NCBI GenBank assembly: GCA_903877385.1
Contig: CAIRDP010000030.1
Span: forward strand, 9,974 to 73,973
Direction: 5' to 3'
Source of the DNA: an uncultured Bacteroidales bacterium
GTDB lineage: Bacteria; Bacteroidota; Bacteroidia; Bacteroidales; FEN-979
Length of the DNA stretch: 64,000 nucleotides
Shown: piece by piece, positions 1 through 64,000 of the stretch
Position numbering within the stretch: the stretch's first letter is position 1
How the letters are laid out: the number at the start of each line of letters is the position of its first letter
The notes under the pieces: generated by a model
The model's input: only the letters and a program-made list of their open reading frames with translations
Told to the model about the DNA's origin: nothing
Database searches by the model: none
Made by a program: the position numbers and the translations under genes

Positions 1-404
1 GGCTAATCTTGAAGAAGAAATTCACAAACAGGCAGACGATAATCAGCAGCGTGCTGCCCAGCATGAAATAGCTGAATAAAACCGAAAGGTTGATCCCTTT
101 TAGAAGATAATAGGTAAGGTAGTAAAACATGGCTATTGTGAGCAGGGGAAGTATCCTTTCTTCACGTTTTTGCATATACAGGGATGAAACCAGCTTAAGC
201 CTGAACAAAAACAACATCATAAGCAGGGGGCCGAAAGCAGTTGTAAGCAGAACAGACCCCAACAAAAAGACAATCTCTTTGGGAGGCAGCAGCCCCACGA
301 AAAAAGAATGGGAATTAAACATCAGCAAAAGAGTGTAAAACGGCATGAGAACCGGGTGAAACACAAAAGAGATAATTGCGGACGGGGAGCTGCCTTTATT
401 CATA
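1..404 (-). CDS. polytopic membrane protein, N-terminal part only (ORF runs off the window start)
   Basis: Absent from the ORF track because it is open at the window edge. My minus-strand translation from the ATG at 404 gives MNKGSSPSAIISFVFHPVLMPFYTLLLMFNSHSFFVGLLPPKEIVFLLGSVLLTTAFGPLLMMLFLF..., with repeated hydrophobic helices. It starts 11 nt after the rpoN stop. Confidence 0.5.
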
Positions 405-415
405 ACCTGGGTTGA

Positions 416-1915
416 TCACAGTTCCTTTCTCAGCCTTGCCACGGGGATTCTTAGCTGTTTCCTGTATTTGGCAATAGTACGGCGGGCGATATTATATCCC
501 TTTTTCTGAAGTATTTCTTCAAGCTCTTCATCGGTCAGCGGAGCCGATTTATTCTCCCCTTCTATGGTATCGAAAAGTATTTTCTTGATTTCCCTGGAGG
601 AGATCTCTTCGCCCATGGCATTCTGCAGGGATTCCGAAAAGAAACTTTTAAGCAGGAAAGTCCCGAAAGGAGTCTGAACATATTTGGAATTTGCAACTCT
701 TGAAACGGTACTGATATCCAGGCCCACCTTGTTGGAGATGTCTTTTAGGATCATAGGCTTGAGCCTTGTCTCATCACCAGTCTGGAAATACTCTTTCTGA
801 TACTCCAGTATGGCTTTCATGGTCACGTAAAGGGTTTCCTGCCTTTGTTTGATGGCATCGATAAAACCCCTTGCCGAGTCAATTTTCTGTTTTATAAAAG
901 TAAGGGCGGCCTTTTCATTGCTGCTGATCTTCTTTTTCTTGTGATTATATCCCTTCAGCATATCCACGTATTCCCTGTTGATCGAAAGTTCAGGGGCATT
1001 CCTGGAGTTCAGGTTCAGTTCAATCTCTCCGTCGTTGATAGTGATCAGGAAATCAGGCACAATATACTGGCTGCTTCTTGCCTCGTCGGTAATGGTAAAA
1101 CCTGGTTTTGGGTTGAGTTTGGTGATCTCCTCAACAGCTTCCTTCAATTCTTCTTCGGTTATATGGGCTTTCTGGAGAATCTTCTCATAATGCTTTTTCG
1201 AAAATTCATCGAAATAATAACGGATGATCACCTCCGCAAGGTCGGTTGCATAGGTCCTGTCGGTTTTGTACTGAAGCTGCAGGAGAAGGCATTCCTGGAG
1301 TGTCCTGGCTGCAATACCGGGAGGGTCGAACCCCTGGACAAGTTTCAGGGCTTCCAAAACCTCAGCTTCAGTAACTTCTATATTGTGGTTGAAGACAAGA
1401 TCGTTGATGAGTGCAGGAATTTCACGGGCCAGGTACCCTGTTTCGTCGAGATTGCCGATGATAGTGGACGCAATGATGAACTCTTTGTCGGGTATCTTCT
1501 GCACGCCCATCTGGGCTAAAAGGTATTCCTGGGAACTCACTCCCGAAACAACCGGGGATTCCCAGGCTTCCTCATCAGGGCTGCGGTTGTTTGATACCAG
1601 TTTGTAATCGGGAATATCATCCAGGTCAAAGTAATCTTCGAAAGAAAATTCATTATCGGCCTTCAGTTCGGTATGTTCATCCTCCTCCTCCGAGAAACTG
1701 TCCTCATCAGCGTCGATGGATTCAGGAGCGGAATCATCCGAGAGTTCATCCATATCGCTCACATCGAGAGCTTCTTCAAGGGCGGGATTGTCCTCAATTT
1801 CCTGTTTAATCCTTTGCTCAAGCGAAATCACGGGCTGCTGCAACAGGCGCATCACCAGCACCTGTTGGGGAGATAGTTTCTGAAGTAGTTTTTGTTGTTG
1901 TCGTTGATGAAGCAT
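416..1915 (-). CDS. rpoN: RNA polymerase sigma-54 factor
   Basis: N-terminal Gln/Leu-rich region I (MLHQRQQQKLLQKLSPQQVLVMRLLQ), an acidic region II, and a C-terminal RpoN box (ARRTIAKYRKQLRIPVARLRK). The start was moved to the ATG at 1915, which gives the canonical N-terminus. Confidence 0.93.
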   Translation of the reverse strand: MLHQRQQQKLLQKLSPQQVLVMRLLQQPVISLEQRIKQEIEDNPALEEALDVSDMDELSDDSAPESIDADEDSFSEEEDEHTELKADNEFSFEDYFDLDDIPDYKLVSNNRSPDEEAWESPVVSGVSSQEYLLAQMGVQKIPDKEFIIASTIIGNLDETGYLAREIPALINDLVFNHNIEVTEAEVLEALKLVQGFDPPGIAARTLQECLLLQLQYKTDRTYATDLAEVIIRYYFDEFSKKHYEKILQKAHITEEELKEAVEEITKLNPKPGFTITDEARSSQYIVPDFLITINDGEIELNLNSRNAPELSINREYVDMLKGYNHKKKKISSNEKAALTFIKQKIDSARGFIDAIKQRQETLYVTMKAILEYQKEYFQTGDETRLKPMILKDISNKVGLDISTVSRVANSKYVQTPFGTFLLKSFFSESLQNAMGEEISSREIKKILFDTIEGENKSAPLTDEELEEILQKKGYNIARRTIAKYRKQLRIPVARLRKEL

Positions 1916-2069
1916 AAGACAAAAATACAAAAATATTATCCCCTTGTACAGAATGGATGGCTTATCGGCAAATAAACTATAAATATCGACTAATTAGGCG
2001 TCTCCGTCTATTATTCACAATCCCTCACTTTTGATTGCCTAATTTCGCAACCTTGAAATATAAAGTATC

Positions 2070-3101
2070 ATGAACACTGACAAACCATTCTGGGTTACTT
2101 TTCTGATCAACTGCGTGATCTGGGTTTTTCTGTTCTTCATTCCGTTCCTCCTGCTGGAACCCCGGGATGGGATAACCCCTTATCTGCAACGGATGGCAAT
2201 GACCTCAGCGCTTACAATCATACTGTATTATATCAACTACCTGTACCTGATACCAAGATACCTGTTTACTCAAAAATTCCTGGCCTACCTGCTTGTAATA
2301 CTTGGAGCACTCGTAATTTCCTGCATTCTCGTTAACCTGTATTTTTATTTTTATGTTTCCGTAGTCCAGAACTGGCACCACCGCCCCGAGCCGTTATTCG
2401 GCCGGGGCATGTGGGTGCCTTTATTTCCCCTGCTCACGGGTATTGCAATCGGGATCAGCATACGGATGGCAAAAGAGTGGGCGAGAACTGAAAAGGAACG
2501 CCGGGAACTCCAGGGTGAGAAACTGCTTTCGGAACTGGCTTTTCTGAAATCGCAGGTTAACCCCCATTTTCTCTTCAACACCCTGAATAATATCTGTTCC
2601 CTTGCCAGGAAAAAATCGGATGATACCGAACCGGCCATCATCAAGCTTTCACAGATCATGAGATATATGATCACCGATTCAACCCTGGAGAAGGTTGGAC
2701 TGGAGGAAGAAGTTGATTACCTGAATAATTTCATCGAACTTCAAAAAATTCGGCTTGCCGACAGGGTTGAAATCAGTTTTGTCATTGAAGGCGGGCTCTC
2801 GTCCATACAAATTGAACCTTTGCTGCTTATCCCGTTTGTTGAAAATGCATTCAAGCACGGGATCAGTTACAACGGAAAGTCAAGGATAAGCATTGACCTC
2901 AGGACAATGCCGGGTGAGTTATCGTTCACGGTTGAAAACTCCAAACCTCCGTCGAGAGATACCCTGAAACTGGAAGAACCGGGTATCGGGCTTAAAAATG
3001 TGAGCCGCCGTCTCGAATTGCTTTACCCGGGCAGGCATCAGCTTGAGATACGTGATTCAGAATCTGTTTACCATGTCATGTTAAAGATACAAATACAATG
3101 A
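2070..3101 (+). CDS. LytS/YehU-type sensor histidine kinase (membrane bound)
   Basis: Hydrophobic N-terminal half, then the His_kinase signature LKSQVNPHFLFNTLNNI and an HATPase-like C-terminus (GIGLKNVSRRLELLYPG). The stop overlaps the downstream response regulator by 4 nt. Confidence 0.85.
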   Translation: MNTDKPFWVTFLINCVIWVFLFFIPFLLLEPRDGITPYLQRMAMTSALTIILYYINYLYLIPRYLFTQKFLAYLLVILGALVISCILVNLYFYFYVSVVQNWHHRPEPLFGRGMWVPLFPLLTGIAIGISIRMAKEWARTEKERRELQGEKLLSELAFLKSQVNPHFLFNTLNNICSLARKKSDDTEPAIIKLSQIMRYMITDSTLEKVGLEEEVDYLNNFIELQKIRLADRVEISFVIEGGLSSIQIEPLLLIPFVENAFKHGISYNGKSRISIDLRTMPGELSFTVENSKPPSRDTLKLEEPGIGLKNVSRRLELLYPGRHQLEIRDSESVYHVMLKIQIQ

Positions 3102-3820
3102 TACGCTGTATAGCAATTGACGATGAGGCCCTTGCACTGGAACTGCTTGAGGATAATATCAGCAAGATACCCTTTCTTGAGCTCTCAGGGAAATTCACAA
3201 ATGCTTTTGATGCGCTTAATCTGATGCAGGAGCAACCTGTTGACCTGCTTTTTCTGGATATCCAGATGCCCGATATCAGCGGTATTCAGTTCCTGAAGAG
3301 CCTTCAGCAAAAACCTGTGGTTATCTTCACGACAGCTTTCTCGAAATACGCGCTTGAAGGATTTGAACTGGATGTGATCGATTATCTCTTAAAGCCGTAT
3401 TCATTTGAGCGCTTTCTGAAATCGGTCAACAAAGCCCATGAGTATCTCGAACTCCAGGGAAAAGCGAAAGATGCACCAAAAGGTCCGACCTTCGGCTCCC
3501 ATTATCTTTTTGTAAGAGCCGATTACAAGCTGGTCAAGATAGCGATCCAGGAGATCCTGTACATCGAAGGGCTTAAAGATTATGTGAAGATCTACTGCGG
3601 GGAAAAGCCCATATTGACCCAGATGAGTATGAAAGCGATAGAGGAAAAGTTGCCCGCCCAGGATTTTATCAGGGTTCACCGCTCTTTTATTGTCGCCTTT
3701 GACAAGATAGATTTCATTCACAAGAGTTTTATCTCGATAAAAGGGAGGGAGATACCATTGAGTGATCATTATAAAGACAACTTTCTTTCTCTTGTTCAGA
3801 AGAACAAGATCATGGAGTAG
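3098..3820 (+). CDS. LytTR-family response regulator
   Basis: Receiver domain (IAIDDE...DLLFLDIQMPDISG...LLKP) followed by a LytTR DNA-binding C-terminus (IRVHRSFIV). Confidence 0.88.
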   Translation: MIRCIAIDDEALALELLEDNISKIPFLELSGKFTNAFDALNLMQEQPVDLLFLDIQMPDISGIQFLKSLQQKPVVIFTTAFSKYALEGFELDVIDYLLKPYSFERFLKSVNKAHEYLELQGKAKDAPKGPTFGSHYLFVRADYKLVKIAIQEILYIEGLKDYVKIYCGEKPILTQMSMKAIEEKLPAQDFIRVHRSFIVAFDKIDFIHKSFISIKGREIPLSDHYKDNFLSLVQKNKIME

Positions 3821-3839
3821 AAGATTAACAAATCATATT

Positions 3840-5183
3840 ATGAAGCGAACTATTTTAATACTAAGTGTTCTGGTTTATTACTCATTTGGGGGATGGGCGC
3901 AAAAAGCGCCATGGACATTCCAGCAGTGTCTCGACACCGCTTTAAAACGTAATATTTCGGTCAACCAGACCATACTTGCAAATGAGCTTAACAAGATAAG
4001 CCTGGAGCAATCCAAAGCCAACCGAATTCCCAGCGTAAGCGCCAGTGTTGGTGAGACGTATAATATAGGAAAAAACGTTGATGCAACAACCAACCAGTTT
4101 GTTATAGGCACATTCCATTCGGGGAACTACGGATTGAATGCCAGTTACAACCTGTTCAACGGATTACAGAACAATAACACAATCAAACAGTACAAGCTGA
4201 ATATTGAAGCCGGCAAATTCAATATCGAAAATGCAAAGAACGCGGTCATCCTCAGTGTTACAACCGGTTACCTTCAGATTTTGCTTGAATACGAGATCCT
4301 GAAAACAACCCAGAACCAGCTGTCGGCCGATTCAATCCAGGTCGACAGGACCCAGAAACAGCTAAACGTTGGAAAGGCTGCCGAAGGCGATTTGCTGCTG
4401 ATCAAGTCACAGCTGGCCACGGATTACCTTTCGTATGTAAATGCCCAGACTCAGCTGGACCTTGGAAGGGTGACCCTGATGCAGCTTATGCAGATCCCGG
4501 TAATTGATAATTTTGATGTGGAGGTCCCGAAATTTGCAGAGCCGGGGCTTGATTTGCTTCTTAGCCAGGACGTGATATACCAGAAAGCCCTGGCCGTCAT
4601 GCCACAGATCCAGGCTGCATCCCTTAATACGTCAAGTTCAAAGATGGCAATAAAGGTAGCGACAGGGGCCAGGTGGCCAAGGCTAACCTTTTCGGGTGGA
4701 CTCAGTTCAAACTATGCCTCCAGCCGTAAACAGGGTACAGCGGTCAACCCCGAGAATTACCCTTGGTATTCACAGGTTTGGGATAACGTAGGACAAGCAT
4801 TAAACCTTGGTTTAAGCATCCCGATTTACAGCAACCGCTCACTGCAAAGCGGGATTGAACGGGCAATAATCAATTCAAAAACTGCTGCCCTCAATGAGCT
4901 CAATACCCAGCAAACGCTGAGGATGAATATTGAACAAACCTATACCAGCCTTAAGGCGGCTGCCAAGTCCTATGAGGCAGGCAAAGTTCAGTTGAGTTCA
5001 ACGGAGATGTCATACCTGAATGCCGAAAAGAAATACAATGTAGGGGTTATGAGCACAACGGATTACCTGATCCAGAAAAACAGCTACATATCATCCTTAT
5101 CTAGCCTGATACAGACAAAATTTAATTTCATTTTTCAGTCTAAGATCCTTGATTTTTACCAGGGTAAAGCTATTACATTTTAA
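3840..5183 (+). CDS. TolC-family outer membrane efflux protein
   Basis: Signal peptide MKRTILILSVLVYYSFGGWAQ, then the typical OMF opening (FQQCLDTALKRNISVNQ) and two repeated coiled halves. The start is set at the internal ATG 3840, because the track ORF start at 3762 overlaps the response regulator. Confidence 0.85.
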   Translation: MKRTILILSVLVYYSFGGWAQKAPWTFQQCLDTALKRNISVNQTILANELNKISLEQSKANRIPSVSASVGETYNIGKNVDATTNQFVIGTFHSGNYGLNASYNLFNGLQNNNTIKQYKLNIEAGKFNIENAKNAVILSVTTGYLQILLEYEILKTTQNQLSADSIQVDRTQKQLNVGKAAEGDLLLIKSQLATDYLSYVNAQTQLDLGRVTLMQLMQIPVIDNFDVEVPKFAEPGLDLLLSQDVIYQKALAVMPQIQAASLNTSSSKMAIKVATGARWPRLTFSGGLSSNYASSRKQGTAVNPENYPWYSQVWDNVGQALNLGLSIPIYSNRSLQSGIERAIINSKTAALNELNTQQTLRMNIEQTYTSLKAAAKSYEAGKVQLSSTEMSYLNAEKKYNVGVMSTTDYLIQKNSYISSLSSLIQTKFNFIFQSKILDFYQGKAITF

Positions 5184-5204
5184 AAATTTAATTCACAGAA
5201 TACA

Positions 5205-6767
5205 ATGAAAAAGACTTATTGGATTATCATAATTGTTGCGGTCCTTGGCCTGCTCGTCGGAGGGTACTTCCTGCTTGGGGGAAAATCAGAAAAGATAATT
5301 GAATTCCGTTCGGGGAAAGTCGAAAAAGGAGACCTGCAGGTTCTTGTAACCGCCACGGGCACTTTAAATCCTGATACAACCGTTGCGGTTGGCACCCAGG
5401 TTTCGGGGATCATCACCAAGATCTATGTGGATTTCAATTCGGTTGTAAAAAAGGGGCAGCGGATCGCTGTGCTTGATACCACCTTCCTTGCCTCTTCTGT
5501 GGAAGATGCAAAATCAAACCTTTTCAGGACGCAGGTTCAGACAAGGCTTACCAAGCGCACCTATGAGCGCAATAAGACGCTTCTGGAGCAAAAAGTGCTG
5601 GCGCAATCTGATTTTGACCAGAGCCAGTCGGATTATGAGACTGCCCAGGCCAATGAGAAATCGGCACAGTCGGCTCTTGACAGGGCTTTGATCAATCTGC
5701 ATTATGCCACGATTGTAGCCCCTGTTTCAGGAGTTGTCATTTCAAGGAATGTGGATATAGGACAGACTGTAGCTTCAAGTTTCAGTACGCCAACCTTATT
5801 TTCGATTGCCAACGACCTGACCAAGATGCAGCTCCAGGCCAGCATTGATGAAGCCGACATCGGCAAGATCAAGGTAGGTCAGGATGTTTCATTTAAGGTG
5901 GATGCATACGTGGACCAGATATTTTCGGGAACCGTATGGCAGATAAGGTTGCAACCGGTATCAGTTTCGAACGTTGTGAACTATACGGTAGTCATCAATG
6001 TGCCGAACGGGGATCTGAAATTAATGCCCGGGATGACGGCAAATCTTACAGTTAAAACACAGGAGGTGCTGAACGTGCTTAAGGTCCCGTCGGCAGCATT
6101 AAGATTCTGGCCCCCCCAGGAATATTTTGACAAGCATTTAAAGGAATATCCCGATTCTATTCAGAAAATGATTGAACGGGCACAAAAAATAATTGCACGC
6201 AGGCAATCGGGCCAAAGTGGAAGTGGAAGCCAGGCAGGTTCAGGAACACCGTCTGGAACCGGCGGGCAGACAGCCGCAAATGCTCAGGCAGGCCAGGGTA
6301 ACCAGCAGGCTTCGGGCGCCCAGGGCAGCTCAGCACAGCCAGGCAGGCAAAACAGCCAGGCAGCATCCGGTGGCCAGCCGGGGATGAGGCGTCCTGAGGG
6401 TGTGGGAGGTCAGTCAACAGCAGGCCGCCAGGCCGGTGCCATGCAGCAACAGGGAACACCCGGCACACAAAACAATGCCCAGGGCCAGAGAAGCTGGGGA
6501 GGACAGGGCGGAAGTTTCAGCCGCCAGAAAATGGGTATGGTTTGGGTAAAACAGGGAAACCTACTCTTTCCCCACAGGGTAAAGACCGGGATCTCCGATA
6601 ACAGTTTTACCGAAGTTGAAGGCTCATTAAACGAAGGCGATGAACTTATCACAGGAGTAGTGAACACGAATCCCGCACAGCAAACAACACAGCAGCAAAA
6701 TCCGTTTGCACCGCAGATGGGCCGTCCGGGCCAGCCTGCAGGAGGTGCCGGAAGAGGAGGCCGTTAA
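5205..6767 (+). CDS. HlyD/MacA-type periplasmic adaptor with a long Gln/Gly/Ser/Ala-rich insertion
   Basis: N-terminal TM anchor, biotinyl-lipoyl and coiled-coil hairpin motifs (GTLNPDTTVAVGTQVSGIITKIYVDFNSVVKKGQ; YATIVAPVSGVV), and a beta-barrel. Roughly 110 aa of low-complexity sequence (SGQSGSGSQAGSG...QGGSFSRQ) sits before the last conserved segment. Confidence 0.85.
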   Translation: MKKTYWIIIIVAVLGLLVGGYFLLGGKSEKIIEFRSGKVEKGDLQVLVTATGTLNPDTTVAVGTQVSGIITKIYVDFNSVVKKGQRIAVLDTTFLASSVEDAKSNLFRTQVQTRLTKRTYERNKTLLEQKVLAQSDFDQSQSDYETAQANEKSAQSALDRALINLHYATIVAPVSGVVISRNVDIGQTVASSFSTPTLFSIANDLTKMQLQASIDEADIGKIKVGQDVSFKVDAYVDQIFSGTVWQIRLQPVSVSNVVNYTVVINVPNGDLKLMPGMTANLTVKTQEVLNVLKVPSAALRFWPPQEYFDKHLKEYPDSIQKMIERAQKIIARRQSGQSGSGSQAGSGTPSGTGGQTAANAQAGQGNQQASGAQGSSAQPGRQNSQAASGGQPGMRRPEGVGGQSTAGRQAGAMQQQGTPGTQNNAQGQRSWGGQGGSFSRQKMGMVWVKQGNLLFPHRVKTGISDNSFTEVEGSLNEGDELITGVVNTNPAQQTTQQQNPFAPQMGRPGQPAGGAGRGGR

Positions 6768-6768
6768 T

Positions 6769-7524
6769 ATGAAAGACACGATTATTTCGGTTAAACACCT
6801 CGTGAAGGTTTATAAAATGGGAGACCTGGAGGTGCACGCTCTGAGAGGGATCGATATGGATGTTCAGAAAAGCGATTTCGTGGCAATAATGGGCAAAAGC
6901 GGATCGGGCAAATCAACTTTTATGAACATCATAGGCTGCCTTGATGTGCCTACCAAAGGGGAATACATGATCGACGACGTGGATGTGAGGAAAATGAATA
7001 AGGACGAGCTTGCCCACCTGAGGAATAAAAAAATAGGGTTTGTGTTCCAGTCGTTCAACCTGCTTTCCCGCACATCTGCCCTCGAAAACGTAGAACTTCC
7101 CCTGATGTATAACAGCAAGATCACCTCAAAGGATATGAGGGAACGTTCTATACGGGCTCTTGAATCAGTGGGGCTTGCCAGCAGGGCCCATCATTTCCCA
7201 AGCCAGCTTTCGGGAGGCGAACAGCAAAGGGTTGCCATTGCCAGGGCGCTTGTGAACGATCCGGTTGTCATACTTGCAGATGAACCCACCGGCAACCTCG
7301 ACACCCGTACCAGCGTTGAAGTGATGAGCATTTTCCAGAAACTGAACACGAATGGGATTACCGTTATCATTGTAACCCATGAACCGGATATAGCAGCCTA
7401 TACCGACAGGAATATTTCGTTCAGGGATGGCAGGATCCAGAAGGACTTTCGGGTGGAAAAGCCAAGGAATGCAGCTGCAGAGCTTTTAACCATGCCAATA
7501 CTTACAGAGGAGGACACCATATGA
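6769..7524 (+). CDS. ABC transporter ATP-binding protein (MacB/LolD-like)
   Basis: Walker [11 protein letters not shown]-loop, ABC signature [15 protein letters not shown] and Walker [12 protein letters not shown]. The start is set at ATG 6769, immediately after the adaptor stop. Confidence 0.92.
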
Positions 7525-8741
7525 AACTTAAAAACCAGTTAAAGGCAGCGTTAAGGTCTTTGGCTAAGAACAAGATGCGTACTTTTCTGACGATGCTTGG
7601 GATCATCATTGGAGTTGGTTCGGTTATTGCCATGCTGGCCATTGGCCAGGGCTCCAAGGAAAGCATACAGAAACAGATAGCCGGACTGGGTACCAACCTC
7701 CTTACGGTTTTTCCTTCGGCAAGTATGACTGGGGGAGTGAGGCTGGAAGCAGGTTCCAGCATTAAATTAACTATCGATGACTACAAATCTCTTTCCAGTC
7801 GCTGCCCGGCAATTATGTATTCCACACCAACCGTCAGGACCAGCGGCCAGCTTATCGCAGGAAGCCAGAACTGGAGGACTTCGGTATGGGGGGTGTACCC
7901 CGATTATTTCAACATCCGAAACCTGGATCTGGAAAAAGGAGCTGTGTTTACCATGATGGACGACCGCACTGCAAGCAAGGTTTGCGTGATCGGGCAAACC
8001 GTGAATAAATACTTGTTCGGCGAAGGCCAGGATCCCACGGGCCGGATGATCAGGATCAATAAAATCCCTTTCCAGGTCGTTGGCCTCATCGTTACAAAAG
8101 GCCAGAATGCTTTTGGCCAGGACCAGGATGACATTGTGATCGCCCCTTTCAATACCGTACAGGTGCGCATGCTCACAGTCCAGAACATCCAGAGTATTAT
8201 GGCATCTGCAACTACCGAAAAAATGATCCCCGAGGCCACGGATGAGATAACCCAGGTTTTAAAAGAAAGGCACAGGCTTGGACCTTCGGAAGATCCCGAT
8301 TTTACTATTCGCACACAGGCAGATATCGCGAGCACAGCCACGGCAACTGCGGGTATCTTAACTGCCCTCCTGGCAAGTATTGCAAGTATTTCCTTACTGG
8401 TTGGAGGGATAGGCATCATGAACATCATGCTGGTATCGGTAACCGAAAGGACTCGTGAAATAGGAATCCGCATGGGTGTGGGCGCAAGAGGCAGGGATGT
8501 GCTGTTACAGTTCCTGATCGAAGCCCTTATGATCAGCCTTATCGGAGGTTTCCTTGGAGCCGGTTTAGGAATTGCCGCCTCAGGCATTATAGCCAAACTT
8601 ATGAGCTGGCCTGTAACCATTACAATTCAGTCCATCGTACTCTCGTTCCTTTTCTCAACGGCAATAGGGATCTTCTTTGGCTGGTACCCGGCCCGCAAAG
8701 CCGCAAGCCTGAATCCCATCGATGCCCTGAGATATGAATAG
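7521..8741 (+). CDS. ABC transporter permease, MacB/FtsX family
   Basis: N-terminal TM segment, a large periplasmic MacB_PCD-like domain, and a C-terminal FtsX 3-TM bundle (GGIGIMNIMLVSVTERTREIGIRMGVGA). Confidence 0.9.
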   Translation: MKLKNQLKAALRSLAKNKMRTFLTMLGIIIGVGSVIAMLAIGQGSKESIQKQIAGLGTNLLTVFPSASMTGGVRLEAGSSIKLTIDDYKSLSSRCPAIMYSTPTVRTSGQLIAGSQNWRTSVWGVYPDYFNIRNLDLEKGAVFTMMDDRTASKVCVIGQTVNKYLFGEGQDPTGRMIRINKIPFQVVGLIVTKGQNAFGQDQDDIVIAPFNTVQVRMLTVQNIQSIMASATTEKMIPEATDEITQVLKERHRLGPSEDPDFTIRTQADIASTATATAGILTALLASIASISLLVGGIGIMNIMLVSVTERTREIGIRMGVGARGRDVLLQFLIEALMISLIGGFLGAGLGIAASGIIAKLMSWPVTITIQSIVLSFLFSTAIGIFFGWYPARKAASLNPIDALRYE

Positions 8742-8749
8742 GCTGCCGA

Positions 8750-9508
8750 TCACTTTCTCCCCGTCAGATCAAGTATCCCGTTGATGAAAGTGAGGGGATG
8801 GGGCGGATTGCCCGGTACGTAAAGGTCGGGCCTGATACGTTCAATGAATTTCCGGTCCAGAGCTGCACTGTCATTAAATATCCCGCTGCTGATTGCAGCC
8901 GTCCCTGCGAGGATTACAATTTTGGGGGAAGGTGTTGCGTCGTAGCAGATCTGCAGGGCTTCGGCCATATTCCCGCTCATAGGACCGCTTATAACCAGCC
9001 CGTCGGCATGCCGGGGAGATGCAACGAATTCTATACCGTAACGCCCCATATCAAAGTTTACATTGCCACAGGCATTGAGTTCCATTTCGGCCGAATTGTC
9101 GCCTCCGGCCGAGACCTGGCGCAGCTTAAGGGCATTATGAAAAAATGACCTGATCTCTTTCCCGGCAGATCCCTGCTCAACAACAACAGGCCTGTCCTCA
9201 CCTGCTTTAACAATAAGGCCTTGCCTGGAATTGCTTGCAATACGGTAGTCGGCGGTAAAGCGGATCTTCCCGGGCAGGGCGAAACTGCATTCCATACAGA
9301 ATTCGCATTTCCCCAAATCAAGCCTGAAAGGGCCGCTTTCGATGGCGCCCGTGGGGCAAAGAGCTTCGGCGATTTTTTCTTCAGCCTGGCTGATATCCCC
9401 GCTGATCACAGGCCGGCCGCGGAATCCCTCAGGCAGCGCTGCCTTTCGCAGGTCCTTGACGTATTGCCGGCCGTGGCGGCGAAAAATGCTTATGATACCT
9501 AGAGCCAT
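8750..9508 (-). CDS. NuoB/HycG-like small subunit fused to a degenerate ferredoxin domain; proximal Fe-S ligands absent
   Basis: The fold markers SPRHADGLVISGP and VPGNPPHP align with HycG SPRHADILLFTG and IPGCPP. The Cys positions read VSAGGDNSAEME (vs VDCGGCNGCEIE), GTAAISSGIF (vs GACGNSGGIF) and PGNPP (vs PGCPP). The N-terminus carries CPTGAI ... CEFCMEC. Confidence 0.8.
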   Translation of the reverse strand: MALGIISIFRRHGRQYVKDLRKAALPEGFRGRPVISGDISQAEEKIAEALCPTGAIESGPFRLDLGKCEFCMECSFALPGKIRFTADYRIASNSRQGLIVKAGEDRPVVVEQGSAGKEIRSFFHNALKLRQVSAGGDNSAEMELNACGNVNFDMGRYGIEFVASPRHADGLVISGPMSGNMAEALQICYDATPSPKIVILAGTAAISSGIFNDSAALDRKFIERIRPDLYVPGNPPHPLTFINGILDLTGRK

Positions 9509-9520
9509 ATATTCCCTTTT

Positions 9521-11062
9521 TTACAGATCAAATCCACAATATGATAAACTATAGCTCTTGTTGCATAACGGGAAATCGGATATCTCCTGGTTCCTTACCG
9601 CCAGGGCCAAAGCCATCCAGTTATGAAAGGAAGGGTCTTTTACTTTATAATGAATGATGTTCCCTTTCTCGTCTGTGACTGCGGATTGCATGATCTCTCC
9701 CCTCCATCCCTCGGCCATGGACAAGGCAAAACTTGATGTATGAATGCTGTGATCATAAACTGGTTTGCCGGGGGCCGGGTCAGGGCCATGCCTCTCGAGC
9801 AAGTCCCTGATAATACGGATTGATTTTTCAACTTCAATTTTTCTCAGCATGGCCCTTGCCCATACGTCACCCTGGTGGAGCGTTACCGGTTCATAAGCGT
9901 AATTATTAAAAGCCTGGAAGGGATGTGACCATCGGATATCGCGTTTTACACCGCTGCTTCTCGATGCCATGCCAACGGCCCCGATCATTCCTGCCTGGCG
10001 GGCGCTCAGCTTGCCGATGCCTTCGAAACGGCTGAGGACACTTGGGTTTGTGAATATCTCCTGGCTGATCTGCCCGTATCTTTCTTCAACATCCTTAAGG
10101 TTTGAAAGCAGGGTTTTAACAAATCCATCCTTTAAGGGATAATGGCACCCGCCCGTCCTTACAATTCCTTTGCCAAATCGGTTCCCGCACCATAACTGGG
10201 TTGTATTGATAACGACGGTCCTCAGGGCTTCATTCACCACCTGCCCGAACTGGTATGCTATGTCGGTGCAGAGGGCAGCCGAGTCGCCGATATGCACTGC
10301 TATCCTTTCAAGCTCGAGAGCAATCACACGTTCAGCCTGGAGGGCGGGCGACGGCATTGTTCCCGTAATGACTTCCATAAGCTGGACATGGGCTATTGAA
10401 TGGCCAACGGCCGTATCCCCGGCAATACTCTCGGCAAGTATGGCACGCTGAATACTGGTTAGCTTTTCAAGAAAAAGCTTCTCAATACCCCTGTGCTGAA
10501 AACCAAGCTGTATTTCAAGGTGAAGCACTTTTTCACCCTTGCAAATAAACCTGAAATACCCGGGTTCTATGATCCCTGCATGGATCGGGCCTACACCGAC
10601 CTCGTGGACGCCTTCGCCTTCAATGGAGAAGAAAGAATAGGGATGCATCCCGCATCCCGCATCCTGCATCCTTTGCTCTTCATCCCGCTTATGCGAACGT
10701 AAGGGTTTCATCCATGGATGCCCTGTGAATTCCACTCCGTACTGCTCAGATATTTCGCGTTCAAACATGTGAAATGAAGGAATGGAAGGAGTGAGTGAGT
10801 CAAGAACAGGGGAGGGAGAGGCTTTCTGCTCATGAGAAAGCAGGATCAATGAATGCTCATGGTCTGAAGCGATGCAGCAGAAAAACCTGAGATCTGCACC
10901 CATAGGGACCGCGTGATAGGTAACGCAGTGACATCCCTCATCCACCATCATCTCATTCACCTTATCCATAAATAAAGGATAAGCCAATACAGGAATGTCA
11001 CCAAGGGGAACAACGAATGGATTTGAATTCACCACGACCATACCATCACGCTCTCCATTCAT
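9521..11062 (-). CDS. NuoC+NuoD / HycE-like large subunit lacking Ni-Fe cysteine ligands
   Basis: GPIHAGIIEPGYFRF and GFQHRGIEKL are typical of group-4 hydrogenase/NuoD large subunits. The L1 motif reads ESIAGDTAVGH (expected RxCGxCxxxH). The C-terminus reads DFPLCNKSYSLSYCGFDL (expected DPCxxCxxR). Confidence 0.8.
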   Translation of the reverse strand: MNGERDGMVVVNSNPFVVPLGDIPVLAYPLFMDKVNEMMVDEGCHCVTYHAVPMGADLRFFCCIASDHEHSLILLSHEQKASPSPVLDSLTPSIPSFHMFEREISEQYGVEFTGHPWMKPLRSHKRDEEQRMQDAGCGMHPYSFFSIEGEGVHEVGVGPIHAGIIEPGYFRFICKGEKVLHLEIQLGFQHRGIEKLFLEKLTSIQRAILAESIAGDTAVGHSIAHVQLMEVITGTMPSPALQAERVIALELERIAVHIGDSAALCTDIAYQFGQVVNEALRTVVINTTQLWCGNRFGKGIVRTGGCHYPLKDGFVKTLLSNLKDVEERYGQISQEIFTNPSVLSRFEGIGKLSARQAGMIGAVGMASRSSGVKRDIRWSHPFQAFNNYAYEPVTLHQGDVWARAMLRKIEVEKSIRIIRDLLERHGPDPAPGKPVYDHSIHTSSFALSMAEGWRGEIMQSAVTDEKGNIIHYKVKDPSFHNWMALALAVRNQEISDFPLCNKSYSLSYCGFDL

Positions 11063-12498
11063 TTCGGCAGATTTTGAATAATATCCATGATCATATCCCT
11101 TAAAAATCCGGGCTGTGTAAAGCAGATCACGATCACAAGCCCGAACAGTATGTACTGTGAAACGGTTTGCCAGGGGTTTACTTTTTCACCCGGCCTCACA
11201 CTGGCTGTCCTGGGCTGGGAAAAAACTATGTGAAGCACCCTGGTAAGCATGGCATAAAGCACAAAGCACAGCAGGATGGCGGCAACCGTCATGTAAAGGT
11301 AGTTCCCATTAGCGACCATGGCTTTGAACATCAGCAGTTCCGAGATGAACATACCCGAAGGGGGGATGGCGGTGATGCAGAGCAGCCCCAGCAGCAGGGC
11401 TGTGGCGCCTGCCGGGTAAAGGTTCATGTAATTGCCAGATTCATCCAGGTTATAGGTCCCCATGACCTTGTACGACTGCCCCATCTGGTAAAAAAGCCCG
11501 GCTTTGGCAAAAGAATGAAGTATCACATGCAGTATGGCTGCATAATACCCTATTCCGCCCATTCCAAGAGCTATTGCAACAATCCCCATGTTCTCGAGGC
11601 TGGAATAAGCCAGCATCCGTTTGTTGTGCTTGGCTTTAAGCATATAGCCTGCCGAGATCAGAATCGACAGGAAACCCGAGAGCAGCAGCACATGGTTCAT
11701 AAACGGCAGTATGGGAGTGGCCGAGAAAAGCGCATAAATGCGGAAAATGGCAAGGAACCCCACGTTCATCAGGGTTGTCGAGATAAAAGCGCTGATGGGG
11801 GGAGGGGCCACGGTATGCGCGTCCACGGTCACCGTATGCATGGGAAAGAGTCCCATTTTGGTACTGTAACCTACCAGTACGAATACGAATGCGATCTTCA
11901 GGTAAAGCGGGTTTGCAAGGCGGGCAATCTCGGTAATTGAAGAAAATGAAAGATGGAGAAGGCGTACGTCCCTTACAGTGAACCCCAGGAACAGTATGCC
12001 GATATAGGCCAGGGCGATCCCGATCGAACAAACAAAGACATATTTCCAGGTGGCTTCCAGGGCGATGGCCGTGCGGTCGTGATAGATCAGTGCTGCAACG
12101 GCAAGGGTGGTGGCTTCCACGAAGATCCAGACCGTGGTCATCCCGTTGGCCAGGTAAGCGCCCGTCATTGCGGCAATAAGGGCGATGAGGGCTGAGTGGT
12201 AAATTGCGTAAATCCTGGGAGGGTCATTACGAACATAAATGAAACCGTGGTAAACCGTGGTAATGCTGAGGATCGACAGCACCGATTGCAGCATCAGCCC
12301 GAGGGTGTCGAAGGTGAAATAATCCAGCACCGTTTCGCCCCGGTGCATCCAGCAGTATGCTGTAAAGGCTACGTGAATTACCACATAGGATGAGGTAAGC
12401 AGCCTTGCCAGCGGCTTCGAATGTATCAATGCCACCAGCAGGCCCAGCAGGAGTGAGAGGGCGAAAAAGAGGATGAATATGTGGGCCGGCTCAATCAT
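11059..12498 (-). CDS. antiporter-like membrane subunit (NuoN/NuoM / HyfF-like)
   Basis: About 14 predicted TM helices and the Proton_antipo_M-type core (KMGLFPMHTVTVDAHTVAPPPISAFIS, SSLENMG). Translationally coupled to its neighbours. Confidence 0.8.
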   Translation of the reverse strand: MIEPAHIFILFFALSLLLGLLVALIHSKPLARLLTSSYVVIHVAFTAYCWMHRGETVLDYFTFDTLGLMLQSVLSILSITTVYHGFIYVRNDPPRIYAIYHSALIALIAAMTGAYLANGMTTVWIFVEATTLAVAALIYHDRTAIALEATWKYVFVCSIGIALAYIGILFLGFTVRDVRLLHLSFSSITEIARLANPLYLKIAFVFVLVGYSTKMGLFPMHTVTVDAHTVAPPPISAFISTTLMNVGFLAIFRIYALFSATPILPFMNHVLLLSGFLSILISAGYMLKAKHNKRMLAYSSLENMGIVAIALGMGGIGYYAAILHVILHSFAKAGLFYQMGQSYKVMGTYNLDESGNYMNLYPAGATALLLGLLCITAIPPSGMFISELLMFKAMVANGNYLYMTVAAILLCFVLYAMLTRVLHIVFSQPRTASVRPGEKVNPWQTVSQYILFGLVIVICFTQPGFLRDMIMDIIQNLPK

Positions 12499-13108
12499 CT
12501 TTCAGTATCGTTAAGTCATCGGTTTGCTGCCTGAGGCGCATCACGAATATTCCCAGTATAAGCACGCTCACAAAGATATCCAGCAGTATCCCTATATTGA
12601 TCAGCATGGGGATCTCGCTCCCGATGGCCAGTGAAAGTAAAAGAACGGCGTTTTCAATAACCAGGAAACCGACGAGATGAGAGAAGATTTTCCTGTGCGA
12701 AATGATCATGAACAAGCCTGTATACACGGCAAAAAAAGAAACAATAAAGAACAGCAGGTTATAAGGGGTGGTGTTCATCGAAAAGGAAACCACTATGCTG
12801 AGCAGGAAGCCCAGGCTCACGAAAAGCAGGGAATAGAATGAAGGCAGGGCTTTATCATGGACGCGGGCTACGCCTGTCCTGCGGATGACGGTAAACAGCA
12901 GGTATGGTACAACGATAACTTTGAACAACAGGGTTTCAATAGCAACAAACAGGACTGTGGCAAGTGTGATCCTGTCGAGTTGCAGGAAAGATAAGCCGAA
13001 CAGCAGCAGCCCCTGCAGTCCCACAAGCCCCGCATAGATACTGAACCTCTCGGTAACGCTGAGGTAGATCAGGGTGATGGCAAACACTATGATGAGCATT
13101 GATGTCAT
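12491..13108 (-). CDS. small membrane subunit (HyfE / NuoK-like)
   Basis: 205 aa and entirely hydrophobic. Both position and size match HyfE of hydrogenase-4-type operons. Confidence 0.65.
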   Translation of the reverse strand: MTSMLIIVFAITLIYLSVTERFSIYAGLVGLQGLLLFGLSFLQLDRITLATVLFVAIETLLFKVIVVPYLLFTVIRRTGVARVHDKALPSFYSLLFVSLGFLLSIVVSFSMNTTPYNLLFFIVSFFAVYTGLFMIISHRKIFSHLVGFLVIENAVLLLSLAIGSEIPMLINIGILLDIFVSVLILGIFVMRLRQQTDDLTILKDD

Positions 13109-13109
13109 G

Positions 13110-14024
13110 TCAGCGGATGAGGTTGCGGGTTAATAACAGTACGAGGATGAATGCGATGAGGGCAACCGAACTGAGGGTAACGATGAACTGGGGGTTTTTG
13201 GCCAGTTTCTTCCTTGCGCGGAAGGATTCCATTAGCCCGATAGCAGCAGCAAACCCTGCCTGTACGAGGAGGAACAGCAGCACATTCGTGCCCAGCCATC
13301 CGCCCTTAACAGGTAAGATCAGGTTCGCGATAAGCCCTCCGTAAAGCACGAATTTTAGGTTTGTCCCGGTTTGGATGAGGGCAAGGTCCACCCCGCTGTA
13401 ATCGAGTATCATCACTTCGTGGACCATGGTTAGTTCGAGATGGGTCCTGGGGTCGTCTACAGGCATGCGGCTGTTTTCTATCATGGCGATCTGCAGCAGA
13501 AGGTAGGTTGCGATGGCCCCGGTGATGAGTGAAAATTCGCCTGCAAACTGGAAATGTGAAAAGATATCCTGCATCGAAAGATGGCCCGACAGCAGGGCAA
13601 GGGTTCCGAAGAGGATGAAAAAGGCAGGTTCGGTGAACATGGAATACAGGGCTTCGCGGTTGGCTCCCATGCCTTCAAAGCTGCTGCCGGTATCCATAGC
13701 GCCCAGGATGAACATGAGTTTTCCAAGGGCGAGCAGGTATGCAAAAAGAATGAAATCACCTTCAAAACCCAGTATCGACGGCATGCCCGGGAAGGGGAGG
13801 AGCATAAGAGCGCAAAGGACCGTGGCCAGGTAAACTGCAGGCGCAAGTCTGAAAATGAAGCTTGTTGTTGTGCTGAATACGCTGCTTTTCCTGAAAAGCA
13901 GGAGGATGTTCTTCCAGGCTTGAAGTATTCCCGGGCCTTTACGGCCACCGGCGATGCTTTTCACCCTGAGGATGATCCCCGGGAAAAAGATTGCGGATAC
14001 TATGGCCAGCAGGGCTCCTGTCAT
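13110..14024 (-). CDS. NuoH / HycD-like membrane subunit
   Basis: 304 aa and polytopic, with a NuoH-like motif (FAGEFSLITGAIATYLLLQIAMIENSRMPVDDPRTHLELTMVHEVMILDYSG). Confidence 0.78.
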   Translation of the reverse strand: MTGALLAIVSAIFFPGIILRVKSIAGGRKGPGILQAWKNILLLFRKSSVFSTTTSFIFRLAPAVYLATVLCALMLLPFPGMPSILGFEGDFILFAYLLALGKLMFILGAMDTGSSFEGMGANREALYSMFTEPAFFILFGTLALLSGHLSMQDIFSHFQFAGEFSLITGAIATYLLLQIAMIENSRMPVDDPRTHLELTMVHEVMILDYSGVDLALIQTGTNLKFVLYGGLIANLILPVKGGWLGTNVLLFLLVQAGFAAAIGLMESFRARKKLAKNPQFIVTLSSVALIAFILVLLLTRNLIR

Positions 14025-16045
14025 ATGAGTTTAAGGTATAGCAGTGCAAAGATCAAAAGGATGAAAATAAAAGCATACAATACGTAATGCCTGATATTGC
14101 CGGTTTGCAGCCTGGCCAGTTTTTTCAGTACATACCAGCTGAGATCGGTTAATTTTCCAATGCCCCTGCCAAAGATATCCGAAGTATGCTGATGCAGCGA
14201 GCGGGTACGGGGGAAGATGTCTTCGTTAGAAATGGTCCTGAATTCCTCTCGGTCCCTGAGCACAGGCTGGGCCAGTTCGGCGAGGTTTTCGGCAAACGAA
14301 GTCCCGGTGTATTGCTGCCTGGAAGTTGCGTGGGTATAGCCGCATCCCCAGGTTGGGCCATATTCGGGTTTCCTGTTTTTCAGCAGCAGTGTCCTTATGT
14401 AAAGTATAAGGGTCACAATTGAAATCAGGATGAGGCCGAAAAGGCTGATCCTGTTCAGGGAGGTTCCGTAGAAAACCCCTGAGGAAATCGGGCCCAGGCG
14501 GAAACGGGTTTCGACCAGGCTTGCAATGGGCGAAATCGCAGCCAGCGGCATCAGGCCGATGCCAAGAATCATAAATGCGATCAGAAGCTGGGGAAAGATC
14601 ATATCCCTTGTGATGGCCGAGGCTTGAATAGGAATGACTTTACGGGGAGTTCCGAGGAAGCTTATCCCGAAGGCCCGTGAAAAACTGAAGATTGCAAGCC
14701 CCCCGATCAGGGTCAGTGTGAGAATGACCACTAGGAACACTATGGAAAGGTATTCATTCCCGGCGCCCAATCCTTTGAAGAACCCTGTGTACAAAAGGAA
14801 CTCCGAAATAAATCCGTTCAGGGGGGGGAGAGCGCAGATGGCCGAGGAGCCAAGGAGAAACAAGCCTGCAGTGCGCGGAAGCGAGTGAACCAGCCCACCC
14901 AGTTCCTCGATGTTCCTGGTATGGGTTGCCCTGTAAACCGATCCGGAGGCATAAAAAAGAAGGGATTTGAACAGTGAATGGTTGAGCACATGCAGCAGGC
15001 TGCCGGTGAAGCCGAGGACTGCGAGCACGGGCTTGTGCAGGGCCAGGCCTATGCATCCAAGGCCCATTCCAAGGCCTATGATGCCGATGTTTTCGATGGT
15101 CGAGTAGGCAAGTATCTTTTTCAGGTCGGTCTGTACTATTGAAAATAAAATGCCGAGTAATCCTGTGAAGGCTGAGATGATGAGAATGACCAGCCCGATG
15201 GTGTACCAGTCGGACTGTACCGAAACAAGTACCCTGAATATCCCGTAAATACCCATTTTGATCATCACCCCCGACATAACTCCCGAAACATGGGATGGTG
15301 CGGCAGGATGGGCTTCGGGTAACCAGGTGTGAAACGGAATGAAGCCTGCCTTTACTGCAAACCCGGCAAAGAACAGCAGGAAAAGGCCGGTATTTGAATG
15401 ATTTGCAAAGTATGCAGGCAGGGCGTCAAAGCTCATCACCCCTGTACCGGCTTCGGTAAGAAGGAAAGCAAACAGTAGCAGCACAAAACCGATATGCATC
15501 TGTATAAGGTAATTGACGGCTGTTTTAAGGGTGGCCCGCTTTTCCGCTTCAAACAAGATCAGCATAAAGGATGAAACGGCCATCAGTTCCCAGGCGATAA
15601 GAAATGAAAGCCCGTCGCGGATTGTGAGCACGGCAAGCATGGAAAAGTGAAGCCAGGTATAACTGAAGTTATGCAAGGCAAGCTGGGCCGGGTTCTTGGT
15701 TTTGGCGTAGGCTTTGAGATAGCCCCTGGAGTAAAGAATTCCCGTAAGCACTGTAAAATTGGTCACCAGGATGAAAAATGCGCTCAGGGGGTCGAGGGTG
15801 AAACGGAGTTCCCCAAGGTATCCCCTGAAAACCCAGTTTGTTGAAGTCATGACTTCCCGTATCGGCGATACGGGTATGGCTGAGGCATCGGCAAGGGGAG
15901 AAAAAAACTGGAAGAATGCAGGGACAGAGGTTACCAGGATTACGAACAGGACCAGTGAAAGGGTATAGTAATAGCGTAACCTCCCGGGAACCACCAGGAT
16001 GAGAAATGAACCTAAAACCGCTGCAGGAATGAAAATCTGCTCCAT
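14021..16045 (-). CDS. antiporter-like membrane subunit (NuoL / HycC / HyfB-like)
   Basis: 674 aa and polytopic, with a Proton_antipo_M core (KAGFIPFHTWLPEAHPAAPSHVSGVMSGVMIKMGIYG, YSTIENIG). It is the first gene of the minus-strand operon. Confidence 0.82.
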   Translation of the reverse strand: MEQIFIPAAVLGSFLILVVPGRLRYYYTLSLVLFVILVTSVPAFFQFFSPLADASAIPVSPIREVMTSTNWVFRGYLGELRFTLDPLSAFFILVTNFTVLTGILYSRGYLKAYAKTKNPAQLALHNFSYTWLHFSMLAVLTIRDGLSFLIAWELMAVSSFMLILFEAEKRATLKTAVNYLIQMHIGFVLLLFAFLLTEAGTGVMSFDALPAYFANHSNTGLFLLFFAGFAVKAGFIPFHTWLPEAHPAAPSHVSGVMSGVMIKMGIYGIFRVLVSVQSDWYTIGLVILIISAFTGLLGILFSIVQTDLKKILAYSTIENIGIIGLGMGLGCIGLALHKPVLAVLGFTGSLLHVLNHSLFKSLLFYASGSVYRATHTRNIEELGGLVHSLPRTAGLFLLGSSAICALPPLNGFISEFLLYTGFFKGLGAGNEYLSIVFLVVILTLTLIGGLAIFSFSRAFGISFLGTPRKVIPIQASAITRDMIFPQLLIAFMILGIGLMPLAAISPIASLVETRFRLGPISSGVFYGTSLNRISLFGLILISIVTLILYIRTLLLKNRKPEYGPTWGCGYTHATSRQQYTGTSFAENLAELAQPVLRDREEFRTISNEDIFPRTRSLHQHTSDIFGRGIGKLTDLSWYVLKKLARLQTGNIRHYVLYAFIFILLIFALLYLKLI

Positions 16046-16165
16046 CGCGTGTGCAAAGTAAACGTAATCCCTGCCTCAAATGAGTACCCGCCGGCAGAAC
16101 TTATAAACAGGGAGGCGGTGAAAATTTTTCCACCCCCCTTAACGTTCATCCGCTGAGGCCTGAAA

Positions 16166-18100
16166 TTACCTTGCAGGGCCTGATAATTTAATGAATTTTG
16201 TGTTGAAGTTCAGTTTCCCCGACTCCAGCATCAGGAGGTAAATTCCGTTGATAAAGCCTCTAATTGGTAAAGGGTATTCCTGTTTATCGCCGGGGGTCGC
16301 ACTGACCTGCCCCGAGAACACCTTAATTCCCAGAGGGTTTAATACAGTTATATTTACAAGCCCGGATAATCCGGCCGGGAATTTTATTTTGAGGATATCG
16401 GTGGCTGGATTCGGGTAAACTGTAAAAAAGGGATTGGAAACGGGCGGGTCAATGCCCAGGTCGGGTCCCAGGAAAATATTGCGAACATACATGTCGTTGC
16501 CGCTGAAGGACCGGATCCCGCGAACCCTTATCAGCAGTTTGCCGGAACCGGATTCCCCTGAAAGGTCCACCTGGAATTTTTTCCATTGGCTTGTATCGGG
16601 CAGCCAGCCTATGAATTCAAACTCTCCGCAACCTCCGATGTCAATGTCGGTTGCCCATTTTTTAAGCACATTTCTCCAGCTTGTTCCGCAGTCGGTAGTC
16701 ACATCCACCCTGATTGTATCATGTGACATGTCCGGATTCCCGTTGCTGCACCAGGCAACTTCAAGGCCCAGTTTGAGCGAATTCATTTTGGAAACGTCGA
16801 ACAGCGGAAGAAAAAAGTCGTTGTATGTGCCTTCCTGCATGGTAAAAAGCCTTAGCTGCAAGGCCGAAATCAAATAAGATGAAGAAATGGTATTGTAGGA
16901 AATACGCTTCCAGGTATTTCCGTCTTTGTTGGGATTGTATACCGACCAGCCGGGGTAGGGCCAGCCCTGGGAGGTGAAATATTCATGTATGGGTGGTGCG
17001 ACGGGCGTGATGGCAATTGTAATCACATTTTTGCAGGCGGCTATTGTTGAGTTTATGATGGGTTTATTATTAGGCTTTAGCACTGCAGTGTAAATTGAAT
17101 GGCCTCCGTTTTCAAGGTAAACCGAATTAAAAGACACTTCCTGTTTCAGTCCCGGGGCGACCTTCCCTGACCATTTTACCGTATCGGCTTTGGATGTGGT
17201 ATCGGGATAACAAATAAGCAGGGCTTGTTTCAATGTATCCGTCCCCAGGTTCCATAAAGTGACTTTTGGATTTTTCAGACTGTCGCCGCATTGCAAAGGA
17301 GGGAAATTCAGGCTTGTGACAGGATCCAGGCCTGCATAATCGGGCAATGCCTGGGCTTGGGTAATGGCCGCCTGCCCGACTTTTTTTGAAACGTCATCCT
17401 GTACAAAGGCGATAACCCTGATCGTAGCCAGGTTGTGAAAATAATCAGGCATGAGTATTTTAAAGAGAAGGGTATCGGCTGTTCCTGAAACCCATGAACA
17501 GGGCAGCACGGCTCCCGAAGGATCAGGGACGAGTTTTTTACAAACCGTTTTAAAGATTTTTTCCCCGTTTGAGCCGGGAGGATAAATAAAGGCAATGGAA
17601 TCTTCAATAACAGCGATACGGGCCCTTAGTTTGCCCGCTTCAAAAGACTGTAAGGTATCGCTGCGGATGATCAGGCTGATGCTTATGGAATCGAGCCCGG
17701 GGCTGAAGGCATGTTGCAGCTTAAGGTGAAAATGTATGGGGACCTGGCTGAGTGAATCAACCAGCTGCTGCGTAATTTGTTCGTACATTTTATTTGTTCC
17801 GTCGGTATATGACATTGGTGCTGAAGACACGCCATAGTACTTCATTCGCTGGTTTATCTGCGCCGAATCGTCGTTATACATCGGATCATAACTGGGAATA
17901 TTAACCTGGTATTTCAGGGTGATGAGCTTGCCGGGATTAAGTTTTACAAGGCTGTCGATGTACCTGTTGCCGGCGGGACAACTTCCACAGGAGGCCCCGG
18001 TAAAATGCTCAATCAGGACCAGGCGGTGGTCCTGGGAAAATGCTGCTGATGCCCTGGCCAATATAAGAAAGACAATCAAAAAGAAATACCTGCTTTTCAT
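16166..18100 (-). CDS. secreted protein with a thioredoxin-like CxxC N-domain (Omp28-like) and a T9SS C-terminal sorting domain
   Basis: Signal peptide MKSRYFFLIVFLILARASAAFSQ, HFTGASCGSCPAGN, and a C-terminal FFTVYPNPATDILKIKF...GIYLLMLESGKLNFNTKFIKL that fits the Por/T9SS CTD pattern. Confidence 0.75.
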   Translation of the reverse strand: MKSRYFFLIVFLILARASAAFSQDHRLVLIEHFTGASCGSCPAGNRYIDSLVKLNPGKLITLKYQVNIPSYDPMYNDDSAQINQRMKYYGVSSAPMSYTDGTNKMYEQITQQLVDSLSQVPIHFHLKLQHAFSPGLDSISISLIIRSDTLQSFEAGKLRARIAVIEDSIAFIYPPGSNGEKIFKTVCKKLVPDPSGAVLPCSWVSGTADTLLFKILMPDYFHNLATIRVIAFVQDDVSKKVGQAAITQAQALPDYAGLDPVTSLNFPPLQCGDSLKNPKVTLWNLGTDTLKQALLICYPDTTSKADTVKWSGKVAPGLKQEVSFNSVYLENGGHSIYTAVLKPNNKPIINSTIAACKNVITIAITPVAPPIHEYFTSQGWPYPGWSVYNPNKDGNTWKRISYNTISSSYLISALQLRLFTMQEGTYNDFFLPLFDVSKMNSLKLGLEVAWCSNGNPDMSHDTIRVDVTTDCGTSWRNVLKKWATDIDIGGCGEFEFIGWLPDTSQWKKFQVDLSGESGSGKLLIRVRGIRSFSGNDMYVRNIFLGPDLGIDPPVSNPFFTVYPNPATDILKIKFPAGLSGLVNITVLNPLGIKVFSGQVSATPGDKQEYPLPIRGFINGIYLLMLESGKLNFNTKFIKLSGPAR

Positions 18101-18531
18101 GGAATTTGTTTTAAACCTTGTTTGACTTTAAAACTCAGGAAAATAATGAAACTCCCAACCCTATTACAAAGATACGTTACCATGAAGCGTTTTGCACGGG
18201 TCAGCATTAATAAAAGAGGCCGGTACCTGAATAAAACGCCCGCTTTGACAAGTATCTGCCATAATCAATTGAGCAAATCATATTGTTGATTTACACACAC
18301 TAATGGCCTTGACTATCCCAGGCTGATTTGAACGGTCCGATCTTGAGTTTTGATTGTTAACAGGTTAAGGTGGTCAATCAAAATCGGCGGCAGGTGGTAA
18401 GATGCTTGGTTCTTTATAAGTTTGAGTGGATGGATGGCATATAATTCAAACAAGTCCATATATTTGTTTCCAAATGGACAGCAAAAAAGTTGTTTTAGAG
18501 GTGGCCATAATAATGATAAAATGAAACTGAA

Positions 18532-19254
18532 ATGGAAAAGAGAACAAAAATCCGGATTTACATATTTGCAGTTATAGCAGTGGCATTGATTTTCACAAGC
18601 AGTTGCAAGAAGACGAATAACAATAACGATTCAACTCCAACACCTGGAACGGTAACAGACATTGACGGTAATATTTATCACACTGTAACGATTGGAACCC
18701 AGACTTGGATGGTTGAGAACCTTAAAACGACCAGGTACAACGATGGCACCTCTATACCGTTGGTAGCAGATAGTGCAACTTGGAGTAATTGGACCATTCC
18801 CGGATATTGCTGGTACAATAATGAAGACGCTACTTACAAAAATACTTTTGGCGCTTTGTATAACTGGTACGCAGTACAAACAGGAAAACTTGCTCCAACA
18901 GGCTGGCACGTGCCCACCGATGCCGAGTTGACAGTACTTACTACATATCTTGGAGGAGAAGCGATAGCAGGTGGAAAAATGAAATCTACCGGCACAATAG
19001 AGGCCGGCACGGGGCTATGGTATACACCCAATACCAACGCAACCAATTCAAGTGGGTTTACAGGCGTTCCGGCAGGCTACCGGTCCGGCAGTGGAGCATT
19101 CCTCTACATTAACTACCTCGGCTTATGGTGGAGTTCTTCTGAGGGCATTACAGGCAGTGCCTGGTTACGGGAACTATACTACATTGTGAGCAATGTACAC
19201 GGAGACTATGGTGGCAAGAGTTTCGGGTTATCTGTGCGTTGCGTTCGGGATTAG
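18532..19254 (+). CDS. FISUMP-domain lipoprotein (Fibrobacter succinogenes major paralogous domain)
   Basis: Lipobox-like IFTSSCKK, then TVTIGTQTWMVENLKTTRYNDGTSIP...FGALYNWYAV...GWHVPTDAEL...FGLSVRCVRD, which is the characteristic FISUMP signature. Confidence 0.85.
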   Translation: MEKRTKIRIYIFAVIAVALIFTSSCKKTNNNNDSTPTPGTVTDIDGNIYHTVTIGTQTWMVENLKTTRYNDGTSIPLVADSATWSNWTIPGYCWYNNEDATYKNTFGALYNWYAVQTGKLAPTGWHVPTDAELTVLTTYLGGEAIAGGKMKSTGTIEAGTGLWYTPNTNATNSSGFTGVPAGYRSGSGAFLYINYLGLWWSSSEGITGSAWLRELYYIVSNVHGDYGGKSFGLSVRCVRD

Positions 19255-19285
19255 CAGGCATATATATAAAGACACTGGAAAAAAC

Positions 19286-19312
19286 AAAACCCACTGATTA
19301 TCAGTGGGTTTT
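19286..19312. terminator. hairpin terminator between the FISUMP gene and tRNA-Arg
   Basis: aaaacccactga / tcagtgggtttt forms a 12-bp stem with a tta loop, A-run on one side and T-run on the other. It could act in both directions. Confidence 0.6.
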
Positions 19313-19386
19313 GGTAGCCCCGGCAGGAATCGAACCTGCATCTAAAGTTTAGGAAACTTCCATTCTATCCATTGAACTACAGGGCC
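19312..19386 (-). tRNA. tRNA-Arg (anticodon CCT)
   Basis: The reverse complement folds by hand into a cloverleaf: GGCCCTG TA GTTC AATGGATA GAAT G GAAGT TTCCTAA ACTTT AGAT GCAGG TTCGATT CCTGC CGGGGCT A CCA. It has a T-loop TTCGATT, an encoded CCA, and G1:U72 plus U6:G67 wobble pairs in the acceptor stem. Confidence 0.85.
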
Positions 19387-19438
19387 AATGGGGCGGCAAA
19401 GGTATAAAAAAAATCAAAGAATTTTATTAATTAGAGGT

Positions 19439-19499
19439 TTAAGCACTCCCGGTAAGTTCCCTGCCCTTCTGGGGTGGGGAACTTACCGGGAGTGCTTAA
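19439..19499. repeat. perfect 22-bp-arm palindromic element (REP/MITE-like)
   Basis: ttaagcactcccggtaagttcc (19439-19460) and its exact reverse complement ggaacttaccgggagtgcttaa (19478-19499) are separated by a 17-nt loop. A related half copy lies at 26366-26399. Confidence 0.75.
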
Positions 19500-19579
19500 A
19501 ATACGGTTATAATCTCAATATCTGGTCTTTCGATGTCGGTTTGCCCGATGATTTCTTTAACGATCTCTGCTTTTGTCAT
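19496..19579 (-). pseudogene. HU/IHF-family DNA-binding protein remnant (first 27 codons only)
   Basis: My minus-strand translation from ATG 19579 is MTKAEIVKEIIGQTDIERPDIEIITVF*. The MTKAEIV.EI...T.I opening is the usual Bacteroidota HU N-terminus. The stop codon falls inside the right arm of the palindromic element, and no HU continuation exists beyond it. Confidence 0.45.
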
Positions 19580-19831
19580 GATGGTTTTATTTATTTAATA
19601 CTGCATCAAAGGTAAAGTGATGAAATTCAATAATATGTAATGGAAATTAAAAAAACATTGTAAGCTTGTGATGAATGAAGAGTGTAATGAAATGAATGAC
19701 AAATTCATAATTATCATCTTTGTAAATTTGTTCGTCCTTAAATAGCGACATCCCCTGGAAAATCATCTATCTTTATCTCATCAATTCGAAGTGGTAAAGC
19801 TGAAACGTTTAACCCGATATTTTCCGGAGGT

Positions 19832-20881
19832 ATGAAAAAATTTATATTTACAATTATTGCTTCGGTGATCGTGATTGTGATCATCGTATTGCTGTTTGTA
19901 GTTGGCCATAAAAAAGAGAATACCGGCAAGCGCGAGGTGTTGAGCGACGTCCCTGTCACTATCGACACGGTTCAAAAACAGCCTTTGTCGAACCTGGTCA
20001 GCCTGGTCGGCCTGATCGATGCTGCCAGCGAAGTCGAAATTGTCACGGAAGCCCATGGACTGATCACGAAAGTGAATTTTAAGATCGGCGACCAGGTAAA
20101 GAAAGGAACCGTACTTGTTGAGATCGACGACCTCCTTACTAAGTCGGACCTGGCCAAGCAGGAGATAAATTATTTTAAGGCAAAACGGGATTTTGAGAGG
20201 AATAAAACCCTGTATGAGCAAAACTCGATCTCAGCATCCCAGCTGGATATTTCGAGGCTCGACATGCAGGCGGCCGAAAATGACCTTACAAGGGCAAAGA
20301 GGGCTCTCGACGACACCAAGGTCAAGGCCCCTATGAACGGCACGATCAACTCAAAAAAGATCAACGAAGGCTCCTATATACAGCAGAACTCATCCATAGG
20401 GAATATCGTTGACATCTCCACCCTTAAGGTAAAGGTGAGCGTTTCTGAAAGAGACGCTTTCATGCTGCATCCCGGCGACAGCGTTGAGGTTACGACTGAT
20501 GTTTACCCTGGCCATATTTTCCAGGGACATATTGATAACATTGCTTCCAAAGCCGATGAAGCCCATACTTATCCCGTAGAGATCCATCTCCCGAACGATC
20601 CGGCATTCCCATTGAAGGGAGGGATGTTCGGCCGTATCAATTTCACTTCGGTCACCTCACGAAACGCCATTGCCATTTCGCGCGATGCCCTGATAGGCAG
20701 CGTGAAAGATGCCCAGGTCTTTGTTATCAAAGGAAATATCGCAATCCTCAGGAACATAACCATAGGACGCGAATCGGGCCAGCTGCTCGAAGTCCTGAAC
20801 GGACTGGAAGAGGGGGAGATGGTAGTGACCAGCGGTCAGAATAACCTGTCGGACAACCTGAAAGTTATCATTGTAAAATAA
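19832..20881 (+). CDS. RND efflux periplasmic adaptor (HlyD/MFP family)
   Basis: N-terminal TM anchor, then GLITKVNFKIGDQVKKGTVLVEID, a coiled-coil hairpin, KVKAPMNGTINSKKINEGSYI, and a beta-barrel/MP domain. Confidence 0.88.
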   Translation: MKKFIFTIIASVIVIVIIVLLFVVGHKKENTGKREVLSDVPVTIDTVQKQPLSNLVSLVGLIDAASEVEIVTEAHGLITKVNFKIGDQVKKGTVLVEIDDLLTKSDLAKQEINYFKAKRDFERNKTLYEQNSISASQLDISRLDMQAAENDLTRAKRALDDTKVKAPMNGTINSKKINEGSYIQQNSSIGNIVDISTLKVKVSVSERDAFMLHPGDSVEVTTDVYPGHIFQGHIDNIASKADEAHTYPVEIHLPNDPAFPLKGGMFGRINFTSVTSRNAIAISRDALIGSVKDAQVFVIKGNIAILRNITIGRESGQLLEVLNGLEEGEMVVTSGQNNLSDNLKVIIVK

Positions 20882-20891
20882 AGCAGCTGCC

Positions 20892-23800
20892 ATGTCGATA
20901 ACCGAATTAGCGATAAAACGCCCGTCTTTCATTATCGTGATCTTTCTGGCCTTAGGGATGCTGGCTATTTTCGGGTATTTCCAGCTGGGGTATGAATTAC
21001 TGCCCAAGATCGATCAGCCTTATGTTACGGTAAAAACCCTGTATCCGGGGGCATCCCCCGGTGAAGTGGAGAACAATGTAACCCGGGTGATAGAGGATGC
21101 CCTTTCGGGTATAGAAAAAGTGAAAAACATAAGCTCAACTTCTTATGAAGGACTTTCGCTCATTGGCATAGAATTTTACAGGAATGCTACGATTAACATA
21201 GCCGTTCAGGATGTTCAGCGGAAGGTGAACGAGATCATCTCAACCCTGCCCAAAGAGGTGAAAACCCCTTCGCTGCTCACTTACTCGGTGAGCCAGATCC
21301 CTGTCCTCAGGCTTTCTCTTACTTCCAATCTTTCCCCGGCCAGGTTTTACACCCTGGTCGACGACCAGATCAAACCCAGGCTGTCGAGGGTACAGGGTGT
21401 CGGGAATATCACCATTAACGGCGGACTGAAACGGGAGATCAAGGTGAACATCGACGCCCAGAAGGTCAGGTCGTACGGACTTTCGATAAGCCAGGTGGCT
21501 AACTCAATCAATGCAGCCAACCTCGATTTTCCTACCGGCAAGCTTAAAGACCCCCTGCGGCAGTTCGTGGTAAGGGTAGCCGGGAAATTCACTTCCCTTG
21601 AAGAAATGAACAACCTGGTGGTCGGATATTCCAAAGAGGGAGGGGAGATCCGCCTTCGCGACATTGCCGAGATCCATGATGCAACCATTGATGCCACCCT
21701 CATCAGCAGGTTCAGCGGGATCAATGCACTTGGCCTGGAAATCCAGAAGCAGAACGACGCCAATATGGTGAAAGTCTGCGAGAACGTTCGCAGGGAATTG
21801 AAAGTGCTGGAAGCCGATTACAAGGGCATGAACCTTCATTTCGACATTGCCGACGACCAGAGCGTTTTCACTATGGCGGCAGCCCATGCAGTAATGGAAG
21901 ACCTGGTCCTTGCAATTATTCTTGTAGCTGCAGTGATGTTTCTTTTCCTGCATTCGGTGCGTACGGCGCTTATCGTCATGGTATCCATCCCATGTTCCCT
22001 TACCACTGCATTCGTGGTCATGTGGGTTGCCGGGATGTCTTTAAACCTTTTCACATTATTGGCCTTGTCGCTTGTGATCGGGATACTGGTCGACGACAGC
22101 ATCGTCGTTCTTGAGAACATCTACCATCATCTTGAAAAAGGAGAAGACAGGCTCACTGCATCCGTTAAAGGACGTACTGAGATCGGTTTTGCTGCAGTCT
22201 CAATTACATTTGTCGACATCGTGGTGTTTGTTCCCCTCGCCCTCACTACTGGACTCATAGGTGACATCATCCGCGGGTTTTCGATTATCATCCTTGTCTC
22301 AACCCTTACCAGCCTGATGGTTTCATTTACAGTAACACCCATCCTGGCATCGCGTTTTGCAAAACTCGAATCCATAGCTTCCGACAGCCTTCTTAACAGG
22401 TTTGGGAAGTTCTTTGAGCAGGGTTTCCGCTGGCTTACCGCGAAGTATGCAGCTATTCTCGGATGGAGCCTCAGGAATCCCTACCGGGTGTTATTTGTCG
22501 TCGCATCGGGCCTGGTGATAACGCTGATGATCCCTGCAGCCGGACTTATTGGTTTTGAATTCATGAAACAGACTGACCGCAGCCAGTTTTCGGTGGCTCT
22601 TGAATATGCTCCAGGAACAACCCTGGAAAGCAACAACCGGCAGACAAGGAAGATAGAAGAACTGATCACGACCCTGCCCGAGGTTACGAATATCCTGACC
22701 AACGTGGGTAAGGGAAGCGACGGGGTAAGCACCGACAACCAGACCGAGATCGTGGTTTCGCTATGTGACAAGAATAAGCGCAGCTTAACCACAGCCGAAC
22801 TGGGTTCCAGGGTCAAGGACCTTACCGCGAAAATCCCCGGGGTGAAAGTGTTTATAAACCAGATCGGTTTTGCAGGAGGGGCCAGCTCGGCTCCCGTGCA
22901 GGTGGAGATTACCGGCATCAATTATGATTCCATCATGAAGTCGGCCGACCTGGCTGCAAAAACCCTTATACTGACTCCCGGCGTTACTTACCTGAGATTT
23001 TCGGCAAGCAGGGGAAATCCTGAAACCCGGGTCGAGATCGACCGTCAGAAGATGGCAGCCCTAGGCCTGAGCGTGAGTGACGTAGGCTCGGCCCTGCAGG
23101 TTGCGCTCACCGGGAATAACGACTCGAAATACCGGGATGGCTCGAACCAGTTCGACATACGGGTTGCCCTGGATAAGTTTGACCGGACCAACCCCGACGA
23201 TATCTCTCATCTTTCGTTTATCAACAGTAAAAACAGGATCATCGAACTTCAGCAGTTTGCCAGCATCTACCAGTCCTCGGGACCAACTAAGCTGGAGCGC
23301 AAGAACCGTAATGCGCTTACCACGGTAAGCGCTTATACCGACGGATCTCCTGCGGGTTCCATTGTACAGGCATTTGCTGCAAGGCTTGGCAACAGCAAGG
23401 CAGGAGGAACCGTGATAGGGTTCGGAGGGGACCAGGAGGAGATGCTTACTTCCTTCCTCAGTCTCTTCATCGCACTTATAGCAGCCGTCATCTTTGTTTA
23501 CTTCATCATGGTGATACTGTACGATTCATTCGTGTATCCCCTGGTCGTGCTGTTTTCCATCCCGGTAGCCCTCATAGGGGCTATCCTTGCCCTGGCATTC
23601 ACACATAATACCATCAATGTGTTCTCTATTTTAGGCATTATCATGATGGTAGGCCTTGTTGCCAAGAATGCCATCCTTATCGTGGACCGAACGAACGAGA
23701 AAAGGGCTGAAGGAGAATCCATTTACGACGCACTTATTGATGCAGGTAAAATGCGTATACGCCCTATTTTCATGACCACCCTGGCGATGGTGTTCGGGAT

Positions 23801-26330
23801 GCTGCCCATAGCCACTGCCTCGGGAGCCGGCGCAGAATGGAAGAACGGCCTGGCCTGGGCCCTTATCGGGGGGCTTACCAGCTCGATGTTCCTCACCCTG
23901 GTCGTGGTTCCCATCATCTATGAGAAAATAGCACGTATCATGGAAAAACGCGGTAAAAGGAAAGGCCGCAGCCAGGCTCTTCCCGGGATTATCGTTTCGC
24001 TGTTCCTGGCAGTGTTATTTACCCTTGCCTTTTCTTCTCCTTCCAGGGCCCAGGAGCCTCTTGAATTTAACCTGCAGAAAGTCAGGGTTGCAATTGTATT
24101 TGACGGGCCAGCCAGGGTGAACGAATTGTACAGGGCGACCATGGAGAAAGAGATCAGAAGCCTGATGGCCGGGCAGGTGGATGTTGATTTTGTTCAACAA
24201 CCGGAACTGACCGGGAAATGGACCATGGAAAGCGTGAGAGCCTTGAACGACAGGCTGCTCAGCGATAAAAACGTTGACATCATCGTGTTGATGGGCGCTT
24301 TGGCAGCCCAGGACATTTGTCACAGGAAAAATTTTCAGAGACCTGTGATCGCGGCACCCGTGCTCGACCGTAAACTTCAGGGAATATCCTATGTACAGGG
24401 AACAAGCGGGATAAACAACCTGACCTATATCCAGCTGAAACCTGCCATTGAAAACGAATTCGCCGAGATGAAGAAGATTGTGGATTTCGATAATCTTTCC
24501 ATCCTGGTGAGCCGGGATTATGTAGATATTTTGAACCCCGAACACCGTGCCATCACCAATTTCGACACCATCAACGGGGTAAGGCTGAACCTGATACAGT
24601 GTGATACTTCGGCAGCTGAAACCCTCAGTGCAATTCCAAAACAAACAAATGCCGTATACCTCGATGCCATCATCAAAATGCCGGAGGAACAGTTTAAAAT
24701 CCTGGTCGACTCTCTGAATGCAAGGAAACTGCCCACCTTCGGCTTCGACCAGGTAGAAGTAGAAGCAGGAGTGCTGGCTTCACTTTATCCGCGGCTTGTC
24801 GACAGGCTTTCCAAACGTATTGCCCTTGACATACAGCAAATACTTTTGGGAGTAAATGCATCCACACTCCCCGTGGAACTGCTCACCGGGAAAGGGCTGT
24901 TCCTGAACCTCGGTACCTTTGCCAAACTGGGTCTGAAGATATTGTCGTGGGATGTTCTTACCGAAGCCACCATCGTGGACCTGCTGAGGCAGGACACATC
25001 CGTTCAGTTCATCCAGCTCAGGGAAATCATGAAGCTGGCGCTTGACAGCAACCAGGCGGTTGTTGCAAAGAAATTCGAGATCAGGGCAGGGGCTAAGAAC
25101 GTTGATATCGCAAGGTCGAGCCTGCTTCCCTACCTGGATGTATATGCCCAGGGCATGCTCAACGATTCCAAAAACTACCAGCCTCCTCAGATTGTCACCG
25201 CTAACGGCACACTCTCACAATCAATTTACTCGGAACCCGACTGGGCGAATTTTAATGCCAGTAAATCGAACCAGCAGGCCCTGGTCGAAGACATGTACAC
25301 CAGCGAACTCAACATAGGAAACCAAACGGCCGATGCTTATCTCAATATACTGGAAAGCCGGCATAATTTTCTGCTTCTGCTGAATAACCTGGCGATCAGC
25401 CGGTCGAACCTTGAGATATCCAGAATGAAAAAGGAATCGGGTTCGGTGGGAGAAAACGAGGTATATCGCTGGCAGATAGAAGTTGCCAAATCAAAGAAAG
25501 ATGTGATCAATTCATATTCCAACATGACCCAGGCGGTTTACAAACTGCTCGAGCTCATCCATGTAAGGTATCTTGTTTCCTATAACCTGGCCGATGTAGA
25601 GCTGGCGACATCAGGACTGCTGATTTCCAACCCTGAATTTTACAAAATCCTTGAGGATCCCATCCTCCTCGATAAGCTCAGCAAATTCCTGGTCATAGAG
25701 GGAACCATGAACTCACCCCTGATTCAGCAGTATGATTTCCTGATTACAGCCCAGGAAAGGCTTGCGAGATCGGCCAACATCTCCAGGTTTATTCCGAACA
25801 CCAGCGCGTCGGGAAGTTATACAAACCGGCTGTATCAGACCACTACTTCCGACTGGCCTTTCCCCCCGCCCAACGACACCTGGAACATACAGGCAAAAGT
25901 CGAGATCCCGCTGTTTACCGGTTTGAAGAATAATGCGGCTATGCAGAAAGCCAGGCTCACACTGGCTCAGCGGAAGAGCGAAAAGCAATCCCAGCTGGAT
26001 AAACTGGAATCGGTCATCCGCAGTAACCTCACCACATTAATGTCGGATTACCTGAGCCATAAGCAATGGCTGCTTGCCGAGACCGCAAGCCAGAAGAACC
26101 TTGACCTGGTCACAAATCAGTACCTGCTCGGGAAAAAAAGCATTCTCGACGTACTCGACGCCCAGCAGCAGTTCATCGTCAGCAGCATGTCGCGCAACGG
26201 TTCGTATTATACCTTTCTCAGGGATTATTTCGCATTGCAGCAATCCCTGGGAAAGTTTGATTACATGACGACCCCGGCCGAAAAACAGGATTATCTTTCA
26301 AGGCTGAAGGTGTTCATGGCAAAGCCGTGA
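20892..26330 (+). CDS. fusion ORF: RND (AcrB/HAE1-like) permease + signal-peptide-like TM + ABC_sub_bind-like periplasmic domain + TolC-like outer membrane factor
   Basis: aa 1-~1016 carry ACR_tran motifs (MSITELAIKRPSFIIV..., GILVDDSIVVLENI, VGLVAKNAILIVD). aa 1017-1054 read MEKRGKRKGRSQALPGIIVSLFLAVLFTLAFSSPSRAQ, an n-h-c signal-peptide layout. aa ~1060-1370 resemble PF04392 (DIIVLMGALAAQ, RPVIAAPVLD, KLPTFGFDQVEVEAGVLASL). aa ~1375-1812 are OMF-like (LALDSNQAVVAKKFEIRAGAKNVDIARSSLLPYLDVYAQ). Confidence 0.75.
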   Translation: MSITELAIKRPSFIIVIFLALGMLAIFGYFQLGYELLPKIDQPYVTVKTLYPGASPGEVENNVTRVIEDALSGIEKVKNISSTSYEGLSLIGIEFYRNATINIAVQDVQRKVNEIISTLPKEVKTPSLLTYSVSQIPVLRLSLTSNLSPARFYTLVDDQIKPRLSRVQGVGNITINGGLKREIKVNIDAQKVRSYGLSISQVANSINAANLDFPTGKLKDPLRQFVVRVAGKFTSLEEMNNLVVGYSKEGGEIRLRDIAEIHDATIDATLISRFSGINALGLEIQKQNDANMVKVCENVRRELKVLEADYKGMNLHFDIADDQSVFTMAAAHAVMEDLVLAIILVAAVMFLFLHSVRTALIVMVSIPCSLTTAFVVMWVAGMSLNLFTLLALSLVIGILVDDSIVVLENIYHHLEKGEDRLTASVKGRTEIGFAAVSITFVDIVVFVPLALTTGLIGDIIRGFSIIILVSTLTSLMVSFTVTPILASRFAKLESIASDSLLNRFGKFFEQGFRWLTAKYAAILGWSLRNPYRVLFVVASGLVITLMIPAAGLIGFEFMKQTDRSQFSVALEYAPGTTLESNNRQTRKIEELITTLPEVTNILTNVGKGSDGVSTDNQTEIVVSLCDKNKRSLTTAELGSRVKDLTAKIPGVKVFINQIGFAGGASSAPVQVEITGINYDSIMKSADLAAKTLILTPGVTYLRFSASRGNPETRVEIDRQKMAALGLSVSDVGSALQVALTGNNDSKYRDGSNQFDIRVALDKFDRTNPDDISHLSFINSKNRIIELQQFASIYQSSGPTKLERKNRNALTTVSAYTDGSPAGSIVQAFAARLGNSKAGGTVIGFGGDQEEMLTSFLSLFIALIAAVIFVYFIMVILYDSFVYPLVVLFSIPVALIGAILALAFTHNTINVFSILGIIMMVGLVAKNAILIVDRTNEKRAEGESIYDALIDAGKMRIRPIFMTTLAMVFGMLPIATASGAGAEWKNGLAWALIGGLTSSMFLTLVVVPIIYEKIARIMEKRGKRKGRSQALPGIIVSLFLAVLFTLAFSSPSRAQEPLEFNLQKVRVAIVFDGPARVNELYRATMEKEIRSLMAGQVDVDFVQQPELTGKWTMESVRALNDRLLSDKNVDIIVLMGALAAQDICHRKNFQRPVIAAPVLDRKLQGISYVQGTSGINNLTYIQLKPAIENEFAEMKKIVDFDNLSILVSRDYVDILNPEHRAITNFDTINGVRLNLIQCDTSAAETLSAIPKQTNAVYLDAIIKMPEEQFKILVDSLNARKLPTFGFDQVEVEAGVLASLYPRLVDRLSKRIALDIQQILLGVNASTLPVELLTGKGLFLNLGTFAKLGLKILSWDVLTEATIVDLLRQDTSVQFIQLREIMKLALDSNQAVVAKKFEIRAGAKNVDIARSSLLPYLDVYAQGMLNDSKNYQPPQIVTANGTLSQSIYSEPDWANFNASKSNQQALVEDMYTSELNIGNQTADAYLNILESRHNFLLLLNNLAISRSNLEISRMKKESGSVGENEVYRWQIEVAKSKKDVINSYSNMTQAVYKLLELIHVRYLVSYNLADVELATSGLLISNPEFYKILEDPILLDKLSKFLVIEGTMNSPLIQQYDFLITAQERLARSANISRFIPNTSASGSYTNRLYQTTTSDWPFPPPNDTWNIQAKVEIPLFTGLKNNAAMQKARLTLAQRKSEKQSQLDKLESVIRSNLTTLMSDYLSHKQWLLAETASQKNLDLVTNQYLLGKKSILDVLDAQQQFIVSSMSRNGSYYTFLRDYFALQQSLGKFDYMTTPAEKQDYLSRLKVFMAKP

Positions 26331-26365
26331 TGCAGGCAGAACAATGACCGGTTTGGTTCTTTAAT

Positions 26366-26399
26366 CTCTCCCGGTAAATTCCCCGCCTCTCTGGGACGG
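26366..26399. repeat. half copy of the 19.44-kb palindromic element
   Basis: ctctcccggtaaattccccgcctctctgggacgg matches 19444-19477 (cactcccggtaagttccctgcccttctggggtgg) at 27 of 34 positions by hand alignment. It lies just downstream of the RND fusion ORF. Confidence 0.5.
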
Positions 26400-26544
26400 A
26401 TCCCGGGTCCAGGGCCTTGAGGTTAATACAGGTGTATTAAAAAATTCATGACAGCAACTTTTTTCTTGCCAATGCAGAGATTTCAGAACTTACCAAAAAG
26501 CCCACAAAAAGCATCAACCGATTGACATTATATTAATAAAATAA

Positions 26545-26552
26545 TATCTTTG
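26545..26552 (+). promoter_or_regulatory. candidate Bacteroidota -7 promoter box (TAnnTTTG) for the AAA-ATPase gene
   Basis: TATCTTTG lies 17 nt upstream of the ATG at 26569 in an AT-rich leader, with a TTG about 20 nt further upstream (26522-26524). Confidence 0.35.
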
Positions 26553-26568
26553 CATTCATATAATTTGC

Positions 26569-27249
26569 ATGATGGAAAAGCTGGTACAAAAATTTTATGA
26601 GAAATATGCCTCTGTCCAAACTGAAATTGTACGTGATTTTGTCAATGAAATTGATTGGTCCAACAGGGTCATCGGGATTAAAGGAAGCAGAGGTGTTGGA
26701 AAGACAACCCTGGTTTTACAATACATCAAACAGAACTTTGCTCCCGACAGCAGCGTTCTTTACATTAGCCTGGATAATTTATACTTTTCCGACAACAAGC
26801 TTTACGATCTGGCCGATGTGTTTCATAAAAAAGGGGGTAAGTTACTGGTGATAGACGAAGTACATAAATATGCAAACTGGACAACCGAGCTAAAGAATAT
26901 TTACGATGACTTATCCGGTTTGAAAATAATTTTTTCCGGATCATCTTTATTGCACCTGAGGCAAACTAAAGCTGATTTAAGCCGCAGGGCAGTGATGTAT
27001 GAGATGCCGGGACTATCCTTCAGAGAATATTTGCATTTTCAGACCAATATAAAATTTCCAATTTTCAGCCTGGAAGAGATCCTGAACAATCATATTCAGT
27101 TATCGGTTAGGATCATTAAAAAAATAAAACCGCTTGCATACTTCGGCGATTATTTAAACTATGGATATTACCCGTTTTTCAAAGAAAGTCTGACATCCTT
27201 TCACCAAAAGCTCAGCGAAATATTACTTACAGTGCTTGAAGTTGACATT
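26569..27249 (+). pseudogene. AAA-ATPase (AAA_14 + DUF4143-type) gene, 5' fragment (codons 1-227), disrupted by prophage insertion
   Basis: Walker A GSRGVGKTT and Walker B LLVIDEVHKY. The native reading frame ends at ...LTVLEVDI (codon boundary at 27249). The remaining 15 codons of the track ORF (YNSQNKLYKFSKRSV*) are read from phage-end DNA. Confidence 0.85.
27245..27249. repeat. target-site duplication, left copy (ACATT)
   Basis: ACATT lies directly before the prophage end, and an identical pentamer lies directly after the other end at 61391-61395. The flanking bases differ, so the duplication is at most 5 bp. Confidence 0.8.
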
Positions 27250-27330
27250 TATAATTCGCAAAACAAATTGTATAAATTTTCAAAACGAAGTGTATAAATA
27301 ATTCGCATTGCGAAATTAACCATTATACGC
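27250..27330. promoter_or_regulatory. prophage terminal region (Mu right-end equivalent) with repeated putative transposase-binding sites
   Basis: Direct repeats cgCAAAACAAATTGTATAAA (27257-27276) and ttCAAAACGAAGTGTATAAA (27279-27298) start 22 bp apart. An inverted partial copy (cattatacgc) lies at 27321-27330. Confidence 0.6.
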
Positions 27331-27342
27331 TATATTTGTCAC

Positions 27343-27435
27343 GTCACATCTTCAATACAATCCATTTGGCTTATCTCAACATTGACATAAGCCCGGCAAT
27401 AGGGTGCTTGCACCCTTTGGTATTGGAGATGTGAC
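27343..27435. other. nested inverted-repeat structure (three-way junction) between dam and the prophage end
   Basis: The outer 16-bp stem pairs gtcacatcttcaatac (27343-27358) with gtattggagatgtgac (27420-27435), with one T:G pair. It encloses hairpins ggcttat/ataagcc (27368-27374 / 27387-27393) and agggtg/caccct (27401-27416). Confidence 0.5.
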
Positions 27436-27443
27436 AATTTTCT

Positions 27444-28259
27444 TTATCTGCCGGGCTTACCTTTTTGTATAGGGTAATTGGCTGTCAATACCTCGATTTT
27501 ATTTGATCTGACTGCCTTCTTTGAGGCACATAAAGGCATTTTAAAAGCCAGCTGGGACCAGCCATGCTTCTTGGCATATTGAGTGATAATGTCCTGAGGG
27601 TAATTGCTTAATAAAAACTTTCCTTTGATGTTTGATAGCCTTATCAAGAGCTGCTCAAGGTTGTCCATCGTATAACCCTTGTAATGGCCCAAATTGGTCC
27701 CAGGATAAGGTGGGTCGATATAATGAAAGGTATCCGGTGTATCATATAGCCTGATTACGTCAAGGGCGTCACGGCACTCTATTTGCGTTAATTCAATACG
27801 CTCCTGAAGCTGATCAGTAAACTGCCTTTTTTTATTCATAACTTTCCTTGCAATACTGGATTTGCTTTTATCAAACCCCCAGGATCCTGAGAGCTGACTT
27901 CCGAAGGATTGAGTGGATAATACCCATAAGGCCCATGCCCTGGTTACCGGATCGTGGAGTATTGGCTGCTGATAAATCTCCCATGCCTGCTTATGAGTCT
28001 TACGACTGTGCAATGTGATTTTAACGACTTTTTGAAGGGCTTTAAATTGTGTTTTAAGAACAACGTAAAAGTTGATCAGCTCATCATTCATGTCATTGAT
28101 CACTTCAACCTTTGAAGGGGCCTTTAACCAGTAAATGGCGGCACCTCCACAGAAGGGTTCACAATAAACAGTGTGTTTGGGAATTAAAGGCAGAATATGC
28201 CTCGACATTTGTTGTTTGCCCCCATAGTAAGAAATGGGGGTCTTAATAGTGTCAATCAT
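27444..28259 (-). CDS. dam: DNA adenine methyltransferase (Dam / D12 class N6-MTase)
   Basis: YYGGKQQ...YCEPFCGGAAIY (AdoMet motif I) and IDPPYPGT (catalytic DPPY motif IV). It is the last gene before the prophage end. Confidence 0.88.
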   Translation of the reverse strand: MIDTIKTPISYYGGKQQMSRHILPLIPKHTVYCEPFCGGAAIYWLKAPSKVEVINDMNDELINFYVVLKTQFKALQKVVKITLHSRKTHKQAWEIYQQPILHDPVTRAWALWVLSTQSFGSQLSGSWGFDKSKSSIARKVMNKKRQFTDQLQERIELTQIECRDALDVIRLYDTPDTFHYIDPPYPGTNLGHYKGYTMDNLEQLLIRLSNIKGKFLLSNYPQDIITQYAKKHGWSQLAFKMPLCASKKAVRSNKIEVLTANYPIQKGKPGR

Positions 28260-28322
28260 CGCTTAGGGTTTAAATGTTAGTACTTTGCTTATCCCAACAT
28301 CAACCCTTGAAATGAATAGATT

Positions 28323-31322
28323 TTAAGTCAGTTTTAAAACAGCATAACCATATAATGGTGATGCTGTAGCTACAGTTACCCTTAAATTATCCGATGCAAC
28401 TGTGGCGTTAGAAATAGTGACATTACTGGATTTTTCAACCACAGTGATATCCATGCCCACATATTTGTTAGGAATGGCCACATTATCAATCATTACGCCG
28501 TTATAGTCAAGATAAATATAAACGGCCTTACCGACCTCTATCATGTTGCAGGATAATCGTCCTGTGGGATTGTTCTCAACATCGGAGAAGATTCTGAATG
28601 CCACAGCCTGATAGGTAGTCCCCGCGGCAATATCACCCAGAGTGTCATCAATGCCACAAGGATAGCTCTTTCGTGATGTATAATAATACCAGGCTCTCGA
28701 AACAAGATCTTTTCTTCCGACACCTATACCCTTATCTGTAACGAATCCTGACATAAAAGCGTGTTTCCTTGTGCCATCTCCTAATGCAAGAAACTCAATA
28801 GCCCTGTCCGGTGGCGAGTTTGGATTTTCCCAATAAGCCGAATCAATATTAATGCTTCCAGCAGGGGCAGATGTTAAATCAATAAGTGTTCTGAGATCAT
28901 AAGTTGTACCCGAAACGGTTACAGGTAACGCTTTCGGCATATAAACGAGCATTTTTGTCAATGGAGAAACTGTGTTCATCGGAGCATTTTGAATAAAACC
29001 CATATATCCAATGTCGACTTTTTGCAGGGCCGTCCAGTCATGCAGAACAAGCATGGCTCCGTTATTTTGCATCCTGAAGACAATATTACACTGAACACAA
29101 CCATCTCCTGCATTAATTGCCGGCGAAGGATCAGTACCACGATTTGCAATCAGATAATCAATTGCCGATGCCGGGTTGACAATTTCATAATTCTCCTTAA
29201 TGTCTACATGATCACAGTAGTAAGTCCCATCAGCCGTCTCTTCAGCGATTCCATCCAAGAGCACCTTACAGGTCCTGTTTTTTATTGCAGGCGTTATCTG
29301 GGCTTGTTCCTGGGCACTAAAGGTGATAGTTCCTGTATGGGTTGCACCTGCTGAATGGGTTAAGCTCGATCCTGAAAGCAAGTCAAATGCCCATATATCA
29401 GAAGCTCCAATATTTTCCGACAACACCCATAACATACTTGAACTGACAATTCTAAGGATGTAAAACTTCCTGTTGGCACTATCAGTCCATTCGCTTCCGA
29501 CATCAACCGCTGTTTTCCCATGAGATGATGCTGTTATTAGGATGCCCGAACTGCACCCATGATTACCACCGATGTATGTGCCGTTCATACTTGTGGGAGT
29601 GCCATCATCGGCCCCGGATTGCAAGGTTATTGTCGGAGCACCTATATTATTTGAGCCTTTAATGACAAGGTGAGATGAGAAATTTACGATGTTGTTATTA
29701 AATGGTGTGGAATTAAAGCAGGTGAAATCGGTGCGTAAATCATAAGTGTCATTATATGGAGTAAACACATGGACATATGGAGTAGCGATGATCACAGTGG
29801 TTTTCTTAATGCCGATTTTAGCCTCATTCGCTATTACCATTGCCTGCTGTGCAACGTCGACTGCATCACTTATTGAAGGTGGATATTGCATTACGTTTAA
29901 ACCGTCAGGATGGATGTTTGAACATATGATTTCATCCTCCCACACAAAAGTAAAATTAGCGTAATCCAAATCGTTTCCATACAGTAATGCCACCTGGGGA
30001 TAATTCATGTAGAACCTTGGCGTTGTAGATGTAAACGCTCCATCATAAACAACATTCTCAACCGTGAATGCAACGAAGCTCCAGCCGTCCTGCTTATCAA
30101 GGCAAACAGCTTTAAAATCTCCTGCCATGTAAGAAGCTACATTAAATGTCCCATTCTGCTCATTTCCGATTGCCGCAATTACAGTGTTTATTGCAATTAG
30201 GATTGTGGCATATATACTTCCGTCAAAAAAATAAAACATCATGTTTGGACTACCTGCAAAAACCGTTGCCAGCTGAGTGTCATTAAGCCAGAATCCCCAA
30301 CTCCATTTTGTGGGTTTAGGAGAGGTTGGGAAAACATAACCTACGGTTCCATCCCATTCAACAAATGTACTTCCGGAATTAGAGATGGCCGTTAACCGGT
30401 TCATATATGGAAGTTGTGCTGAACACGGAGAGGTATTAGTTACATGAGTACCGGTTAGATTTTGACCACCTGTTGTCCATGTAAAACTTGGATATAGTGT
30501 TCCATTTCCTTTATTTGCATTTAAAGGAAGCTTTGTTGAAACTATCTTTTTCAGAATTTCATCAAGGGCAATTGCCTCCGCCTTCGCCAAGGCCAGTGTT
30601 TCGGCTTTAATAGTCGGAATGTCCCCTGTTGAAACGGCATCGTCTAATTTTTGGGTAAGTGATTTTTTTAATAAACGTGTATAGGGTACCTGGGTGGATG
30701 AAACGGCCCCTAATTCGAGTTGGAATAAAGTTTTGAAGAGGGAAAAAGATTCCGTAGGATTTGCCATTGAGTTTATACCTATAAAGGCACAGCCAGACGG
30801 AGTAGTAAATGTAATCGTTCTATAATCGCCATCGTACCCTCCCAGATTAGCCATGGAAGAATTATAAAATCTGATATTACCATATGTAGCATCTGTGCCA
30901 AATTTTGTCAGAGTGTATTCTGTATTTGGTAATACGGCTTGGTAACCACTACAATTAAAGACACTTCCAGCCCCTAAATTAAGTGCTCCATTTGAGTTAT
31001 TAAAGTAAGCACCCTCAATACATTCATCCGGATTAAACTTGTTTTTCCCAATCTCAGTAAATGCCGACAGTTGCATGTAATCAACTAATGAGATCCCGGT
31101 CTCATATTTACTCCAAGCGGACCCATTCCAGATTAGAAATGCCACTTGACCTGACACCACCAAACCATTAAAGTGAGTGTATGTTCCTGCCTCACCCGCG
31201 AACCAGTACTCGGGATCATTCGGTGAACCAGGGTTTGTACTGGTTAAAGCGACGCCCTTGAATTGATTGGATTCAAATAAGACCTGGCCGCCGAGGTTTA
31301 TGGTTTTTGATGTGCCTGACAT
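28323..31322 (-). CDS. large tail fibre / receptor-binding protein (999 aa)
   Basis: The call rests on size and position distal to the baseplate genes. The sequence is Gly/Ser/Thr/Asn-rich and beta-rich, and I recognise no enzymatic motif. Confidence 0.5.
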   Translation of the reverse strand: MSGTSKTINLGGQVLFESNQFKGVALTSTNPGSPNDPEYWFAGEAGTYTHFNGLVVSGQVAFLIWNGSAWSKYETGISLVDYMQLSAFTEIGKNKFNPDECIEGAYFNNSNGALNLGAGSVFNCSGYQAVLPNTEYTLTKFGTDATYGNIRFYNSSMANLGGYDGDYRTITFTTPSGCAFIGINSMANPTESFSLFKTLFQLELGAVSSTQVPYTRLLKKSLTQKLDDAVSTGDIPTIKAETLALAKAEAIALDEILKKIVSTKLPLNANKGNGTLYPSFTWTTGGQNLTGTHVTNTSPCSAQLPYMNRLTAISNSGSTFVEWDGTVGYVFPTSPKPTKWSWGFWLNDTQLATVFAGSPNMMFYFFDGSIYATILIAINTVIAAIGNEQNGTFNVASYMAGDFKAVCLDKQDGWSFVAFTVENVVYDGAFTSTTPRFYMNYPQVALLYGNDLDYANFTFVWEDEIICSNIHPDGLNVMQYPPSISDAVDVAQQAMVIANEAKIGIKKTTVIIATPYVHVFTPYNDTYDLRTDFTCFNSTPFNNNIVNFSSHLVIKGSNNIGAPTITLQSGADDGTPTSMNGTYIGGNHGCSSGILITASSHGKTAVDVGSEWTDSANRKFYILRIVSSSMLWVLSENIGASDIWAFDLLSGSSLTHSAGATHTGTITFSAQEQAQITPAIKNRTCKVLLDGIAEETADGTYYCDHVDIKENYEIVNPASAIDYLIANRGTDPSPAINAGDGCVQCNIVFRMQNNGAMLVLHDWTALQKVDIGYMGFIQNAPMNTVSPLTKMLVYMPKALPVTVSGTTYDLRTLIDLTSAPAGSINIDSAYWENPNSPPDRAIEFLALGDGTRKHAFMSGFVTDKGIGVGRKDLVSRAWYYYTSRKSYPCGIDDTLGDIAAGTTYQAVAFRIFSDVENNPTGRLSCNMIEVGKAVYIYLDYNGVMIDNVAIPNKYVGMDITVVEKSSNVTISNATVASDNLRVTVATASPLYGYAVLKLT

Positions 31323-31334
31323 GGTTTGTTGGTT

Positions 31335-31661
31335 TTAGTATAAATAACTGATTCTATCGATGGTTCCGGCTGCAGCTGTTCCTTTGGTTAAGGCAACTCG
31401 TATATAGATGCCTCTTGCAACGCCGGTGAGGTTCCATGAGTGGGATGTCTTTGCCGGATTGACGGTAACCAGGGATTCGGGTACCTGGGTAAAACTCGCA
31501 CCTGGTGAAATGGCCTGCTCGAGGGACAAGGTAACATCCTCCGCTTCAAGATCCGTGTAGTCGACCTGGATCATGGCGTTATTGGAATCGATCTGCTGTG
31601 CATCAAAATTATGATTGCCATCGGCGATCGAATAATCTGGTTTTTGGTTTATGAGTGACAT
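31335..31661 (-). CDS. hypothetical protein, tail-fibre module
   Basis: Compactly spaced ORF between two fibre-module genes; no motif recognised. Confidence 0.5.
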   Translation of the reverse strand: MSLINQKPDYSIADGNHNFDAQQIDSNNAMIQVDYTDLEAEDVTLSLEQAISPGASFTQVPESLVTVNPAKTSHSWNLTGVARGIYIRVALTKGTAAAGTIDRISYLY

Positions 31662-31688
31662 TGGTATATGGTTTAAACGGTTTTTAAA

Positions 31689-32516
31689 TTATGCGTCGCC
31701 TTCGGGAGGAGCTGTACCACCACTTGTGGGCAATCCCCAGTTCACCGGATCCTGGAAGTTGATCAGGTACTGAAATGAGATGTAGTTCGTGGCCGTGATG
31801 GAAGCGCCTGACACATATACATCACCATTCTTCTTAATCTTCAGTACGCCGGGTGAAACGGAATCATTGAAAAAAGGTGCAACCAGGTCACCACTGGGAC
31901 GATGTCCTGAAGGAAGGGTTGTTATCTTGCCTGCAGTAACCGTGGCGTTAAATGCGCCCAGAAGCATATACCATCCCATGGTGTTCTTTTCAAGCTTCAG
32001 GCCATCGAGACCAGTTGCTGCGCCAAATCCAGTCAGATAACTGAGTGTATAAAGATTCAGCAGATTCGAATTAAGGGTGATCTGCGAGAGGATGAGACTC
32101 GTGAGCTTGCCAATCAATGGAATAGAATTAAACGGGATGCTTCCACTGGGTTGGCTATCAGCATAGGTCATTTCGTACCGTCGCAATTGCCAAACATCAT
32201 GCGTACTTGTATCCTTGAAGGTGCGGTTCTCAGAGGTAGTGATATCAGGTACCAGGTAGAGACCATACCCCTCATCGTGGGCCACGAAACTTGAAGCCGG
32301 GACATAGCAGATCTCGTCACCATCAAAGAACCAGCCTTCGGTAACATCTACATTGGTGTTTACAGTCAGTACCATGCCACAGACGATGAATGAGGTTTCC
32401 TCAGGCAACAGACCCGTTAAAATGGCCTTTAGCAATGCTTTTTCCACATTCTGGATCAATTCCCAGTCTGCGGATCTCAGTGGCTGTGCGCCTCCAAGGC
32501 TTAATAATCTATCCAT
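31689..32516 (-). CDS. hypothetical tail-fibre/baseplate-distal protein
   Basis: 275-aa ORF abutting the upstream gene (1-nt gap). Position-based call only. Confidence 0.5.
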   Translation of the reverse strand: MDRLLSLGGAQPLRSADWELIQNVEKALLKAILTGLLPEETSFIVCGMVLTVNTNVDVTEGWFFDGDEICYVPASSFVAHDEGYGLYLVPDITTSENRTFKDTSTHDVWQLRRYEMTYADSQPSGSIPFNSIPLIGKLTSLILSQITLNSNLLNLYTLSYLTGFGAATGLDGLKLEKNTMGWYMLLGAFNATVTAGKITTLPSGHRPSGDLVAPFFNDSVSPGVLKIKKNGDVYVSGASITATNYISFQYLINFQDPVNWGLPTSGGTAPPEGDA

Positions 32517-32517
32517 A

Positions 32518-32976
32518 TTAAATGAGTTGTATGATAAAAACCTTACTAAACAGCTTGAATTTGTTCACATCCGCGGCGATTACATTACAGAAATCAGACA
32601 AAGCGCTCGGTACTTTTACCACGAAATCAACCGTTACCTCATCATTGTTACTGTACACATAATTATCAGGTTCGTACATGAATAAATCAACCTCTCCTGA
32701 GGGTGGAGTTCCATGCCACACCCAGGGACCCAGCTCGTAACCTTCTACGATCCGGATCTCTGTAGTACCCCACCGGTCGTTTAAAAACTTTTCCAGATAA
32801 CACACCTGGGGAGTCATACGTGCCTCGGTAAGCGCACGCTCTCGCAGTTGCATCAAGCGGTTATGAATCATCACCAGGTCGCTCACAAATACCTTTGCCC
32901 AGGCAATAAACCGGGGGGTCCTGCGGCGAAAGGGCAGCAGGATCTGAATGAGCTTATATAGCGAGAAGTTCCACAT
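32518..32976 (-). CDS. hypothetical baseplate-module protein
   Basis: 152-aa ORF whose start codon overlaps the upstream gene's stop codon by one base (32976). Position matches the Mu gp48 slot. Confidence 0.45.
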   Translation of the reverse strand: MWNFSLYKLIQILLPFRRRTPRFIAWAKVFVSDLVMIHNRLMQLRERALTEARMTPQVCYLEKFLNDRWGTTEIRIVEGYELGPWVWHGTPPSGEVDLFMYEPDNYVYSNNDEVTVDFVVKVPSALSDFCNVIAADVNKFKLFSKVFIIQLI

Positions 32977-33869
32977 TATTCAACCGATACTTGTATGTAA
33001 TCCTGATACGTAAAACTGGACGATGCCTGGTCAATCACAAAATGCCCGGACACGGACTCAACGCTCATGTCGACAGTGGCAAAGGTGCCTCCGGCTGCTT
33101 TGTGTTGTGCGGAATTGAGTTTCACATCCTTTACACCTTCCGCCGCCTTGATCAAGTTGACCAGGGTGGAGAGCGTAATGATACCGTCAAACTCTAAACT
33201 ATTCCCGTATGCAGTAATAGCGTCATCGATCGGAAACACACTGGCATCCCTGAGCAAGGAATTATTTCCGTTTAACACCAGGCGATCCCGGATGATCTTG
33301 ATGTCGATCTTTAAAATGTCAGCGGCCTGGGAAACGATTTCAAGGCGAACACCGGCGTCTTTCCACTGAGCCCAGAATTCAGTAAATGCGGCTTTTTCGC
33401 CAATGCTCAAAGGGACCTTCTGTGTACCCGATTCTTTGGCGACCTTCAGAATCACCTTACCGTTCTTTTCTGATGCAGCTGCATACTTGACTACCTTTGC
33501 ATCCTCGTCGATTCGGGCATACTGGTACTGGCCATCCTTCCAGATCATGGCATAACCATACTGGAATTTTTTGCTCTCCTCAGCATACCACCTGCGAGTG
33601 TGTGGTTTTTTGGCGGATAAGATATCGGTGATTTCCTCAGTATGTTTATCGAACAAGGTTTCAACGATCCAGGATCCAGTGGCAAACAGCCACATGAATA
33701 GTCGCCATACAGCCACTTTACTGGATGAGTTGATATCCGATAAAAGAGTATCCCAGGTATCCTGAATGCTGTGTGAGTTATTGGCGTCCACTACATAATC
33801 ATGCAGTTCCTGGAAAGTGGATTTTACCACATTCAGAGAATCAAATATTTCGGAGATCTTACGAGCCAT
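32976..33869 (-). CDS. baseplate wedge protein (J/gp47-like), tentative
   Basis: About 300 aa in the slot after the small wedge protein, as in Mu/P2 baseplate operons. The start is set at ATG 33869 (MARKISEIF), 1 nt after the upstream stop. Confidence 0.4.
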   Translation of the reverse strand: MARKISEIFDSLNVVKSTFQELHDYVVDANNSHSIQDTWDTLLSDINSSSKVAVWRLFMWLFATGSWIVETLFDKHTEEITDILSAKKPHTRRWYAEESKKFQYGYAMIWKDGQYQYARIDEDAKVVKYAAASEKNGKVILKVAKESGTQKVPLSIGEKAAFTEFWAQWKDAGVRLEIVSQAADILKIDIKIIRDRLVLNGNNSLLRDASVFPIDDAITAYGNSLEFDGIITLSTLVNLIKAAEGVKDVKLNSAQHKAAGGTFATVDMSVESVSGHFVIDQASSSFTYQDYIQVSVE

Positions 33870-33870
33870 A

Positions 33871-34446
33871 TTATGTCCTCCAGGTAATTGTGTCCAGCGT
33901 GCCGGTTGCACCACCTGCTGCCTCGAGGCGGACCCTGCAGAAGTTGGTTACCAGGTCAACGAAATTGAACGTATGAGAATCCTCAGAGGGATCCAATTCA
34001 TAGAATGCTCCTGAAATGGGCGAGTAGTTAATTCCATCCAGCGACTGTTCGACATAAACTATGACATCACCGGTCAAGTCGGTATAGTTGAGCTGGAGGC
34101 TTAATTCATCCCCCATGTTGGACAGACGAACCCCGGCAAACTGCTCATTCCCGTCACTGAAGTCGTATGCAATATTTTGCGTCACGTTGATCATATCCGT
34201 TATTGTTAATTCAATGGCTTCTCCCAACCCGGAGACGGGCTTACTGTTATTCCGCGTGTAATAATCAACCACAGAGGCGTTAATGACCGTGTCCGGTACT
34301 AACACCGGCTGGCCAACTGATAAAGCCATGTCGGGGCGGATAAACGCATTTATGCCCATAATTTCGAAGGCCCCGGATGCGTCTCCCATTTCCTGAAGAC
34401 TGATGTCCCAAACGGTCTGGTTTGCGATTGCGGTTACAGTTTTCAT
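33871..34446 (-). CDS. hypothetical baseplate-module protein with an N-terminal LysM-like segment
   Basis: AIANQTVWDISLQEMGDASGAFEIMGINAFIRPDMALSVGQPVLVPD resembles a LysM/tail-X type fold. Its position is in the baseplate operon. Confidence 0.4.
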   Translation of the reverse strand: MKTVTAIANQTVWDISLQEMGDASGAFEIMGINAFIRPDMALSVGQPVLVPDTVINASVVDYYTRNNSKPVSGLGEAIELTITDMINVTQNIAYDFSDGNEQFAGVRLSNMGDELSLQLNYTDLTGDVIVYVEQSLDGINYSPISGAFYELDPSEDSHTFNFVDLVTNFCRVRLEAAGGATGTLDTITWRT

Positions 34447-34730
34447 TTATACTGCGCGTTTATGTTGATCCCGCCTATGGCCGTTACTTTCAGAACGCTC
34501 ATGCCATCGCGGGTGAACTGAGATCTTATCTTTCGTATCATGTCGGTCTTATCTTCATCCAGTAAAAAACCCTCTATGCCTACACCGGTAATGGGCCATT
34601 GCTTGTACTCGCCCTCATTGGCCACAAGGAGATCCACCTGGTGCTGACGGGTGGAATCTCCTATGAGGAAATCTCCATCACTACTGGCCAGATCGTTTGT
34701 CACGATATCGATGAGTATATCAGTTGGCAT
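34443..34730 (-). CDS. small baseplate protein (W/gp25/gp46-slot)
   Basis: 95 aa, overlapping the genes on both sides by 4 nt and 1 nt. Size and position fit the small wedge subunit. Confidence 0.4.
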   Translation of the reverse strand: MPTDILIDIVTNDLASSDGDFLIGDSTRQHQVDLLVANEGEYKQWPITGVGIEGFLLDEDKTDMIRKIRSQFTRDGMSVLKVTAIGGININAQYK

Positions 34731-35287
34731 TAATGCTTGATGTCCTTGTTTTCAATATCACCAAAATCTTCTTTCTCCAGAGGGTTCACCAATGGATTGT
34801 AAATCGCTTCCCATGCGGCCTGATTGGGATGTAACGCTCCTGTCGGAACCTGCTTGAGAAGATCAAGTGCCGTATCGAGTCGTTTTGTCATTTTAGCGAG
34901 TTGATCCTTGAGCTCAGGCGTGATTGTCAGGCCGCCATTATCCCCATTATTAATCACAATCTTACCGGTAGTTCCATCGATGTCGATCGTGATATCTTTA
35001 TGCTTATAGAAAATCTTCTCCGGATCATCGACCTTGATAATCATGACATCGCGCAAATCTTCATCATTGCATCCGAGGATCACGCTGGATCCGACCTTCG
35101 GTGTCAAAATCAACTTATCCTCATCGTCGCGGGTGGTTGCCTTAAGCTTGATATCGGTAAGTTCCAGATCCCCAAGTTTCGCGCTGCAGGTATTGCCGGT
35201 GATCTCTGTCACGGTTGCATAAAAAAAGCAGTCTCCTTTTTTCTTAAGACTCCTGAAGGCTTCCACAAATTTTGCCATCTGATCCAT
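34730..35287 (-). CDS. baseplate spike / assembly protein V-like, tentative
   Basis: 185 aa directly after the hub-like gene. An OB-fold-like N-terminus (ATVTEITGNTCSAKLGDLELTDIKLKA...GSSVILG) is followed by a helical tail. Confidence 0.4.
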   Translation of the reverse strand: MDQMAKFVEAFRSLKKKGDCFFYATVTEITGNTCSAKLGDLELTDIKLKATTRDDEDKLILTPKVGSSVILGCNDEDLRDVMIIKVDDPEKIFYKHKDITIDIDGTTGKIVINNGDNGGLTITPELKDQLAKMTKRLDTALDLLKQVPTGALHPNQAAWEAIYNPLVNPLEKEDFGDIENKDIKH

Positions 35288-36258
35288 TATGCCAGCTTCC
35301 TTCCTATTTGTACTTTTTTCACGCCACCGGCCTGAGAGAAATTCGTAGTTACCGAAACCACGTAATATGTCCCGGTCTTATACTCATAATCCTTATCGGT
35401 GATCTTAGCGGAGTACCCCGGATGAGCTTCAGGTACCAGCCATGAGGTTATGGATCCTTCATACCCGTCAAACACCAGGTACTTCAATTCTTCTTCTCCG
35501 CGCTTCTTCAGGGTTTCTTTATCGGTGACCCCGGAGATCTTGATCGATCGTTTCTCTCCACCGGTAGTTCCAAGAGTAATGATCGTGCGTTTATTATCCA
35601 GGGAGATCCCTTCTACCTCAACTTCATATTGACGCTCATCGGCGCGGCGATACTGCAGATCGCTTTTCTCAATATTAACCGCGAAATCGTATGATACATC
35701 CCCGAACTTTTCAACGTATGCCGGATGAAAGTGCAGCACCCTGTCCTTGATGTAAATATTCCCTTTGGTGTCTTCGTGGAGTTTGTTCAATACATCCCTG
35801 CCGTTGGCCTTCCGGATGACGAACTTATCGTATTTAAGTTCGTAGTCGCAATTCAGGGACAGTTTCTGATCTGCAGGCAATGAGAGATTCACCTGGTCGA
35901 CCACATATTGAGCGATTTGCTTGGAAGTGCAATTCTTCATTTCCTTGTCCTTCACCGCCACGCGAGTTAAAAAGATGCCATCTTCACAAACGATGCTGAT
36001 GGAGGAATCGTCGGTAGAAATACGCTCGATGAATCCTTTAAATACACTCTTTACATCCTTATCATAACCGATTGAAATTTCAACCGGATCCCCTCGTTTA
36101 ATCTTGCTCTCAATTTCCAGCTGCTTATTCAATGCTGAACCGGGCAGTTTGATCGTAGCCACATCCGAAAGAACATCAACCGACTCAACGATCTCTACAT
36201 TATCGAGAAGCTTGAGTAGGTATTTCCCCAGTTGTATTTTCCAGTTCATCACAAACAT
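35287..36258 (-). CDS. baseplate hub / late-control-D-like tail protein, tentative
   Basis: 323 aa, two genes after the tape measure, which is the slot of Mu gp44 / P2 gpD. No catalytic motif. Confidence 0.45.
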   Translation of the reverse strand: MFVMNWKIQLGKYLLKLLDNVEIVESVDVLSDVATIKLPGSALNKQLEIESKIKRGDPVEISIGYDKDVKSVFKGFIERISTDDSSISIVCEDGIFLTRVAVKDKEMKNCTSKQIAQYVVDQVNLSLPADQKLSLNCDYELKYDKFVIRKANGRDVLNKLHEDTKGNIYIKDRVLHFHPAYVEKFGDVSYDFAVNIEKSDLQYRRADERQYEVEVEGISLDNKRTIITLGTTGGEKRSIKISGVTDKETLKKRGEEELKYLVFDGYEGSITSWLVPEAHPGYSAKITDKDYEYKTGTYYVVSVTTNFSQAGGVKKVQIGRKLA

Positions 36259-36265
36259 CTTACCT

Positions 36266-36820
36266 TTATGCTAAGGGTTTAACGTCTTCTTTCAGCAAAT
36301 CAAACAGATCATCGGACAGGGCGGAGATGGTAAAGCGCTGATTCGCCTCTCCTTTGGTAAAAGGAATATCCCAGGATACAATCGTGATCCGGGTAATATC
36401 ATAGATCTTCAGCAGGTCACATTCTACATCCAGGGCCTCGGTGGCTTCACAGAACTCTCTCAGTTTTCTTACATCTTCTTCAGGATATACATTCGCATCT
36501 TTGAGGTTGATCAGCACACCTTCAATCGTTACCTGGTAATCATCCTGAGTCCAGCGTTCTTTGATCGTGCCGCGCCCCTTTCCCTTTGAAACAGTCCGTT
36601 TTGCAATTACATTCCCTCCCGAAATGCTCACCAGGGGTTCCACCGGCACCGTCCATGACTCTTTCTCATGGAAGGCCAACTTCAGAGGCATCACCATTGC
36701 AAAGCCATTGCCGTTACTTGGCTTGTCGGTAGTGGCACCATCAGATGAAGCAAGCAATGTCACATCCGCGCTATTGCCTTCATTGAGATTGATCCGTACC
36801 TGGTTAATGATGAATTCCAT
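36266..36820 (-). CDS. hypothetical tail protein (slot of the Mu DNA-circularisation/gp43-like protein)
   Basis: 184-aa ORF whose start codon overlaps the tape-measure stop codon by one base (36820). Position-based call only. Confidence 0.4.
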   Translation of the reverse strand: MEFIINQVRINLNEGNSADVTLLASSDGATTDKPSNGNGFAMVMPLKLAFHEKESWTVPVEPLVSISGGNVIAKRTVSKGKGRGTIKERWTQDDYQVTIEGVLINLKDANVYPEEDVRKLREFCEATEALDVECDLLKIYDITRITIVSWDIPFTKGEANQRFTISALSDDLFDLLKEDVKPLA

Positions 36821-38778
36821 TATGAGTTTGCTTGAGCTAAGGCCATGGCCCTATTTAATGAATCTAAAATCTTGGTCTGCATCTCCTCGATTGATTCGGT
36901 AAATGTTTCTTTCGAGCTGATATTAAGTGTCCCGATCAAATTCTTTAAATTGAACGTATTGTTTACATTCTTACTACCACCGGTTACCACCGTATCGGAA
37001 GATGACTTACTGCTGGATGGACCTGCTTGTGTTTTCTTCGTTTTCGCTCCAGGAAGTTCCGGGGGTTCGATGGTTGCACCAGGCACGTAGGCTCCCGGCA
37101 TGAATGGAGCATTCAAAGGTTTCTCGCTGGTGGGTGCGCTTACATATTTCGAATAGGATGCTTTTGCCACCGTTTCAGGGGTAAAGGCTGTTTTTACAAC
37201 CTCCTTGGCCGCACTTGCTGCATTAGTTACCGCGGTAACCCCTGATAGATCCAGGGCGCCCTGCTTGGCATCTTTCCATGCTCCTTTGAAATCACCTGTA
37301 AACAGTTTATAGATGGCAGATCCCAGGGATCCGATCCCGGAGATGATCCCCTTGATCCGATCCAGTACGAAATCCTTCAGGATCCCACCGAACCCTTTCA
37401 TTACCTCCCATACCGATTTCACGGCATTGCGGAAGCCTTCAAACTTATTCCAGGCATACACCACTCCTGCTACCAAGGCAGCAACACCCAGTACAATCCA
37501 ACCAATGGGCGAGGCGATGAAGGCTGCATTGAGTAACCACTGTGCCGCTGTCCACACGCCGGTTGCAGCTGCAGCGACTCCCTCTGCGATGGCGGCCTGC
37601 ATACTTACCAGGGTAACCAGTCCAACGACGCCTTGAATGGCCATCACGCCTATTTTAAACGCAGGCAGCGCTCCTTTGGTCATGTTAAACAGGCTAATCC
37701 CCCAGTCTTCAACGCTGGCCTTTACACGGCCCATTTTTTCAGAGAAGCTGCCCATTACGATGCCCGCCTGTTCCTGGGCGGATTTGGTGCCAGATATGAC
37801 CGTGGTATACCTGCCTATCTCATCCGTGCCGCTGATCAGTGCAAGGGCTGCATTCTGGTTTTCCTTCCCAAAGAGCTTGGTGATCAGTGCAGCATCATTC
37901 ATAGCCGGTTTAAGCTGGTTTAACCGGTCGCGGAAGCTTAGGGATGTGTTTCCCAGGGCATTCAAATCCACACCAGCCTTGGCCAGGGCTTTCTGCGTCT
38001 CGGGAGGAAGGAACCTTCCTTCAGAGAGAGTAGCCAGAACGTTTCGTATGGCCACGCCTCCCTCAGCGCCCTTCTTGCCAGCTTTATCCAATACCTGGAT
38101 CGCTGCATTGAGCTCCTCAAAAGATACTCCCGCCATCTTCGCGGCCATCCCGGAGTTTTCCAGAGCGGCTTTAATCGCAGGTAGTTCGGCAGATCCTTCT
38201 TTCGCTGCAGCAGCCATCACGTTCATCATCTTGGCCATCTCTGCAGCTGCTACGGTTGGATCATCCAGGGAGACCTGAAACTGATTCATGGCCGTGGTGA
38301 GTACCTCGGTGGCACCGGTGGTGTCACCTCCCATCGTTTTACTCAGGGTTGATACCGCTTCACCCATGGCCTTTAGAGCTGCAGGGGTCTTTGCAATATC
38401 GGGGCCTAACTGGGAAAGGATGAGCTTGTAGGATTCAACGCCTTTTGCTGCAGAGCCGCCGAAGATCTTTGCATTCTCCCTGGCATAGCCTTCGATCTCC
38501 TTGAGTTTGTCCCCGGTGACCCCGGTGATGGCCGAAAGGTCAGCCATTGCGCTGTTGAGCTTCACACCCGGTTCGATGGCTGAGTCCAAGGCTGTAGAGA
38601 CACTATCGATCGCGCTTTTGATGTTATTGGCCGCGAAGGCTGCCATACCAACCTTCTGAACAGCAGACTGCAGCGAAGTGGTTGACTTCGCTGCAGCTGC
38701 GGCAGTAGAACTTATCGCGTTTAAGCCTTCGGTAGCATTGCCGGCAACATTGATGGTATAGGTCGTTGTACTACTCAT
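36820..38778 (-). CDS. tail tape measure protein
   Basis: 652 aa, Ala/Gly-rich and helical, with a central hydrophobic stretch (AFKIGVMAIQGVVGLVTLVSMQAAIAEGVAAAATGVW...). It contains a TP901-type core (ITGVTGDKLKEIEGYARENAKIFGGSA) and sits downstream of the tube and chaperone genes. Confidence 0.85.
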   Translation of the reverse strand: MSSTTTYTINVAGNATEGLNAISSTAAAAAKSTTSLQSAVQKVGMAAFAANNIKSAIDSVSTALDSAIEPGVKLNSAMADLSAITGVTGDKLKEIEGYARENAKIFGGSAAKGVESYKLILSQLGPDIAKTPAALKAMGEAVSTLSKTMGGDTTGATEVLTTAMNQFQVSLDDPTVAAAEMAKMMNVMAAAAKEGSAELPAIKAALENSGMAAKMAGVSFEELNAAIQVLDKAGKKGAEGGVAIRNVLATLSEGRFLPPETQKALAKAGVDLNALGNTSLSFRDRLNQLKPAMNDAALITKLFGKENQNAALALISGTDEIGRYTTVISGTKSAQEQAGIVMGSFSEKMGRVKASVEDWGISLFNMTKGALPAFKIGVMAIQGVVGLVTLVSMQAAIAEGVAAAATGVWTAAQWLLNAAFIASPIGWIVLGVAALVAGVVYAWNKFEGFRNAVKSVWEVMKGFGGILKDFVLDRIKGIISGIGSLGSAIYKLFTGDFKGAWKDAKQGALDLSGVTAVTNAASAAKEVVKTAFTPETVAKASYSKYVSAPTSEKPLNAPFMPGAYVPGATIEPPELPGAKTKKTQAGPSSSKSSSDTVVTGGSKNVNNTFNLKNLIGTLNISSKETFTESIEEMQTKILDSLNRAMALAQANS

Positions 38779-38957
38779 GGACTGGGCAATGCGTTGTTAG
38801 GTGCTGTCTTTCTCTCTTTTTCTGATATCGGCCAGTTGTTTGAATTTCTGCGCCCAGGCTTCATCCGTCAAGGGTTCAGGATCAATATGCAGATAGTATT
38901 CCATCATGGTGTTGATATAGCCTATCCGGTTTTCGTCGATCGATCCCTGGGCTTGGT

Positions 38958-39257
38958 TTAAAAATCCTCGACCTGGACTTCCTTGGTGGTGATCATCTTC
39001 TTGAGTTCTGCGGCAATCGCAAAGAAGAACCGGTCGTTTGTTTTGAATTCTTCGCTTCCACCGAGCCAGATCGTGTCGAGCAGCTTTGCATTGCTCTTAA
39101 TACCATCGGTGATGGTGTTCACGAACGATACCTCGGTCCGGGTGGGGTAGCGTAAGTAACAGACATGACCGTCCGATTCAAAACGCTTTCCAATCCCGTG
39201 CTTCTTTTTCCACTCGGCCAATTGTTCGGGCGTGGCCTCGCCGATAATTTTAGGCAT
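38958..39257 (-). CDS. tail assembly chaperone (G-like); a possible -1 frameshift extension runs to 38797
   Basis: 99 aa between the tube and tape-measure genes. A T5 run lies at its stop codon, and the -1 frame stays open for 54 more codons (see findings). Confidence 0.6.
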   Translation of the reverse strand: MPKIIGEATPEQLAEWKKKHGIGKRFESDGHVCYLRYPTRTEVSFVNTITDGIKSNAKLLDTIWLGGSEEFKTNDRFFFAIAAELKKMITTKEVQVEDF

Positions 39258-39260
39258 ATG

Positions 39261-39674
39261 TTAGCTGATTTGATTGATTTTGCGCAGGGCGATGAACGGG
39301 AGAGTGATCTCCATGAACTTTGCACCCTGCTTAATGTCCTTTGCGGATTCGGTGAACTGGATCCCGATCATCGAGTCGGTGATCAGGGTATCACCATTGG
39401 AAGGGTTACCGTAAGAGATCACGGCGTCGGTGACCAGGTTCAGGACAGATCCCTGACCGGCAGCCGTGAGGATTTCAAGCTCACTCTGGGTCACTCCGAT
39501 CTCTCCTTCGAAGGCGATATTCCCGGTCTGGATGGAATGGGGATATCGGCCTTTGCCGTACAGGGCTTCACGTTCTGCCTTTTCACTGTACTTGATACTG
39601 CGGATACCGGTGATATCCTTGTTTCCAATGAAGAGCGTGACATCGGCGAATTCGTATTCTTTTGAATTGAACAT
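39261..39674 (-). CDS. tail tube protein
   Basis: 137 aa in the canonical slot of contractile-tail operons, downstream of the sheath gene and directly upstream of the chaperone gene. Confidence 0.65.
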   Translation of the reverse strand: MFNSKEYEFADVTLFIGNKDITGIRSIKYSEKAEREALYGKGRYPHSIQTGNIAFEGEIGVTQSELEILTAAGQGSVLNLVTDAVISYGNPSNGDTLITDSMIGIQFTESAKDIKQGAKFMEITLPFIALRKINQIS

Positions 39675-39692
39675 CGTGAAGGGGTTTAATGG

Positions 39693-40142
39693 TTACTTTT
39701 TCTTGTAGAGGTAGCCCTTGAAGCGCACCGTGCCGGTCGCATAATGCGTCACCGCGAACCTGTAATAAGGCAGGGTGAGCACGGCCGATAGATGCCAAAG
39801 AAACCCGGCGTCAGTATCTGAAAACCGCACACACTTAAAATCGGTTGCCATGGAGGTGGTCGATGCAACACTTCCCGCATAGGTTACCAGCTGAAGGTTG
39901 TTCCAGATGACATTATCAGTGGATCCCTGCAGGTATACACAGGTACTATCGCTGGTCCCGGTGAGGTGATCAACGTATGCCTGGAACGAGCCGTAGGCGA
40001 GATCAGGCATGACGGCTGCAGGGTAATACTTGGTTTGTGCTCCCGAGAGGGTGTCTGCATAGCTGGCCATGACCACACGCTGAGCGGGAACTGATACTGC
40101 GAAGAGCATCACAATTGCAAAAAGGCAGATTAACTTTTTCAT
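39693..40142 (-). CDS. secreted hypothetical protein embedded between the sheath and tube genes
   Basis: Clear signal peptide MKKLICLFAIVMLFAVSVPAQ. The mature part is beta-rich and has no recognisable domain. Confidence 0.6.
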   Translation of the reverse strand: MKKLICLFAIVMLFAVSVPAQRVVMASYADTLSGAQTKYYPAAVMPDLAYGSFQAYVDHLTGTSDSTCVYLQGSTDNVIWNNLQLVTYAGSVASTTSMATDFKCVRFSDTDAGFLWHLSAVLTLPYYRFAVTHYATGTVRFKGYLYKKK

Positions 40143-40167
40143 GATTTAAATGAGGGTTAAATGAATA

Positions 40168-41364
40168 TTAAACAGTAACGGTCTTGAATCCCAGGTACAC
40201 GTCGATATACCTTCCATAACCGAAGGGACGGACGCGGACCTTGATATTGATCCTGGAGGTGCTGACGATGTTCTGCGTGGGATCAATGAAACACTGAACG
40301 CCGCGGTCTTTCGGGTTGGTAACATCGGCCGAAAGTTCACCGTTGGCAGTCATCTGCAGGGCGATGGCGCTTTCAACCAGTCCCTGCCAGCTCTTGATCA
40401 TGGGATACTGCATGGTTCCATCGTCATTGACGGGGATCTCATCGAGCAATTGCTCCAGCAGGGTATTGTAGGCAATGCGGTAGGCTTTATCGATGGTCCT
40501 GCGGGCCGTGAGGCTGCGGTAATCATCGATCACCTTGGTAGCGAGGTAATCATCGCTGTAGAAATACCCGTTCTTTCCAACAAAGGTGCGAAGGGTAATA
40601 TATCCTTTGTCATGGATGCTTTCCACGTCGGCCACTTCAATCGCTTTGTCCTTGATAAAAGCGGTAAGCGATGGAATAGCGCCATCTTTCACTCGGGCCA
40701 GATTACGCTGGACCGGGATGGATGCGATACGCCCCCCCAGAAGGCCCATGCAAGCATTGCCGGAGTCTTTCACCGTATCACCGATGAGTACGCCCACGCG
40801 GTTATATTGCGATAAGGTAAGGTCCGTAAGTGCAGTTGCCGTACCGCTGAAGCTGCGACCTTCGAGGATCACAAACACCGGGGCGAACCGTGAAACCGTG
40901 GCCCACTCGGCCAGTGCCTGAGCAGTCACCAAAGCGGCCTCCACATCGGCATCAATACCGTGGGTGATGACCGGGATATATTCCGTTGCAGGAGTCCGGG
41001 AAACGAGCAATCCACGAACACGGCCATTGCTGGCGGTGATCAGGGTCTTGCCATAGCTCTCTTCCTTATCACACATATCTTCCATGGTGACCGTGTTTGC
41101 ACATCCAAGGATCCAGAGTTCAGTCCCTTCAGGAGCTACTTTATAAAAGTCACTTACGACTCTTACGACGTTGGCATTATTGACTGTGGTAATGCCCAGG
41201 TTGGTTTCCAGGTCCTCAAATTTGCGAAGGATATAGGCCGTGCCCAGGGCAAACTTTTCACTCACTGCAGCACCGGTGATGACCAGGCCCAGAACGCCGT
41301 CAGGGCTCGGTATGACCGATCCAAGGGCGCCGTTTTCAAAGAATATTTTAACGCGTGGTAACAT
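40168..41364 (-). CDS. tail sheath protein
   Basis: 398 aa and the first gene of the tail block, with a typical opening MLPRVKIFFENGALGSVIPSPDGVLGLVITG. The tube gene follows downstream, separated only by the small secreted-protein gene at 39693-40142. Confidence 0.75.
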   Translation of the reverse strand: MLPRVKIFFENGALGSVIPSPDGVLGLVITGAAVSEKFALGTAYILRKFEDLETNLGITTVNNANVVRVVSDFYKVAPEGTELWILGCANTVTMEDMCDKEESYGKTLITASNGRVRGLLVSRTPATEYIPVITHGIDADVEAALVTAQALAEWATVSRFAPVFVILEGRSFSGTATALTDLTLSQYNRVGVLIGDTVKDSGNACMGLLGGRIASIPVQRNLARVKDGAIPSLTAFIKDKAIEVADVESIHDKGYITLRTFVGKNGYFYSDDYLATKVIDDYRSLTARRTIDKAYRIAYNTLLEQLLDEIPVNDDGTMQYPMIKSWQGLVESAIALQMTANGELSADVTNPKDRGVQCFIDPTQNIVSTSRINIKVRVRPFGYGRYIDVYLGFKTVTV

Positions 41365-41775
41365 TTACAGGATCTCCTTTCTTTCAATGGTTGTGACTTC
41401 CTGAGACGTTAAGCTTTCTGCGTGGATCCTGGCATACTGAGGTTCCAGAAAAGCCGTGTTGTCTGAGGTAAAATACAGTGTATCCACCGCATGCTGGGCG
41501 AAGACCTTTTTTGCACGCTCGAGCATGGGACTGAGTCGGCTGTCTTTCTTGGATTTCTTCGGGGCCTTTTCAGGCGCTTTTACTACCGGAGCCTCAGCTG
41601 CCTTTGTTTCAGCAGGTGCTTCACCCTCAGATGGAAGGTTATCAGTTGCCACAGGGGCAGGATCTGCAGGAGGCTTATTCGTTGTTTCGGCTTCAGGATT
41701 AGATCCGGGAGCTGCACTGTTCTTTGCTTTTGCCGTGGAAGTTACTTTCCCTTTGGGCTGCTTTTTTGTTGACAT
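41365..41775 (-). CDS. hypothetical protein with a disordered Lys/Pro/Ala/Glu-rich N-half
   Basis: The start is set at ATG 41775 (MSTKKQPKGK...), 1 nt after the holin stop. The C-terminal 50 aa look ordered. Confidence 0.5.
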   Translation of the reverse strand: MSTKKQPKGKVTSTAKAKNSAAPGSNPEAETTNKPPADPAPVATDNLPSEGEAPAETKAAEAPVVKAPEKAPKKSKKDSRLSPMLERAKKVFAQHAVDTLYFTSDNTAFLEPQYARIHAESLTSQEVTTIERKEIL

Positions 41776-41776
41776 A

Positions 41777-42238
41777 TTATTTATCCTTTTTAGTTCCCAT
41801 TTGATATTTACCCATGGTCTCGATGATCTTTTCAATACCACGAGACCCAAAATAAAACGACATGATCAGCATTCCCCACTGACCTAAAAGTTCTACGTAT
41901 GCAGAGTTAATTTTGAAGGTCGGTACGATAACCCCGTTAATGACTTCCCGGCCCATATTCCCGTCGATCAGCGAAAGCAGTGAATACATCACCAGGATAA
42001 ACACCAGCACCAAGGGGCGGATGTTCTTGGCCAGCCAGGAGTCGGAATTCATATCGATGCGCTGACGCTCGGTAAGTTCATCCTGGGCAGCCTGTTCGGC
42101 CTGCAGCAGAACGTCGGTAAGCTCTTTCTTTGCAGCTTCACGTTCGGCATCGGTGGTGACAAACTTATCGATGATCCCACCGACCTGGCCGATCAGGTTA
42201 CCACCTAAAAGGCTGATGATTTTATCTAAAATTGGCAT
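41777..42238 (-). CDS. 3-TM holin (GTA_holin_3TM / DUF3154-like)
   Basis: MPILDKIISLLGGNLIGQVGGIIDKFVTTDAEREAAKKEL...RIDMNSDSWLAKNIRPLVLVFILVMYSLL fits my recollection of the holin family that pairs with GH108 endolysins. Its start overlaps the endolysin 3' end. Confidence 0.6.
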   Translation of the reverse strand: MPILDKIISLLGGNLIGQVGGIIDKFVTTDAEREAAKKELTDVLLQAEQAAQDELTERQRIDMNSDSWLAKNIRPLVLVFILVMYSLLSLIDGNMGREVINGVIVPTFKINSAYVELLGQWGMLIMSFYFGSRGIEKIIETMGKYQMGTKKDK

Positions 42239-42768
42239 GCTGTTTCGTATATGTGTTTCACACGGTTGATCCATCCTGGGATGTACTTTGCGAACTTTGC
42301 TTTTACTTCTACCAGGTCTTCATAAAACAGATAGCGTCCTTGCTGATATCTCAGGGCGATGTTATCGCGGAAAGTATTAGCTGCTGCAATGGTTTTAGGA
42401 CCGATCAAACCATCCTCTTTACATCCTGAAATATGTTGTAGGATCTTTACCGCCGACCGGGTCCCGGCATTTACAGCATGGTCCAGGACCTGCAGGGCGA
42501 GTTTCTCATCCCTGATGGCATCCAGCTGCAGGGGAGCATAAAACCTTTCCCAGTAGATCTCTTTGGCCAGCTCCGGAGTGAGGGCACGAATATCATCGAT
42601 GTCAATATCCCCATCATGATCCAGGTCCCACTTGATATCACCAAGCGACTTGAGTAACCGAAGCGATACACCCATCTTGGTTGCTCCGCCAGGATCATCC
42701 GGATCGTTGACGAAACCACCCTCGGCCTTGAGGATAAACGGTATTAGTTTATTGAATCGATCGCTCAT
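42226..42768 (-). CDS. endolysin, GH108 lysozyme + PG_binding_3, with an EF-hand-like loop
   Basis: The GH108 N-terminal motif FILKAEGGFVNDPDDPGGATKMGVS and a C-terminal PG_binding_3-like segment (LDHAVNAGTRSAVKILQHISGCKEDGLIGPKTIAA). The DLDHDGDIDIDD loop is encoded at nt 42592-42627. Confidence 0.85.
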   Translation of the reverse strand: MSDRFNKLIPFILKAEGGFVNDPDDPGGATKMGVSLRLLKSLGDIKWDLDHDGDIDIDDIRALTPELAKEIYWERFYAPLQLDAIRDEKLALQVLDHAVNAGTRSAVKILQHISGCKEDGLIGPKTIAAANTFRDNIALRYQQGRYLFYEDLVEVKAKFAKYIPGWINRVKHIYETACQF

Positions 42769-42774
42769 CGCTTA

Positions 42775-43071
42775 TTACTTCTTTACCGGTTCCGAAGGAG
42801 CGGTATAGGGTATGTTAAAATTCTTCATGATCAGATCGAGCTTCCAGTCCACACTGTTGAATTTGAGTTCAACCACATCCATGTCAGCTTTCTCGCGTTC
42901 AACTTTTTCAAACCGGCGTTCACACTCGATCCGCTGCTGATCAAGATTCTTCTGGATGTTCGCAGAGTTCGCCGTGAGTGATCCCCATTGGATCAGGATG
43001 GCAGCCACCACTGAGATCAGCGGTATGAACACCATCCAACGTTTAAGGTTTTTTAAGTCCCGCTCGGTCAT
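42775..43071 (-). CDS. single-TM membrane protein with a coiled coil (lysis accessory/spanin-like), tentative
   Basis: WMVFIPLISVVAAILIQWG TM segment followed by a charged helical region. It sits immediately upstream of the endolysin. Confidence 0.45.
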   Translation of the reverse strand: MTERDLKNLKRWMVFIPLISVVAAILIQWGSLTANSANIQKNLDQQRIECERRFEKVEREKADMDVVELKFNSVDWKLDLIMKNFNIPYTAPSEPVKK

Positions 43072-43108
43072 TCTGAAGATTACTTTAGTGTTGCTGTTTG
43101 AGTAAATA

Positions 43109-43144
43109 GAACCAGGTTACTCCCAGAAAGGTTTCACCTGGTTC
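43109..43144 (-). terminator. hairpin downstream of the major capsid gene
   Basis: gaaccaggt (43109-43117) pairs with acctggttc (43136-43144), a 9-bp stem with an 18-nt loop, about 20 nt after the capsid stop. There is no strong U-tract, so it is more likely an attenuator or processing site than a full terminator. Confidence 0.3.
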
Positions 43145-43163
43145 GCGCTGCACACGGGTTCAG

Positions 43164-44189
43164 TTATGAAGTTGCGTCGGCTGAATAAATAGCTGCGATA
43201 GCGGTTGCACGGAGCGGAAGGGCACAATACCGCATCTGGAAGTTGATCACGTCACCTTTGTTATCAGGATCGGCGTATTTTGCGAACATTTCGGTTGTTC
43301 CCATAGCCTTCATCACTTCATCTTTGTGATAGGCAAAGGAAGAATGCGTATCGGTCTCAGCTGCTACGGCAGCATAGGCTGCTTTAACACCGGTCGACAC
43401 GTTATAAACCGGCGTTGCTGAAGTGCGGTATAGTTTGAATCCGAACAGCATTCCGTTGACCATGGCACTGCGGTACATGGTAAGATCCTCGGCGATCAGA
43501 TCAGCCTCGTGTTTTGGATTAAGCACCAGGATTCGTCCATCGGCAGGAATATCAAGGTCATTAAATTTGACCATCAGAGCAATGACATCCATGAAACTCA
43601 TGGATTTCTTTCCAAGGGCATTGGCCTTGCCGGTTGTGGGTAATACCGGAGTTAAGGTTGCATTCGAAGAGGGTGCCCAGTTCCATGCGGCCAGTTTACA
43701 GGCAGTTTTCAGAAGTTCCTGCTTATGCCCGTAGATCACCGATGACATTTTGTCGTAGGATAACTCCATCGCTTCTACGTTGCGGACAACCGTGGAAGTG
43801 GTATCGAGGGTCTTCAGTGCGAGTTCCTTCGGTACGTCGGTACGGGATGTCACGGCAATGGGATAAGATGTATTATCAATGAGCACGGTAGGATTCGCTC
43901 CAACCTCGGCCAGGTTGATCTTATTGAACTCTACCAGGGAAGACATATCCCTCGCCTCGGAGATGAATGAATTCTCAGGATAAAACTTCTCCAGCAGGAT
44001 ATCGGTCCAGATCTCCTTCTGCAGACCGGCCATGAGGACTGATCCGTTATTAGAGAAGGAAAGTAATGTTCCCCCGACGATCGAGGCTCCGATGGCCAGG
44101 GCGGGTGTGATGGCAAACAACAGCGCTGCAGTCAGTGCGACGAGCGTGTTGAACAACAGGTTCGAAAAATTGAGTTTCTTTGCTTTCAT
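43164..44189 (-). CDS. major capsid protein
   Basis: 341 aa directly after the protease/scaffold gene. LQKEIWTDILLEKFYPENSFI...STVVRNVEAM is typical of HK97-fold capsid families. The N-terminal 45 aa are unusually hydrophobic. Confidence 0.7.
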   Translation of the reverse strand: MKAKKLNFSNLLFNTLVALTAALLFAITPALAIGASIVGGTLLSFSNNGSVLMAGLQKEIWTDILLEKFYPENSFISEARDMSSLVEFNKINLAEVGANPTVLIDNTSYPIAVTSRTDVPKELALKTLDTTSTVVRNVEAMELSYDKMSSVIYGHKQELLKTACKLAAWNWAPSSNATLTPVLPTTGKANALGKKSMSFMDVIALMVKFNDLDIPADGRILVLNPKHEADLIAEDLTMYRSAMVNGMLFGFKLYRTSATPVYNVSTGVKAAYAAVAAETDTHSSFAYHKDEVMKAMGTTEMFAKYADPDNKGDVINFQMRYCALPLRATAIAAIYSADATS

Positions 44190-44194
44190 TGGGG

Positions 44195-45133
44195 TTATGA
44201 GTGTTTGGGTTTATACGCTTTTTTCAGAGCTTCAAATTCCTGAGGCTTTTCAGCGGCAAGTTTCTGAAGGCCCCTGGGATCTTCCTTGCTCCATTTCATG
44301 TAATCCCATGAAGTGCGGTCTTCTGCTTTGGGATCACCGGCAGGTTTTACCTGGGCGGAGAGGACTGTTTTAACCGGCATAGCCGAAATCAGGTCCTTAG
44401 CCTGGGCCAGGTCGCTTTCGGCAAGCTTCAAGAAGGATTCCTTTTTGTCAGCCGTGAGGCGTCCTTCGGTGATGGCGCCTTCCACCAGGGTGGTTGCCTG
44501 GGCGGTGAGGTGAGCCTTCAGGGCATCCTCTGCGGTCTTTTTCTCGGCAGCCAGCTTCATGATAGCGGCGCTCAGAGCCGGGCCTTCAGGCTCGGTACTC
44601 ACGGCTAAAGCTGCTGCAGCCTCGGCCGTTAAAATGATTTTATTCATTGTTTCGGGTTCGTTTTTATTGATTGTTATCTGGTCTATTGCAAGTTTGATGT
44701 CGGCGCCTGTTTCCAGCAGCTTACCGTCGCGGGATGAAAGACGAAGCGAAAGAGCATTGCTGGGAACAGAAACGACGCTTCCTTCCATCAGTTCACTCTT
44801 GGTCACTACAGCGATAAAGCCCAGAGTAGGAACTTCTCTCAGCTCGGCCTCCAGGGGAACGATCCAGGGCGATGCGCCACGGATGAAATTGCGATCTACC
44901 TGTCCCATGATCTTCTTGGCCTCCTCGTCCGCATCATCAAACACGGGATCTGCCAACAGACGGGTTCCTTCAATGCGAACATTATCCCAGCGGCCAATGA
45001 CTTTTTCAGGATCATGTTGGTGCAGCATCACCGGGTTGTCCTTGAACCGGGAAAGGTCGATGCCTGCATTAAGCAATATGAATCCACGATCATTGACTCT
45101 CGTTTCATCATTAAATACAAAGGGTTTAGCCAT
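44195..45133 (-). CDS. prohead protease (S78/HK97-type) fused to a scaffold-like C-terminal domain
   Basis: FVFNDETRVNDRGFILLNAGIDLSRFKDNPVMLHQHD...VIGRWDNV is the S78 protease opening. The C-terminal half is Ala/Lys/Glu-rich helix (AAEKKTAEDALKAHLTAQATTLVEGAI). The start is set at ATG 45133. Confidence 0.75.
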   Translation of the reverse strand: MAKPFVFNDETRVNDRGFILLNAGIDLSRFKDNPVMLHQHDPEKVIGRWDNVRIEGTRLLADPVFDDADEEAKKIMGQVDRNFIRGASPWIVPLEAELREVPTLGFIAVVTKSELMEGSVVSVPSNALSLRLSSRDGKLLETGADIKLAIDQITINKNEPETMNKIILTAEAAAALAVSTEPEGPALSAAIMKLAAEKKTAEDALKAHLTAQATTLVEGAITEGRLTADKKESFLKLAESDLAQAKDLISAMPVKTVLSAQVKPAGDPKAEDRTSWDYMKWSKEDPRGLQKLAAEKPQEFEALKKAYKPKHS

Positions 45134-45232
45134 GTTTTTTAATCTTTTAACTGTACTTTGGGCAGTTACCTGATCGGTTGAGCGGGCAAACATACATTCA
45201 TAGTTTCCCAGAAACAACAAAGCTTCCAAGGG

Positions 45233-45260
45233 TTAGAAGGTTCCTTCTAAGGCTTAGAAG
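45233..45260. promoter_or_regulatory. overlapping 8-bp palindromes in the divergent head-gene promoter region (candidate late-activator site)
   Basis: TTAGAAGG-tt-CCTTCTAA (45233-45250) overlaps CTTCTAAG-g-CTTAGAAG (45244-45260). That gives three TTAGAAG cores in alternating orientation, spaced 10-11 bp apart. Confidence 0.5.
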
Positions 45261-45306
45261 CTTTCTTTACAAAATGACCTTTATCATCCATTTTTGCAGA
45301 AAAACA

Positions 45307-45765
45307 ATGGCCCTTAAAAAGGTTAGATCCCGCAATCCCGAGAAAGAAGAATACGCTTACCTGCTTTTCATGCAGCGAGTTTCTCAGGAGGATATCTGCA
45401 AGCGAGTAGGCGTCACGGCTCCCACCCTTAAATCATGGAAAGACTCAGGCGCCTGGGAAGATAAGCGTGCATCACGCACGATCTCCCTGGATGATCTCAT
45501 GCAGAAAGCCTTGAAACGGGTCAATGAGATCCTTGACAGCAAGGAGCCCTTCAACGCCGATTCCTTTGCAAAGGCTGTCAAGCAGCTTAAAGAGCTCAAG
45601 ACCACCAATACCATCGACGACGATATTTATTGCTTTATGGCCTTTCAGGATTTCCTCATCCAGAAGCGCAGTGAATACGATATCACCGACTCCTTCATCA
45701 AAATGGTGACCAAGTTCCAGGACATCTTCATTCAATTCCGTTTAGGGAATGGCAAACTTTCGTAA
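45307..45765 (+). CDS. terminase small subunit (HTH), tentative
   Basis: MALKKVRSRNPEKEEYAYLLFMQRVSQEDICKRVGVTAPTLKSWKDSGAWEDKR has an N-terminal HTH. It overlaps the start of the large terminase. The start is set at ATG 45307. Confidence 0.6.
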   Translation: MALKKVRSRNPEKEEYAYLLFMQRVSQEDICKRVGVTAPTLKSWKDSGAWEDKRASRTISLDDLMQKALKRVNEILDSKEPFNADSFAKAVKQLKELKTTNTIDDDIYCFMAFQDFLIQKRSEYDITDSFIKMVTKFQDIFIQFRLGNGKLS

Positions 45766-47260
45766 GAACAAAGAACTGCAGCTGCGCTGGCAGAATCGCG
45801 TCCAGTGGATCCTCTCCCAGACATTCCGTATTACGGATTCCCTCGAGGAAAAGCAGAGACGCATAGGCCGTGCAAGGCGCGATTACCAGTTCTTTGTCGA
45901 TACGTATTTTCCTCACCTGGCAACAAAGAAGTGCGGCAAATTCCAGCTGGATGCAGCCTCGTACCTTTTAAAGAATTTCGATACGCGTGCGCTGTTCGAG
46001 TGGGCGCGTGGTCACGCCAAGAGCTCACACCTTTCTCTGATGATTCCCCTGTGGCTCAAGATCCAGGATCCCCGCCAGCTGAACGTGATGATCCTGGTAA
46101 GCAAGTCAGAGGATATGGCCGTCCGGCTGCTGGCCGACCTGCAGGCTGAATTACAATACAACCAGGCATTCAAGGAAGACTTCGGAGAACAAGTTTCTAA
46201 AGGATCCTGGGCAGATGGTGAATTTCATACTACCGATGGCTGTTTGTTTGTAGCCCTGGGACGCGGACAAAGCCCCAGGGGACTGAAGGATCGTGGTAAG
46301 CGCCCGGATTATATCGTCATCGATGATATTGATGATGATGAGATGATCCGTAATCCACGCCGCGTGGGTGAATCCCTGGACTGGTGCCTTACTGCCCTAT
46401 CCGGTACCATGGCCATGGGCCGCGGCCGGTTCGTAATGGTTGGTAATCGCATTGGCAAGGACAGCGTGCTGAGCCGCTACGCTGAAAGACCGGGTGTGCA
46501 TCATGTGATTGTCAATACCCTGGATAAAAAAGGACTTCCTTCCTGGGGAGAGAACTACACCTTGGATGAGATACGCAAAATGCGTGAGTTCGTGGGTGAA
46601 CGCCGCTTCCAGAAGGAGTACATGAATAATCCTATTACCGAGGGGACCGTCTTTAAGGAAAAGGATATCCGATACGGCGCCATGCTGGATCTGAAAGCAT
46701 ATAAAACTCTCATTTGTTACACGGATCCATCATTCAAGAATTCTGCCACTGCGGACTTCAAGGCAACGATATTACTGGGGAAAACGCCACAGGGGTATTA
46801 TCATGTGCTCAAAGCATTTGCTGATCAGTGCACGGTAACAACGATGGTATCCTGGCATTATCAGGTCATGTCCTTCGTCGATGGCAGGGTTCCGGTCCTG
46901 TATTATATGGAAAGTAATTTCCTGCAGGAGCTGCTGCTCGATGAGTTCAAAAAAGTAGGGATCATTGCATCGCATCAGATCCCTATCCGAGGTGACTTGC
47001 GAAAGAAGCCCGATAAGTTTGCACGTATTGAAGCTCTGCAGCCCTTGTTTGAGCGAGGTATGTTTATCTTCAATGAAAAGGAAAAGGAGTCACCTGGCAT
47101 GATGGTCCTGAAGGATCAGCTGCTGATGTTCGAACGCGGCAGCCGTGCACATGATGATGCTCCGGATGCTCTCGAGGGTGGTACCTGGATCCTGTCACAA
47201 CGTACCCGGTCATCGGATGCAAGGTATGTTTCCGGAGCAAGAGAAAATCGACACTATTAA
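45749..47260 (+). CDS. terminase large subunit
   Basis: 503 aa. The ATPase half carries a Walker B-like PDYIVIDDIDDDE. The C-terminal RNaseH-like nuclease carries the hallmark GSRAHDDAPDALEG. Confidence 0.82.
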   Translation: MANFRKNKELQLRWQNRVQWILSQTFRITDSLEEKQRRIGRARRDYQFFVDTYFPHLATKKCGKFQLDAASYLLKNFDTRALFEWARGHAKSSHLSLMIPLWLKIQDPRQLNVMILVSKSEDMAVRLLADLQAELQYNQAFKEDFGEQVSKGSWADGEFHTTDGCLFVALGRGQSPRGLKDRGKRPDYIVIDDIDDDEMIRNPRRVGESLDWCLTALSGTMAMGRGRFVMVGNRIGKDSVLSRYAERPGVHHVIVNTLDKKGLPSWGENYTLDEIRKMREFVGERRFQKEYMNNPITEGTVFKEKDIRYGAMLDLKAYKTLICYTDPSFKNSATADFKATILLGKTPQGYYHVLKAFADQCTVTTMVSWHYQVMSFVDGRVPVLYYMESNFLQELLLDEFKKVGIIASHQIPIRGDLRKKPDKFARIEALQPLFERGMFIFNEKEKESPGMMVLKDQLLMFERGSRAHDDAPDALEGGTWILSQRTRSSDARYVSGARENRHY

Positions 47261-47272
47261 TCCACTGCACAT

Positions 47273-47524
47273 ATGATTCTTAAAATTGCTAAATGGTACA
47301 TTGATCTTAGGAAAGTCCTTTTTGATATTCAGCTTTATTTTGCAATCAAAGCCTGCAAACGCCGGGCGAAACTCTTTAATAAGACTCACCTGGTCATTCC
47401 CTTCAACGGACGTCCGAGGGTCTTTATGAAGTCTCACCTGAAGGATCTGATCAAACGTCGGGCCTTATACAAAAAGGGAGTTACTATCGCACAACTTGAA
47501 AAGATGTCACTTTATAAATCATAA
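47273..47524 (+). CDS. hypothetical small basic protein
   Basis: 83-aa ORF tightly packed between the terminase and the gp36-like gene. Confidence 0.4.
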   Translation: MILKIAKWYIDLRKVLFDIQLYFAIKACKRRAKLFNKTHLVIPFNGRPRVFMKSHLKDLIKRRALYKKGVTIAQLEKMSLYKS

Positions 47525-47529
47525 ACACC

Positions 47530-48015
47530 ATGTTCCTTACCAAAGCAGAACTTAAATCGGTGATCTATGAATATCAGCTCAACGATATCGTAGAAATTAC
47601 CACCGGAAGTACCACCAACGAGGATATCGTGGTGATGGCCATTGATGCCGCTGTGGAAGAGATGAAGTCCTATCTCAACCCGAACAACCAGGGCCACTGG
47701 ATCGATGGCCGTAACCGCTATAATACCGCGGTGATCTTTGCGGCCACCGGCACCGCCCGTAATCCCCTGATCCTGGAATTCGCCAAGAGCATCGCACTGT
47801 ATTACATCTGCCGCCTGTCGAACGTGGACATCATCGAGGAGAAAGTTAAGGCACGGTACGACCGGGCCATTGACTGGCTCGAGAAGGTTGCCGGTATCGG
47901 AAAGTATGCCGATGGTCCCGCGATCACACCCAATCTGCCACTACTCACCCTGGAGGACACTCCGGAAAACGTTCCCTTCCGCTTTGGATCCAGGGACAAG
48001 TTCAACCACGAATAA
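47530..48015 (+). CDS. Mu gp36-like head-tail connector protein (DUF1320-like)
   Basis: 161 aa opening with MFLTKAELKSVIYEYQLNDIVE, and ARYDRAIDWLEKVA near the C-terminus. Family assignment is from memory of DUF1320 proteins. Confidence 0.5.
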   Translation: MFLTKAELKSVIYEYQLNDIVEITTGSTTNEDIVVMAIDAAVEEMKSYLNPNNQGHWIDGRNRYNTAVIFAATGTARNPLILEFAKSIALYYICRLSNVDIIEEKVKARYDRAIDWLEKVAGIGKYADGPAITPNLPLLTLEDTPENVPFRFGSRDKFNHE

Positions 48016-48028
48016 ACACTTTAGAACA

Positions 48029-49195
48029 ATGGATAAGAAAAAAACAACGGGTAAAAAGAGAGCTGACGGGTATGCAATGAAAGTTCAGCCCAAGGCGATC
48101 AGTCAGGCCCGAAACGATATTGCGACATGGAAGATGGCCGTACGACAGGCGCTGGCTATCCTGATGCCACGCCGTGCCCGCTTGCAGAACTTGTATAAGG
48201 ATATCGCCATCGATGCACACTTATCCTCCCAGATCGAGAACCGTGTCCTGCAATCCCTGGCTGCTACTTTTTCACTTCGTGATCAGGGCGGAAAGATCAA
48301 TGAAGAGGCTACTGCAACTCTCAAGGACAGCAAATTCTATTACGACCTGGTACGTAATATCCTGGACTCAATTTATTGGGGCCCCACGGTGGTGGAGATT
48401 CTTAACGATGCCTCAGGAGTGAAGGTTGTAACCATTCCCCGCAATAACATCGAACCCAAAGAAGGTCTGTTCCTCGTTGATGAGAACGACACCACCGGGA
48501 TCCCATACCGGGAGCTGAAGGAATTTAATACCTGGATCCTGGAGTTTGGAGAAGCGGAGGATCTCGGGTTATTTAACCGTGCCATCCCGCATGTACTCTT
48601 CAAACGCTTTGCCCAGTCATGCTGGAGTGAACTTTGCGAGATTTACGGGATGCCGCCCCGCGTGCTAAAGACCAACACACAGGATCCCACGATGCTTTCA
48701 CGAGGCGAACAGATGATGCGGGACATGGGAGCCGCAGCCTGGTTCATCATTGACGAGAGTGAAACTTTCGAGTTTGCCAAGGGTGCAGACAGCAATGGCG
48801 ATGTATATAGCAACCTGATCCGCCTTTGCAACAATGAAAATTCGTTATTGGTGTGCGGAGCCATCATTGGACAGGATACCAAGAACGGCAACGAAAGCAA
48901 AGAGACGATTTCTATTGGAATGCTCTCACGCCTGGTGGACTCGGACAAACGCCGGATTGAAAGCTATTTCAACGACCTGGTTCTGCCCGCCCTGGTGCGT
49001 ATCGGATTGATCCCTGATAACCTGCATTACACCTACGATCCCCAGGAAAACATTACTCTGCTCTGGAGCATGACTAAGGAGGTCCTGCCTTATATGGAAG
49101 TGGACCCGGTATGGGTGAAAGAGAAATTCGGCATCCAGGTTACCGGCATTAAAGCGACCCCGGCCAAGGCGCAGCTTTCCAGTTTTTTCGATTAA
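48029..49195 (+). CDS. portal protein (Mu gp29 / DUF935-like)
   Basis: About 390 aa from ATG 48029 (MDKKKTTGKKR). It follows the terminase genes and precedes the MuF-like gene. The track ORF's 5' extension overlaps the gp36-like gene and was trimmed. Confidence 0.7.
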   Translation: MDKKKTTGKKRADGYAMKVQPKAISQARNDIATWKMAVRQALAILMPRRARLQNLYKDIAIDAHLSSQIENRVLQSLAATFSLRDQGGKINEEATATLKDSKFYYDLVRNILDSIYWGPTVVEILNDASGVKVVTIPRNNIEPKEGLFLVDENDTTGIPYRELKEFNTWILEFGEAEDLGLFNRAIPHVLFKRFAQSCWSELCEIYGMPPRVLKTNTQDPTMLSRGEQMMRDMGAAAWFIIDESETFEFAKGADSNGDVYSNLIRLCNNENSLLVCGAIIGQDTKNGNESKETISIGMLSRLVDSDKRRIESYFNDLVLPALVRIGLIPDNLHYTYDPQENITLLWSMTKEVLPYMEVDPVWVKEKFGIQVTGIKATPAKAQLSSFFD

Positions 49196-49305
49196 GCCCC
49201 TTTGAGGGGCTCCATAGCCGACTGGGGCTCATATACCACCGCCATGAGGATGAAGCCACAGGCGTCGCCCTGGGGGCCAAGAGTGAAAAAATACCGCCTT
49301 TCTCA

Positions 49306-50064
49306 GTGAGGATATGGAATGCAGCCGTGAATCATATCCGCAAATCCGGAACTTATTCGGCCAAGATGCTTAAGGATAAACCGGTCAAGGCTGTAATCAG
49401 TGAGACGCAGCGGATCCTGGACGATGGCATGCAATCCGGACTGAGCGATAATGAGCCGCCTCAGCAGATGACCGATAGTTTAAGAAGTGATGTCTTTGTT
49501 TTCTCTGCCTGCAAAACACATATCCAGCTGAAGGAACTTTCATCCATGCTGTTGAATGATCAGGGTAAGGTCACCCCGATGAGTGAGTTTAAGCAAAAAG
49601 CCACGGAACTGCACCAGCAGTATAATGGGAATTACCTGGAGGCAGAGTATGTCTTTGCGACCTCCAGCGCGCAGATGGCTGCCCAATGGGCTGATGTGGC
49701 CCAGAGTGAAAATCGTTACGACCTCCAGTATCGCACGGCAGGAGATAGCCAGGTGAGAGAAACGCACCGAAGACTCTCCAATATCACCCTGCCTGCAGAT
49801 GATCCGTTTTGGGACGCGTATTATCCACCCAATGGATGGCGCTGCCGTTGCACAGCTATTCAGGTTCGTAAAGGGAAATACCCGCAGAGCGATTCCAATG
49901 AGGCCATCACACGTGGTGAAATTGCAACAACAGAGATCGATGCTCAGGGAAACAACCGTGCCGAGATGTTCCGATTTAATCCCGGCAAGCAGCAGGTGAT
50001 CTTTCCTCCCTCGCATCCGTATTACAAAGTGAAGGAAACCGTTACTAAAAACGTGAAGCAGTGA
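49306..50064 (+). CDS. Mu F-like minor head protein (head morphogenesis, SPP1 gp7 family)
   Basis: YRTAGDSQVRETHRRLSNITLPADDPFWDAYYPPNGWRCRCT is the family signature. The first start codon in the frame is GTG 49306. Confidence 0.8.
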   Translation: MRIWNAAVNHIRKSGTYSAKMLKDKPVKAVISETQRILDDGMQSGLSDNEPPQQMTDSLRSDVFVFSACKTHIQLKELSSMLLNDQGKVTPMSEFKQKATELHQQYNGNYLEAEYVFATSSAQMAAQWADVAQSENRYDLQYRTAGDSQVRETHRRLSNITLPADDPFWDAYYPPNGWRCRCTAIQVRKGKYPQSDSNEAITRGEIATTEIDAQGNNRAEMFRFNPGKQQVIFPPSHPYYKVKETVTKNVKQ

Positions 50065-50564
50065 ATTACATTCGGCAGTTCATCGAGGATCTCAGGGTTG
50101 AGGTAACCGACGAGTTCGATCGTAATTTTGAGCGTAAAGGCTTTTTTGACGAGAAGTGGCCAGATACACGCCGCGTCGTAAATCGCGGATCCCTGCTCAT
50201 GCGCACGGGCGCATTGCGCAGATCCCTGCAGTCGACATCCCAGGGCAACAGCATTCGTTTCTTTTCCTCTCTGCCTTATGCATCGATACAAAATGACGGC
50301 GGAGAGATCACGGTAACCACCAAGATGAAGCGGTATTTCTGGGCCATGTACAAGAAGGCTGCAGGTGGAAGGAAAAGCAGCAATCTTACCGGTGAAGCTG
50401 AATTCTTCAAGGCGATGGCCCTGAAGAAAGTCGGATCCAGGATCAAGATCCCCAAACGGCAGTTCATCGGGCATCACGAGAGAATTGATCAGGTGGTCGA
50501 CAAGGTATTTCAACAGACTTTAAACTCCCATGAAATGATGGTTAAAAAACAATTGAAGCCATGA
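50061..50564 (+). CDS. Mu G-like virion morphogenesis protein
   Basis: 167 aa directly after the F-like gene. FDRNFERKGFFDEKWPDTRR...GALRRSLQ fits the gpG family as I recall it. Confidence 0.55.
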   Translation: MNYIRQFIEDLRVEVTDEFDRNFERKGFFDEKWPDTRRVVNRGSLLMRTGALRRSLQSTSQGNSIRFFSSLPYASIQNDGGEITVTTKMKRYFWAMYKKAAGGRKSSNLTGEAEFFKAMALKKVGSRIKIPKRQFIGHHERIDQVVDKVFQQTLNSHEMMVKKQLKP

Positions 50565-51061
50565 AAGAATTAATCGACGATATCAAAACACGTTTGAGCG
50601 CCGTTACGCAGCTCAAAACCATTGATGAAGACTGGGGACAGCTGGACTATTACAGCAATTCTCCACCGGTTAAATTTCCCTGTGCCCTGGTGGATATCGA
50701 CCAGGTTCCCTGGAGCGATGAAGGCAAACTGGTTCAGATCGGCATCGCCAGCGTCTCCATCCGCGTCGCTGATCAGCGGCTTACCAATACGAACGTCAAG
50801 GCCCCGACCGCCCAGAAAACGAAAGCCCTGGCCTTCTTTGACCTGGTGATGTATATTCATCAGAAACTTCATGGCTGGAGTGGAGCCAATAACAACGGCC
50901 CGTTAACACGTAGGATGTACCGAAAAGTCAAGCGAGACGACGGGATCCGGGAGGTGGAATTGATCTACACCGTAGAGATCACCGATGATAGCGCACGTAA
51001 GGTTCCTTCAAAGAAGAGGATCGTGGCAGCCGGACTAAACATCACCGCTGAAATGATTTAA
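50561..51061 (+). CDS. Mu gp37-like (DUF1834-like) protein, tentative
   Basis: 166 aa, overlapping the upstream gene by 4 nt. Call rests on position and size only. Confidence 0.35.
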   Translation: MKELIDDIKTRLSAVTQLKTIDEDWGQLDYYSNSPPVKFPCALVDIDQVPWSDEGKLVQIGIASVSIRVADQRLTNTNVKAPTAQKTKALAFFDLVMYIHQKLHGWSGANNNGPLTRRMYRKVKRDDGIREVELIYTVEITDDSARKVPSKKRIVAAGLNITAEMI

Positions 51062-51083
51062 CCCCTGGCTTAATTAAAACGAA

Positions 51084-51106
51084 AAACCCCGCTTGTGGCG
51101 GGGTTT
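51084..51106. terminator. bidirectional rho-independent terminator at the convergent gene junction
   Basis: aaaccccgc (51084-51092) pairs with gcggggttt (51098-51106) across a ttgtg loop, with an A-run upstream and a T-run downstream. Confidence 0.75.
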
Positions 51107-51125
51107 CTGCTTATCTCAGGAGATG

Positions 51126-51878
51126 TTACCACTTCAGTAACTTCCCGGATCCTACCAGCCTTGATCCATCATACACCTGGTAAAGATATTCTCCCTGAGT
51201 GAAGGATGCCGTGCTGAGCCTAACTATTCCTGAAGGTGTAAGTCGCACCTGGTTGATCACCCTGCCGGTCATATCAGTTACGCGAAGATCACTCCCTGAG
51301 GGAGGATACGTGATGTCAACATAGTTGGTGCAGGGATTAGGAGAGGCTTGTATTTGTTCGAAAGAAACAGCAGTTTCAGGAATGTCGACCATAGTTCCGG
51401 GAAGAGCGTACACATAAGTATTGGAATCGAGTGAAGTGGTCTGAGTAATCATTTTAAAATTCCCATTCAGGTTCACAATATAAGCGTAATCTTGTTTTGT
51501 GAACTCCTGCAGAGGAGATCCATCTTCATTTTTTAATATTAATTTATAATCGACTGGATTACCTCTAAAAAGTGAATATAGAACCTCAATCTTATTATCC
51601 GTATTGAATAGATTGTCAGAGACGTTGATAAGATAAATGAAATTATATCCAGAGGGAATTTGAATAGGAATAGATTTAAGCAAGGAATGAGATTCATTGT
51701 AAATGTAAATATCATTCTTCGTGGTTCCATAATGAATGGCCGCGTACACCCATCCGTAATTTGTCAATTTGTATGGACCGTATAAAGTCTGATCCGTGTA
51801 AGTGTGTTCCAGTACTGCCTGGGCAGATGCTGTGTTGAGCAGTACAATCAATAAAAAGGTAGAGAGTAATGATTTCAT
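51126..51878 (-). CDS. prophage-encoded secreted protein with a T9SS C-terminal sorting domain (cargo/moron)
   Basis: Signal peptide MKSLLSTFLLIVLLNTASAQ. The C-terminal IQASPNPCTNYVDITYPPSGSDLRVTDMTGRVINQVRLTPSGIVRLSTASFTQGEYLYQVYDGSRLVGSGKLLKW matches the T9SS CTD pattern. Confidence 0.75.
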   Translation of the reverse strand: MKSLLSTFLLIVLLNTASAQAVLEHTYTDQTLYGPYKLTNYGWVYAAIHYGTTKNDIYIYNESHSLLKSIPIQIPSGYNFIYLINVSDNLFNTDNKIEVLYSLFRGNPVDYKLILKNEDGSPLQEFTKQDYAYIVNLNGNFKMITQTTSLDSNTYVYALPGTMVDIPETAVSFEQIQASPNPCTNYVDITYPPSGSDLRVTDMTGRVINQVRLTPSGIVRLSTASFTQGEYLYQVYDGSRLVGSGKLLKW

Positions 51879-51917
51879 GGCCGTGTGGTTTTAATTGGGA
51901 ATTAAAAATAGGTAAAA

Positions 51918-52148
51918 TTATGTTTGAATCTCCTCAAGGCATTTACACATTTTCTGTTGCTCCTCCTTGATTTGTCTTTCGATTGGCGTGGAAAGGTAGG
52001 TGTAGAGCGTGCCAAGGGAGATGTGAAAGCGGGGTTTGATGAAGTTTTTATACACGTAGGCGGTGGACACTCCTGGCTTCTTCTCGCGGCAATAGACTTC
52101 TACAATATCGTGCATTCGGCGTAAATGATTAAGCCTGTTATATCCCAT
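51918..52148 (-). CDS. small putative DNA-binding protein (slot of a Mor/C-type middle/late regulator)
   Basis: 76 aa and basic, the last gene of the early/middle block. The HTH-like stretch STAYVYKNFIKPRFHISLGTLYTYL supports a speculative functional call. Confidence 0.3.
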   Translation of the reverse strand: MGYNRLNHLRRMHDIVEVYCREKKPGVSTAYVYKNFIKPRFHISLGTLYTYLSTPIERQIKEEQQKMCKCLEEIQT

Positions 52149-52150
52149 AG

Positions 52151-52546
52151 TTATGCCGTTTGATGGTCAATTTCGGAGTGGATTAAATTACGAAGTGTAT
52201 TTTCATAAATGGATTCAGTGGGGATATTCAGAATATAAAGCATGTGATGGATGGCCGCAGCTTCTGCAACAGTAAACAGGAGTTTGAACATTGGTTTGAG
52301 ATCCATATGCTTTGGGCGGATCTTCTTTTCATACACCTGGTGCACGATGAAATAAGTTGCTTTCTCAAATAAATCTCCATTAAAACAAGTTGTAGCAAGG
52401 TAAAGAACCATCAGCCGGTCGAAGGATTCGAACTGGGATTGACCCAGGCGGATCTCAATCTTTTTTCTCAGCATCGCGATCTCGATCATGCGGCCTCGAC
52501 TCGTCTGCATCATTTCTCGGCCATTAAACTGAGTTAATTGTTCCAT
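52151..52546 (-). CDS. hypothetical protein (early/middle region)
   Basis: 131-aa ORF in operon spacing; no motif recognised. Confidence 0.5.
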   Translation of the reverse strand: MEQLTQFNGREMMQTSRGRMIEIAMLRKKIEIRLGQSQFESFDRLMVLYLATTCFNGDLFEKATYFIVHQVYEKKIRPKHMDLKPMFKLLFTVAEAAAIHHMLYILNIPTESIYENTLRNLIHSEIDHQTA

Positions 52547-52962
52547 AATTCGGCGTTTAAATACGTTTCTACGAACTTTTTCGCTGTGCCTGGTAGAATG
52601 TTCCCCTCATATCGTGAAATAAAGCGGTAGGATTTAATTTGATCGGTCTTGCTCATTTTATTCCATTTGGCGATGGCCCGTTTCTTCGAAGATCTCATTT
52701 TATCGTCATATCGGTCCCAAAACATCTGGAAAGTAACCTCCTCGGTAAACTCGGTAAGCTTTGCCGTTTTCGAAGTACCCAGGATCCTTTCTATTTCATC
52801 CACCGTCTTGGGCATTTCACCAATGAGCCATTTCATTTGTGCCTGGTTTAGCTGGGCCCCGGATGAATTATACATCACCAGGTAGCCATCTTCATCAAAT
52901 TGCAGGATCACTTCGCCGGTGAACTGCTGAGAAGTAAGCGAGAAGGTCCGTTCAGCTTTCAT
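52534..52962 (-). CDS. hypothetical protein (early/middle region)
   Basis: 142-aa ORF overlapping both neighbours by a few nt. C-terminal FWDRYDDKMRSSKKRAIAKWNKM motif. Confidence 0.5.
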   Translation of the reverse strand: MKAERTFSLTSQQFTGEVILQFDEDGYLVMYNSSGAQLNQAQMKWLIGEMPKTVDEIERILGTSKTAKLTEFTEEVTFQMFWDRYDDKMRSSKKRAIAKWNKMSKTDQIKSYRFISRYEGNILPGTAKKFVETYLNAELWNN

Positions 52963-53407
52963 GAGGTTGGGATAGAGTTTCTTTCGCTACGTGCTCGAAC
53001 TGTTTCACAAGACGTTGCAGTTCTTTATAGGAATAATCGTTGAGGGGTTTATGCAAATACGAATAATGCTTCATCCAACTATTCAATCGCTCAAAATCAA
53101 CTTCCGATTTGCTCTTGTCTTTGTTCCAGGTGGTCCATCCCATCGTATAACAAAGCGAAAGGATCCTGCGGCGCATCTTCTGTCCCTCAAAAATTGTTTG
53201 AGATTTAGTGTGGGATCCCACGGCGCCGGGTCCGAGTTGCTCCTCCAGGTGTTTTATCAGCGCCTGAGCCTCAAGGTCGGTAAGATCCGCAGAGTTTTCA
53301 GTCCTTCCATTGGCAAAACTAAATACCAGGTCGTGCCGGTATTTCTCCGTGCCGGTTTCCCGGAACAGAGAGTATAATCTGCGATGCCGCTGAAGGGAAT
53401 GATTCAT
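52952..53407 (-). CDS. GemA/Mu gp16-like regulatory protein (DUF1018-like), tentative
   Basis: RRLYSLFRETG...DLTDLEAQALIKHLEEQ...RRRILSLCYTMGW...YKELQRLVKQFE resembles the gp16/GemA layout as I remember it. Confidence 0.35.
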   Translation of the reverse strand: MNHSLQRHRRLYSLFRETGTEKYRHDLVFSFANGRTENSADLTDLEAQALIKHLEEQLGPGAVGSHTKSQTIFEGQKMRRRILSLCYTMGWTTWNKDKSKSEVDFERLNSWMKHYSYLHKPLNDYSYKELQRLVKQFEHVAKETLSQPHES

Positions 53408-53408
53408 A

Positions 53409-53630
53409 TTAATCTACGTATCCAATTACTTTCAATAAATCTGAACTCTTGAGAACCTTGATCTGGTTCCCTTTTTCATCCAATTTAATGGTTGAATCGT
53501 CATTTACCAATCTGACCAGGCATTTGTTCAAACTCTTAAATTCGACCGTCTGTTCATCGCGATGAATGATGCCCCTTTGTTTTTCACCGGTTGTGGAAAT
53601 GTATTCTACTAAATAGCCAATCTTACCCAT
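53409..53630 (-). CDS. hypothetical small protein
   Basis: 73-aa ORF, 1 nt from the downstream gene. Confidence 0.45.
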   Translation of the reverse strand: MGKIGYLVEYISTTGEKQRGIIHRDEQTVEFKSLNKCLVRLVNDDSTIKLDEKGNQIKVLKSSDLLKVIGYVD

Positions 53631-53648
53631 GGTAAATGTTTATTAGGG

Positions 53649-53792
53649 TTAATACATTGTTTCTTCTTTGTCCTGATCATCAAAAATGCCATTGATCCAT
53701 TTCCCTATCGCCATTAACAGCAGACCAAAGCAGAAGAATATTCCGATTACCGAACAACAGGTGATGAACATGGCTAATGGGTTTGAGATCAT
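53649..53792 (-). CDS. small single-TM protein (47 aa), tentative
   Basis: Below the track cutoff. My translation is MISNPLAMFITCCSVIGIFFCFGLLLMAIGKWINGIFDDQDKEETMY. It fills the only gap in this operon. Confidence 0.3.
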   Translation of the reverse strand: MISNPLAMFITCCSVIGIFFCFGLLLMAIGKWINGIFDDQDKEETMY

Positions 53793-53801
53793 GATATTTG
53801 T

Positions 53802-54323
53802 TTAAACATTTTGAGTAAGACTTCCGATCCGGGTGGCCAGGAGTTCATAGGTCCCGAGAAAGGACCGTTTAGCAAACTTATGATCCAGTCCTGTGTTGCG
53901 ATCGTTGATCACCATGTTGACCCACTCCCAACGCAGAGCAAAATTATCCGCTTCCTTAACTGTATCGAGAAACGGGTATTGAATCTTGAATACGGAAGCA
54001 ATGACCCGGTGAAGCTTATCCTCAATCTCACAAAAATTAGTCAGGCGATGTTTAATCGGACGAGGCATATCGATCAGGTAAGCTTCAGCGGCATCGTGCA
54101 ACAATCCGCAGAGTTTGTCTTGATCGCTCTGCATAAGGTTGGATACGAACATTGAATGTTCGGCAACGCTGTAGAACTGGTTGATGTGTCCGGAGAACCG
54201 GCATTGTTTTGCAAGTGCATGTGCAATGTCTATGATATTGATCAGCGAAGGATCCGGATCCAGGGGATCGATAAATTTGCCGGTGAAGGTGCGGATCTTG
54301 TTTTCTTCAAAAAGTCTTTCCAT
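53802..54323 (-). CDS. HD-domain phosphohydrolase
   Basis: HALAKQCRFSGH...YSVAEHS...GLLHDAAEAYLIDMPRP gives the H...HD...D metal-binding pattern. Confidence 0.75.
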   Translation of the reverse strand: MERLFEENKIRTFTGKFIDPLDPDPSLINIIDIAHALAKQCRFSGHINQFYSVAEHSMFVSNLMQSDQDKLCGLLHDAAEAYLIDMPRPIKHRLTNFCEIEDKLHRVIASVFKIQYPFLDTVKEADNFALRWEWVNMVINDRNTGLDHKFAKRSFLGTYELLATRIGSLTQNV

Positions 54324-54325
54324 GC

Positions 54326-54979
54326 TTATGAAATTAGGGATCGTTTAATGTTGGGTCTCTGCTGAGGGGGGGGGCAGGTCTTTTTGATCTTTTCCAGCTT
54401 TTCCTTCAGCTGCTCGTCATGCGCCTTAACTGTACCGATCTCCTTCTGCTCAGGAATTGAAAACTCACGGGGCTCGGGAATTGTAAATGCTATCAGGTGT
54501 GCCTGTCGACATTTAAGGGTACAGAAATTCGCATTCCATCCATGTTTACCCTTGGTCGGATTACCACAGTGCATACATTTACGGCCGGTGTCGGGTTTTG
54601 TCTTTTTCTTGGCATCATACTTGGAAGCATTCTTACACTTTTTCGAGCAGTACTTCACATGGCGACTTACGGTAAGAAATTCCTCTTTACACTGCCAGCA
54701 GATCATTTTACGCTTCTCTCCCCGAGTGTATGAGTCCGTGAATTTTACATGATCCGTAGTGGTAATGTGAGTTATCACCGGGAAGGATTGTTCCTCAGGC
54801 ATGGACGATTGTCCACTTGGTTGAGGACTTGCTGTTTCCTCCACGATTGGAGTGAGTTCACGAACCTTCAGTTCGCCATTAAAGAGTGCGGCATTAACAC
54901 TCATCTCATCATTTTTAATCCACTCGAGGATTTTCATAATAGATGCCGCATCAGCGGAGATATGAAGTTGAATGTCCAT
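54326..54979 (-). CDS. hypothetical protein with two C-terminal zinc-ribbon motifs
   Basis: CWQCKEEF...CSKKCKNA and CMHCGNPT...CTLKCRQAH. Confidence 0.55.
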   Translation of the reverse strand: MDIQLHISADAASIMKILEWIKNDEMSVNAALFNGELKVRELTPIVEETASPQPSGQSSMPEEQSFPVITHITTTDHVKFTDSYTRGEKRKMICWQCKEEFLTVSRHVKYCSKKCKNASKYDAKKKTKPDTGRKCMHCGNPTKGKHGWNANFCTLKCRQAHLIAFTIPEPREFSIPEQKEIGTVKAHDEQLKEKLEKIKKTCPPPQQRPNIKRSLIS

Positions 54980-54982
54980 CCT

Positions 54983-55597
54983 CTAAAGAGCTGAAAAGTT
55001 CAATTCAATGAGTTTGTAGCTTCCGTCCTCATCTCGTTTCCATAGCCTGAAATAGGTTTTTGATCCCGGATGGCGTAATCCATCGCTTAGGACATTTAAC
55101 GCCTCCTGGAACAGCGGGTGGCTGATTTTCGTGCGGTATTTCATCAGGGCAAATACTTTCTTTGCGTCGATCTTGCCACGGGTGGTTGAAAACGCATCGA
55201 TCACCAGGTCCTTGACGAACTCCATTTTTGAATCGAGGTTCTCGCTCAGGAAAGAATCAAGTTTTTCCTTGGATGCCTGGATGGCCAGGTCGTCGAATGT
55301 GATGCGATCCGAGATAGAAACCTCGATCTTGATGGAGCGGTCGAAGTTGAACCAGGTGAAGTTTCCTTTGCCATCCGGTTTTGCTTTGTATTCCTCCATG
55401 GCCTTACGGTATACATCCTCGCAAAGCTTTTCCATGCGCTTTTTAAAGCTCATCAATTTTGAGTTGATCAGCTCAGCCTCTTTGAGCAGTGATGCGCTAC
55501 TGCGTTCTTTCAGGCGCGTGCCCAGGGAAATGTATTCAACCGGCACGTCCTGTCCGGTTTCGTCTTTCCATACTTTGTTTTCTAATTTCTGAATCAT
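54983..55597 (-). CDS. DUF3164-like Mu-type early protein, tentative
   Basis: 204 aa, three genes downstream of the MuB-like gene in the early operon. Helical charged sequence; family assignment is from memory only. Confidence 0.3.
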   Translation of the reverse strand: MIQKLENKVWKDETGQDVPVEYISLGTRLKERSSASLLKEAELINSKLMSFKKRMEKLCEDVYRKAMEEYKAKPDGKGNFTWFNFDRSIKIEVSISDRITFDDLAIQASKEKLDSFLSENLDSKMEFVKDLVIDAFSTTRGKIDAKKVFALMKYRTKISHPLFQEALNVLSDGLRHPGSKTYFRLWKRDEDGSYKLIELNFSAL

Positions 55598-55614
55598 ACT
55601 ATACTTGTTTAATG

Positions 55615-56031
55615 TTAATGACTTGTGGTTTCACTGAGTTTCTTGAGGATCTGCTGAGAAGTTTTATTATACGAGTTGTGGATCTCTTCATAAATGACGT
55701 TGTCTGGGAATGCGTCGATTGAGATGTGCATCGTGGCATAGATATGCCTGAGTTCTTTGCGACACTTAGGCTCATTCTTAAAGCTGCAGTAATGATAATA
55801 GAACTCCTGGTCCACCAGGTTCCATTGCCCTCGCCACCAGGCCCAGAATAGCGGCTCCTTAAGGAATTGCTGCAGCCATTCATCGGACATGCCGGTAGTT
55901 TTCATATAATTGATTGCTGTTTTGAAAATCATCTGTGACAGATGGTTCTCGGTCATACCGGTCATCAACAGGATGTTATTTTTAAGCATTTCCTGCCTGG
56001 CCTTTAACCGTGCTTTTGCGCTGTCTTTCAT
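55615..56031 (-). CDS. hypothetical protein (early region)
   Basis: 138-aa ORF with a Trp-rich segment (PLFWAWWRGQWNLVDQEF). Confidence 0.5.
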   Translation of the reverse strand: MKDSAKARLKARQEMLKNNILLMTGMTENHLSQMIFKTAINYMKTTGMSDEWLQQFLKEPLFWAWWRGQWNLVDQEFYYHYCSFKNEPKCRKELRHIYATMHISIDAFPDNVIYEEIHNSYNKTSQQILKKLSETTSH

Positions 56032-56037
56032 AAGGCA

Positions 56038-56667
56038 TTAAATTTTACTGACATGAATGTAAGTTTCAGCACCTTCCTCCCATATCGTGTAAGGCTCTCC
56101 ACCTCCATATCGAGAAACCGGAAAGGCTTTGTACCCTTCAATCCAAACCTTGACAAAGGCGTCAAAACGGATCGAGCGGGCTACGCGGCCTGAAGGTTCC
56201 TTGCCATCGGCATGGCTGATCAGGATGAAGAGTTTATTGCGAAATGTGTCACGGAGGGTTTTGTACTGTGCATAATTAAGTCCTGTATATTGTATTGAAT
56301 CGATGATGATCACCTGAGGAGAGCGTGGCCGACTCAGACGAACGATCAGTTCATCGATCGGTTCTTTGTCCAGCAGCATGAAGCGACGCGACACTTCCTG
56401 CATATTGCAATCCATCAGTGCGTTTTTCATAGACAGTGACACGCCTTCCTCCAGGGAGTCGTAGGCCACTTTTTTTCCGAGCGAAGCGAGGTATTTTGCC
56501 ACCTGGAGAGCGAAGCGGGTTTTCCCATTGCCCGATTTTCCCCAGATGAGCCAGGTGCCGGTGACCTCAGGGCGACCGATCGCCTGGAGCCAAGCGCCGG
56601 TAAATTCAAGACAGTTCAAGTTTGTCTTGAATAACCGGTGCATTGTGACTGCTCTTTTTTCCTTCAT
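56038..56667 (-). CDS. P-loop NTPase (RecA/KaiC-like minimal ATPase)
   Basis: Walker A GKSGNGKTRFA and Walker B QVIIIDSIQY; 209 aa. Its start codon lies immediately adjacent to the stop codon of the MuB-like gene. Confidence 0.65.
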   Translation of the reverse strand: MKEKRAVTMHRLFKTNLNCLEFTGAWLQAIGRPEVTGTWLIWGKSGNGKTRFALQVAKYLASLGKKVAYDSLEEGVSLSMKNALMDCNMQEVSRRFMLLDKEPIDELIVRLSRPRSPQVIIIDSIQYTGLNYAQYKTLRDTFRNKLFILISHADGKEPSGRVARSIRFDAFVKVWIEGYKAFPVSRYGGGEPYTIWEEGAETYIHVSKI

Positions 56668-56668
56668 G

Positions 56669-57538
56669 TTAAGCGATCTTACGAAGTTCGTCCTGGATCC
56701 TGCGAAGGGAGTAATCCGTCTGTCGCATCAGCTTCTGGATGTCTATTTCTGCCGGTGCATTGGCCTTGATGATCATTGCGGCATGTACCTGGCGGAATTT
56801 GCGCAGATCCTCACCTGAGTCGGGCGTGGCTTTCTGATATCGGGATCCGTAGCGGCTAAAAAGTTCGGTGTAACCAACCTTCTTGTGATCGATCGAGCGG
56901 CGGATCTTCTCCTTCAGGCCATCGGCTCCCATCATGTACCATCCGGTGCAACGTTCCGTAGCATTCCAGAGCGCTTTTAACTCAAGGAAGGCAGGATAAT
57001 CAAGGTCACCGGCTTCATCCAGGATAATTAATGGAGAGGGCAGGGAACGCAGATAAAACACCAAATCTGCGTATACATCGCTGTACTTTCCCGTGTGCCC
57101 TACTCCAAACTCTTTGGCAATAAATCTCACCAACTTCTGCCTGGTTTTGACCTGGCTGCAGTCAACGTAAATGGCGTTTTTGTTGACTTTAACAAAATGC
57201 TTTGCAGTAAACGTTTTGCCGATATCGGCCATATCACACAGCAGTCGGCTGGCAGCGTTTTGCTGGCAGAACTGAAGCTGCGTGGAGATGAAGTTGAATA
57301 CCGGAGTGCTTGCAGTTTGCCATACGGGAGTGTTCCCGATGGCAATCTCCAGGGTACGAGCCAGGGAGATCCAGTTCTGATCCGACAGGACCCGCTCGGT
57401 CTCCCCGTTCTTAATGCGGGAGTACTGGGCGTTATTGATCCCGATTGATACTGCAAACTTCGCATCGCTTCCGGCGAAGTTTTCGCGCCTGAGGGCCAAG
57501 GCCGTCAAAATACGCTGTTTTAATTCCGTTGTCATCAT
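56669..57538 (-). CDS. MuB-like transposition ATPase (N-terminal HTH + AAA)
   Basis: HTH AKFAVSIGINNAQYSRIKNGE, Walker A-like MADIGKTFTAKHF and Walker B LIILDEAGDLD. It sits immediately downstream of the transposase. Confidence 0.75.
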   Translation of the reverse strand: MMTTELKQRILTALALRRENFAGSDAKFAVSIGINNAQYSRIKNGETERVLSDQNWISLARTLEIAIGNTPVWQTASTPVFNFISTQLQFCQQNAASRLLCDMADIGKTFTAKHFVKVNKNAIYVDCSQVKTRQKLVRFIAKEFGVGHTGKYSDVYADLVFYLRSLPSPLIILDEAGDLDYPAFLELKALWNATERCTGWYMMGADGLKEKIRRSIDHKKVGYTELFSRYGSRYQKATPDSGEDLRKFRQVHAAMIIKANAPAEIDIQKLMRQTDYSLRRIQDELRKIA

Positions 57539-57573
57539 GGTGTTTTGGTGTTTTATGTTTATTTATATGGTGT

Positions 57574-59622
57574 TTAAATGCTTTCTAAAGCGCGTTCAGA
57601 TTCCCATCCGTTGTTGTACTGAGCGATCATATCCTCGATATTCTCTTCCGTGGGGACACTGGCTGTTGAAGGGACGGTTTCAACAATCGCAGGTAACTCC
57701 TCCAGGTCACTGGTCTTAATGATCTCCAGCTTACGTGTAACCTTTTCAGCAAGGCCATCCTTCTCAACCTTGAAAAAATGAGCCTGGCGCTTGGCCTGGT
57801 CCGTGCGGATCTGCTCGTCGCGATCCGTGCGCTCAATCTTAGCTTCATTGTACTCTTCGATCTTGGTGGCTCGGGTGATGAAGGTGTCATCCTGGTACAA
57901 ATACACTTCCGGGATCCCGCCGTCATGTTCCGGGACATAATATGCCTGAACGGTATAGTTATTGGGCTTTAATCGTATGATCGCGCTCTGATTGTCAATA
58001 GCATATTTACTGTACATCACCTGGGCAAAGTCATTGTTGCGGATGGAGGTCTTGGTTTGGATTCCCAGGTACCTGAACAGTTTATGTTTTTGCGGACGAC
58101 CCAGATCCGGGTTTTGATTCTCAAGAAGGACCTGCCAGCGGGTTTTCCCAGGGAAAAGTTTTTGATTCGGATGTAATTCACTATTGAAACGCTGGATACT
58201 CTGGCGGTCCTCTTCGATCAATTGTTCAACGGGGATCCTCGGCTGCTTGTAATCCTCGTCCTTGTTTTCGCTCTTAGTTTTATAGGCTCCTTTCCCGTTC
58301 CAACGTCCAATGCCGACCTGGTTTTTCTTTTCGTCACCGTACTTTTTACTCCTGATCTTATGCTCTGCACGCTTTGACCTTGAGAGACCAGGAGCGCAGA
58401 AGGTGACGTATGAGAACATAGCGTTCAATTCATGCTCTATATCCTTCATCAGATGGTTCTCAACTTCAACCTCACCAGGCCACATTAGGCAATTTGTATT
58501 CAGGTTACGGTACATTTCCCGGAAACATTCCCACACTAAATTCAAATCCGGCCCACCGGTGGTATAAACACAGGACAATATTGAATCACTCAGTACATCA
58601 AAGGCCAGGTAAGCATTTAACCACTTGCCGTCACTTGTTTTCCTACTCAGCGTGCGGTCGTCCATGGAGATCTTGCTCAGGGAGTACTGGGGAGCTTTAC
58701 GGTGGTTATAGGGAGTATTCTTGGTGATGTGATCAATGCGATTATTGCGCATCCGGTCAATAATGATGGCATTGGCAGGATTATTGATGATGTTCCATAC
58801 GGTTGACTTGCTGATCACGATGTAAGTGCCACGTTTATTGTCGAAGAAATCTTCACGGTTAAACATCGAACCGGTCTCCCGATCAACGATTGAAGTGTGG
58901 CCATAGATAAACTGCAGGTAGGTATCATACACCCAGGCTCCAAAGGGCAGATTATCCTGGCAGTATATGGATATAATCAGCCGCTCGGCTGCATCGTTCA
59001 TCTTACGGGCATTGCAGTTGCCAATTCCCTTATGGATCAGGTGCAGATACCCATGCTCGCCGTAATTGCGGTACTTTTCCTTCAGGCGCAGCGCATTGGA
59101 TGGCAGGGTGTGCTGATATTTATTCTTATCCAGGTTATTGACCGCTTCGCTGACCGCTTGCCAGATGCCGGTAGTTTTACCACCGAGGCCGCGGCGCCGT
59201 GCAGACTTTTCACCTACAAAGTGCCCTACTGCATTAAGGATGCTGGCGTTTGCATTGTATTCAACCTGGCGATCGGGTTTAATTGAGGTCCCATCATCAA
59301 AAAGGTATTCTGAAAAGAAAGTGGACGCTTTGAAATCAGGCTGGATTAGCTCAATGAGCTTGTTACGTTTGGATGCCTGGTGGAGATCTCCGTACTTATC
59401 CTGCAGCCTCTGCTTAATATCACTGCGTAGAAGATCATAGTTTAACAGTGCAGGGCATCCAGGACCGCCTCCTTTGCGCACGCGCACCTGGGGAAACCGG
59501 TGTAAGTACATATGTAAGGCATCTTCACTCATGACAGGTCTTTCTTTAAGGCTGTCTGACTTGGGATTCCCATCCGTTAAGTCAGGCTTAGAAATACAGA
59601 ATATGTTGTTAAAATATTCCAT
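57574..59622 (-). CDS. Mu-type DDE transposase (MuA-like)
   Basis: 682 aa, next to the MuB-like ATPase and near the element end. The core carries acidic residues (ISMDDRT, AFDVLSD) and the third-motif-like PGLSRSKRAEHKIR (cf. P..KG.IER of the rve superfamily). Confidence 0.75.
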   Translation of the reverse strand: MEYFNNIFCISKPDLTDGNPKSDSLKERPVMSEDALHMYLHRFPQVRVRKGGGPGCPALLNYDLLRSDIKQRLQDKYGDLHQASKRNKLIELIQPDFKASTFFSEYLFDDGTSIKPDRQVEYNANASILNAVGHFVGEKSARRRGLGGKTTGIWQAVSEAVNNLDKNKYQHTLPSNALRLKEKYRNYGEHGYLHLIHKGIGNCNARKMNDAAERLIISIYCQDNLPFGAWVYDTYLQFIYGHTSIVDRETGSMFNREDFFDNKRGTYIVISKSTVWNIINNPANAIIIDRMRNNRIDHITKNTPYNHRKAPQYSLSKISMDDRTLSRKTSDGKWLNAYLAFDVLSDSILSCVYTTGGPDLNLVWECFREMYRNLNTNCLMWPGEVEVENHLMKDIEHELNAMFSYVTFCAPGLSRSKRAEHKIRSKKYGDEKKNQVGIGRWNGKGAYKTKSENKDEDYKQPRIPVEQLIEEDRQSIQRFNSELHPNQKLFPGKTRWQVLLENQNPDLGRPQKHKLFRYLGIQTKTSIRNNDFAQVMYSKYAIDNQSAIIRLKPNNYTVQAYYVPEHDGGIPEVYLYQDDTFITRATKIEEYNEAKIERTDRDEQIRTDQAKRQAHFFKVEKDGLAEKVTRKLEIIKTSDLEELPAIVETVPSTASVPTEENIEDMIAQYNNGWESERALESI

Positions 59623-59721
59623 TGGTGTTTTTGGGTCCCGGAGGCTGATTCGATCCAGCTGCTCTTGCTCTTCTCCGGGAGGATGCTTACATTTACGTTG
59701 TCAAACCTTAAATGAAGCTAT

Positions 59722-60021
59722 ATGAAAAGAAATGTTTTACACGCAACTGTGATTGATACATCAGCCGCTGTATGGGCTTTGGCAGCAACTTTTTCAGCAT
59801 ACATTCGCGAGAAGGAATCGACGGTGTATCACTGTGATGTGATGATGAATTTTTACAAGAACCATATTGAGCTTTTGCGTGATCTATCCCTCGCTCTGCA
59901 AGACGAGCTACCTTCTGAGGCATTGTCTCAGATTTTAATAAAGAAGAGTTTGGAGTCCCAGGTTGAATTTGATCGCCTGTTGAATCAACGAAACATGGAG
60001 GCTGGACTTGATCCCGTGTGA
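59722..60021 (+). CDS. hypothetical helical protein; conflicts with the antisense ORF 59708-60037
   Basis: The 99-aa plus-strand ORF has protein-like amphipathic composition. The overlapping minus-strand ORF fits the operon direction (10 nt after the ner-like stop) but is Ser/Pro/Gln/His-rich. I cannot resolve which is real from sequence alone. Confidence 0.3.
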   Translation: MKRNVLHATVIDTSAAVWALAATFSAYIREKESTVYHCDVMMNFYKNHIELLRDLSLALQDELPSEALSQILIKKSLESQVEFDRLLNQRNMEAGLDPV

Positions 60022-60047
60022 GTTTGCTTTTTTTCATAAATGGTGTT

Positions 60048-60347
60048 TTAATGTGAGCACTTATCTTGATTATTCAGTTTACGAAGCTTGGCAAGATTGA
60101 GTCGGTAGATCTTCATGGCCCATTCCTCGATGCGTTTATTTTTACGTGTTCCCTGGCACCAATTGCGGACATAGTTCATCGAGAAGCCAGTTTTAAAGGA
60201 TATTAATTGCTTATCCTCTGCGGTCAGATATTGCGAAACCCTTCTATTTTCAGGGTAATCGTATAAATATTTGACTTTTCCGTTTTCGGGTTGTACTTTT
60301 GTGCTGTTCATGCCGCAAATATAATACAAGTTAAATGGATATTCCAA
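60048..60347 (-). CDS. small early DNA-binding protein (Ner/Cro slot), tentative
   Basis: It is the first minus-strand gene, divergent from the repressor. Basic C-terminus (GTRKNKRIEEWAMKIYRLNLAKLRKL). An alternative start lies at ATG 60311 (MNSTKVQ). Confidence 0.45.
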   Translation of the reverse strand: MEYPFNLYYICGMNSTKVQPENGKVKYLYDYPENRRVSQYLTAEDKQLISFKTGFSMNYVRNWCQGTRKNKRIEEWAMKIYRLNLAKLRKLNNQDKCSH

Positions 60348-60375
60348 GTAAAATGTAATATTTTTTCAACTATTA

Positions 60376-60777
60376 ATGGAATTTTCTGCCAACATAAAGT
60401 ATCTCAGGAAGTTAAAGAAGCTCACACAGGACGATTTAGCTAAGGAATTGGGACTTACTAACACCGCAATTTCGAATTGGGAGCAAGGTATTTCCACTCC
60501 AGATGTAACCGTATCCTTGAAATTGTCCAATATATTTGGAGTTTCCCTGAATGATCTATTGATTAATGACATTAGGAATGGCAGATCCCTGGAGGTGATA
60601 GAAGACAAATCAGCATATCGTGCTACCCCGAAATGTGATTTGTGCACACAAAAGGACGAGACAATTGAAGTCTTGAAACTATTAACTAAAACTCAAGCTA
60701 AACAAATAGAGCTATTGTCCTCCCGCAATGATGAACACGAAGCGATTCATAACGGGCAAAAAAAGAAAGCTGGTTAG
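60376..60777 (+). CDS. XRE-family HTH repressor (Mu c-repressor slot)
   Basis: IKYLRKLKKLTQDDLAKELGLTNTAISNWEQGISTPDVTVSLKLSNIFGVSLNDLL is a canonical HTH_3 domain. It is transcribed away from the early operon, toward the element end. Confidence 0.85.
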   Translation: MEFSANIKYLRKLKKLTQDDLAKELGLTNTAISNWEQGISTPDVTVSLKLSNIFGVSLNDLLINDIRNGRSLEVIEDKSAYRATPKCDLCTQKDETIEVLKLLTKTQAKQIELLSSRNDEHEAIHNGQKKKAG

Positions 60778-61021
60778 TTTGGATGAGGGCAATAAAATCC
60801 CTTGAGATAATAATTGTATTATCTCCACACGCATTTTTAATAGATTTTTCGGATATTTATCTGTTAACTTGCTATATTTCTGCCCTTTATTAAACTGTTT
60901 ATATTGTTTCTATTATATATTGCCTGTATAGTTACCCCCTTGTTTATAGTCTTTTTTGTGGGTTTTCGTCTTTTTTTATGATAGTTAGACTGTTTTTCAA
61001 GTGTTTTTTTTTCGTCGAGAT

Positions 61022-61057
61022 GTAACTCCTCTTGTAACTCCTCTCGTAACTCCTTTG
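61022..61057. repeat. 3 x 12-bp tandem repeat near the repressor-side end
   Basis: The three units are GTAACTCCTCTT, GTAACTCCTCTC and GTAACTCCTTTG. Confidence 0.8.
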
Positions 61058-61289
61058 TATTTTTACAGCATATTATGGCAAGAATCACGTTTATATTACA
61101 ATGTCAAATTGGCCCCGATTACTTGGGGCTGTTATAATCAATAGACTATACCTGAAAGACGCTTTAATAGTGATTTAATGACGTTTTAACGGCATTGTAA
61201 GTAGTAATGTAATAGTTGTATTAAAGTACGGTTCAAGTCACGATCACTAAACTAAAGGTAAATGAAAGGAAATGAAACAATTCGTATTG

Positions 61290-61390
61290 AACGGGTATAC
61301 AGGCCAAAATATTATACACTCCGCATCACTGTAAGTAAAACCGACAAATTTTGATTGATTATCTTTTATACAATTCATTTTGTGCCCCTT
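61290..61390. promoter_or_regulatory. prophage terminal region (Mu left-end equivalent) with putative transposase-binding sites
   Basis: The reverse complement reads aaggggCACAAAATGAATTGTATAAAag (61365-61385), with a second site gatgcgGAGTGTATAAt (61311-61330). Both share the core seen twice at the other end. Confidence 0.6.
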
Positions 61391-61395
61391 ACATT
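61391..61395. repeat. target-site duplication, right copy (ACATT)
   Basis: Identical to 27245-27249 and immediately outside the prophage end. Confidence 0.8.
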
Positions 61396-61911
61396 CCTCA
61401 ATTTGCTTTAATTCAAACAGCAAATATTATATACCTGAAAAGATTATTGAGAATTATCAGCTATTCAGTTCCTTTCAAACCCAATATGAACGGTTTGAGT
61501 TCGCGTACAGGAATAAGTTTAAACACGATGAAAGCATATATTGGTTTACTCAATGATGCACAGCTGGTGCAGTTGCTTTACATGCCAGGGAAAGGAATAA
61601 ACAGCCTGAACAAGCCTGAAAAAATTTACCTCAACAATTCAAACCTGATGTATAATCAAGCGGAAGAAAATGTCAATATTGGGAATATCAGAGAAACATT
61701 TTTCTTTAATCAGGTCAATGTAAAGTATAAAATTAATGCATCGGCAGATGCTGATTTTTTAGTGTCAGATAAATACACTTTCGAAACCGGAGGAAGAAAC
61801 AAAGCAGGCAAACAAATAAAGGATGTTCCGGATTCTTATGTGGCGAAAGATAATATTGAAATAGGCTCCGGCAATATTATTCCCCTTTGGATGTTTGGTT
61901 TTTTGTACTGA
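61391..61911 (+). pseudogene. AAA-ATPase (DUF4143-type) gene, 3' fragment
   Basis: In-frame continuation ...(I)PQFALIQTANIIYLKRLLRIISYSVPFKPNMNGLSSRTGISLNTMKAYIGLL...IPLWMFGFLY. Joined to codon 227 of the 5' fragment, it restores a 398-codon gene. Confidence 0.85.
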
Positions 61912-61957
61912 AATTGAGTATGGAAATTTATTAAGTCAACATACATGCCCATTGCAA

Positions 61958-62107
61958 CTACTTCCACAACTCCTCTTCACGTGCATTTTCCCGGGCGGTT
62001 TCGCGCTTCTCCTTCCTTATCAGGTACAGCTTCAGGAATCCTGCGCCGTCGGTGAGGATCAGCATTGCAGCTAAGCTTATGTTGATACAGGTGTCGATGA
62101 TGTTCAT
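61958..62107 (-). CDS. small membrane protein (49 aa), tentative
   Basis: Below the track cutoff. My translation is MNIIDTCINISLAAMLILTDGAGFLKLYLIRKEKRETARENAREEELWK. Confidence 0.25.
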   Translation of the reverse strand: MNIIDTCINISLAAMLILTDGAGFLKLYLIRKEKRETARENAREEELWK

Positions 62108-62134
62108 TGCTGCAGATTATTGAAATTTCTCACT

Positions 62135-62380
62135 TCAATTCTCAACGGCCGGTTGATCCTCTTTTTTCCTGTCTTTCCTGGCCTTGTAGAATTTCTTGCC
62201 TCCATAGGCTACGCCCATGGCCATGAGAATTCCAAGGCCGCCGTCGATGGGGGCGCCCACTGGGCCGCCATGACCACCTCCCTGACTTGGGTCGGGGGGA
62301 GGAGTGGGAGGATCGGCCAATACGGCCATGCTGAGACTTACAAAAACTGCGATCAGTAAGAAATAAATATACTTTTTCAT
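62135..62380 (-). CDS. 81-aa secreted Pro/Gly-rich protein ending in a PID + TM + basic-tail sorting-signal-like module
   Basis: Signal peptide MKKYIYFLLIAVFVSLSMAVLA, then DPPTPPPDPSQGGGHGGPVGA, then PIDGGLGILMAMGVAYGG-KKFYKARKDRKK. Confidence 0.6.
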   Translation of the reverse strand: MKKYIYFLLIAVFVSLSMAVLADPPTPPPDPSQGGGHGGPVGAPIDGGLGILMAMGVAYGGKKFYKARKDRKKEDQPAVEN

Positions 62381-62393
62381 ATAAATGGAGTTG

Positions 62394-64000
62394 TTATTTG
62401 TTGATGACTTTGGTTACGAAATTCTGACTCACTGTTGCAAGGTGAATGATATATACCCCTGTTGCAAGCGGAGCTTCAATGCTGCTGATGCCATTGAACA
62501 TTTGTGATTGACTGCGGATGACTTGTCCGATAGCATTATACACCGTGATGCTGGCAAGCTGGCCCTGCATTGAGGGTACATCCAGGTAGATTCTGCCGTT
62601 GCTGATGAATGCCCTGCCGCTGACGGCCTCAGTATTTCCCTGAACTCCTGTTAATCCGTTAAAATGAAGTACGAAACGGTCGGAGGCGCTGCTGCTCAGG
62701 TAACTGAAAGTATACACCGGCCCGGCCCTGAGGTCGACGGTTTTCCCAAGGATTTTGTCTTCCAGATAAATGCCTGTGGCCGGATTGAATGAATCCATCC
62801 CGCTTGCGGTGAAGGTAACAGCTGAAGTTACATTGAAGGTAAAATCAAGAGGCACGGTGACCGGTTCTGCGCCCAGCGGGAGGCTGTTGATAGCCAGGGA
62901 TATGCCATCCGCAGTCACAGAACTAAGCTGGGGAGCATCGGCTCCGCCGGTCATCTTGTATGCATCCCACTGGCCATCAAAACCGGCGGTGGCTCCATCG
63001 GCAAAACGGACCACGATTTCGTCGCTGGCAGTGCCGGCATCGGCATGGATCTTAAACAAATCGGGGATGACCGCCTTGTCCTTCAGAAAAGATACCGAAT
63101 TATGAACTCTTACATTATACCCCATTGTGAGTACCGGGCTGGAAGCATTGGCATGCACGAAGAACGCCTGCCCGGGAGCGATATACTGGCTGCCGCCATT
63201 GGTGGAGACACCGCCTACGTATGAAGCATAGTTGGCAGTGTTCCATACATACAACGCATTATCAATATTGGTCTTGGTCCAGCCGCCTGAAGCCAGCCAG
63301 TCGATCGAAGAAGGGTAGGGATTGGGTACAAGGTTGAATCCTTTCGTAGCGTCAGTGTATCCGGTGAGAACAGTAAATGAATCATTATTCATGGGCCCGG
63401 TAAAAGTATAAGTGGTGCTGCTTCCTGCCTGGTAGTATATCATATAACCACGGTTCACTGTTAAAGCGTTGGAGGTGGAGGTTCCCATGTTAACCCATCC
63501 ATTATTTGCAGGCACAGGTATACTTTCATCGAAATAGTACAGATAGGAGTCTATAAACAGACTGCTGTATGGATTTGAAGCCTGTGTCATGGGCACCGAA
63601 ACGAGATGGTACTTCATAACACTGATATCAGTGCTGCCAGTAACATACCTCTGAATAGTGGCATTGACACTGGCTGTATTATTGATAAGCGAGCCGGTGC
63701 CGGTGGCATCGCTCTGGATTACCAGGCTGCCGGTTCCGGCGTTATTAGTAAGTGTTCCGTTCACCGTCAGGGCTTTGCCCGGGGCGATGGTAAGCGCCGC
63801 ACCTGAAGCAATGGTGAGGTCGTTGCAAACGGCGGGTGCGCCGGGAGCCTCATTAACAATCGGTTGGTTGGCTGGGGCGCTGGGGATGGTTGCATTAACC
63901 GATGCAGTTGGAACAGAATTGGTACTCCAGTTAGTCGAAGTATTCCAGTTGGTTGAAGTTGTGCCAGTCCAGGTTGCTGCGGCAGCTGGCAATTCATAAG
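62394..64000 (-). CDS. large T9SS-sorted surface protein, C-terminal part (ORF probably continues beyond the window)
   Basis: The C-terminal ASITVYNAIGQVIRSQSQMFNGISSIEAPLATGVYIIHLATVSQNFVTKVINK fits a T9SS CTD. The N-terminal part visible here is Thr/Asn/Ser-rich (TWTGTTSTNWNTSTNWSTN). Confidence 0.7.
   Translation of the reverse strand, partial: YELPAAAATWTGTTSTNWNTSTNWSTNSVPTASVNATIPSAPANQPIVNEAPGAPAVCNDLTIASGAALTIAPGKALTVNGTLTNNAGTGSLVIQSDATGTGSLINNTASVNATIQRYVTGSTDISVMKYHLVSVPMTQASNPYSSLFIDSYLYYFDESIPVPANNGWVNMGTSTSNALTVNRGYMIYYQAGSSTTYTFTGPMNNDSFTVLTGYTDATKGFNLVPNPYPSSIDWLASGGWTKTNIDNALYVWNTANYASYVGGVSTNGGSQYIAPGQAFFVHANASSPVLTMGYNVRVHNSVSFLKDKAVIPDLFKIHADAGTASDEIVVRFADGATAGFDGQWDAYKMTGGADAPQLSSVTADGISLAINSLPLGAEPVTVPLDFTFNVTSAVTFTASGMDSFNPATGIYLEDKILGKTVDLRAGPVYTFSYLSSSASDRFVLHFNGLTGVQGNTEAVSGRAFISNGRIYLDVPSMQGQLASITVYNAIGQVIRSQSQMFNGISSIEAPLATGVYIIHLATVSQNFVTKVINK

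Follow-up and report, generated by a model that had tools for sequence, protein, structure and literature searches.

The six-gene operon analyzed here, from an uncultured Bacteroidales bacterium, almost certainly encodes an Ehr-type (energy-converting-hydrogenase-related) complex that is not a hydrogenase. Judged by its translated genes, the complex derives from the scaffold of a group-4 membrane-bound [NiFe] hydrogenase, and its predicted peripheral arm consists of a NuoC-NuoD fusion and a NuoI'-NuoB' fusion with neither Ni-Fe ligands nor a proximal [4Fe-4S] cluster. Because both are missing, the complex should neither produce nor oxidize H2, and the loss of the proximal cluster would leave no iron-sulfur relay to the former active site. 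The Ehr kind is already known, though uncharacterized, and the operon adds a Bacteroidales member to it; what the analysis adds is the fused one-cluster small subunit, the conserved replacements of the ligands, and the spread of the operon in Bacteroidota. As the best explanation overall, we lean towards a complex that acts as an ion translocator.

The operon consists of six intact, tightly packed open reading frames on the minus strand, at positions 8750-16045 of the window, the 64 kb stretch of DNA that was analyzed (Table 1). Pfam, NCBIfam, alignments to PDB entries, and AlphaFold/Foldseek analysis of the large and small subunits all agree with the gene order and folds given in a preliminary description of this DNA. 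NCBIfam assigns the genes to HyfB, NuoH, HyfE, HyfF, NuoD, and NuoB, with all six matches scoring well below the curated (equivalog) cut-off. The junctions measure -4, +1, -8, -4, and +12 nt, so the overlaps of 4-8 nt that had been claimed exist at three of the five (-4, -8, -4) and are absent from the other two (+1, +12). Comparison of the 56 larger ORFs of the 64 kb window with Pfam found no hyp, maturation protease, fdh, or nuo genes, as had been noted; the accompanying claim that there is no electron-input subunit holds only in part, since the N-terminus of the EhrS-type subunit is NuoI/HycF-like with one [4Fe-4S] motif.

Table 1. Genes and motifs of the Ehr-type operon (window positions)
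Feature	Positions	Strand	Details
EhrA-type antiporter-like subunit (HyfB/HycC/NuoL-like)	14021..16045	-	674 aa; Pfam Proton_antipo_M 1.6e-53
EhrB-type NuoH/HycD-like membrane anchor	13110..14024	-	304 aa; Pfam NADHdh 5e-27
EhrC-type HyfE-like membrane subunit	12491..13108	-	205 aa; NCBIfam HyfE 1e-11, below cut-off
EhrD-type antiporter-like subunit (HyfF/NuoN-like)	11059..12498	-	479 aa; Pfam Proton_antipo_M 1.2e-39
EhrL-type large subunit, NuoC + NuoD/HycE fusion	9521..11062	-	513 aa; Pfam Complex1_30kDa (aa 55-121) + Complex1_49kDa
First Ni-Fe ligand motif remnant	10400..10432	-	E211-S-I-A214-G-D216-T217-A-V-G-H221 replaces RxCGxCxxxH
Second Ni-Fe ligand motif remnant, C-terminus	9524..9568	-	L-C500-N-K-S-Y-S-L-S507-Y-C509-G510-F-D-L-stop
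EhrS-type small subunit, NuoI/HycF-like remnant + NuoB/HycG-like fusion	8750..9508	-	252 aa; Pfam Oxidored_q6 aa 141-247
NuoI/HycF-like ferredoxin-type domain	9206..9454	-	aa 19-101; single [4Fe-4S] motif Cys51-Pro, Cys68-x2-Cys71-x2-Cys74
NuoB/HycG-like domain without proximal-cluster ligands	8762..9136	-	aa 125-249; Asp137, Ala140, Ala204, Asn234

The subunit set equals that published for Ehr (NuoL-like, NuoH-like, HyfE-like, NuoN-like, large, and small), and the defining absence of Ni-Fe cysteines is shared as well, which upholds the Ehr-type reading of the preliminary description. The same six kinds of subunit are described for Geobacter sulfurreducens Ehr (GSU0739-45; PMC7894505, PMC3569383, PMC6349859), where they are named EhrA-D/L/S (PMC7894505) and where the large subunit is also described as being without the CxxC Ni-Fe ligands; the six-gene cluster Desru_3260-3265 has this composition too (PMC3569383). 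Ehr has been placed next to the group 4f [NiFe] hydrogenases (PMC10284858), HydDB treats its members as hydrogenase homologues that do not metabolize H2 (PMC5037454), and its function is still termed unknown (PMC6349859, PMC10284858, PMC6728331, PMC10432482).

In the large subunit, ESIAGDTAVGH (residues 211-221, nt 10432-10400) aligns column for column with sdRvCGiCgfaH of HycE (phmmer, 7z0s_E, E=6.7e-35), and the motif was also aligned to MbhL and Nqo4. At the C-terminus, NKSYSLSYCGFDL lines up with NKSFELCYSCTDL/R, as found in the closest relatives that still bear the ligands, with Ser507 and Gly510 at the cysteine positions and a single Cys509 between them. The stop codon falls three residues past the second ligand position, leaving no C-terminal extension that a maturation protease could remove. 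All four Ni-Fe cysteines are thus replaced, as originally proposed. It is scarcely credible that this is a genuine [NiFe] hydrogenase and that hand alignment put its cysteines out of register: Cys509 does lie between the C-terminal ligand positions and Cys500 nine residues upstream, but statistical alignments to HycE, MbhL, and the ligand-bearing relatives put Ala214, Thr217, Ser507, and Gly510 in the ligand columns, the conserved flanks E211, G215, H221, N501-K-S503, L506, Y508, and D512 fix the register, and the proximal cluster has been lost too.

The replacements are themselves conserved, as [A/S]-G-D-[T/S] and S-Y-x-G. Among 77 relatives, Gly215 is found in 77, Asp216 in 76, and Thr217 and His221 in 69 each. 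Among 103 distant Ehr-type large subunits, 59 positions reach 90% conservation or more, and 55 of these are common to the five nearest relatives that bear Ni-Fe ligands (representatives P0323, P0325, P0349, P0365, and P0371), the four exceptions being Asp216, Ser507, Gly510, and Pro477; Asp216 is 92% conserved in the 103 representatives, and Ala or Val stands there in the ligand-bearing proteins. These five are 33-37% identical to the Bacteroidales large subunit, likewise end right after the second motif, and form one clade inside the Ehr-type sequences in a neighbor-joining tree without support values, but they keep CGxC and CxxC. In one of them (L084), the small subunit is also a ferredoxin remnant joined to NuoB, without the canonical proximal-cluster cysteines. 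The AlphaFold model of the Bacteroidales large subunit (pLDDT 85, with low confidence for residues 508-513 in the monomer) has HycE as its best Foldseek match (TM 0.82) and gives TM 0.76-0.80 against E. coli NuoCD. The quinone ligands of NuoD are not kept: in the alignment to Nqo4, the quinone-binding Tyr87 falls opposite Gly215, and the position of His38 has no evident His.

The small subunit matches MbhJ (2e-20) and HycG (7.5e-16) in the PDB, and the profile of its ferredoxin-type domain matches E. coli NuoI (1.2e-7), HycF (1.7e-5), and MbhN (4.6e-4). This domain has lost the first CxxCxxC and retained its CP, and has retained the second CxxCxxC, whose CP is now LP. The resulting set, Cys51/68/71/74, is invariant in 73/73 and 110/110 relatives and is predicted to bind the distal cluster, which is of the N6b type in complex I nomenclature. 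In the alignment to MbhJ, Asp137, Ala140, Ala204, and Asn234 occupy the four positions of the proximal [4Fe-4S] cysteines, so that the reported loss of these ligands extends to all four; together, the comparisons with HycE, MbhL, and the NuoD-type Nqo4 and with HycG and MbhJ uphold the loss of both cofactor sites. All of 110 relatives have Asp137 and Asn234, 75 of them have Asp at position 204, and only 12 have Cys at position 140 (34/73 in GTDB loci). The AlphaFold model (pLDDT 84) matches NuoB/PSST/HycG/MbhJ, with values of 93-97 for the ferredoxin-type domain and below 50 for residues 138-150. Whereas the Bacteroidales protein is a one-cluster fusion, the small subunits of other sampled Ehr-type relatives are short and carry either all four proximal cysteines (L085) or none (L087). 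The Bacteroidales small subunit recurs in identical form on 43 public contigs.

The membrane arm appears from its alignments to retain the charged ion-translocation residues. The EhrA-type subunit (NCBIfam HyfB, 506 bits, cut-off 667) best matches HycC (7z0s_C, 4e-55) and MbhH in the PDB, and its family-invariant Glu153, Lys232, Lys263, His352/His356/Lys360, and Glu415, aligned to these two, presumably correspond to the TM5, TM7, TM8, TM11, and TM12 positions of complex I. In the EhrD-type subunit (NCBIfam HyfF, 222 bits, below cut-off), Glu128, Lys214, His328/Lys332, and Glu387 are invariant, and Asn245 occupies the site of Lys263 in its paralogue. The EhrB-type subunit matches HycD (7z0s_D, 4e-20) and MbhM (6e-18), conserves the loop motifs DTGSxFxxxGAxRE and IExxxxPxD...EL...E....YSG, and has invariant Glu117, Glu124, Glu132, Glu183, Asp190, Glu197, and Glu203. 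The EhrC-type subunit has no Pfam match and no PDB relative by sequence; its Glu58 and Glu152 are invariant.

Among solved structures, the best match is E. coli FHL/hydrogenase-4 (group 4a, 7Z0S), through the four subunits HycE, HycC, HycD, and HycG, and the gene order is that of E. coli hyfB-C-E-F-G-I minus A, D, and H. Compared with Hyc/Hyf, however, HycF/HyfH survives only as a one-cluster domain within the small subunit, the Ni-Fe ligands and proximal cluster are gone, and HycB/HyfA, FdhF, hyp, and hycI are missing nearby. Complex I/NDH-1 has homologous modules, including a NuoCD fusion like that of E. coli, and its antiporter-like residues and NuoH loop motifs are kept, whereas the N2 cluster, one of the two clusters of the NuoI-like domain, and the NuoA, J, K, M, E, F, and G genes are not. 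The EhrA-type subunit resembles MrpA/MrpD (PDB 6z16_A, 7qru_A/D, 7d3u_A); membership of the Mrp family is nevertheless excluded by the NuoH-, NuoB-, NuoC-, and NuoD-like subunits, which Mrp antiporters do not have, and by the missing MrpE, F, and G. Significant matches also extend to MbhL, MbhJ, MbhM, MbhH, and MbhN of Pyrococcus, whose MBH and MBS (Mbx) are ferredoxin-dependent, complex-I-like ion pumps. MBS has lost the Ni-Fe site and retained function, but its three-cluster chain, like that of MBH, is complete, in contrast to the one cluster left here.

The operon is under purifying selection. Colinear copies occur in 59 of 80 species-level loci from Bacteroidota, most of the other loci being cut by contig ends, and dN/dS lies at 0.02-0.15 across the six genes and is lowest (0.02-0.045) for the EhrC-type gene, values that are approximate because dS is at or above 1. 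The number of related species loci is at least 569, and a protein search yielded at least 8000 candidates. A decaying remnant, with pseudogenes in the making, would fit the loss of the cofactor ligands and an in-frame stop in the HyfF-like gene of one relative (L039), but this is the only internal stop in 401 gene copies from related loci (>90% of length aligned), and even with relatives down to 48% identity included, 17-26% of positions do not vary. With the six frames intact and the replaced ligand positions conserved, we regard decay as extremely improbable, in keeping with the earlier view that the operon is functional.

How might such a complex work? We tentatively favor a redox-independent or redox-gated ion-translocator mechanism, in which the former catalytic pocket would have been rebuilt rather than abandoned, with Asp216 and Ser/Thr hydroxyls where the metals sat and Asp/Asn where the cluster sat. 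If the rebuilt pocket still communicates with the NuoH-like coupling loop, it would follow that the complex could be a cation or proton translocator, similar to Mrp antiporters, with the pocket as its loading or gating site; the lone [4Fe-4S] cluster might then be structural or a redox gate. Presumably, given the geometry of complex I and FHL, an N6b-type cluster is too far from the pocket without a proximal cluster. Redox-free relatives lend support: the L087 operon encodes a 181-aa small subunit with no cysteine and no ferredoxin domain, and twelve clusters with cysteine-free small subunits were found. Circumstantial support comes from a related "group 4f" six-gene cluster, which responds to acid stress in Methylocystis with a 16- to 23-fold induction (bioRxiv 10.1101/2025.08.29.672306). 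On the other hand, the invariance of the four cluster cysteines is what would be expected if electron transfer still matters, and strict conservation of the peripheral arm seems unexplained by simple antiport, because Mrp antiporters manage without one. A redox partner may also be encoded elsewhere in the genome, the gene search having covered the 64 kb window.

A redox-driven ion pump, which we consider rather unlikely, would make direct use of those cysteines, invariant in 110/110 relatives. The single cluster would take electrons from ferredoxin or a dissociable dehydrogenase, such as formate dehydrogenase, and pass them to an acceptor, which might be menaquinone, some sulfur compound, or a different small molecule, at the interface of the large, small, and NuoH-like subunits, this transfer driving ion translocation as in MBH, MBS, FHL, and NDH-1. 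In FHL, it is the NuoI/HycF-like module that makes the connection to HycB/FdhF. In addition, second-shell residues of the hydrogenase type are conserved, and some Ehr relatives retain all four proximal-cluster cysteines (L085; 99/120 homologues). Geobacter Ehr subunits increase on formate (PMC7894505), a published hypothesis joins FDH and Ehr in one redox complex (PMC6349859), and formate dehydrogenases are co-induced with the related Methylocystis cluster (bioRxiv 10.1101/2025.08.29.672306). However, Asp/Ala/Asp/Asn at the proximal ligand positions of the small-subunit family would leave the pocket cut off from the relay, quinone ligands like those of NuoD are lacking, and cysteine-free relatives exist. 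In 80 genomes, the surroundings of the operon contain no conserved dehydrogenase, ferredoxin, or NuoEF-like gene; indeed, within 10 kb on either side, only the six operon genes are common to more than 15 of the 80 loci.

Less probable by far is that the Bacteroidales pocket holds a new metal or cofactor, for example Zn or Fe, bound by Asp216, His221, Cys500, and Cys509, which might perform non-redox chemistry coupled to the ion gradient, of the carbonic-anhydrase type as in CupA or DabAB. Complex-I-type modules that drive non-redox chemistry are already known. Across the wider Ehr family, Cys509 is frequently replaced by Ser or Ala, Cys500 gives way to Ile, Val, or Asn, and conservation stays below 90% for every cysteine; moreover, the low-confidence segment of the monomer model includes Cys509. 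Within the Bacteroidota clade, by contrast, Cys500 (72/77) and Cys509 (75/77) are about as well kept as Asp216 and His221, and Cys174, Cys292, and Cys265 are conserved too.

The six genes of the operon follow one another closely, with junctions of −4, +1, −8, −4, and +12 nt. The translational coupling through overlaps of 4–8 nt proposed in the preliminary description therefore holds for the −4 and −8 junctions, but not for those of +1 and +12 nt. Pfam places the proteins, in order, in Proton_antipo_M, NADHdh, no family, Proton_antipo_M, Complex1_30kDa plus Complex1_49kDa, and Oxidored_q6; the top-ranked NCBIfam models are HyfB, NuoH, HyfE, HyfF, NuoD, and NuoB, all scoring far under the curated cut-off, and no curated equivalog family in NCBIfam claims any of the six. 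The best sequence matches among solved structures are HycC, HycD, HycE, and HycG of Escherichia coli formate hydrogenlyase (FHL) and MbhH, MbhM, MbhL, and MbhJ of Pyrococcus, and a sequence search of the PDB found no relative of the HyfE-like subunit. AlphaFold models of the large and small subunits, built as monomers on ~100 homologues, have pLDDT values of 85 and 84, respectively, with low confidence at the pocket-forming loops (159–165 and 508–513 in the large subunit, 138–150 in the small subunit). The closest structural matches of the models are HycE (TM 0.82), E. coli NuoCD, and NuoB/PSST; for the whole small-subunit model, Foldseek reported matches for the NuoB half only. The gene order and folds had thus been described correctly from the outset.

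Coordinates of the operon and of prophage-associated features
Feature	Window position	Strand	Remarks
Six ORFs of the operon	8750-16045	minus	674, 304, 205, 479, 513, and 252 codons in order
Dam-type methylase	27444-28259		alongside prophage
999-aa protein	28323-31322		no Pfam match; alongside prophage
Tape-measure-like protein	36820-38778		Mu-like prophage
DUF2586 sheath-like protein	40168-41364		Mu-like prophage
Portal_Mu	47870-49195		Mu-like prophage
MuB-like AAA protein	56669-57538		Mu-like prophage

The operon has homologous large, small, NuoH-like, and antiporter-like subunits together, as do group 4 membrane-bound [NiFe] hydrogenases, yet it lacks the defining features of these enzymes, of complex I, and of Mrp antiporters. 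A group 4 enzyme requires four Ni-Fe cysteine ligands (RxCGxCxxxH and [DE][PL]CxxCxx[RH/L]) and a proximal [4Fe-4S] cluster held by four cysteines, and neither is present. Complex I is encoded by eleven to fourteen nuo genes, including nuoA, J, K, and M, as opposed to only six genes here; its NuoB carries the ligands of cluster N2, which the small subunit lacks, and its NuoD carries a quinone-binding Tyr and His, where the large subunit has Gly215 at the column of Nqo4 Tyr87 and, in a low-confidence stretch, Ile165 at that of His38. Mrp is a seven-subunit complex (MrpA–G) with no peripheral arm, whereas the operon encodes NuoH-, NuoB-, NuoC-, and NuoD-like subunits, and Pfam and NCBIfam searches found no MrpE, F, or G near it. 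What the operon does share is the composition of the Geobacter energy-converting hydrogenase-related complex (Ehr), namely NuoL-like, NuoH-like, HyfE-like, NuoN-like, large, and small subunits (PMC7894505), as well as a large subunit devoid of Ni/Fe-binding cysteines, by which Ehr is defined (PMC6349859, PMC3569383, PMC10284858). The published definition covers both the subunit set and the missing cysteines (PMC7894505, PMC3569383, PMC6349859). The Ehr-type identity given in the preliminary description is confirmed in its observations and supported in its interpretation, membership being assigned from architecture and motif state rather than from a tree with named references. Ehr complexes are widespread. 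In the accessible papers, Ehr is named from 2012 onward and its first identification is credited to Geobacter; HydDB treats it as a hydrogenase homologue with no H2 metabolism (PMC5037454), and papers from 2019 to 2023 describe its function as undetermined (PMC6728331, PMC10284858, PMC10432482).

In the large subunit, residues 211–221 (ESIAGDTAVGH, nt 10432–10400) align column for column with sdRvCGiCgfaH of HycE and eRmCGiCsfsH of MbhL, placing Ala214 and Thr217 at the cysteine columns of the first Ni-Fe motif, as the preliminary reading of this stretch had it. The C-terminus is NKSYSLSYCGFDL, whereas the nearest ligand-bearing relatives end in NKSFELCYSCTDL or ...CDR, and Ser507 and Gly510 occupy the cysteine columns of the second motif with Cys509 in between; the C-terminal cysteine pair, described as missing or displaced, is indeed not at the ligand columns. 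The protein has no C-terminal extension of the kind that goes with a maturation endopeptidase. Conserved flanks (Glu211, Gly215, His221, Asn501-Lys-Ser503, Leu506, Tyr508, and Asp512) fix the register of the alignment. The concern that the cysteines of either subunit are present but shifted falls away. The ligands are likewise lost in 77 relatives of the large subunit, and the consensus of the Bacteroidota clade reads E-[S/N]-I-A-G-D-T-x-V-G-H at the first motif and L-C-N-K-S-F-N-L-S-Y-C-G-x-D-L at the C-terminus.

An exhaustive search of 1.84 billion cluster representatives returned 540 proteins below 1e-30. Among the full-length representatives at 33–51% identity, [A/S]-G-D-[S/T] together with S-Y-[C/S/A]-G was found in 103 of 116 (of 108 by another count), and true cysteine motifs in only five. 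The 103 Ehr-type sequences have 59 positions conserved at ≥90%, all of which are shared by the five ligand-bearing sequences except Asp216, Ser507, Gly510, and Pro477; the five have Ala or Val at the Asp216 column and Cys at those of Ser507 and Gly510. Since the other conserved positions, Ser507, Gly510, and Pro477 apart, are common to both groups, Asp216 stands out as the one conserved gain of the Ehr-type family. This pattern suggests that the Ni-Fe pocket has been rebuilt rather than ruined. In a neighbour-joining tree calculated without support values, with fragments of MbhL and HycE as outgroup, the five ligand-bearing sequences form one clade inside the Ehr-type sequences, which may be taken as a hint of such nesting. 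A new metal site formed by Cys500 and Cys509 was also considered, but both positions vary across the wider Ehr family, which weakens this idea.

The small subunit has likewise lost its ligands, with Asp137, Ala140, Ala204, and Asn234 at the four proximal-cluster cysteine columns of MbhJ. Among its relatives, Asp137 and Asn234 never vary, and Asp predominates at position 204. The neighbouring Cys147 (window 9068–9070) adjoins the first, lost cluster motif; as Ala is found here in most relatives (consensus ELNAAGNVNFD), this cysteine is lineage-specific and no ligand replacement. A 120-residue ferredoxin-type N-terminal domain, modelled at pLDDT 93–97, precedes the NuoB half and was linked by profile search, not by Foldseek, to E. 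coli NuoI (1.2e-7), HycF (1.7e-5), and MbhN (4.6e-4). Compared with the two CxxCxxCxxxCP motifs of these proteins, it has lost the first CxxCxxC but kept the associated Cys-Pro (Cys51), and has kept the second CxxCxxC (Cys68, Cys71, and Cys74) with Leu-Pro in place of its Cys-Pro. In two-cluster ferredoxins, the Cys-Pro of the first motif and the CxxCxxC of the second bind exactly one cluster, and the four cysteines concerned are invariant in 73/73 and 110/110 relatives. The surviving cluster is presumably of the N6b type, which adjoins N2 in the Thermus complex I structure. With NuoC fused to NuoD, and NuoI' fused to NuoB', the peripheral arm thus holds a single iron-sulfur cluster. The earlier statement that the operon has no electron-input subunit is right only in part, as it overlooks the NuoI/HycF-like one-cluster domain fused to the small subunit. 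We do not claim this single-cluster NuoI'-NuoB' fusion or the Asp216 signature as new, although the accessible literature, which does not extend to Coppi 2005 and Marreiros 2013, contains no account of either.

The cofactor complement varies among relatives. At one locus (L084:826–3258), the large subunit retains the complete set of four Ni-Fe cysteines (ERICGVCAVSH ... CYSCCDR-stop). The small subunit encoded after it has the one-cluster ferredoxin remnant and lacks the canonical proximal-cluster cysteines, with Asp, Ala, Asp..Cys, and Asp in their place; if real, this Ni-Fe site would have no electron relay of the usual kind. The small subunit of L085, a distant Ehr-type operon, is short and has all four cysteines; that of another Ehr-type operon (L087) has 181 residues, zero cysteines, and no ferredoxin domain. 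Of the 120 nearest homologues of the latter, 99 have CCCC at the four positions; S/T-E-N-N occurs in 12, which are free of cysteine, and other non-cysteine sets occur in a further six. Within this superfamily there are thus conserved lineages of complexes whose small subunit has no recognisable redox cofactor. The L087 locus (L087:1371–17677) also differs in gene order, with the small subunit first, and continues with a CBS-domain protein, a CitMHS/ArsB-type transporter, and an F-type ATP synthase operon.

As for the membrane arm, alignments with HycC and MbhH show that the HyfB-like subunit keeps Glu153, Lys232, Lys263, His352/His356/Lys360, and Glu415, which we take to be the TM5, TM7, TM8, TM11, and TM12 positions of complex I. 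In the HyfF-like subunit, Glu128, Lys214, His328/Lys332, and Glu387 are retained, and Asn245 stands where the central lysine would be. The NuoH-like subunit shares with HycD and MbhM the motifs DTGS...GAxRE and IE....P.D...EL...E....YSG, and the HyfE-like subunit has two invariant membrane glutamates. Judged by these residues, the membrane arm looks competent for ion translocation.

A scan of one genome per GTDB species yielded at least 569 loci encoding a relative, of which the 80 best were taken further. Nearly all of these are from Bacteroidales/Bacteroidota MAGs of stratified lakes, sediments, and digesters, and the six genes are colinear in 59, contig ends cutting most of the others. The closest MAGs come from Lake Pavin and Swedish lake data sets, and the complete genomes that have the operon include OY759717.1, OY762227.1, and OY782677.1 (loci L009, L078, and L079). 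Variants include insertions of 1.2–4.5 kb before the fourth (HyfF-like) gene (L017:3985–8532 and L019:7310–8532); in loci L074–L080 from more distant Bacteroidales, ~2 kb of additional sequence separates the HyfB-like gene from the NuoH-like gene and may encode a third antiporter-like subunit. The operon is under purifying selection, with dN/dS of 0.02–0.15 for every gene relative to four relatives, values that are rough at a dS of ~1 or more. Only one internal stop was found among the relatives' genes, two further flags being natural stop codons. It lies in the HyfF-like gene of one MAG (L039:8560–9969), in frame directly after the conserved His...Lys motif (LHSLAK*), and reflects either a sequencing error or real inactivation.

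Clustering of all ORFs within 10 kb on each side of the operon, in the 80 loci and the window, revealed no gene family beyond the six in more than 15 loci. In the window, the operon is flanked by MacAB-type efflux genes on one side and by a T9SS-sorted protein on the other; the former were rejected as partners, being common to the window and its relatives through close relatedness only. The MacB-like gene converges on the small subunit gene, and only 8 nt separate their stops (8741 and 8750, respectively); the MacAB-type genes are preceded by rpoN (sigma-54), a LytTR-type two-component pair, and a TolC-like gene (window 416–5183). No hyp, fdh, or nuo genes were found among the 56 larger ORFs of the 64-kb window scanned against Pfam. 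Promoter and terminator scans of the operon gave nothing reliable, the sigma-70 model being unsuited to Bacteroidota, and no sigma-54 motif was seen in the 120-nt upstream spacer.

The analysis shows a complex with one distal cluster and neither a Ni-Fe site nor a proximal cluster, with a conserved pocket that has a new Asp, with intact ion-translocation residues, with no conserved partner gene, and under purifying selection. In complex I and FHL, the proximal cluster is the only link between the distal cluster and the active site. Given its loss here, we infer that the surviving cluster lies outside electron-transfer range of the pocket, and for this reason we favor a cation or proton translocator working like an Mrp antiporter. 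In it, the former catalytic pocket, protonatable or able to bind a cation, would act in loading or gating, and the surviving cluster would be a structural element or redox gate. Stated in full, the proposal is that of a redox-independent or merely redox-gated complex-I-like ion translocator, with a pocket of Asp216, Ser/Thr, and Ser507 replacing the Ni-Fe centre and Asp/Asn replacing the proximal cluster; we regard it as tentative and, in this complete form, rather doubtful. Its main rival is that redox chemistry has been kept, with electrons passing from a ferredoxin or a formate dehydrogenase encoded elsewhere to some acceptor. The inferred distance of the cluster speaks against such a role, but the invariance of its cysteines fits it well, as do the formate-dependent abundance of Ehr in Geobacter (PMC7894505) and the proposal of an FDH-Ehr complex (PMC6349859). 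In Methylocystis, acid induces a related six-gene cluster, an observation compatible with both readings (bioRxiv 10.1101/2025.08.29.672306). Should the complex be a translocator of the kind proposed, the complex I superfamily would here have turned its 'Q-module' to the loading or gating of ions, a trend that would culminate in the cysteine-free relatives.

Although another Ehr operon will not surprise a specialist, the conserved substitutions and cofactor-free relatives sharpen a testable functional hypothesis. The conservation of the replaced ligand positions, the survival of exactly one cluster, and the cysteine-free relatives offer concrete, mutable targets for a first functional test; they are also relevant to the question of how complex I coupling machinery can operate once its usual chemistry is gone. 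The Ehr-type branch of Bacteroidales moreover occurs very frequently in genomes from anoxic freshwater, sediments, and digesters, as reflected in the number of species-level genomes matched. Current annotation as 'Ni,Fe-hydrogenase III' or 'NADH-quinone oxidoreductase subunit C' is misleading, so metabolic reconstructions may wrongly credit carriers with H2 production or an extra complex I.

Elsewhere in the window, a Mu-like prophage lies inside a ~34 kb insert with low-GC ends (27300–61350; genes about 27444–59622). Besides the tabulated genes, it encodes a holin, a GH108 endolysin, Mu F, DUF3164, and a 682-aa putative transposase, together with a weak, sub-threshold GemA-like match. One host gene seems to be interrupted by the insert: an AAA_14 ORF stops at 27297, and 61351 is the start of a same-strand ORF with a weak, sub-threshold DUF4143 match. 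Finally, an 1812-aa ORF (20892–26330, plus strand) comprises a full AcrB-type RND pump (aa 4–1013), an ABC_sub_bind-like region, and two outer-membrane-factor (OEP) repeats (aa 1377–1556), and would be either an unusual fusion of inner-membrane pump and outer-membrane channel or the product of a missed stop or frameshift.

Follow-up and report, generated by a model that had tools for sequence, protein, structure and literature searches.

The DNA analysed here, referred to as the window, is a stretch of 64,000 nucleotides from an uncultured Bacteroidales bacterium. It carries an adaptor gene, followed after a gap of 10 nt by a single open reading frame (ORF) of 1812 codons that joins an RND permease, a signal peptide, a periplasmic binding protein-like (PBP-like) domain and an outer-membrane factor (OMF) (Table 1). 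As the initial annotation had reported, no stop codon separates the permease from the downstream part, and the junction peptide it described was recovered exactly. Besides the adaptor, Pfam recognises a Fib_succ_major protein and an AAA_14 protein as neighbours of the fused ORF. The best explanation of the locus, which can be held with reasonable though not strong confidence, is a tripartite RND efflux pump formed by the adaptor and the products of the fused ORF, in which a single polyprotein, cut by signal peptidase I, would supply both the pump and the outer-membrane duct dedicated to it.

Table 1. Features of the efflux locus, with positions in the window.
Feature	Residues	Position	Strand	Description and evidence
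Adaptor (MFP) gene	349 aa	19832..20881	+	Pfam HlyD_D23 and HlyD_3
Fused ORF	1812 codons	20892..26330	+	RND permease, internal signal peptide, PBP-like domain, OMF
RND permease	aa 1-1009	20892..23918	+	ACR_tran match, hydropathy, motifs
Basic cytoplasmic loop	aa 1010-1028	23919..23975	+	YEKIARIMEKRGKRKGRSQ; holds in-frame ATG 23940
Hydrophobic h-region ("13th TM")	aa 1029-1047	23976..24032	+	ALPGIIVSLFLAVLFTLAF; hydropathy scan
c-region and predicted signal peptidase I site		24033..24053	+	SSPSRA|Q, A1053|Q1054; motif tally
PBP-like domain (PF04392 / class I SBP fold)	aa 1054-~1365	24051..24986	+	Pfam, profile, AF2
Two-repeat TolC-type OMF, complete	aa 1376-1812	25017..26327	+	OEP PF02321, AF2, Foldseek

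The adaptor has a transmembrane (TM) anchor at its N-terminus, lacks a lipobox cysteine and forms an alpha-hairpin of the ordinary short kind at about aa 100-165. The solved structures closest to it are 4l8j, MacA, AcrA and MexA. An adaptor without a hairpin, with the PBP domain replacing the tip-to-tip contact, was considered and rejected, since the hairpin region aligns with 4L8J, MacA and AcrA.

The first part of the fused ORF is a complete 12-TM HAE-type permease. The Pfam family PF00873 (ACR_tran) matches aa 4-1013, corresponding to positions 2-1020 of the 1021 in the profile, with an E-value of 5e-248. A hydropathy scan places TM1 at aa 12-30, TM2-6 within 338-481, TM7 at 535-553 and TM8-12 within 858-1009, leaving the two large periplasmic loops expected of an RND protein. 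The proton-relay residues are present as D401-D402 in the TM4 motif GILVDDSIVV and K924 in the TM10 motif GLVAKNAIL, which we take to be the equivalents of AcrB D407, D408 and K940.

Downstream of TM12, the hydropathy scan finds exactly one further strongly hydrophobic segment, the h-region of Table 1, whose 19 aa would be enough for a stable anchor. The basic loop that precedes it has a charge balance of +7/-1 after the YEK motif. The ATG at 23940, which had been pointed out as in frame, does encode Met1017 and is probably a relic of the former start codon of the OMF gene. From M1017 to A1053, the chain reads as a signal-like stretch of 37 aa, so that the mature OMF is preceded by a Sec signal peptide that lies inside the ORF. 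The cleavage motif has S1051 at position -3, A1053 at -1 and Q1054 at +1. Gln at +1 is a hallmark of the substrates of signal peptidase I (SPI) in Bacteroidetes, the "Q-rule" (PMC5837995). The junction in the window combines the features of such a substrate, namely n-, h- and c-regions, small residues at -3 and -1 and Gln at +1, and it is probably an internal export signal cut at SRA|Q. This is the site proposed in the initial annotation, the size of the released product being the part that needs amending: it starts at Q1054 (nt 24051) and comprises 759 rather than 758 aa, and the Gln codon ends at nt 24053.

The junction was compared in 25 independent sequences, comprising the window, 5 metagenome contigs and 19 GTDB species representatives, all of them metagenome-assembled genomes (MAGs) or metagenomes. 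It is in frame in every one. A full-length fused ORF of 1810-1825 aa occurs in 18 species-representative MAG loci, and another locus (L011), cut at its own contig start, is also open through the junction. The initial annotation had considered that a stop or frameshift might lie here, or that orthologues might be split; the relatives have neither a stop nor a frameshift at the junction, which is fused in all 24 further sequences. In the split relative L006, the ATG of the OMF gene overlaps the RND stop by 14 nt. No lineage of the 25 has regained a stop at the junction, although the identity of the PBP-OMF part falls as low as ~53%. The search for related loci was seeded with an alignment of closer homologues and its patterns were biased to the fused clade, so that it is uninformative on close split relatives. 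The welding of RND and OMF is limited to this uncultured Bacteroidales clade, the PBP-OMF combination itself being more widespread.

The mean pairwise identity among the fused orthologues is 0.85 for the RND part, 0.44 for the linker, 0.66 for the PBP domain and 0.67 for the OMF; judged by these values, the RND, PBP and OMF parts are all under purifying selection. The linker drifts in length and sequence, with a net charge between +3 and +10, and its n/h/c organisation is kept in 25/25 sequences. The cleavage site was called by a rule-based tally of the -3/-1/+1 residues across the 25 sequences. Position -1 is Ala in 22 and position +1, set by a fixed anchor, is Gln in 23; counting the A|Q site that lies upstream of an insertion in L010, Ala|Gln is found in 24 of the 25. 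A small or aliphatic residue (S/A/V/T/I) occupies position -3 in 24.

The region between the cleavage site and the OMF had been described as a domain of about 310 aa of the PF04392 type, and three lines of evidence agree with this. Pfam PF04392 (ABC_sub_bind) matches aa 1121-1358 with 30.8 bits against a cutoff of 25.9; a profile of the domain finds the solved structures 3LKV (E 4e-12) and 3LFT (E 3e-6); and Foldseek aligns the AF2 model with 3LFT at a target TM-score of 0.76 and with CD0873 at 0.73. The possibility that this region is a mere extension of the OMF N-terminus is rejected by its genuine PF04392 fold and its profile homology to PF04392 proteins. The ligand site is a different matter. 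The contacts T78, A97, T99, D122 and N203 of the 3LKV chain correspond to A1136, P1156, L1158, L1182 and K1262 in the window, and family-wide these positions hold A/V/S/L/P, P/M/A/I, L/I/V, L/Q/S and K/R/A/D, respectively. At the five aligned positions, none of the contacts of the amino-acid binders is kept. With all five conserved contacts replaced, the idea that the domain is an aromatic-amino-acid sensor like TrpX or CD0873 was rejected. Genes for an ABC permease or ATPase were sought beside the PBP-domain genes, in the window and in those standalone relatives whose surroundings were read, and none was found. Since the amino-acid site is lost and the domain is conserved about as well as the duct, it is taken to be a functional collar that may bind some other ligand or partner.

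The C-terminal part is the full two-repeat OMF that had been recognised in the initial annotation. OEP PF02321 matches it in two stretches from aa 1377 (E 9e-33), completing the series of domain boundaries along the ORF, and TIGR01844 also matches in two stretches, below its cutoff. The AF2 monomer model has the canonical secondary-structure order of TolC, with four strands, long helices and an equatorial domain. The Foldseek matches include TolC (1EK9), OprM (1WP1), CusC (3PIK) and CmeC, with E-values of ~1e-18 to 1e-17 and target TM-scores of 0.64-0.77. A trimeric duct that docks onto the adaptor is predicted from this TolC-type fold, the model itself being that of a monomer.

The PBP-OMF combination also exists as a separate protein. 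At least 149 clusters at 50% identity make up this standalone family, whose members are 750-880 aa long, are 23-33% identical to the C-terminal part of the fused ORF, and begin with an ordinary signal peptide at the position that the internal one occupies in the window. A profile search with a broad alignment returned 14 homologous proteins, and the identical set when repeated. Examples are WP_459925530.1 from Desulfatiferula olefinivorans and MAG proteins of Thermodesulfobacteriota, Acidiferrobacterales, Gemmatimonadales and Hydrogenedentota. Wherever the context was read, the genes sit in adaptor/RND operons; the databases annotate the products as "TolC family protein". Literature searches yielded no published description of a PBP-OMF or PBP-TolC architecture and no natural RND-OMF fusion, and, judged by names and literature, no member of the standalone family has been characterised. 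The initial annotation had called the arrangement an undescribed architecture. This holds in so far as no paper on it was found, but the PBP-OMF is not special to this locus, being represented in the databases by a large standalone family.

Taken together, these features suggest the following course of events. TM12 of the permease would end in the cytoplasm, and the basic loop would stay there in accordance with the positive-inside rule. The 13th hydrophobic segment would then insert from the inside to the outside and act as an internal signal peptide for the Sec export of the C-terminal 759 residues. Cleavage by signal peptidase I between A1053 and Q1054 would free the PBP-OMF, whose new N-terminal Gln would probably be cyclised, as in most Bacteroidetes SPI substrates, while the RND protein would retain the signal segment as an extra C-terminal helix. 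The freed PBP-OMF would combine with the RND protein and the adjacent adaptor into a normal tripartite pump. The N-terminus of the OMF emerges at the equatorial level, and three PBP domains would encircle the duct there; this placement on the trimer is read from the AF2 monomer (pTM 0.67). The fusion would enforce 1:1 synthesis of pump and duct.

The overlap of 14 nt in L006 suggests how the fusion arose. Most likely, the adaptor, RND and PBP-OMF genes once formed an operon, with a few bases of overlap between the last two, and a small indel that restored a common frame gave rise to the present ORF.

The initial annotation had left two readings side by side, a fusion with release by signal peptidase and a nested gene starting at 23940. 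The former is better supported: the -3/-1/+1 motif is kept while the rest of the linker drifts, and in the absence of a stop codon every translation of the RND part also yields the fusion, so that a start at ATG 23940 could only add OMF. As such an additional source, the nested start is possible. The stronger version, in which the OMF arises mainly or only from Met1017 as an ordinary pre-protein and the fusion is a tolerated by-product, is unlikely but has arguments on its side. An in-frame ATG lies 1-5 codons past the YEK motif in 24 of the 25 sequences, with GTG in its place in L022; the peptide from Met1017 reads as a textbook signal peptide; and the OMF of the split relative starts at the same place. 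Moreover, Bacteroidota need no Shine-Dalgarno sequence, which makes internal starts hard to rule out by sequence, and bacteria rarely cleave an internal signal peptide that follows a 12-TM protein, which counts against the polyprotein. However, ribosomes that finish the RND part would run on into the OMF and make the fusion at least as often as the RND protein, and a stop has not been regained in any lineage. The putative start also moves, lying at codon 15 after SMFLTL in one subclade and at codon 18/19 in the other, and is only a GTG in L022. A start at the ATG of subclade B would give an unusually long n-region of 19-33 aa. The in-frame indels of the linker do not bear on the choice, because the candidate start lies upstream of them and both models predict them; this test was dropped.

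An intact chain that spans the periplasm, with the RND part and TM13 in the inner membrane, the TolC barrel in the outer membrane and the PBP domain as a tether between them, is very improbable. It would agree with the continuous ORF of all lineages and with the h-region, where the uncharged stretch measures 12-25 aa among the 25 sequences and 17-25 aa in most, enough for a TM helix. The hydrophobic core of L007, however, is only ~11 aa long, too short for a stable bilayer-spanning helix and compatible with a signal peptide, and the conserved Ala at -1, small residue at -3 and Gln at +1 would have no purpose without cleavage. Geometry speaks against the tether as well: the AF2 model has only ~8 residues from the cleavage site to the first PBP strand and ~12 from the PBP domain to the first OMF helix, whereas the dimensions of AcrAB-TolC put the N-terminus of the OMF, at the equatorial domain, at a distance of at least ~100 Angstrom from the inner membrane. 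The standalone homologues, besides, occur as free OMFs. The last alternative, a lost stop, a frameshift or a chimeric assembly that joined two ordinary genes in the window only, has a negligible probability. In two related metagenome contigs, the frame is indeed broken at other places of the gene, by a 2-nt deletion in the PBP domain of L003 and by an interruption of the RND part of L001 near 8001-8053. Yet in all 25 independent assemblies, which come from different studies, the junction itself is in frame, the linkers vary in length by multiples of three, and purifying selection extends to all three protein parts; a sequencing error, an assembly artefact and a pseudogene were therefore rejected.

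Within the polyprotein explanation, a bolder proposal is that the fusion is an obligate assembly route: the duct would be synthesised solely as the trailing part of its pump, be freed at the site of insertion and remain dedicated to it, and the PBP collar would sense a ligand or partner and gate or position the duct. This proposal is doubtful and is put forward as speculation.

Tripartite efflux pumps are central to drug and toxin resistance in Gram-negative bacteria, and the textbook pump consists of three separate proteins with a bare TolC-type duct. If the pump-duct polyprotein is real, it would show one gene feeding integral proteins to both membranes via an internal signal peptide, which is rare in bacteria, and would offer, with synthesis fixed at 1:1, a natural system for studying how a duct finds its pump. 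The PBP-OMF proteins represent a large and phylogenetically broad family of ducts with a conserved domain of the binding-protein fold that has lost its amino-acid site. Identifying the ligand or partner of this domain could bring to light a level of regulation or anchoring at exit ducts, in the manner of the recently found partnership of YbjP with TolC, and if the collar does sense or gate, a large class of "sensor-decorated" TolC proteins has gone unrecognised. All these points are deduced from the sequences of uncultured organisms.

Among known systems, AcrAB-TolC and MexAB-OprM resemble the locus in their three components, an adaptor with a short hairpin, a 12-TM HAE RND protein with a proton relay and an OMF of the two-repeat TolC fold, and in the adjacent, co-oriented genes of their operons. 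They differ from it in that the RND protein and the OMF of the window form one ORF via an internal signal peptide, and in that the OMF is not lipidated and has an extra N-terminal domain of ~310 aa with the PBP fold. The accessible portion of the Chem Rev review of tripartite pumps (PMC8277102) mentions neither an RND-OMF single ORF nor a PBP-decorated OMF. The standalone PBP-OMF proteins share with the window the full-length two-part architecture, the invariant PBP motifs and the setting in adaptor/RND operons; unlike the fusion, they are encoded by separate genes. The PF04392 binders VC_1101 (3LKV, Phe), SP1069/TrpX (3LFT, Trp) and CD0873 (6HNI, Tyr) have the class I fold in common with the PBP domain (target TM-score 0.72-0.77; profile E 4e-12), as well as the motifs KxP.F and E.G.(I/L)AS. 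In the window, other residues stand in the place of their five ligand contacts (Thr, Ala-x-Thr, Asp, Asn), and whereas they are free or lipid-anchored, the window domain is fused to an OMF with no ABC genes adjoining.

For the processing, a bacterial precedent is the Bradyrhizobium FbcH cytochrome b/c1 precursor, a polyprotein split by signal peptidase at an internal signal peptide. The glycoprotein precursors of bunyaviruses are likewise polyproteins that signal peptidase splits at an internal signal peptide (PMC7926653). Like these precursors, the fused ORF has the composition of an internally processed polyprotein, with a polytopic membrane part, an internal signal and an exported part. The products of FbcH and of the viral precursors share one complex, as those of the fused ORF would; here, however, cleavage is predicted, and the two products would go to two different membranes. 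For the position of the collar, the nearest parallel is YbjP, a lipoprotein partner of E. coli TolC (PDB 9TG4, 9V52), which binds the outer surface of the duct with 3:3 stoichiometry, in the zone that separates the equatorial domain from the outer membrane (PMC13082787). Although YbjP is a separate, unrelated lipoprotein without the PBP fold, the PBP domain would be tethered in roughly the same region of the duct, a likeness of position only.

No stop codon separates the RND permease from the part that follows it in the fused ORF, as stated in the initial annotation, and translation returned the same junction peptide, PIIYEKIARIMEKRGKRKGRSQALPGIIVSLFLAVLFTLAFSSPSRAQEPLEF. The in-frame ATG at 23940 codes for Met1017. 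The proposed signal peptidase I (SPI) site, SRA|Q (A1053|Q1054), is also present, but the length of 758 aa assigned to the released product must be corrected. Residues M1017 to A1053 number 37, so that Q1054–P1812 comprises 759 aa. Among the neighbouring genes, one encodes a protein with a Por_Secre_tail (T9SS tail), which fits a Bacteroidota origin. Downstream of the pump gene, the genes at 26569–31322 are a possible islet of restriction-modification or defence functions.

Features of the fused gene and its neighbourhood
Feature	Position	Strand	Remarks
Periplasmic adaptor gene	19832-20881		Pfam; directly upstream of fused ORF
Fused RND-PBP-OMF ORF	20892..26330	+	1812 aa; ORF listing of window
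RND domain (ACR_tran)	aa 4-1013		Pfam, E 5e-248
ABC_sub_bind (PF04392)	aa 1121-1358		Pfam, 30.8 bits (cutoff 25.9)
OEP, two stretches	from aa 1377		Pfam
AAA_14 ATPase ORF, short	26569-27297	+	Pfam; downstream of pump gene
D12-class N6-adenine DNA methyltransferase	27444-28259	-	Pfam; downstream of pump gene
999-aa ORF	28323-31322	-	without Pfam match; downstream of pump gene

An AlphaFold2 model of residues 1055–1812 (mean pLDDT 80.9, pTM 0.67) begins with an alternating beta/alpha domain (model residues 9–308), followed by the canonical TolC order of H1/H2, two strands, a 68-residue helix, H4, the equatorial region, and a repeat of this series. Together with the two OEP stretches and Foldseek matches to TolC, OprM, CusC, CmeC, and others (E ~1e-18, target TM-scores 0.64–0.77), this bears out the assignment of a complete two-repeat outer-membrane factor (OMF). 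The resemblance of the middle region to ABC_sub_bind proteins likewise holds. Besides its Pfam score, the region matches solute-binding proteins of known structure in Foldseek at ~1e-10, with target TM-scores of 0.76 for 3LFT (Trp-bound), 0.72 for 3LKV, and 0.73 for CD0873, and a profile of this domain alone matches 3LKV at E 4e-12. These fold and profile matches identify a true binding-protein (PBP) domain and rule out a mere extension of the OMF N-terminus.

Aromatic-amino-acid binders contact their ligand via a conserved Thr, Ala-x-Thr, Asp, and Asn (PMC9382623, PMC6816091), placed in the 3LKV chain at T78, A97, T99, D122, and N203. The aligned residues in the window are A1136, P1156, L1158, L1182, and K1262, and other PBP-OMF family members also carry non-equivalent residues there. 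Because the conserved contacts are replaced, a ligand site like that of these relatives is ruled out. The family has its own invariant residues, including Q1163, G1170, S1172, G1173, and Y1179, in the loop homologous to the ligand loop of binding proteins, and the PBP domain is conserved as much as the OMF (mean pairwise identity 0.66 vs 0.67). Judged by this conservation, the PBP domain is functional. Since the adaptor is ordinary and retains its hairpin, the domain has no obvious role in replacing the adaptor–duct contact.

The C-terminal 796 aa, used as a homology query, retrieved relatives combining PF00873, PF04392, and PF02321. The junction was read in frame in five metagenome contigs, and a scan of GTDB genomes, one per species, added 19 loci covering it, all 19 with one open frame from the RND part to the OMF stop. 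Most of the latter are labelled Bacteroidales, Prolixibacteraceae, or Bacteroidota; the few with other bin labels are probably mis-binned. The proteins are 1810–1825 aa long in the 18 full-length species-representative loci. Overall, 25/25 independent sequences have the junction in frame, and their PBP-OMF parts are as little as ~53% identical to that of the window. The fusion is thus real and not confined to the window. The combination of an RND pump with a PBP-decorated, TolC-like duct in a single gene is conserved, so far only in uncultured Bacteroidales.

Two of the contigs carry frame breaks that are one-off (assembly) errors or signs of decaying copies and leave the junction unaffected. 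L003 has a 2-nt deletion relative to the window within the PBP domain (~5230–5240), and in L001 the RND part is interrupted at 8001–8053 and split between two overlapping gene calls. L001 also harbours a second, conventional RND system just downstream of the fused operon (12152–18806), with an adaptor, a 1121-aa RND, a convergent (opposite-strand) 458-aa OEP gene, and a TetR regulator; another TetR gene lies ahead of the fused operon.

The PBP-OMF module itself is widespread. When 1.84 billion cluster representatives were searched exhaustively with a profile, all 150 best matches were full-length, and 149 of them, mostly of 750–880 aa, were not fused to an RND; the fused form was a single cluster. 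Every named member, from Desulfatiferula olefinivorans, Thermodesulfobacteriota, Acidiferrobacterales, Gemmatimonadales, or Hydrogenedentota, is listed as "TolC family protein"; one IMG name refers to both domains. In many full-length members (e.g. P0019, P0073, P0150, P0096, and P0042), PF04392 is undetected or below the gathering score (22–24 bits vs 25.9), which probably hides the architecture, so that domain databases would show plain OEP proteins. An adaptor gene adjoins the PBP-OMF gene in 5/5 contexts read, and an RND gene is present wherever the contig is long enough (L004, L006, and L035). The view that the architecture is undescribed stands within the limited full text searched, in which no paper dealt with the PBP-OMF architecture or with a naturally occurring RND-OMF fusion, but not for the databases, which already contain the standalone form.

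Other additions to the module were observed. P0096, from the partial Gemmatimonadales MAG contig DASZPT010000133.1 (L037:1-3574), is a single ORF with a Ser/Thr protein kinase domain (aa 84–346), a TM/signal-like segment ending AAEA|Q, a PBP-like domain, and an OMF, directly followed by an adaptor gene. This putative kinase fusion is a single example and may be an assembly error. P0042 (881 aa, NCBI-derived) has an extra N-terminal bacterial SH3 domain (SH3_3, aa 40–90) before the PBP domain.

A hydropathy scan of the fused protein detected all 12 hydrophobic segments canonical for an RND (D401-D402 lie in TM4, K924 in TM10) and exactly one further such segment, at 1029–1047. As the RND begins and finishes in the cytoplasm, this segment must cross from inside to outside. 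The signal-peptide character ascribed to the junction recurs in 25/25 sequences: a net-positive stretch (+3 to +10), 12–25 uncharged residues, and a short polar region ending small-x-small. Anchored 17 residues ahead of the Asp in the first PBP strand motif "DG", the cleavage-site tally gave Ala at -1 in 22/25, S/A/V/T/I at -3 in 24/25, and Gln at +1 in 23/25; in L010, which has a linker insertion, an A|Q site lies upstream of the insertion. Gln at +1 is a signature of Bacteroidetes SPI substrates, found in >60% of those predicted in P. gingivalis, and is cyclised to pyroglutamate (PMC5837995). Outside the motif, neither the sequence nor the length of the linker (27 to ~60 residues) is stable; its mean pairwise identity among fused orthologues is 0.44, compared with 0.85 for the RND, 0.66 for the PBP domain, and 0.67 for the OMF. 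At only ~11 residues, the hydrophobic core of L007 is of ordinary length for a signal peptide but could not span the membrane as a stable helix. Rapid drift that spares the n/h/c features and leaves the cleavage motif fixed implies that the linker evolves as a signal peptide and not as a packed TM helix.

Without a stop codon, each ribosome completing the RND runs on into the PBP-OMF; a fusion polypeptide must therefore be made, and any internal initiation could do no more than supply additional OMF. An in-frame start near the junction could still be used, or it could be a relic. An in-frame ATG (GTG in L022) is kept soon after the YEK motif in all sequences; its position varies by subclade, at codon 15 or at codons 18/19 after "SMFLTL". 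Both models predict that linker indels preserve the frame, so this feature does not tell them apart. The split relative L006 accounts for the codon's presence. Its gene order is adaptor, RND, PBP-OMF, and the OMF start (ATG 5796) overlaps the RND stop (5807–5809) by 14 nt in another frame. Its OMF begins with an ordinary signal peptide, MSLINRGTTSGYGVVGCLALLCFLPGLCLA|Q, which the public gene call (P0010, start 5910) starts too late to include. A small indel restoring the frame within an overlap of this kind would join the genes as in the window, with the original start codon retained as an in-frame Met codon.

Beyond the anatomy of the sequence, we infer the mechanistic steps. The OMF N-terminus emerges at the equatorial domain, at a point that in AcrAB-TolC lies roughly 100 Angstrom away from the inner membrane. 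In the AlphaFold2 model, only ~8 residues separate the cleavage site from the first PBP strand and ~12 the PBP domain from OMF helix 1. With such short spacers, it is unlikely that the chain remains uncut and embedded in both membranes, even though the reading frame is continuous. The conserved -3/-1/+1 motif and the short L007 core favour cleavage, and the fused product is most likely a functional polyprotein that SPI splits. As a precedent, signal peptidase cuts the Bradyrhizobium FbcH cytochrome b/c1 precursor at an internal signal sequence. The same applies to the internal signal sequences of viral glycoprotein precursors (PMC7926653).

Follow-up and report, generated by a model that had tools for sequence, protein, structure and literature searches.

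The window, a stretch of 64,000 nucleotides, carries at positions 27250-61391 what we regard, with a probability of roughly 85%, as a temperate myovirus, to all appearances intact, that uses DDE transposition to integrate and presumably also to replicate, and that belongs to the Mu-like transposable phages of Bacteroidota, a group that includes hankyphage and the P. gingivalis phages ('Alisviridae') and the Winoviridae, such as fF4 and Peternella. The element is 34,142 bp long and encoded mostly on the minus strand, with its repressor/transposase end at 61391 and its methylase end at 27250. A preliminary description had taken the element for a seemingly intact, transposable Mu-like prophage that entered an AAA-ATPase gene by DDE transposition, and this core reading is well supported by the transposition machinery, the head genes and the unrelated sites occupied by relatives. 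Its companion statement, that transposable phages are described mainly from Proteobacteria and a few Firmicutes, is outdated, as several have been reported from Bacteroidota (PMC12135933, PMC7761591, PMC8776804, PMC10367356). These include Flavobacterium phage fF4, together with fF4-like prophages across the phylum (PMC7761591), Winogradskyella phage Peternella (PMC8776804), the P. gingivalis phages (PMC10367356), and hankyphage, for which replicative transposition has been demonstrated experimentally (PMC12135933). Since such phages are already known in this phylum, the window phage is a solid but fairly ordinary find. It nevertheless provides a clean sequence-level case of transposition-type lysogeny in an environmental, Bacteroidales-like member of the Bacteroidota, with both junctions and uninterrupted homologues of the target gene available, and it extends the known hankyphage/Winoviridae group by a new lineage, to which none of the GenBank phages in the searched collection is similar at the nucleotide level.

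Insertion into an ATPase gene and the sites of relatives

The phage is inserted into, and inactivates, a gene for an AAA_14/DUF4143 ATPase. The 5' part of this gene (26569-27249, plus strand) comprises codons 1-227 and stops after ...LEVDI, and the 3' part (61396-61911, plus strand) resumes at IPQF... and comprises 171 codons plus the stop. As had been proposed, the halves broken at 27249/61396 join in frame, giving a 398-aa ORF that matches Pfam AAA_14 (E 1.9e-30) and, weakly, DUF4143. A genome scan recovered 413 relatives of this ATPase, the best eight of which, all from Bacteroidales/Prolixibacteraceae MAGs, are uninterrupted across residues 1-398 at 80-90% amino-acid identity and contain the junction sequence once. 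Three of these (L002, L006 and L007) carry exactly the uninterrupted junction GTTGACATT|CCTCAA that the preliminary description had suggested looking for. Homologues and window have in common only the ATPase gene and about 60 nt upstream, with different flanking genes; they are uninterrupted relatives of the target gene, not demonstrably the same chromosomal locus. The same junctions recur in an independent JGI assembly that is 99.99% identical to the window over 20,972 bp, which rules out misassembly.

Relatives of the phage, some of which have nearly identical ends, were found with flanks that all differ, at 12 repressor-side and 8 methylase-side junctions. Two of them, L081 and L088, have identical phage ends and different flanks, and a single end lineage (L186, L195 and L199) is found with three different flanks, two of them from the same sample. 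Host contexts vary as well, and include genes for an S41 peptidase and a MiaB-like protein, among others. In several related contigs the sequence breaks off close to a phage terminus, either 1-8 nt beyond it or 96 nt within the phage.

Two alternative views of the element were weighed against these data. It could be a site-specific prophage or integrative element, mobilized by a tyrosine or serine recombinase, or else an assembly chimera. The preliminary description had noted the absence of an integrase, and indeed none of the 48 ORFs scanned matches an integrase or recombinase family; the flanking repeat is only 4-5 bp, GC content is alike inside and outside the element, the junctions are reproduced independently, and relatives occupy many unrelated sites, where site-specific integration would have placed the 34-kb block always at one site between longer att-like repeats. 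We found no point in favour of this alternative, the tRNA-Arg gene of the window being about 8 kb away, and we consider it contradicted and extremely improbable. A grounded or defective prophage, which arrived by transposition and has since become unable to move or to form infectious particles, deserves more weight, although we still judge it unlikely. The identical insertion is fixed in two independent assemblies, and hankyphage itself yields defective particles in the laboratory (PMC12135933), both of which would fit a defective element. On the other hand, no module is missing and all consist of long, unbroken ORFs, the two termini are preserved with their binding-site repeats, and close relatives occur at several sites and on contigs that stop at a phage terminus, all of which argue against a defective element.

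Phage termini and length of the target duplication

The methylase-side terminus (27250-27298, plus strand) reads TATAATTCGCAAAAC... and contains two tandem 22-nt repeats (27253-27274 and 27275-27296), each of which includes the motif AAKTGTATAAA, a putative transposase-binding site. The repressor-side terminus (61311-61391, minus strand) reads inward TAAGGGGCACAAAATGAATTGTATAAAAG... and contains binding-site-like repeats at 61365-61375 and 61311-61321. The ends of the element read TATAATTCGC... and ...GTGCCCCTTA, that is, TA...TA, and Mu-type TG...CA termini are not present.

The pentamer ACATT, reported earlier at 27245-27249 and 61391-61395 between unlike neighbouring bases, is there on direct reading, but its interpretation as a 5-bp target duplication is not borne out as stated, as the fifth base is unassignable from this locus alone and comparison of termini favours 4 bp. 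If the A at 61391 is the terminal nucleotide of the phage, the element spans 27250-61391 and the duplication is CATT, at 27246-27249 and 61392-61395; from the compared sequences, this is most likely the case. A second complete junction pair among the relatives (L088/L198) shows the 4-bp repeat AATA, or AATAT on a 5-bp reading. Both complete pairs are compatible with 5 bp because the base following the 4-bp repeat is T in each, and no junction pair that separates the two lengths was found.

A duplication of 5 bp is usual for Mu and Tn7. Under that reading the same transposable prophage would span 27250-61390, with ends AAGGGG... and ...ATTATA, and the T beside the repressor-side end of the relatives would reflect a target preference. 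The five identical bases in both complete pairs, ACATT and AATAT, and the precedent of Mu and Tn7 speak for it. However, repressor-side junctions of relatives read N|TA in 12/12, whereas the fifth flank base on the methylase side is T in only 5/8, with other bases in L195 (GATG|C) and L199 (GATA|A), for example. The two phage ends align in register once the terminal T is included; leaving it out shifts them by one base against each other and would give transferred strands with unlike last bases, T at one end and A at the other. Moreover, both ends start with TA in P. gingivalis phage007a, fF4, Peternella and hankyphage jmh43, four related phages whose termini were curated or established by experiment, and these termini match the ends of the window phage. 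At the repressor end, the window reads TAAGGGGCACAAAATG, the P. gingivalis phage TATAGGGCACAAAACG, hankyphage TAAGGGGGGAGAAACG and Peternella TACAGGGGATAAAACA; at the other end, the window reads TATAATTCGCAAAACA, the P. gingivalis phage TATAATCGGCAAAACG, fF4 TATAATCAGCAAAACC and Peternella TATAATCGTGAAATCG. The window phage fits the pattern of Bacteroidota transposable-phage termini, in which the repressor end reads TA(A/T/C)(A/G)GGG... and the opposite end TATAAT/TAAAT.... Bounding repeats of 4 bp have also been published for the P. gingivalis phages (PMC10367356). Taken together, a true 5-bp duplication appears improbable, and the resemblance to the Mu hallmark is probably a one-base coincidence in a group with TA...TA termini and 4-bp duplications (PMC10367356). 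A 5-base junction repeat in such phages should not be taken as a Mu-style duplication, since TA termini point to 4 bp. Post hoc, we also observed a symmetric R|NNNN|Y preference in the insertion flanks.

Transposase and gene content

The gene at 57574-59622 (minus strand) encodes a 682-aa protein that matches phrog_310 'transposase' (E 6e-19) and, in hhalign comparison, the transposase of a P. gingivalis phage (99.8% probability, E 4e-28). It has no Pfam match even at E<=1, although MuA itself matches DDE_2 at 2e-136, no match among PDB sequences, and no signal against MuA by hhalign. The AlphaFold model (pLDDT 82.7) predicts a b1-b2-b3-a-b4-a-b5-a core at residues 317-434 and a beta domain at 521-587, an arrangement that agrees with that of MuA-type transposases, in which N-terminal DNA-binding domains precede an RNase H-fold core and a beta-barrel. 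The best Foldseek matches of the model are ShCAST TnsB and the MuA transpososome 4fcy (E ~1e-13, probability 1.0). Instead of a D-D-E triad, the alignment gives D321(D322)-E388-E420, with Glu rather than Asp at the second catalytic position, and D321, E388 and E420 are invariant in 121 and in 104 family members. The family is large: grouping at 50% identity leaves about 1,500 clusters, and IMG/VR contains 531 loci, yet all homologues are labelled 'hypothetical protein' and lack a Pfam domain, so that this key gene will escape prophage finders and annotators. Tentatively, and at odds that we put a little short of even, these proteins may constitute a large MuA/TnsB-superfamily branch invisible to Pfam, in which the second catalytic carboxylate is an invariant Glu (D-E-E for D-D-E); combined with TA...TA ends and a 4-bp stagger, this would define a mechanistically distinct lineage of Bacteroidota transposable phages, and not simply 'Mu in another host'. 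If catalytic, the D-E-E triad would be a natural variant worth testing in MuA/TnsB-type enzymes, with relevance to CAST engineering.

Directly downstream of the transposase gene lies that of a MuB-like AAA+ target activator (56669-57538, minus strand), which matches AAA_22 and phrog_296 (E 2e-32) and is 23% identical to MuB over 154 aa by BLASTP (E 8e-07); the pair of MuA- and MuB-like genes noted earlier is thereby upheld. The gene for an HTH_3 repressor (60376-60777, plus strand) is divergent from the early operon. The early/middle genes (51126-56667, minus strand) include those for a dNMP phosphatase (53802-54323), a DUF3164 protein (54983-55597) and a second ATPase (56038-56667). Searches of the early/middle ORFs with PHROG and Pfam gave no match to GemA or to Mor/C regulators, although proteins that are small and evolve fast may have escaped detection; GemA was likewise not found in fF4 (PMC7761591). 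An inverted head block (45178-51061, plus strand) encodes a small terminase-like protein, the large terminase (45749-47260), Mu gp36 (47530-48015), a Mu-type portal (47870-49195), Mu F (49306-50064) and a G-like/neck protein (50061-50564). The portal, F- and G-like genes of the earlier reading hold up on Pfam matches to Portal_Mu (E 2.4e-66), Phage_Mu_F (5.9e-15) and Phage_Mu_Gp36 (2.3e-10), and on a G-like match to Phage_tail_S that lies below the cut-off (1.4e-4), as does one to Mu-like_Pro (2e-4).

The remaining genes lie on the minus strand, and comprise the major head protein (43164-44189) and Mu I-like protease/scaffold (44195-45229), together at 43164-45229; a holin (GTA_holin_3TM) and GH108 endolysin (41777-42768); the tail sheath (40168-41364, DUF2586) and a tail tube-like protein (39261-39674), together at 39261-41364; the tail tape measure protein (36820-38778); baseplate and tail genes (31335-36820), including a DUF6046 protein (36266-36820) and the baseplate hub (35287-36258); a 999-aa tail-fibre-like protein (28323-31322); and, as the last gene, a D12-class N6-adenine DNA methyltransferase (Dam methylase, 27444-28259). 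The stretch from the methylase stop codon to the phage end contains a conserved, structured inverted repeat (27343-27435, minus strand), which has no match in Rfam and could be a terminator or a small RNA.

In the mechanism that we propose, the transposase would bind the AAKTGTATAAA repeats at both TA-terminated ends and, assisted by the adjacent MuB-like ATPase, would attach the 3' ends to phosphates of the target at a 4-bp stagger. In lysogeny the early operon would be held off by the HTH repressor; on induction, the genome would be amplified by replicative transposition and packaged together with host DNA by the Mu-type terminase and portal. Activity, replicative transposition and headful packaging of the window phage are inferred, and for the last of these the related contigs that break off near the phage termini are indirect evidence.

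Relationship to known transposable phages

Gene order is shared with the records of fF4 and P. gingivalis phage007a: a divergent repressor; transposase, MuB-like ATPase, second ATPase and DUF3164 protein; an inverted terminase-portal block; then protease, capsid, lysis and tail genes and a terminal DNA methylase. Like hankyphage (p00, jmh43_hp) and the P. gingivalis phages, with which it agrees in gene order, the window phage resides in a Bacteroidota host and inserts without site specificity, and its termini are homologous to theirs, with TAAGGGG.../TATAGGGCAC... on the repressor side and TATAAT/TAAAT on the opposite side. The 4-bp bounding repeat is also common to the window and P. gingivalis phages (PMC10367356), though both complete pairs of the window group allow 5 bp as well. 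The large terminase, whose GenBank relatives include many Mu-like phages, hankyphage and Peternella among them, is about 33% identical to those of this group. In contrast, the window phage has a contractile-tail module with a sheath, none being listed in the P. gingivalis phage record, and lacks a DGR, although a reverse transcriptase is present in one relative, L182. Its transposase core is highly diverged, with BLAST similarity confined to residues 1-219 (27%), Glu in place of the group's second Asp, and no sub-threshold rve match.

The Winoviridae fF4 and Peternella are likewise Mu-like myoviruses of Bacteroidota, share the architecture of the window phage, inverted head block, DUF3164 and terminal methylase included (PMC7761591), and have TA...TA termini that carry TATAAT at the methylase end. 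By tblastn, similarity to fF4 extends to the large terminase (34%), portal (28%), sheath (25%), hub (26%), neck (27%) and a baseplate protein (32%), and over 39 aa only to the protease. The family-level core of Winoviridae comprises Clp protease, neck, capsid, sheath, protein D, portal and others (PMC8776804). As the transposase has no BLASTP similarity to Winoviridae transposases, the major capsid protein is undetected by tblastn against fF4, and nucleotide similarity is also absent, membership in this family is not established. The fF4 paper reports no junctions or duplications (PMC7761591), whereas they are seen directly here.

With Mu and the B3/D3112-like 'saltoviruses', the window phage shares overall strategy and layout, a c-type repressor and A and B genes, the Mu-type portal, F, gp36 and G-like proteins and an I-like protease. 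A gene for DNA modification at the far end is likewise common to them, as are insertion into genes in a near-random manner and binding sites arranged asymmetrically at the two ends. Unlike Mu, it has TA...TA rather than TG...CA termini, a duplication most likely of 4 rather than 5 bp, an inverted head block and no detected Mor, C or GemA homologues, and its transposase goes unrecognised by the Mu Pfam models (DDE_2, HTH_Tnp_Mu) that do match MuA. In structure, the predicted transposase is matched best by the TnsB proteins of Tn7/CAST (7svw, 8rdu and 8ea3; E ~1e-13), at a sequence identity of only 12-14%. TnsB is also paired with an AAA+ partner, but lacks a phage context, and Tn7 has 5-bp duplications and TG...CA ends, unlike the window phage.

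In its position, the methylase of the window phage corresponds to Mu mom and to the methylases found at the genome end in fF4, Peternella and hankyphage. Prophages of this kind could be searched for simply by their conserved termini, TA-R-GGGCAC... and TATAAT...GCAAAAC.

An ATPase gene split by a Mu-like prophage

The interrupted gene begins with an open reading frame that starts at 26569, reads through ...LEVDI (gac att) to 27249 and then passes into unrelated sequence, and it resumes at att cct caa (I-P-Q-F) in a second frame that ends at 61911. Removal of the insert in silico fused the 681 and 516 nt in frame into a 398-aa protein that matched Pfam AAA_14 at E 1.9e-30 and, weakly, DUF4143. 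The pentamer ACATT is present at both junctions (27245-27249 and 61391-61395), with unlike bases adjacent to it. The split gene and its repeated pentamer were thus as the preliminary description had read them. The element is an apparently intact Mu-like prophage integrated by transposition, and its insertion has knocked out the ATPase gene. Misassembly as the source of the junctions was rejected, because an independent JGI assembly (L096) reproduces the insertion, with 99.99% identity across 21 kb.

Screening of one genome per species gave 413 relatives for the fused protein. The top eight, in Bacteroidales, Prolixibacteraceae and Tangfeifania MAGs, are 80-90% identical at the amino acid level and unbroken over residues 1-398. 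The DNA of these homologues is continuous over the proposed junction, where an empty allele of the gene in the window would read GTTGACATTCCTCAA; three loci (L002, L006 and L007) carry exactly GTTGACATT|CCTCAA, the join that had been predicted for an uninterrupted allele. The part common to the window and these homologues is the ATPase gene and about 60 nt upstream, and therefore they cannot be called the same locus in its empty state. As judged from this comparison, the best relatives stand as unbroken homologues of the gene and not as a proven orthologous site without the insert.

The interrupted AAA_14/DUF4143 gene (26569-27249 and 61396-61911) has hundreds of homologues throughout Bacteroidota, and one MAG contains two paralogues (L001 and L018). 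The family seems to occupy variable genomic contexts, its closest homologues having no flanking synteny to the window. Directly upstream of the gene, at 20892-26330, lies the gene for an unusually long protein of 1812 aa; the L096 gene call gives it both RND transporter (ACR_tran) and outer-membrane factor (OEP) domains. No tRNA is located at the junctions, the sole tRNA gene being about 8 kb away.

Gene content and known relatives

PHROG and Pfam scans of 48 ORFs revealed the gene set of a complete temperate myovirus. An HTH_3 repressor gene (60376-60777, plus strand) diverges from a minus-strand early operon. The minus strand encodes a 682-aa transposase (57574-59622; phrog_310, E 6e-19) and a MuB-like AAA+ ATPase (56669-57538; phrog_296, E 2e-32; BLASTP against MuB, 8e-07), followed, in the direction from 61391 to 27250, by a second ATPase, a DUF3164 protein and a dNMP phosphatase. 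An inverted head block on the plus strand comprises the small and large terminase, Mu gp36, a Mu-type portal (E 2.4e-66), Mu F and a G-like/neck protein. The distal part, again on the minus strand, contains, in order toward 27250, a Mu I-like protease/scaffold, the major head protein, a GH108 endolysin and a holin, and then the tail genes for sheath (DUF2586), tube, tape measure, baseplate hub and a 999-aa fibre-like protein; a D12-class adenine methylase, also on the minus strand, is the final gene before the 27250 end. None of the 48 ORFs matched an integrase or other recombinase in PHROG or Pfam. The earlier reading of an apparently intact Mu-like prophage that lacks an integrase but has a MuA/MuB-like pair and Mu-type portal and F/G-like head genes is therefore upheld, with a full set of myovirus modules.

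Two gene calls merit comment. A 93-aa minus-strand ORF (60366-60647) is probably spurious, because it is nested wholly inside the repressor gene of the other strand, which is well supported. The listed portal ORF begins at 47870, inside the gp36 gene, which ends at 48015; the true portal start is therefore probably further downstream, and the portal of relatives is about 390 aa. A branched hairpin some 95 nt long (27343-27435, minus strand) lies past the stop codon of the methylase gene and before the phage end, with a folding energy of -42.5 kcal/mol and a z-score of -4.7 relative to shuffled sequences. The hairpin also occurs in L096 and at about 19330-19420 of L092, a contig with a related phage, and has been conserved in a relative with a transposase about 70% identical. 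Its role may be that of a terminator or of a small RNA; an Rfam scan returned no match for it or elsewhere within the element.

Transposable phages had been presented in the preliminary description as known mainly from Proteobacteria and a few Firmicutes, a premise that is outdated. The Bacteroides hankyphage has a MuA-like/MuB-like pair, and experiments have demonstrated that it transposes replicatively and packages host DNA (PMC12135933); Flavobacterium fF4 is a Mu-like myovirus with similar prophages throughout Bacteroidetes (PMC7761591); Mu-like ends and hybrid phage/host reads are reported for Peternella (PMC8776804); and transposable phages are present in P. gingivalis (PMC10367356). The fF4-like layout consists of a transposase, one or two ATPases, DUF3164, a Mu-type portal, terminase, Clp protease and a terminal methylase (PMC7761591). 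Both fF4 and P. gingivalis phage007a share the architecture of the element and have termini of the same kind. Even so, all of these phages are distant from the element. Megablast of the element against the GenBank phage collection gave no nucleotide match. At the protein level, the large terminases of hankyphage, Peternella and fF4 are 33-34% identical to that of the element; the hankyphage and P. gingivalis transposases show BLAST similarity only to residues 1-219 (about 27%) and the fF4 transposase shows none by BLASTP. Mu itself differs in having TG...CA rather than TA...TA termini, probably in duplication length, in a head block that is not inverted, and in Mor, C and GemA, for which no counterparts were detectable in the element. 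The element is thus a new lineage of an already known kind and not the first for the phylum, and we infer that the prophage is active, transposes replicatively and packages DNA by the headful. Packaging of the Mu type would leave a short piece of host DNA at the repressor end and one of variable length at the other; the corresponding lengths in hankyphage are about 30 bp and 1-2.3 kb.

A relative with an 84% identical hub protein (L182, 15200-20676) has, near its methylase-side end, a gene for a 1392-aa fibre and, next to it on the far side, one for a reverse transcriptase (RVT_1). This pair suggests a diversity-generating retroelement of the kind present in hankyphage; none was found in the phage of the window.

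A transposase family with an invariant D-E-E signature

The transposase had no Pfam match even at E<=1, whereas MuA is strongly matched by Mu models. All 120 homologues listed from a database of 5.8 billion proteins lacked a recorded Pfam domain, and those with names were all 'hypothetical protein'. Neither phmmer and family-profile searches of PDB sequences nor hhalign of the family against a single MuA sequence gave a relevant signal. An AlphaFold model built on 38 homologues was confident (pLDDT 82.7) and contained an RNase H-type core at 317-434 (b1-b3, a, b4, a, b5, a) followed by a beta domain. Its top Foldseek matches were the TnsB proteins of ShCAST and Tn7 and the MuA transpososome (E about 1e-13, probability 1.0), with IstA and retroviral integrases as runners-up. 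By hhalign, the family matched the phage007a transposase at 99.8% and E 4e-28. Given the lack of sequence signal to PDB transposases or MuA, the link to MuA/TnsB is therefore made by the predicted fold, PHROG 310 and the bridging P. gingivalis transposase.

Both hhalign and MAFFT aligned D321 to the aspartate of phage007a G-D-G-T, E388, at the end of b4, to the aspartate of T-D-N-Q-G-G, and E420, at the start of the next helix, to the glutamate of K-T-I-E-Q. Around E388 the family reads ...E-V-E-N-H..., as against ...V-T-D-N-Q-G... in the P. gingivalis phage enzyme. No variation was seen at D321, D322, E388 and E420 among 121 homologues, nor among 104 family sequences (103 cluster representatives at 50% identity, together with the transposase of the window) reaching down to E about 1e-77. 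These alignments and the model suggest that E388 takes the place of the second catalytic Asp of related DDE enzymes, giving a putative D-E-E triad. The family comprises 1,528 clusters at 50% identity (E<=1e-3) and 531 IMG/VR loci, and a literature search found no paper using the term 'DEE motif' for transposases. We consider this large, Pfam-invisible family with its invariant D-E-E the most interesting matter left by the analysis.

Termini, target sites and the length of the duplication

The element ends in …GTGCCCCTTA-3' and 5'-TATAATTCGC…. Exact matches to AAKTGTATAAW occur only three times in the 64-kb window (27266, 27288 and 61365), all at the element ends and facing inward. The methylase-side end has two 22-nt repeats in tandem; the repressor-side end has one terminal putative site and, 54 nt inward of it, another that carries a single mismatch (61311-61321). 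This asymmetric layout recalls attR versus attL of Mu. In a more distant relative (L089, 8918-8955; L111, 1-45), three tandem copies of GGGGGGACAAAT, which may be operator or binding sites, lie between the phage end and the repressor gene; nothing similar was found in the window.

From contigs in IMG/VR, JGI, ENA and Logan we gathered junctions of related phages, 12 on the repressor side and 8 on the methylase side, and the host flanks all differed. One insertion (L088/L198/L092) lies between the 3' end of an S41 peptidase gene and a gene for a T9SS-tail protein, and another (L089) precedes a MiaB-like gene. L081 and L088 agree exactly in their phage ends but not in their flanks, and the same holds for L195 and L199 (methylase-side flanks GATG|CATTG and GATA|ACCGG), which come from the same sample (Ga0247841); L186 is a third site of that lineage. 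Site-specific integration, for which recurrence at this one site with longer att-like repeats had been named as the telling sign, was rejected on these differing flanks and on the lack of an integrase or recombinase among the 48 ORFs. Several metagenome and virome contigs of relatives end 1-8 nt outside the phage terminus (L183, 1-10; L110, 1-4; L108, 1-9; L125, 1-9) and L199 ends 96 nt inside it; variable host flanks, whether from many sites or from packaged host DNA, would interrupt assembly at such points.

Some candidate ends were set aside. Human-gut contigs L184, L187, L189-L191, L193 and L194 represent a single unrelated locus with a chance 24-mer match, and L188 and L197, lacking the tandem repeat, were also counted as chance matches. 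L098, whose 'phage' side has no protein similarity to these phages, and L100, with A instead of T before the end-like sequence and no conserved downstream GCCG...TGCGG block, were left out as doubtful. A degenerate repressor-end pattern retrieved nothing from IMG/VR beyond known ends and chance matches.

The preliminary description took a 5-bp duplication as the hallmark of Mu-type transposition. We instead favour, at about 85-90%, a duplication of 4 bp (CATT), in which case the A at 61391 is phage DNA. The junction would also allow ACATT to be duplicated, leaving an element of 27250-61390, and the only two insertions with a complete set of junctions (that of the window, and L088 paired with L198/L092) do have five identical bases, the fifth being T in each; a 4-bp duplication requires two one-base coincidences or a pyrimidine preference to account for this. 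Neither pair separates the two lengths, and the 36,392-bp contig L182/L183 has a flank of only 1-2 nt at one end. Yet all 12 related repressor-side junctions read N|TA... (host flank left of the bar; T in 12/13 if L100 is real), whereas the matching fifth flank base on the methylase side is T in only 5/8. Including the A brings the two ends into register (TAAGGGGCACAAAATGAATTGTATAAA versus TATAATTCGCAAAACAAATTGTATAAA) and lets both transferred strands end in TA-3'; under five bases the putative binding sites would be offset by one base when measured from the cleavage point at each end. Moreover, phage007a, fF4, Peternella and hankyphage jmh43, whose curated or measured ends are recognisably homologous to those of the element, all begin with TA at both ends, and repeats of 4 bp bounding the genome are published for the transposable phages of P. 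gingivalis (PMC10367356).

With the duplication read as 4 bp, a purine precedes it in 8/10 junctions and a pyrimidine follows it in 7/8. The flanks of 18 related insertions thus seem to follow a symmetric target preference, R|NNNN|Y, a pattern drawn from a small sample and recognised only afterwards. The duplicated bases of related insertions are AT-rich.
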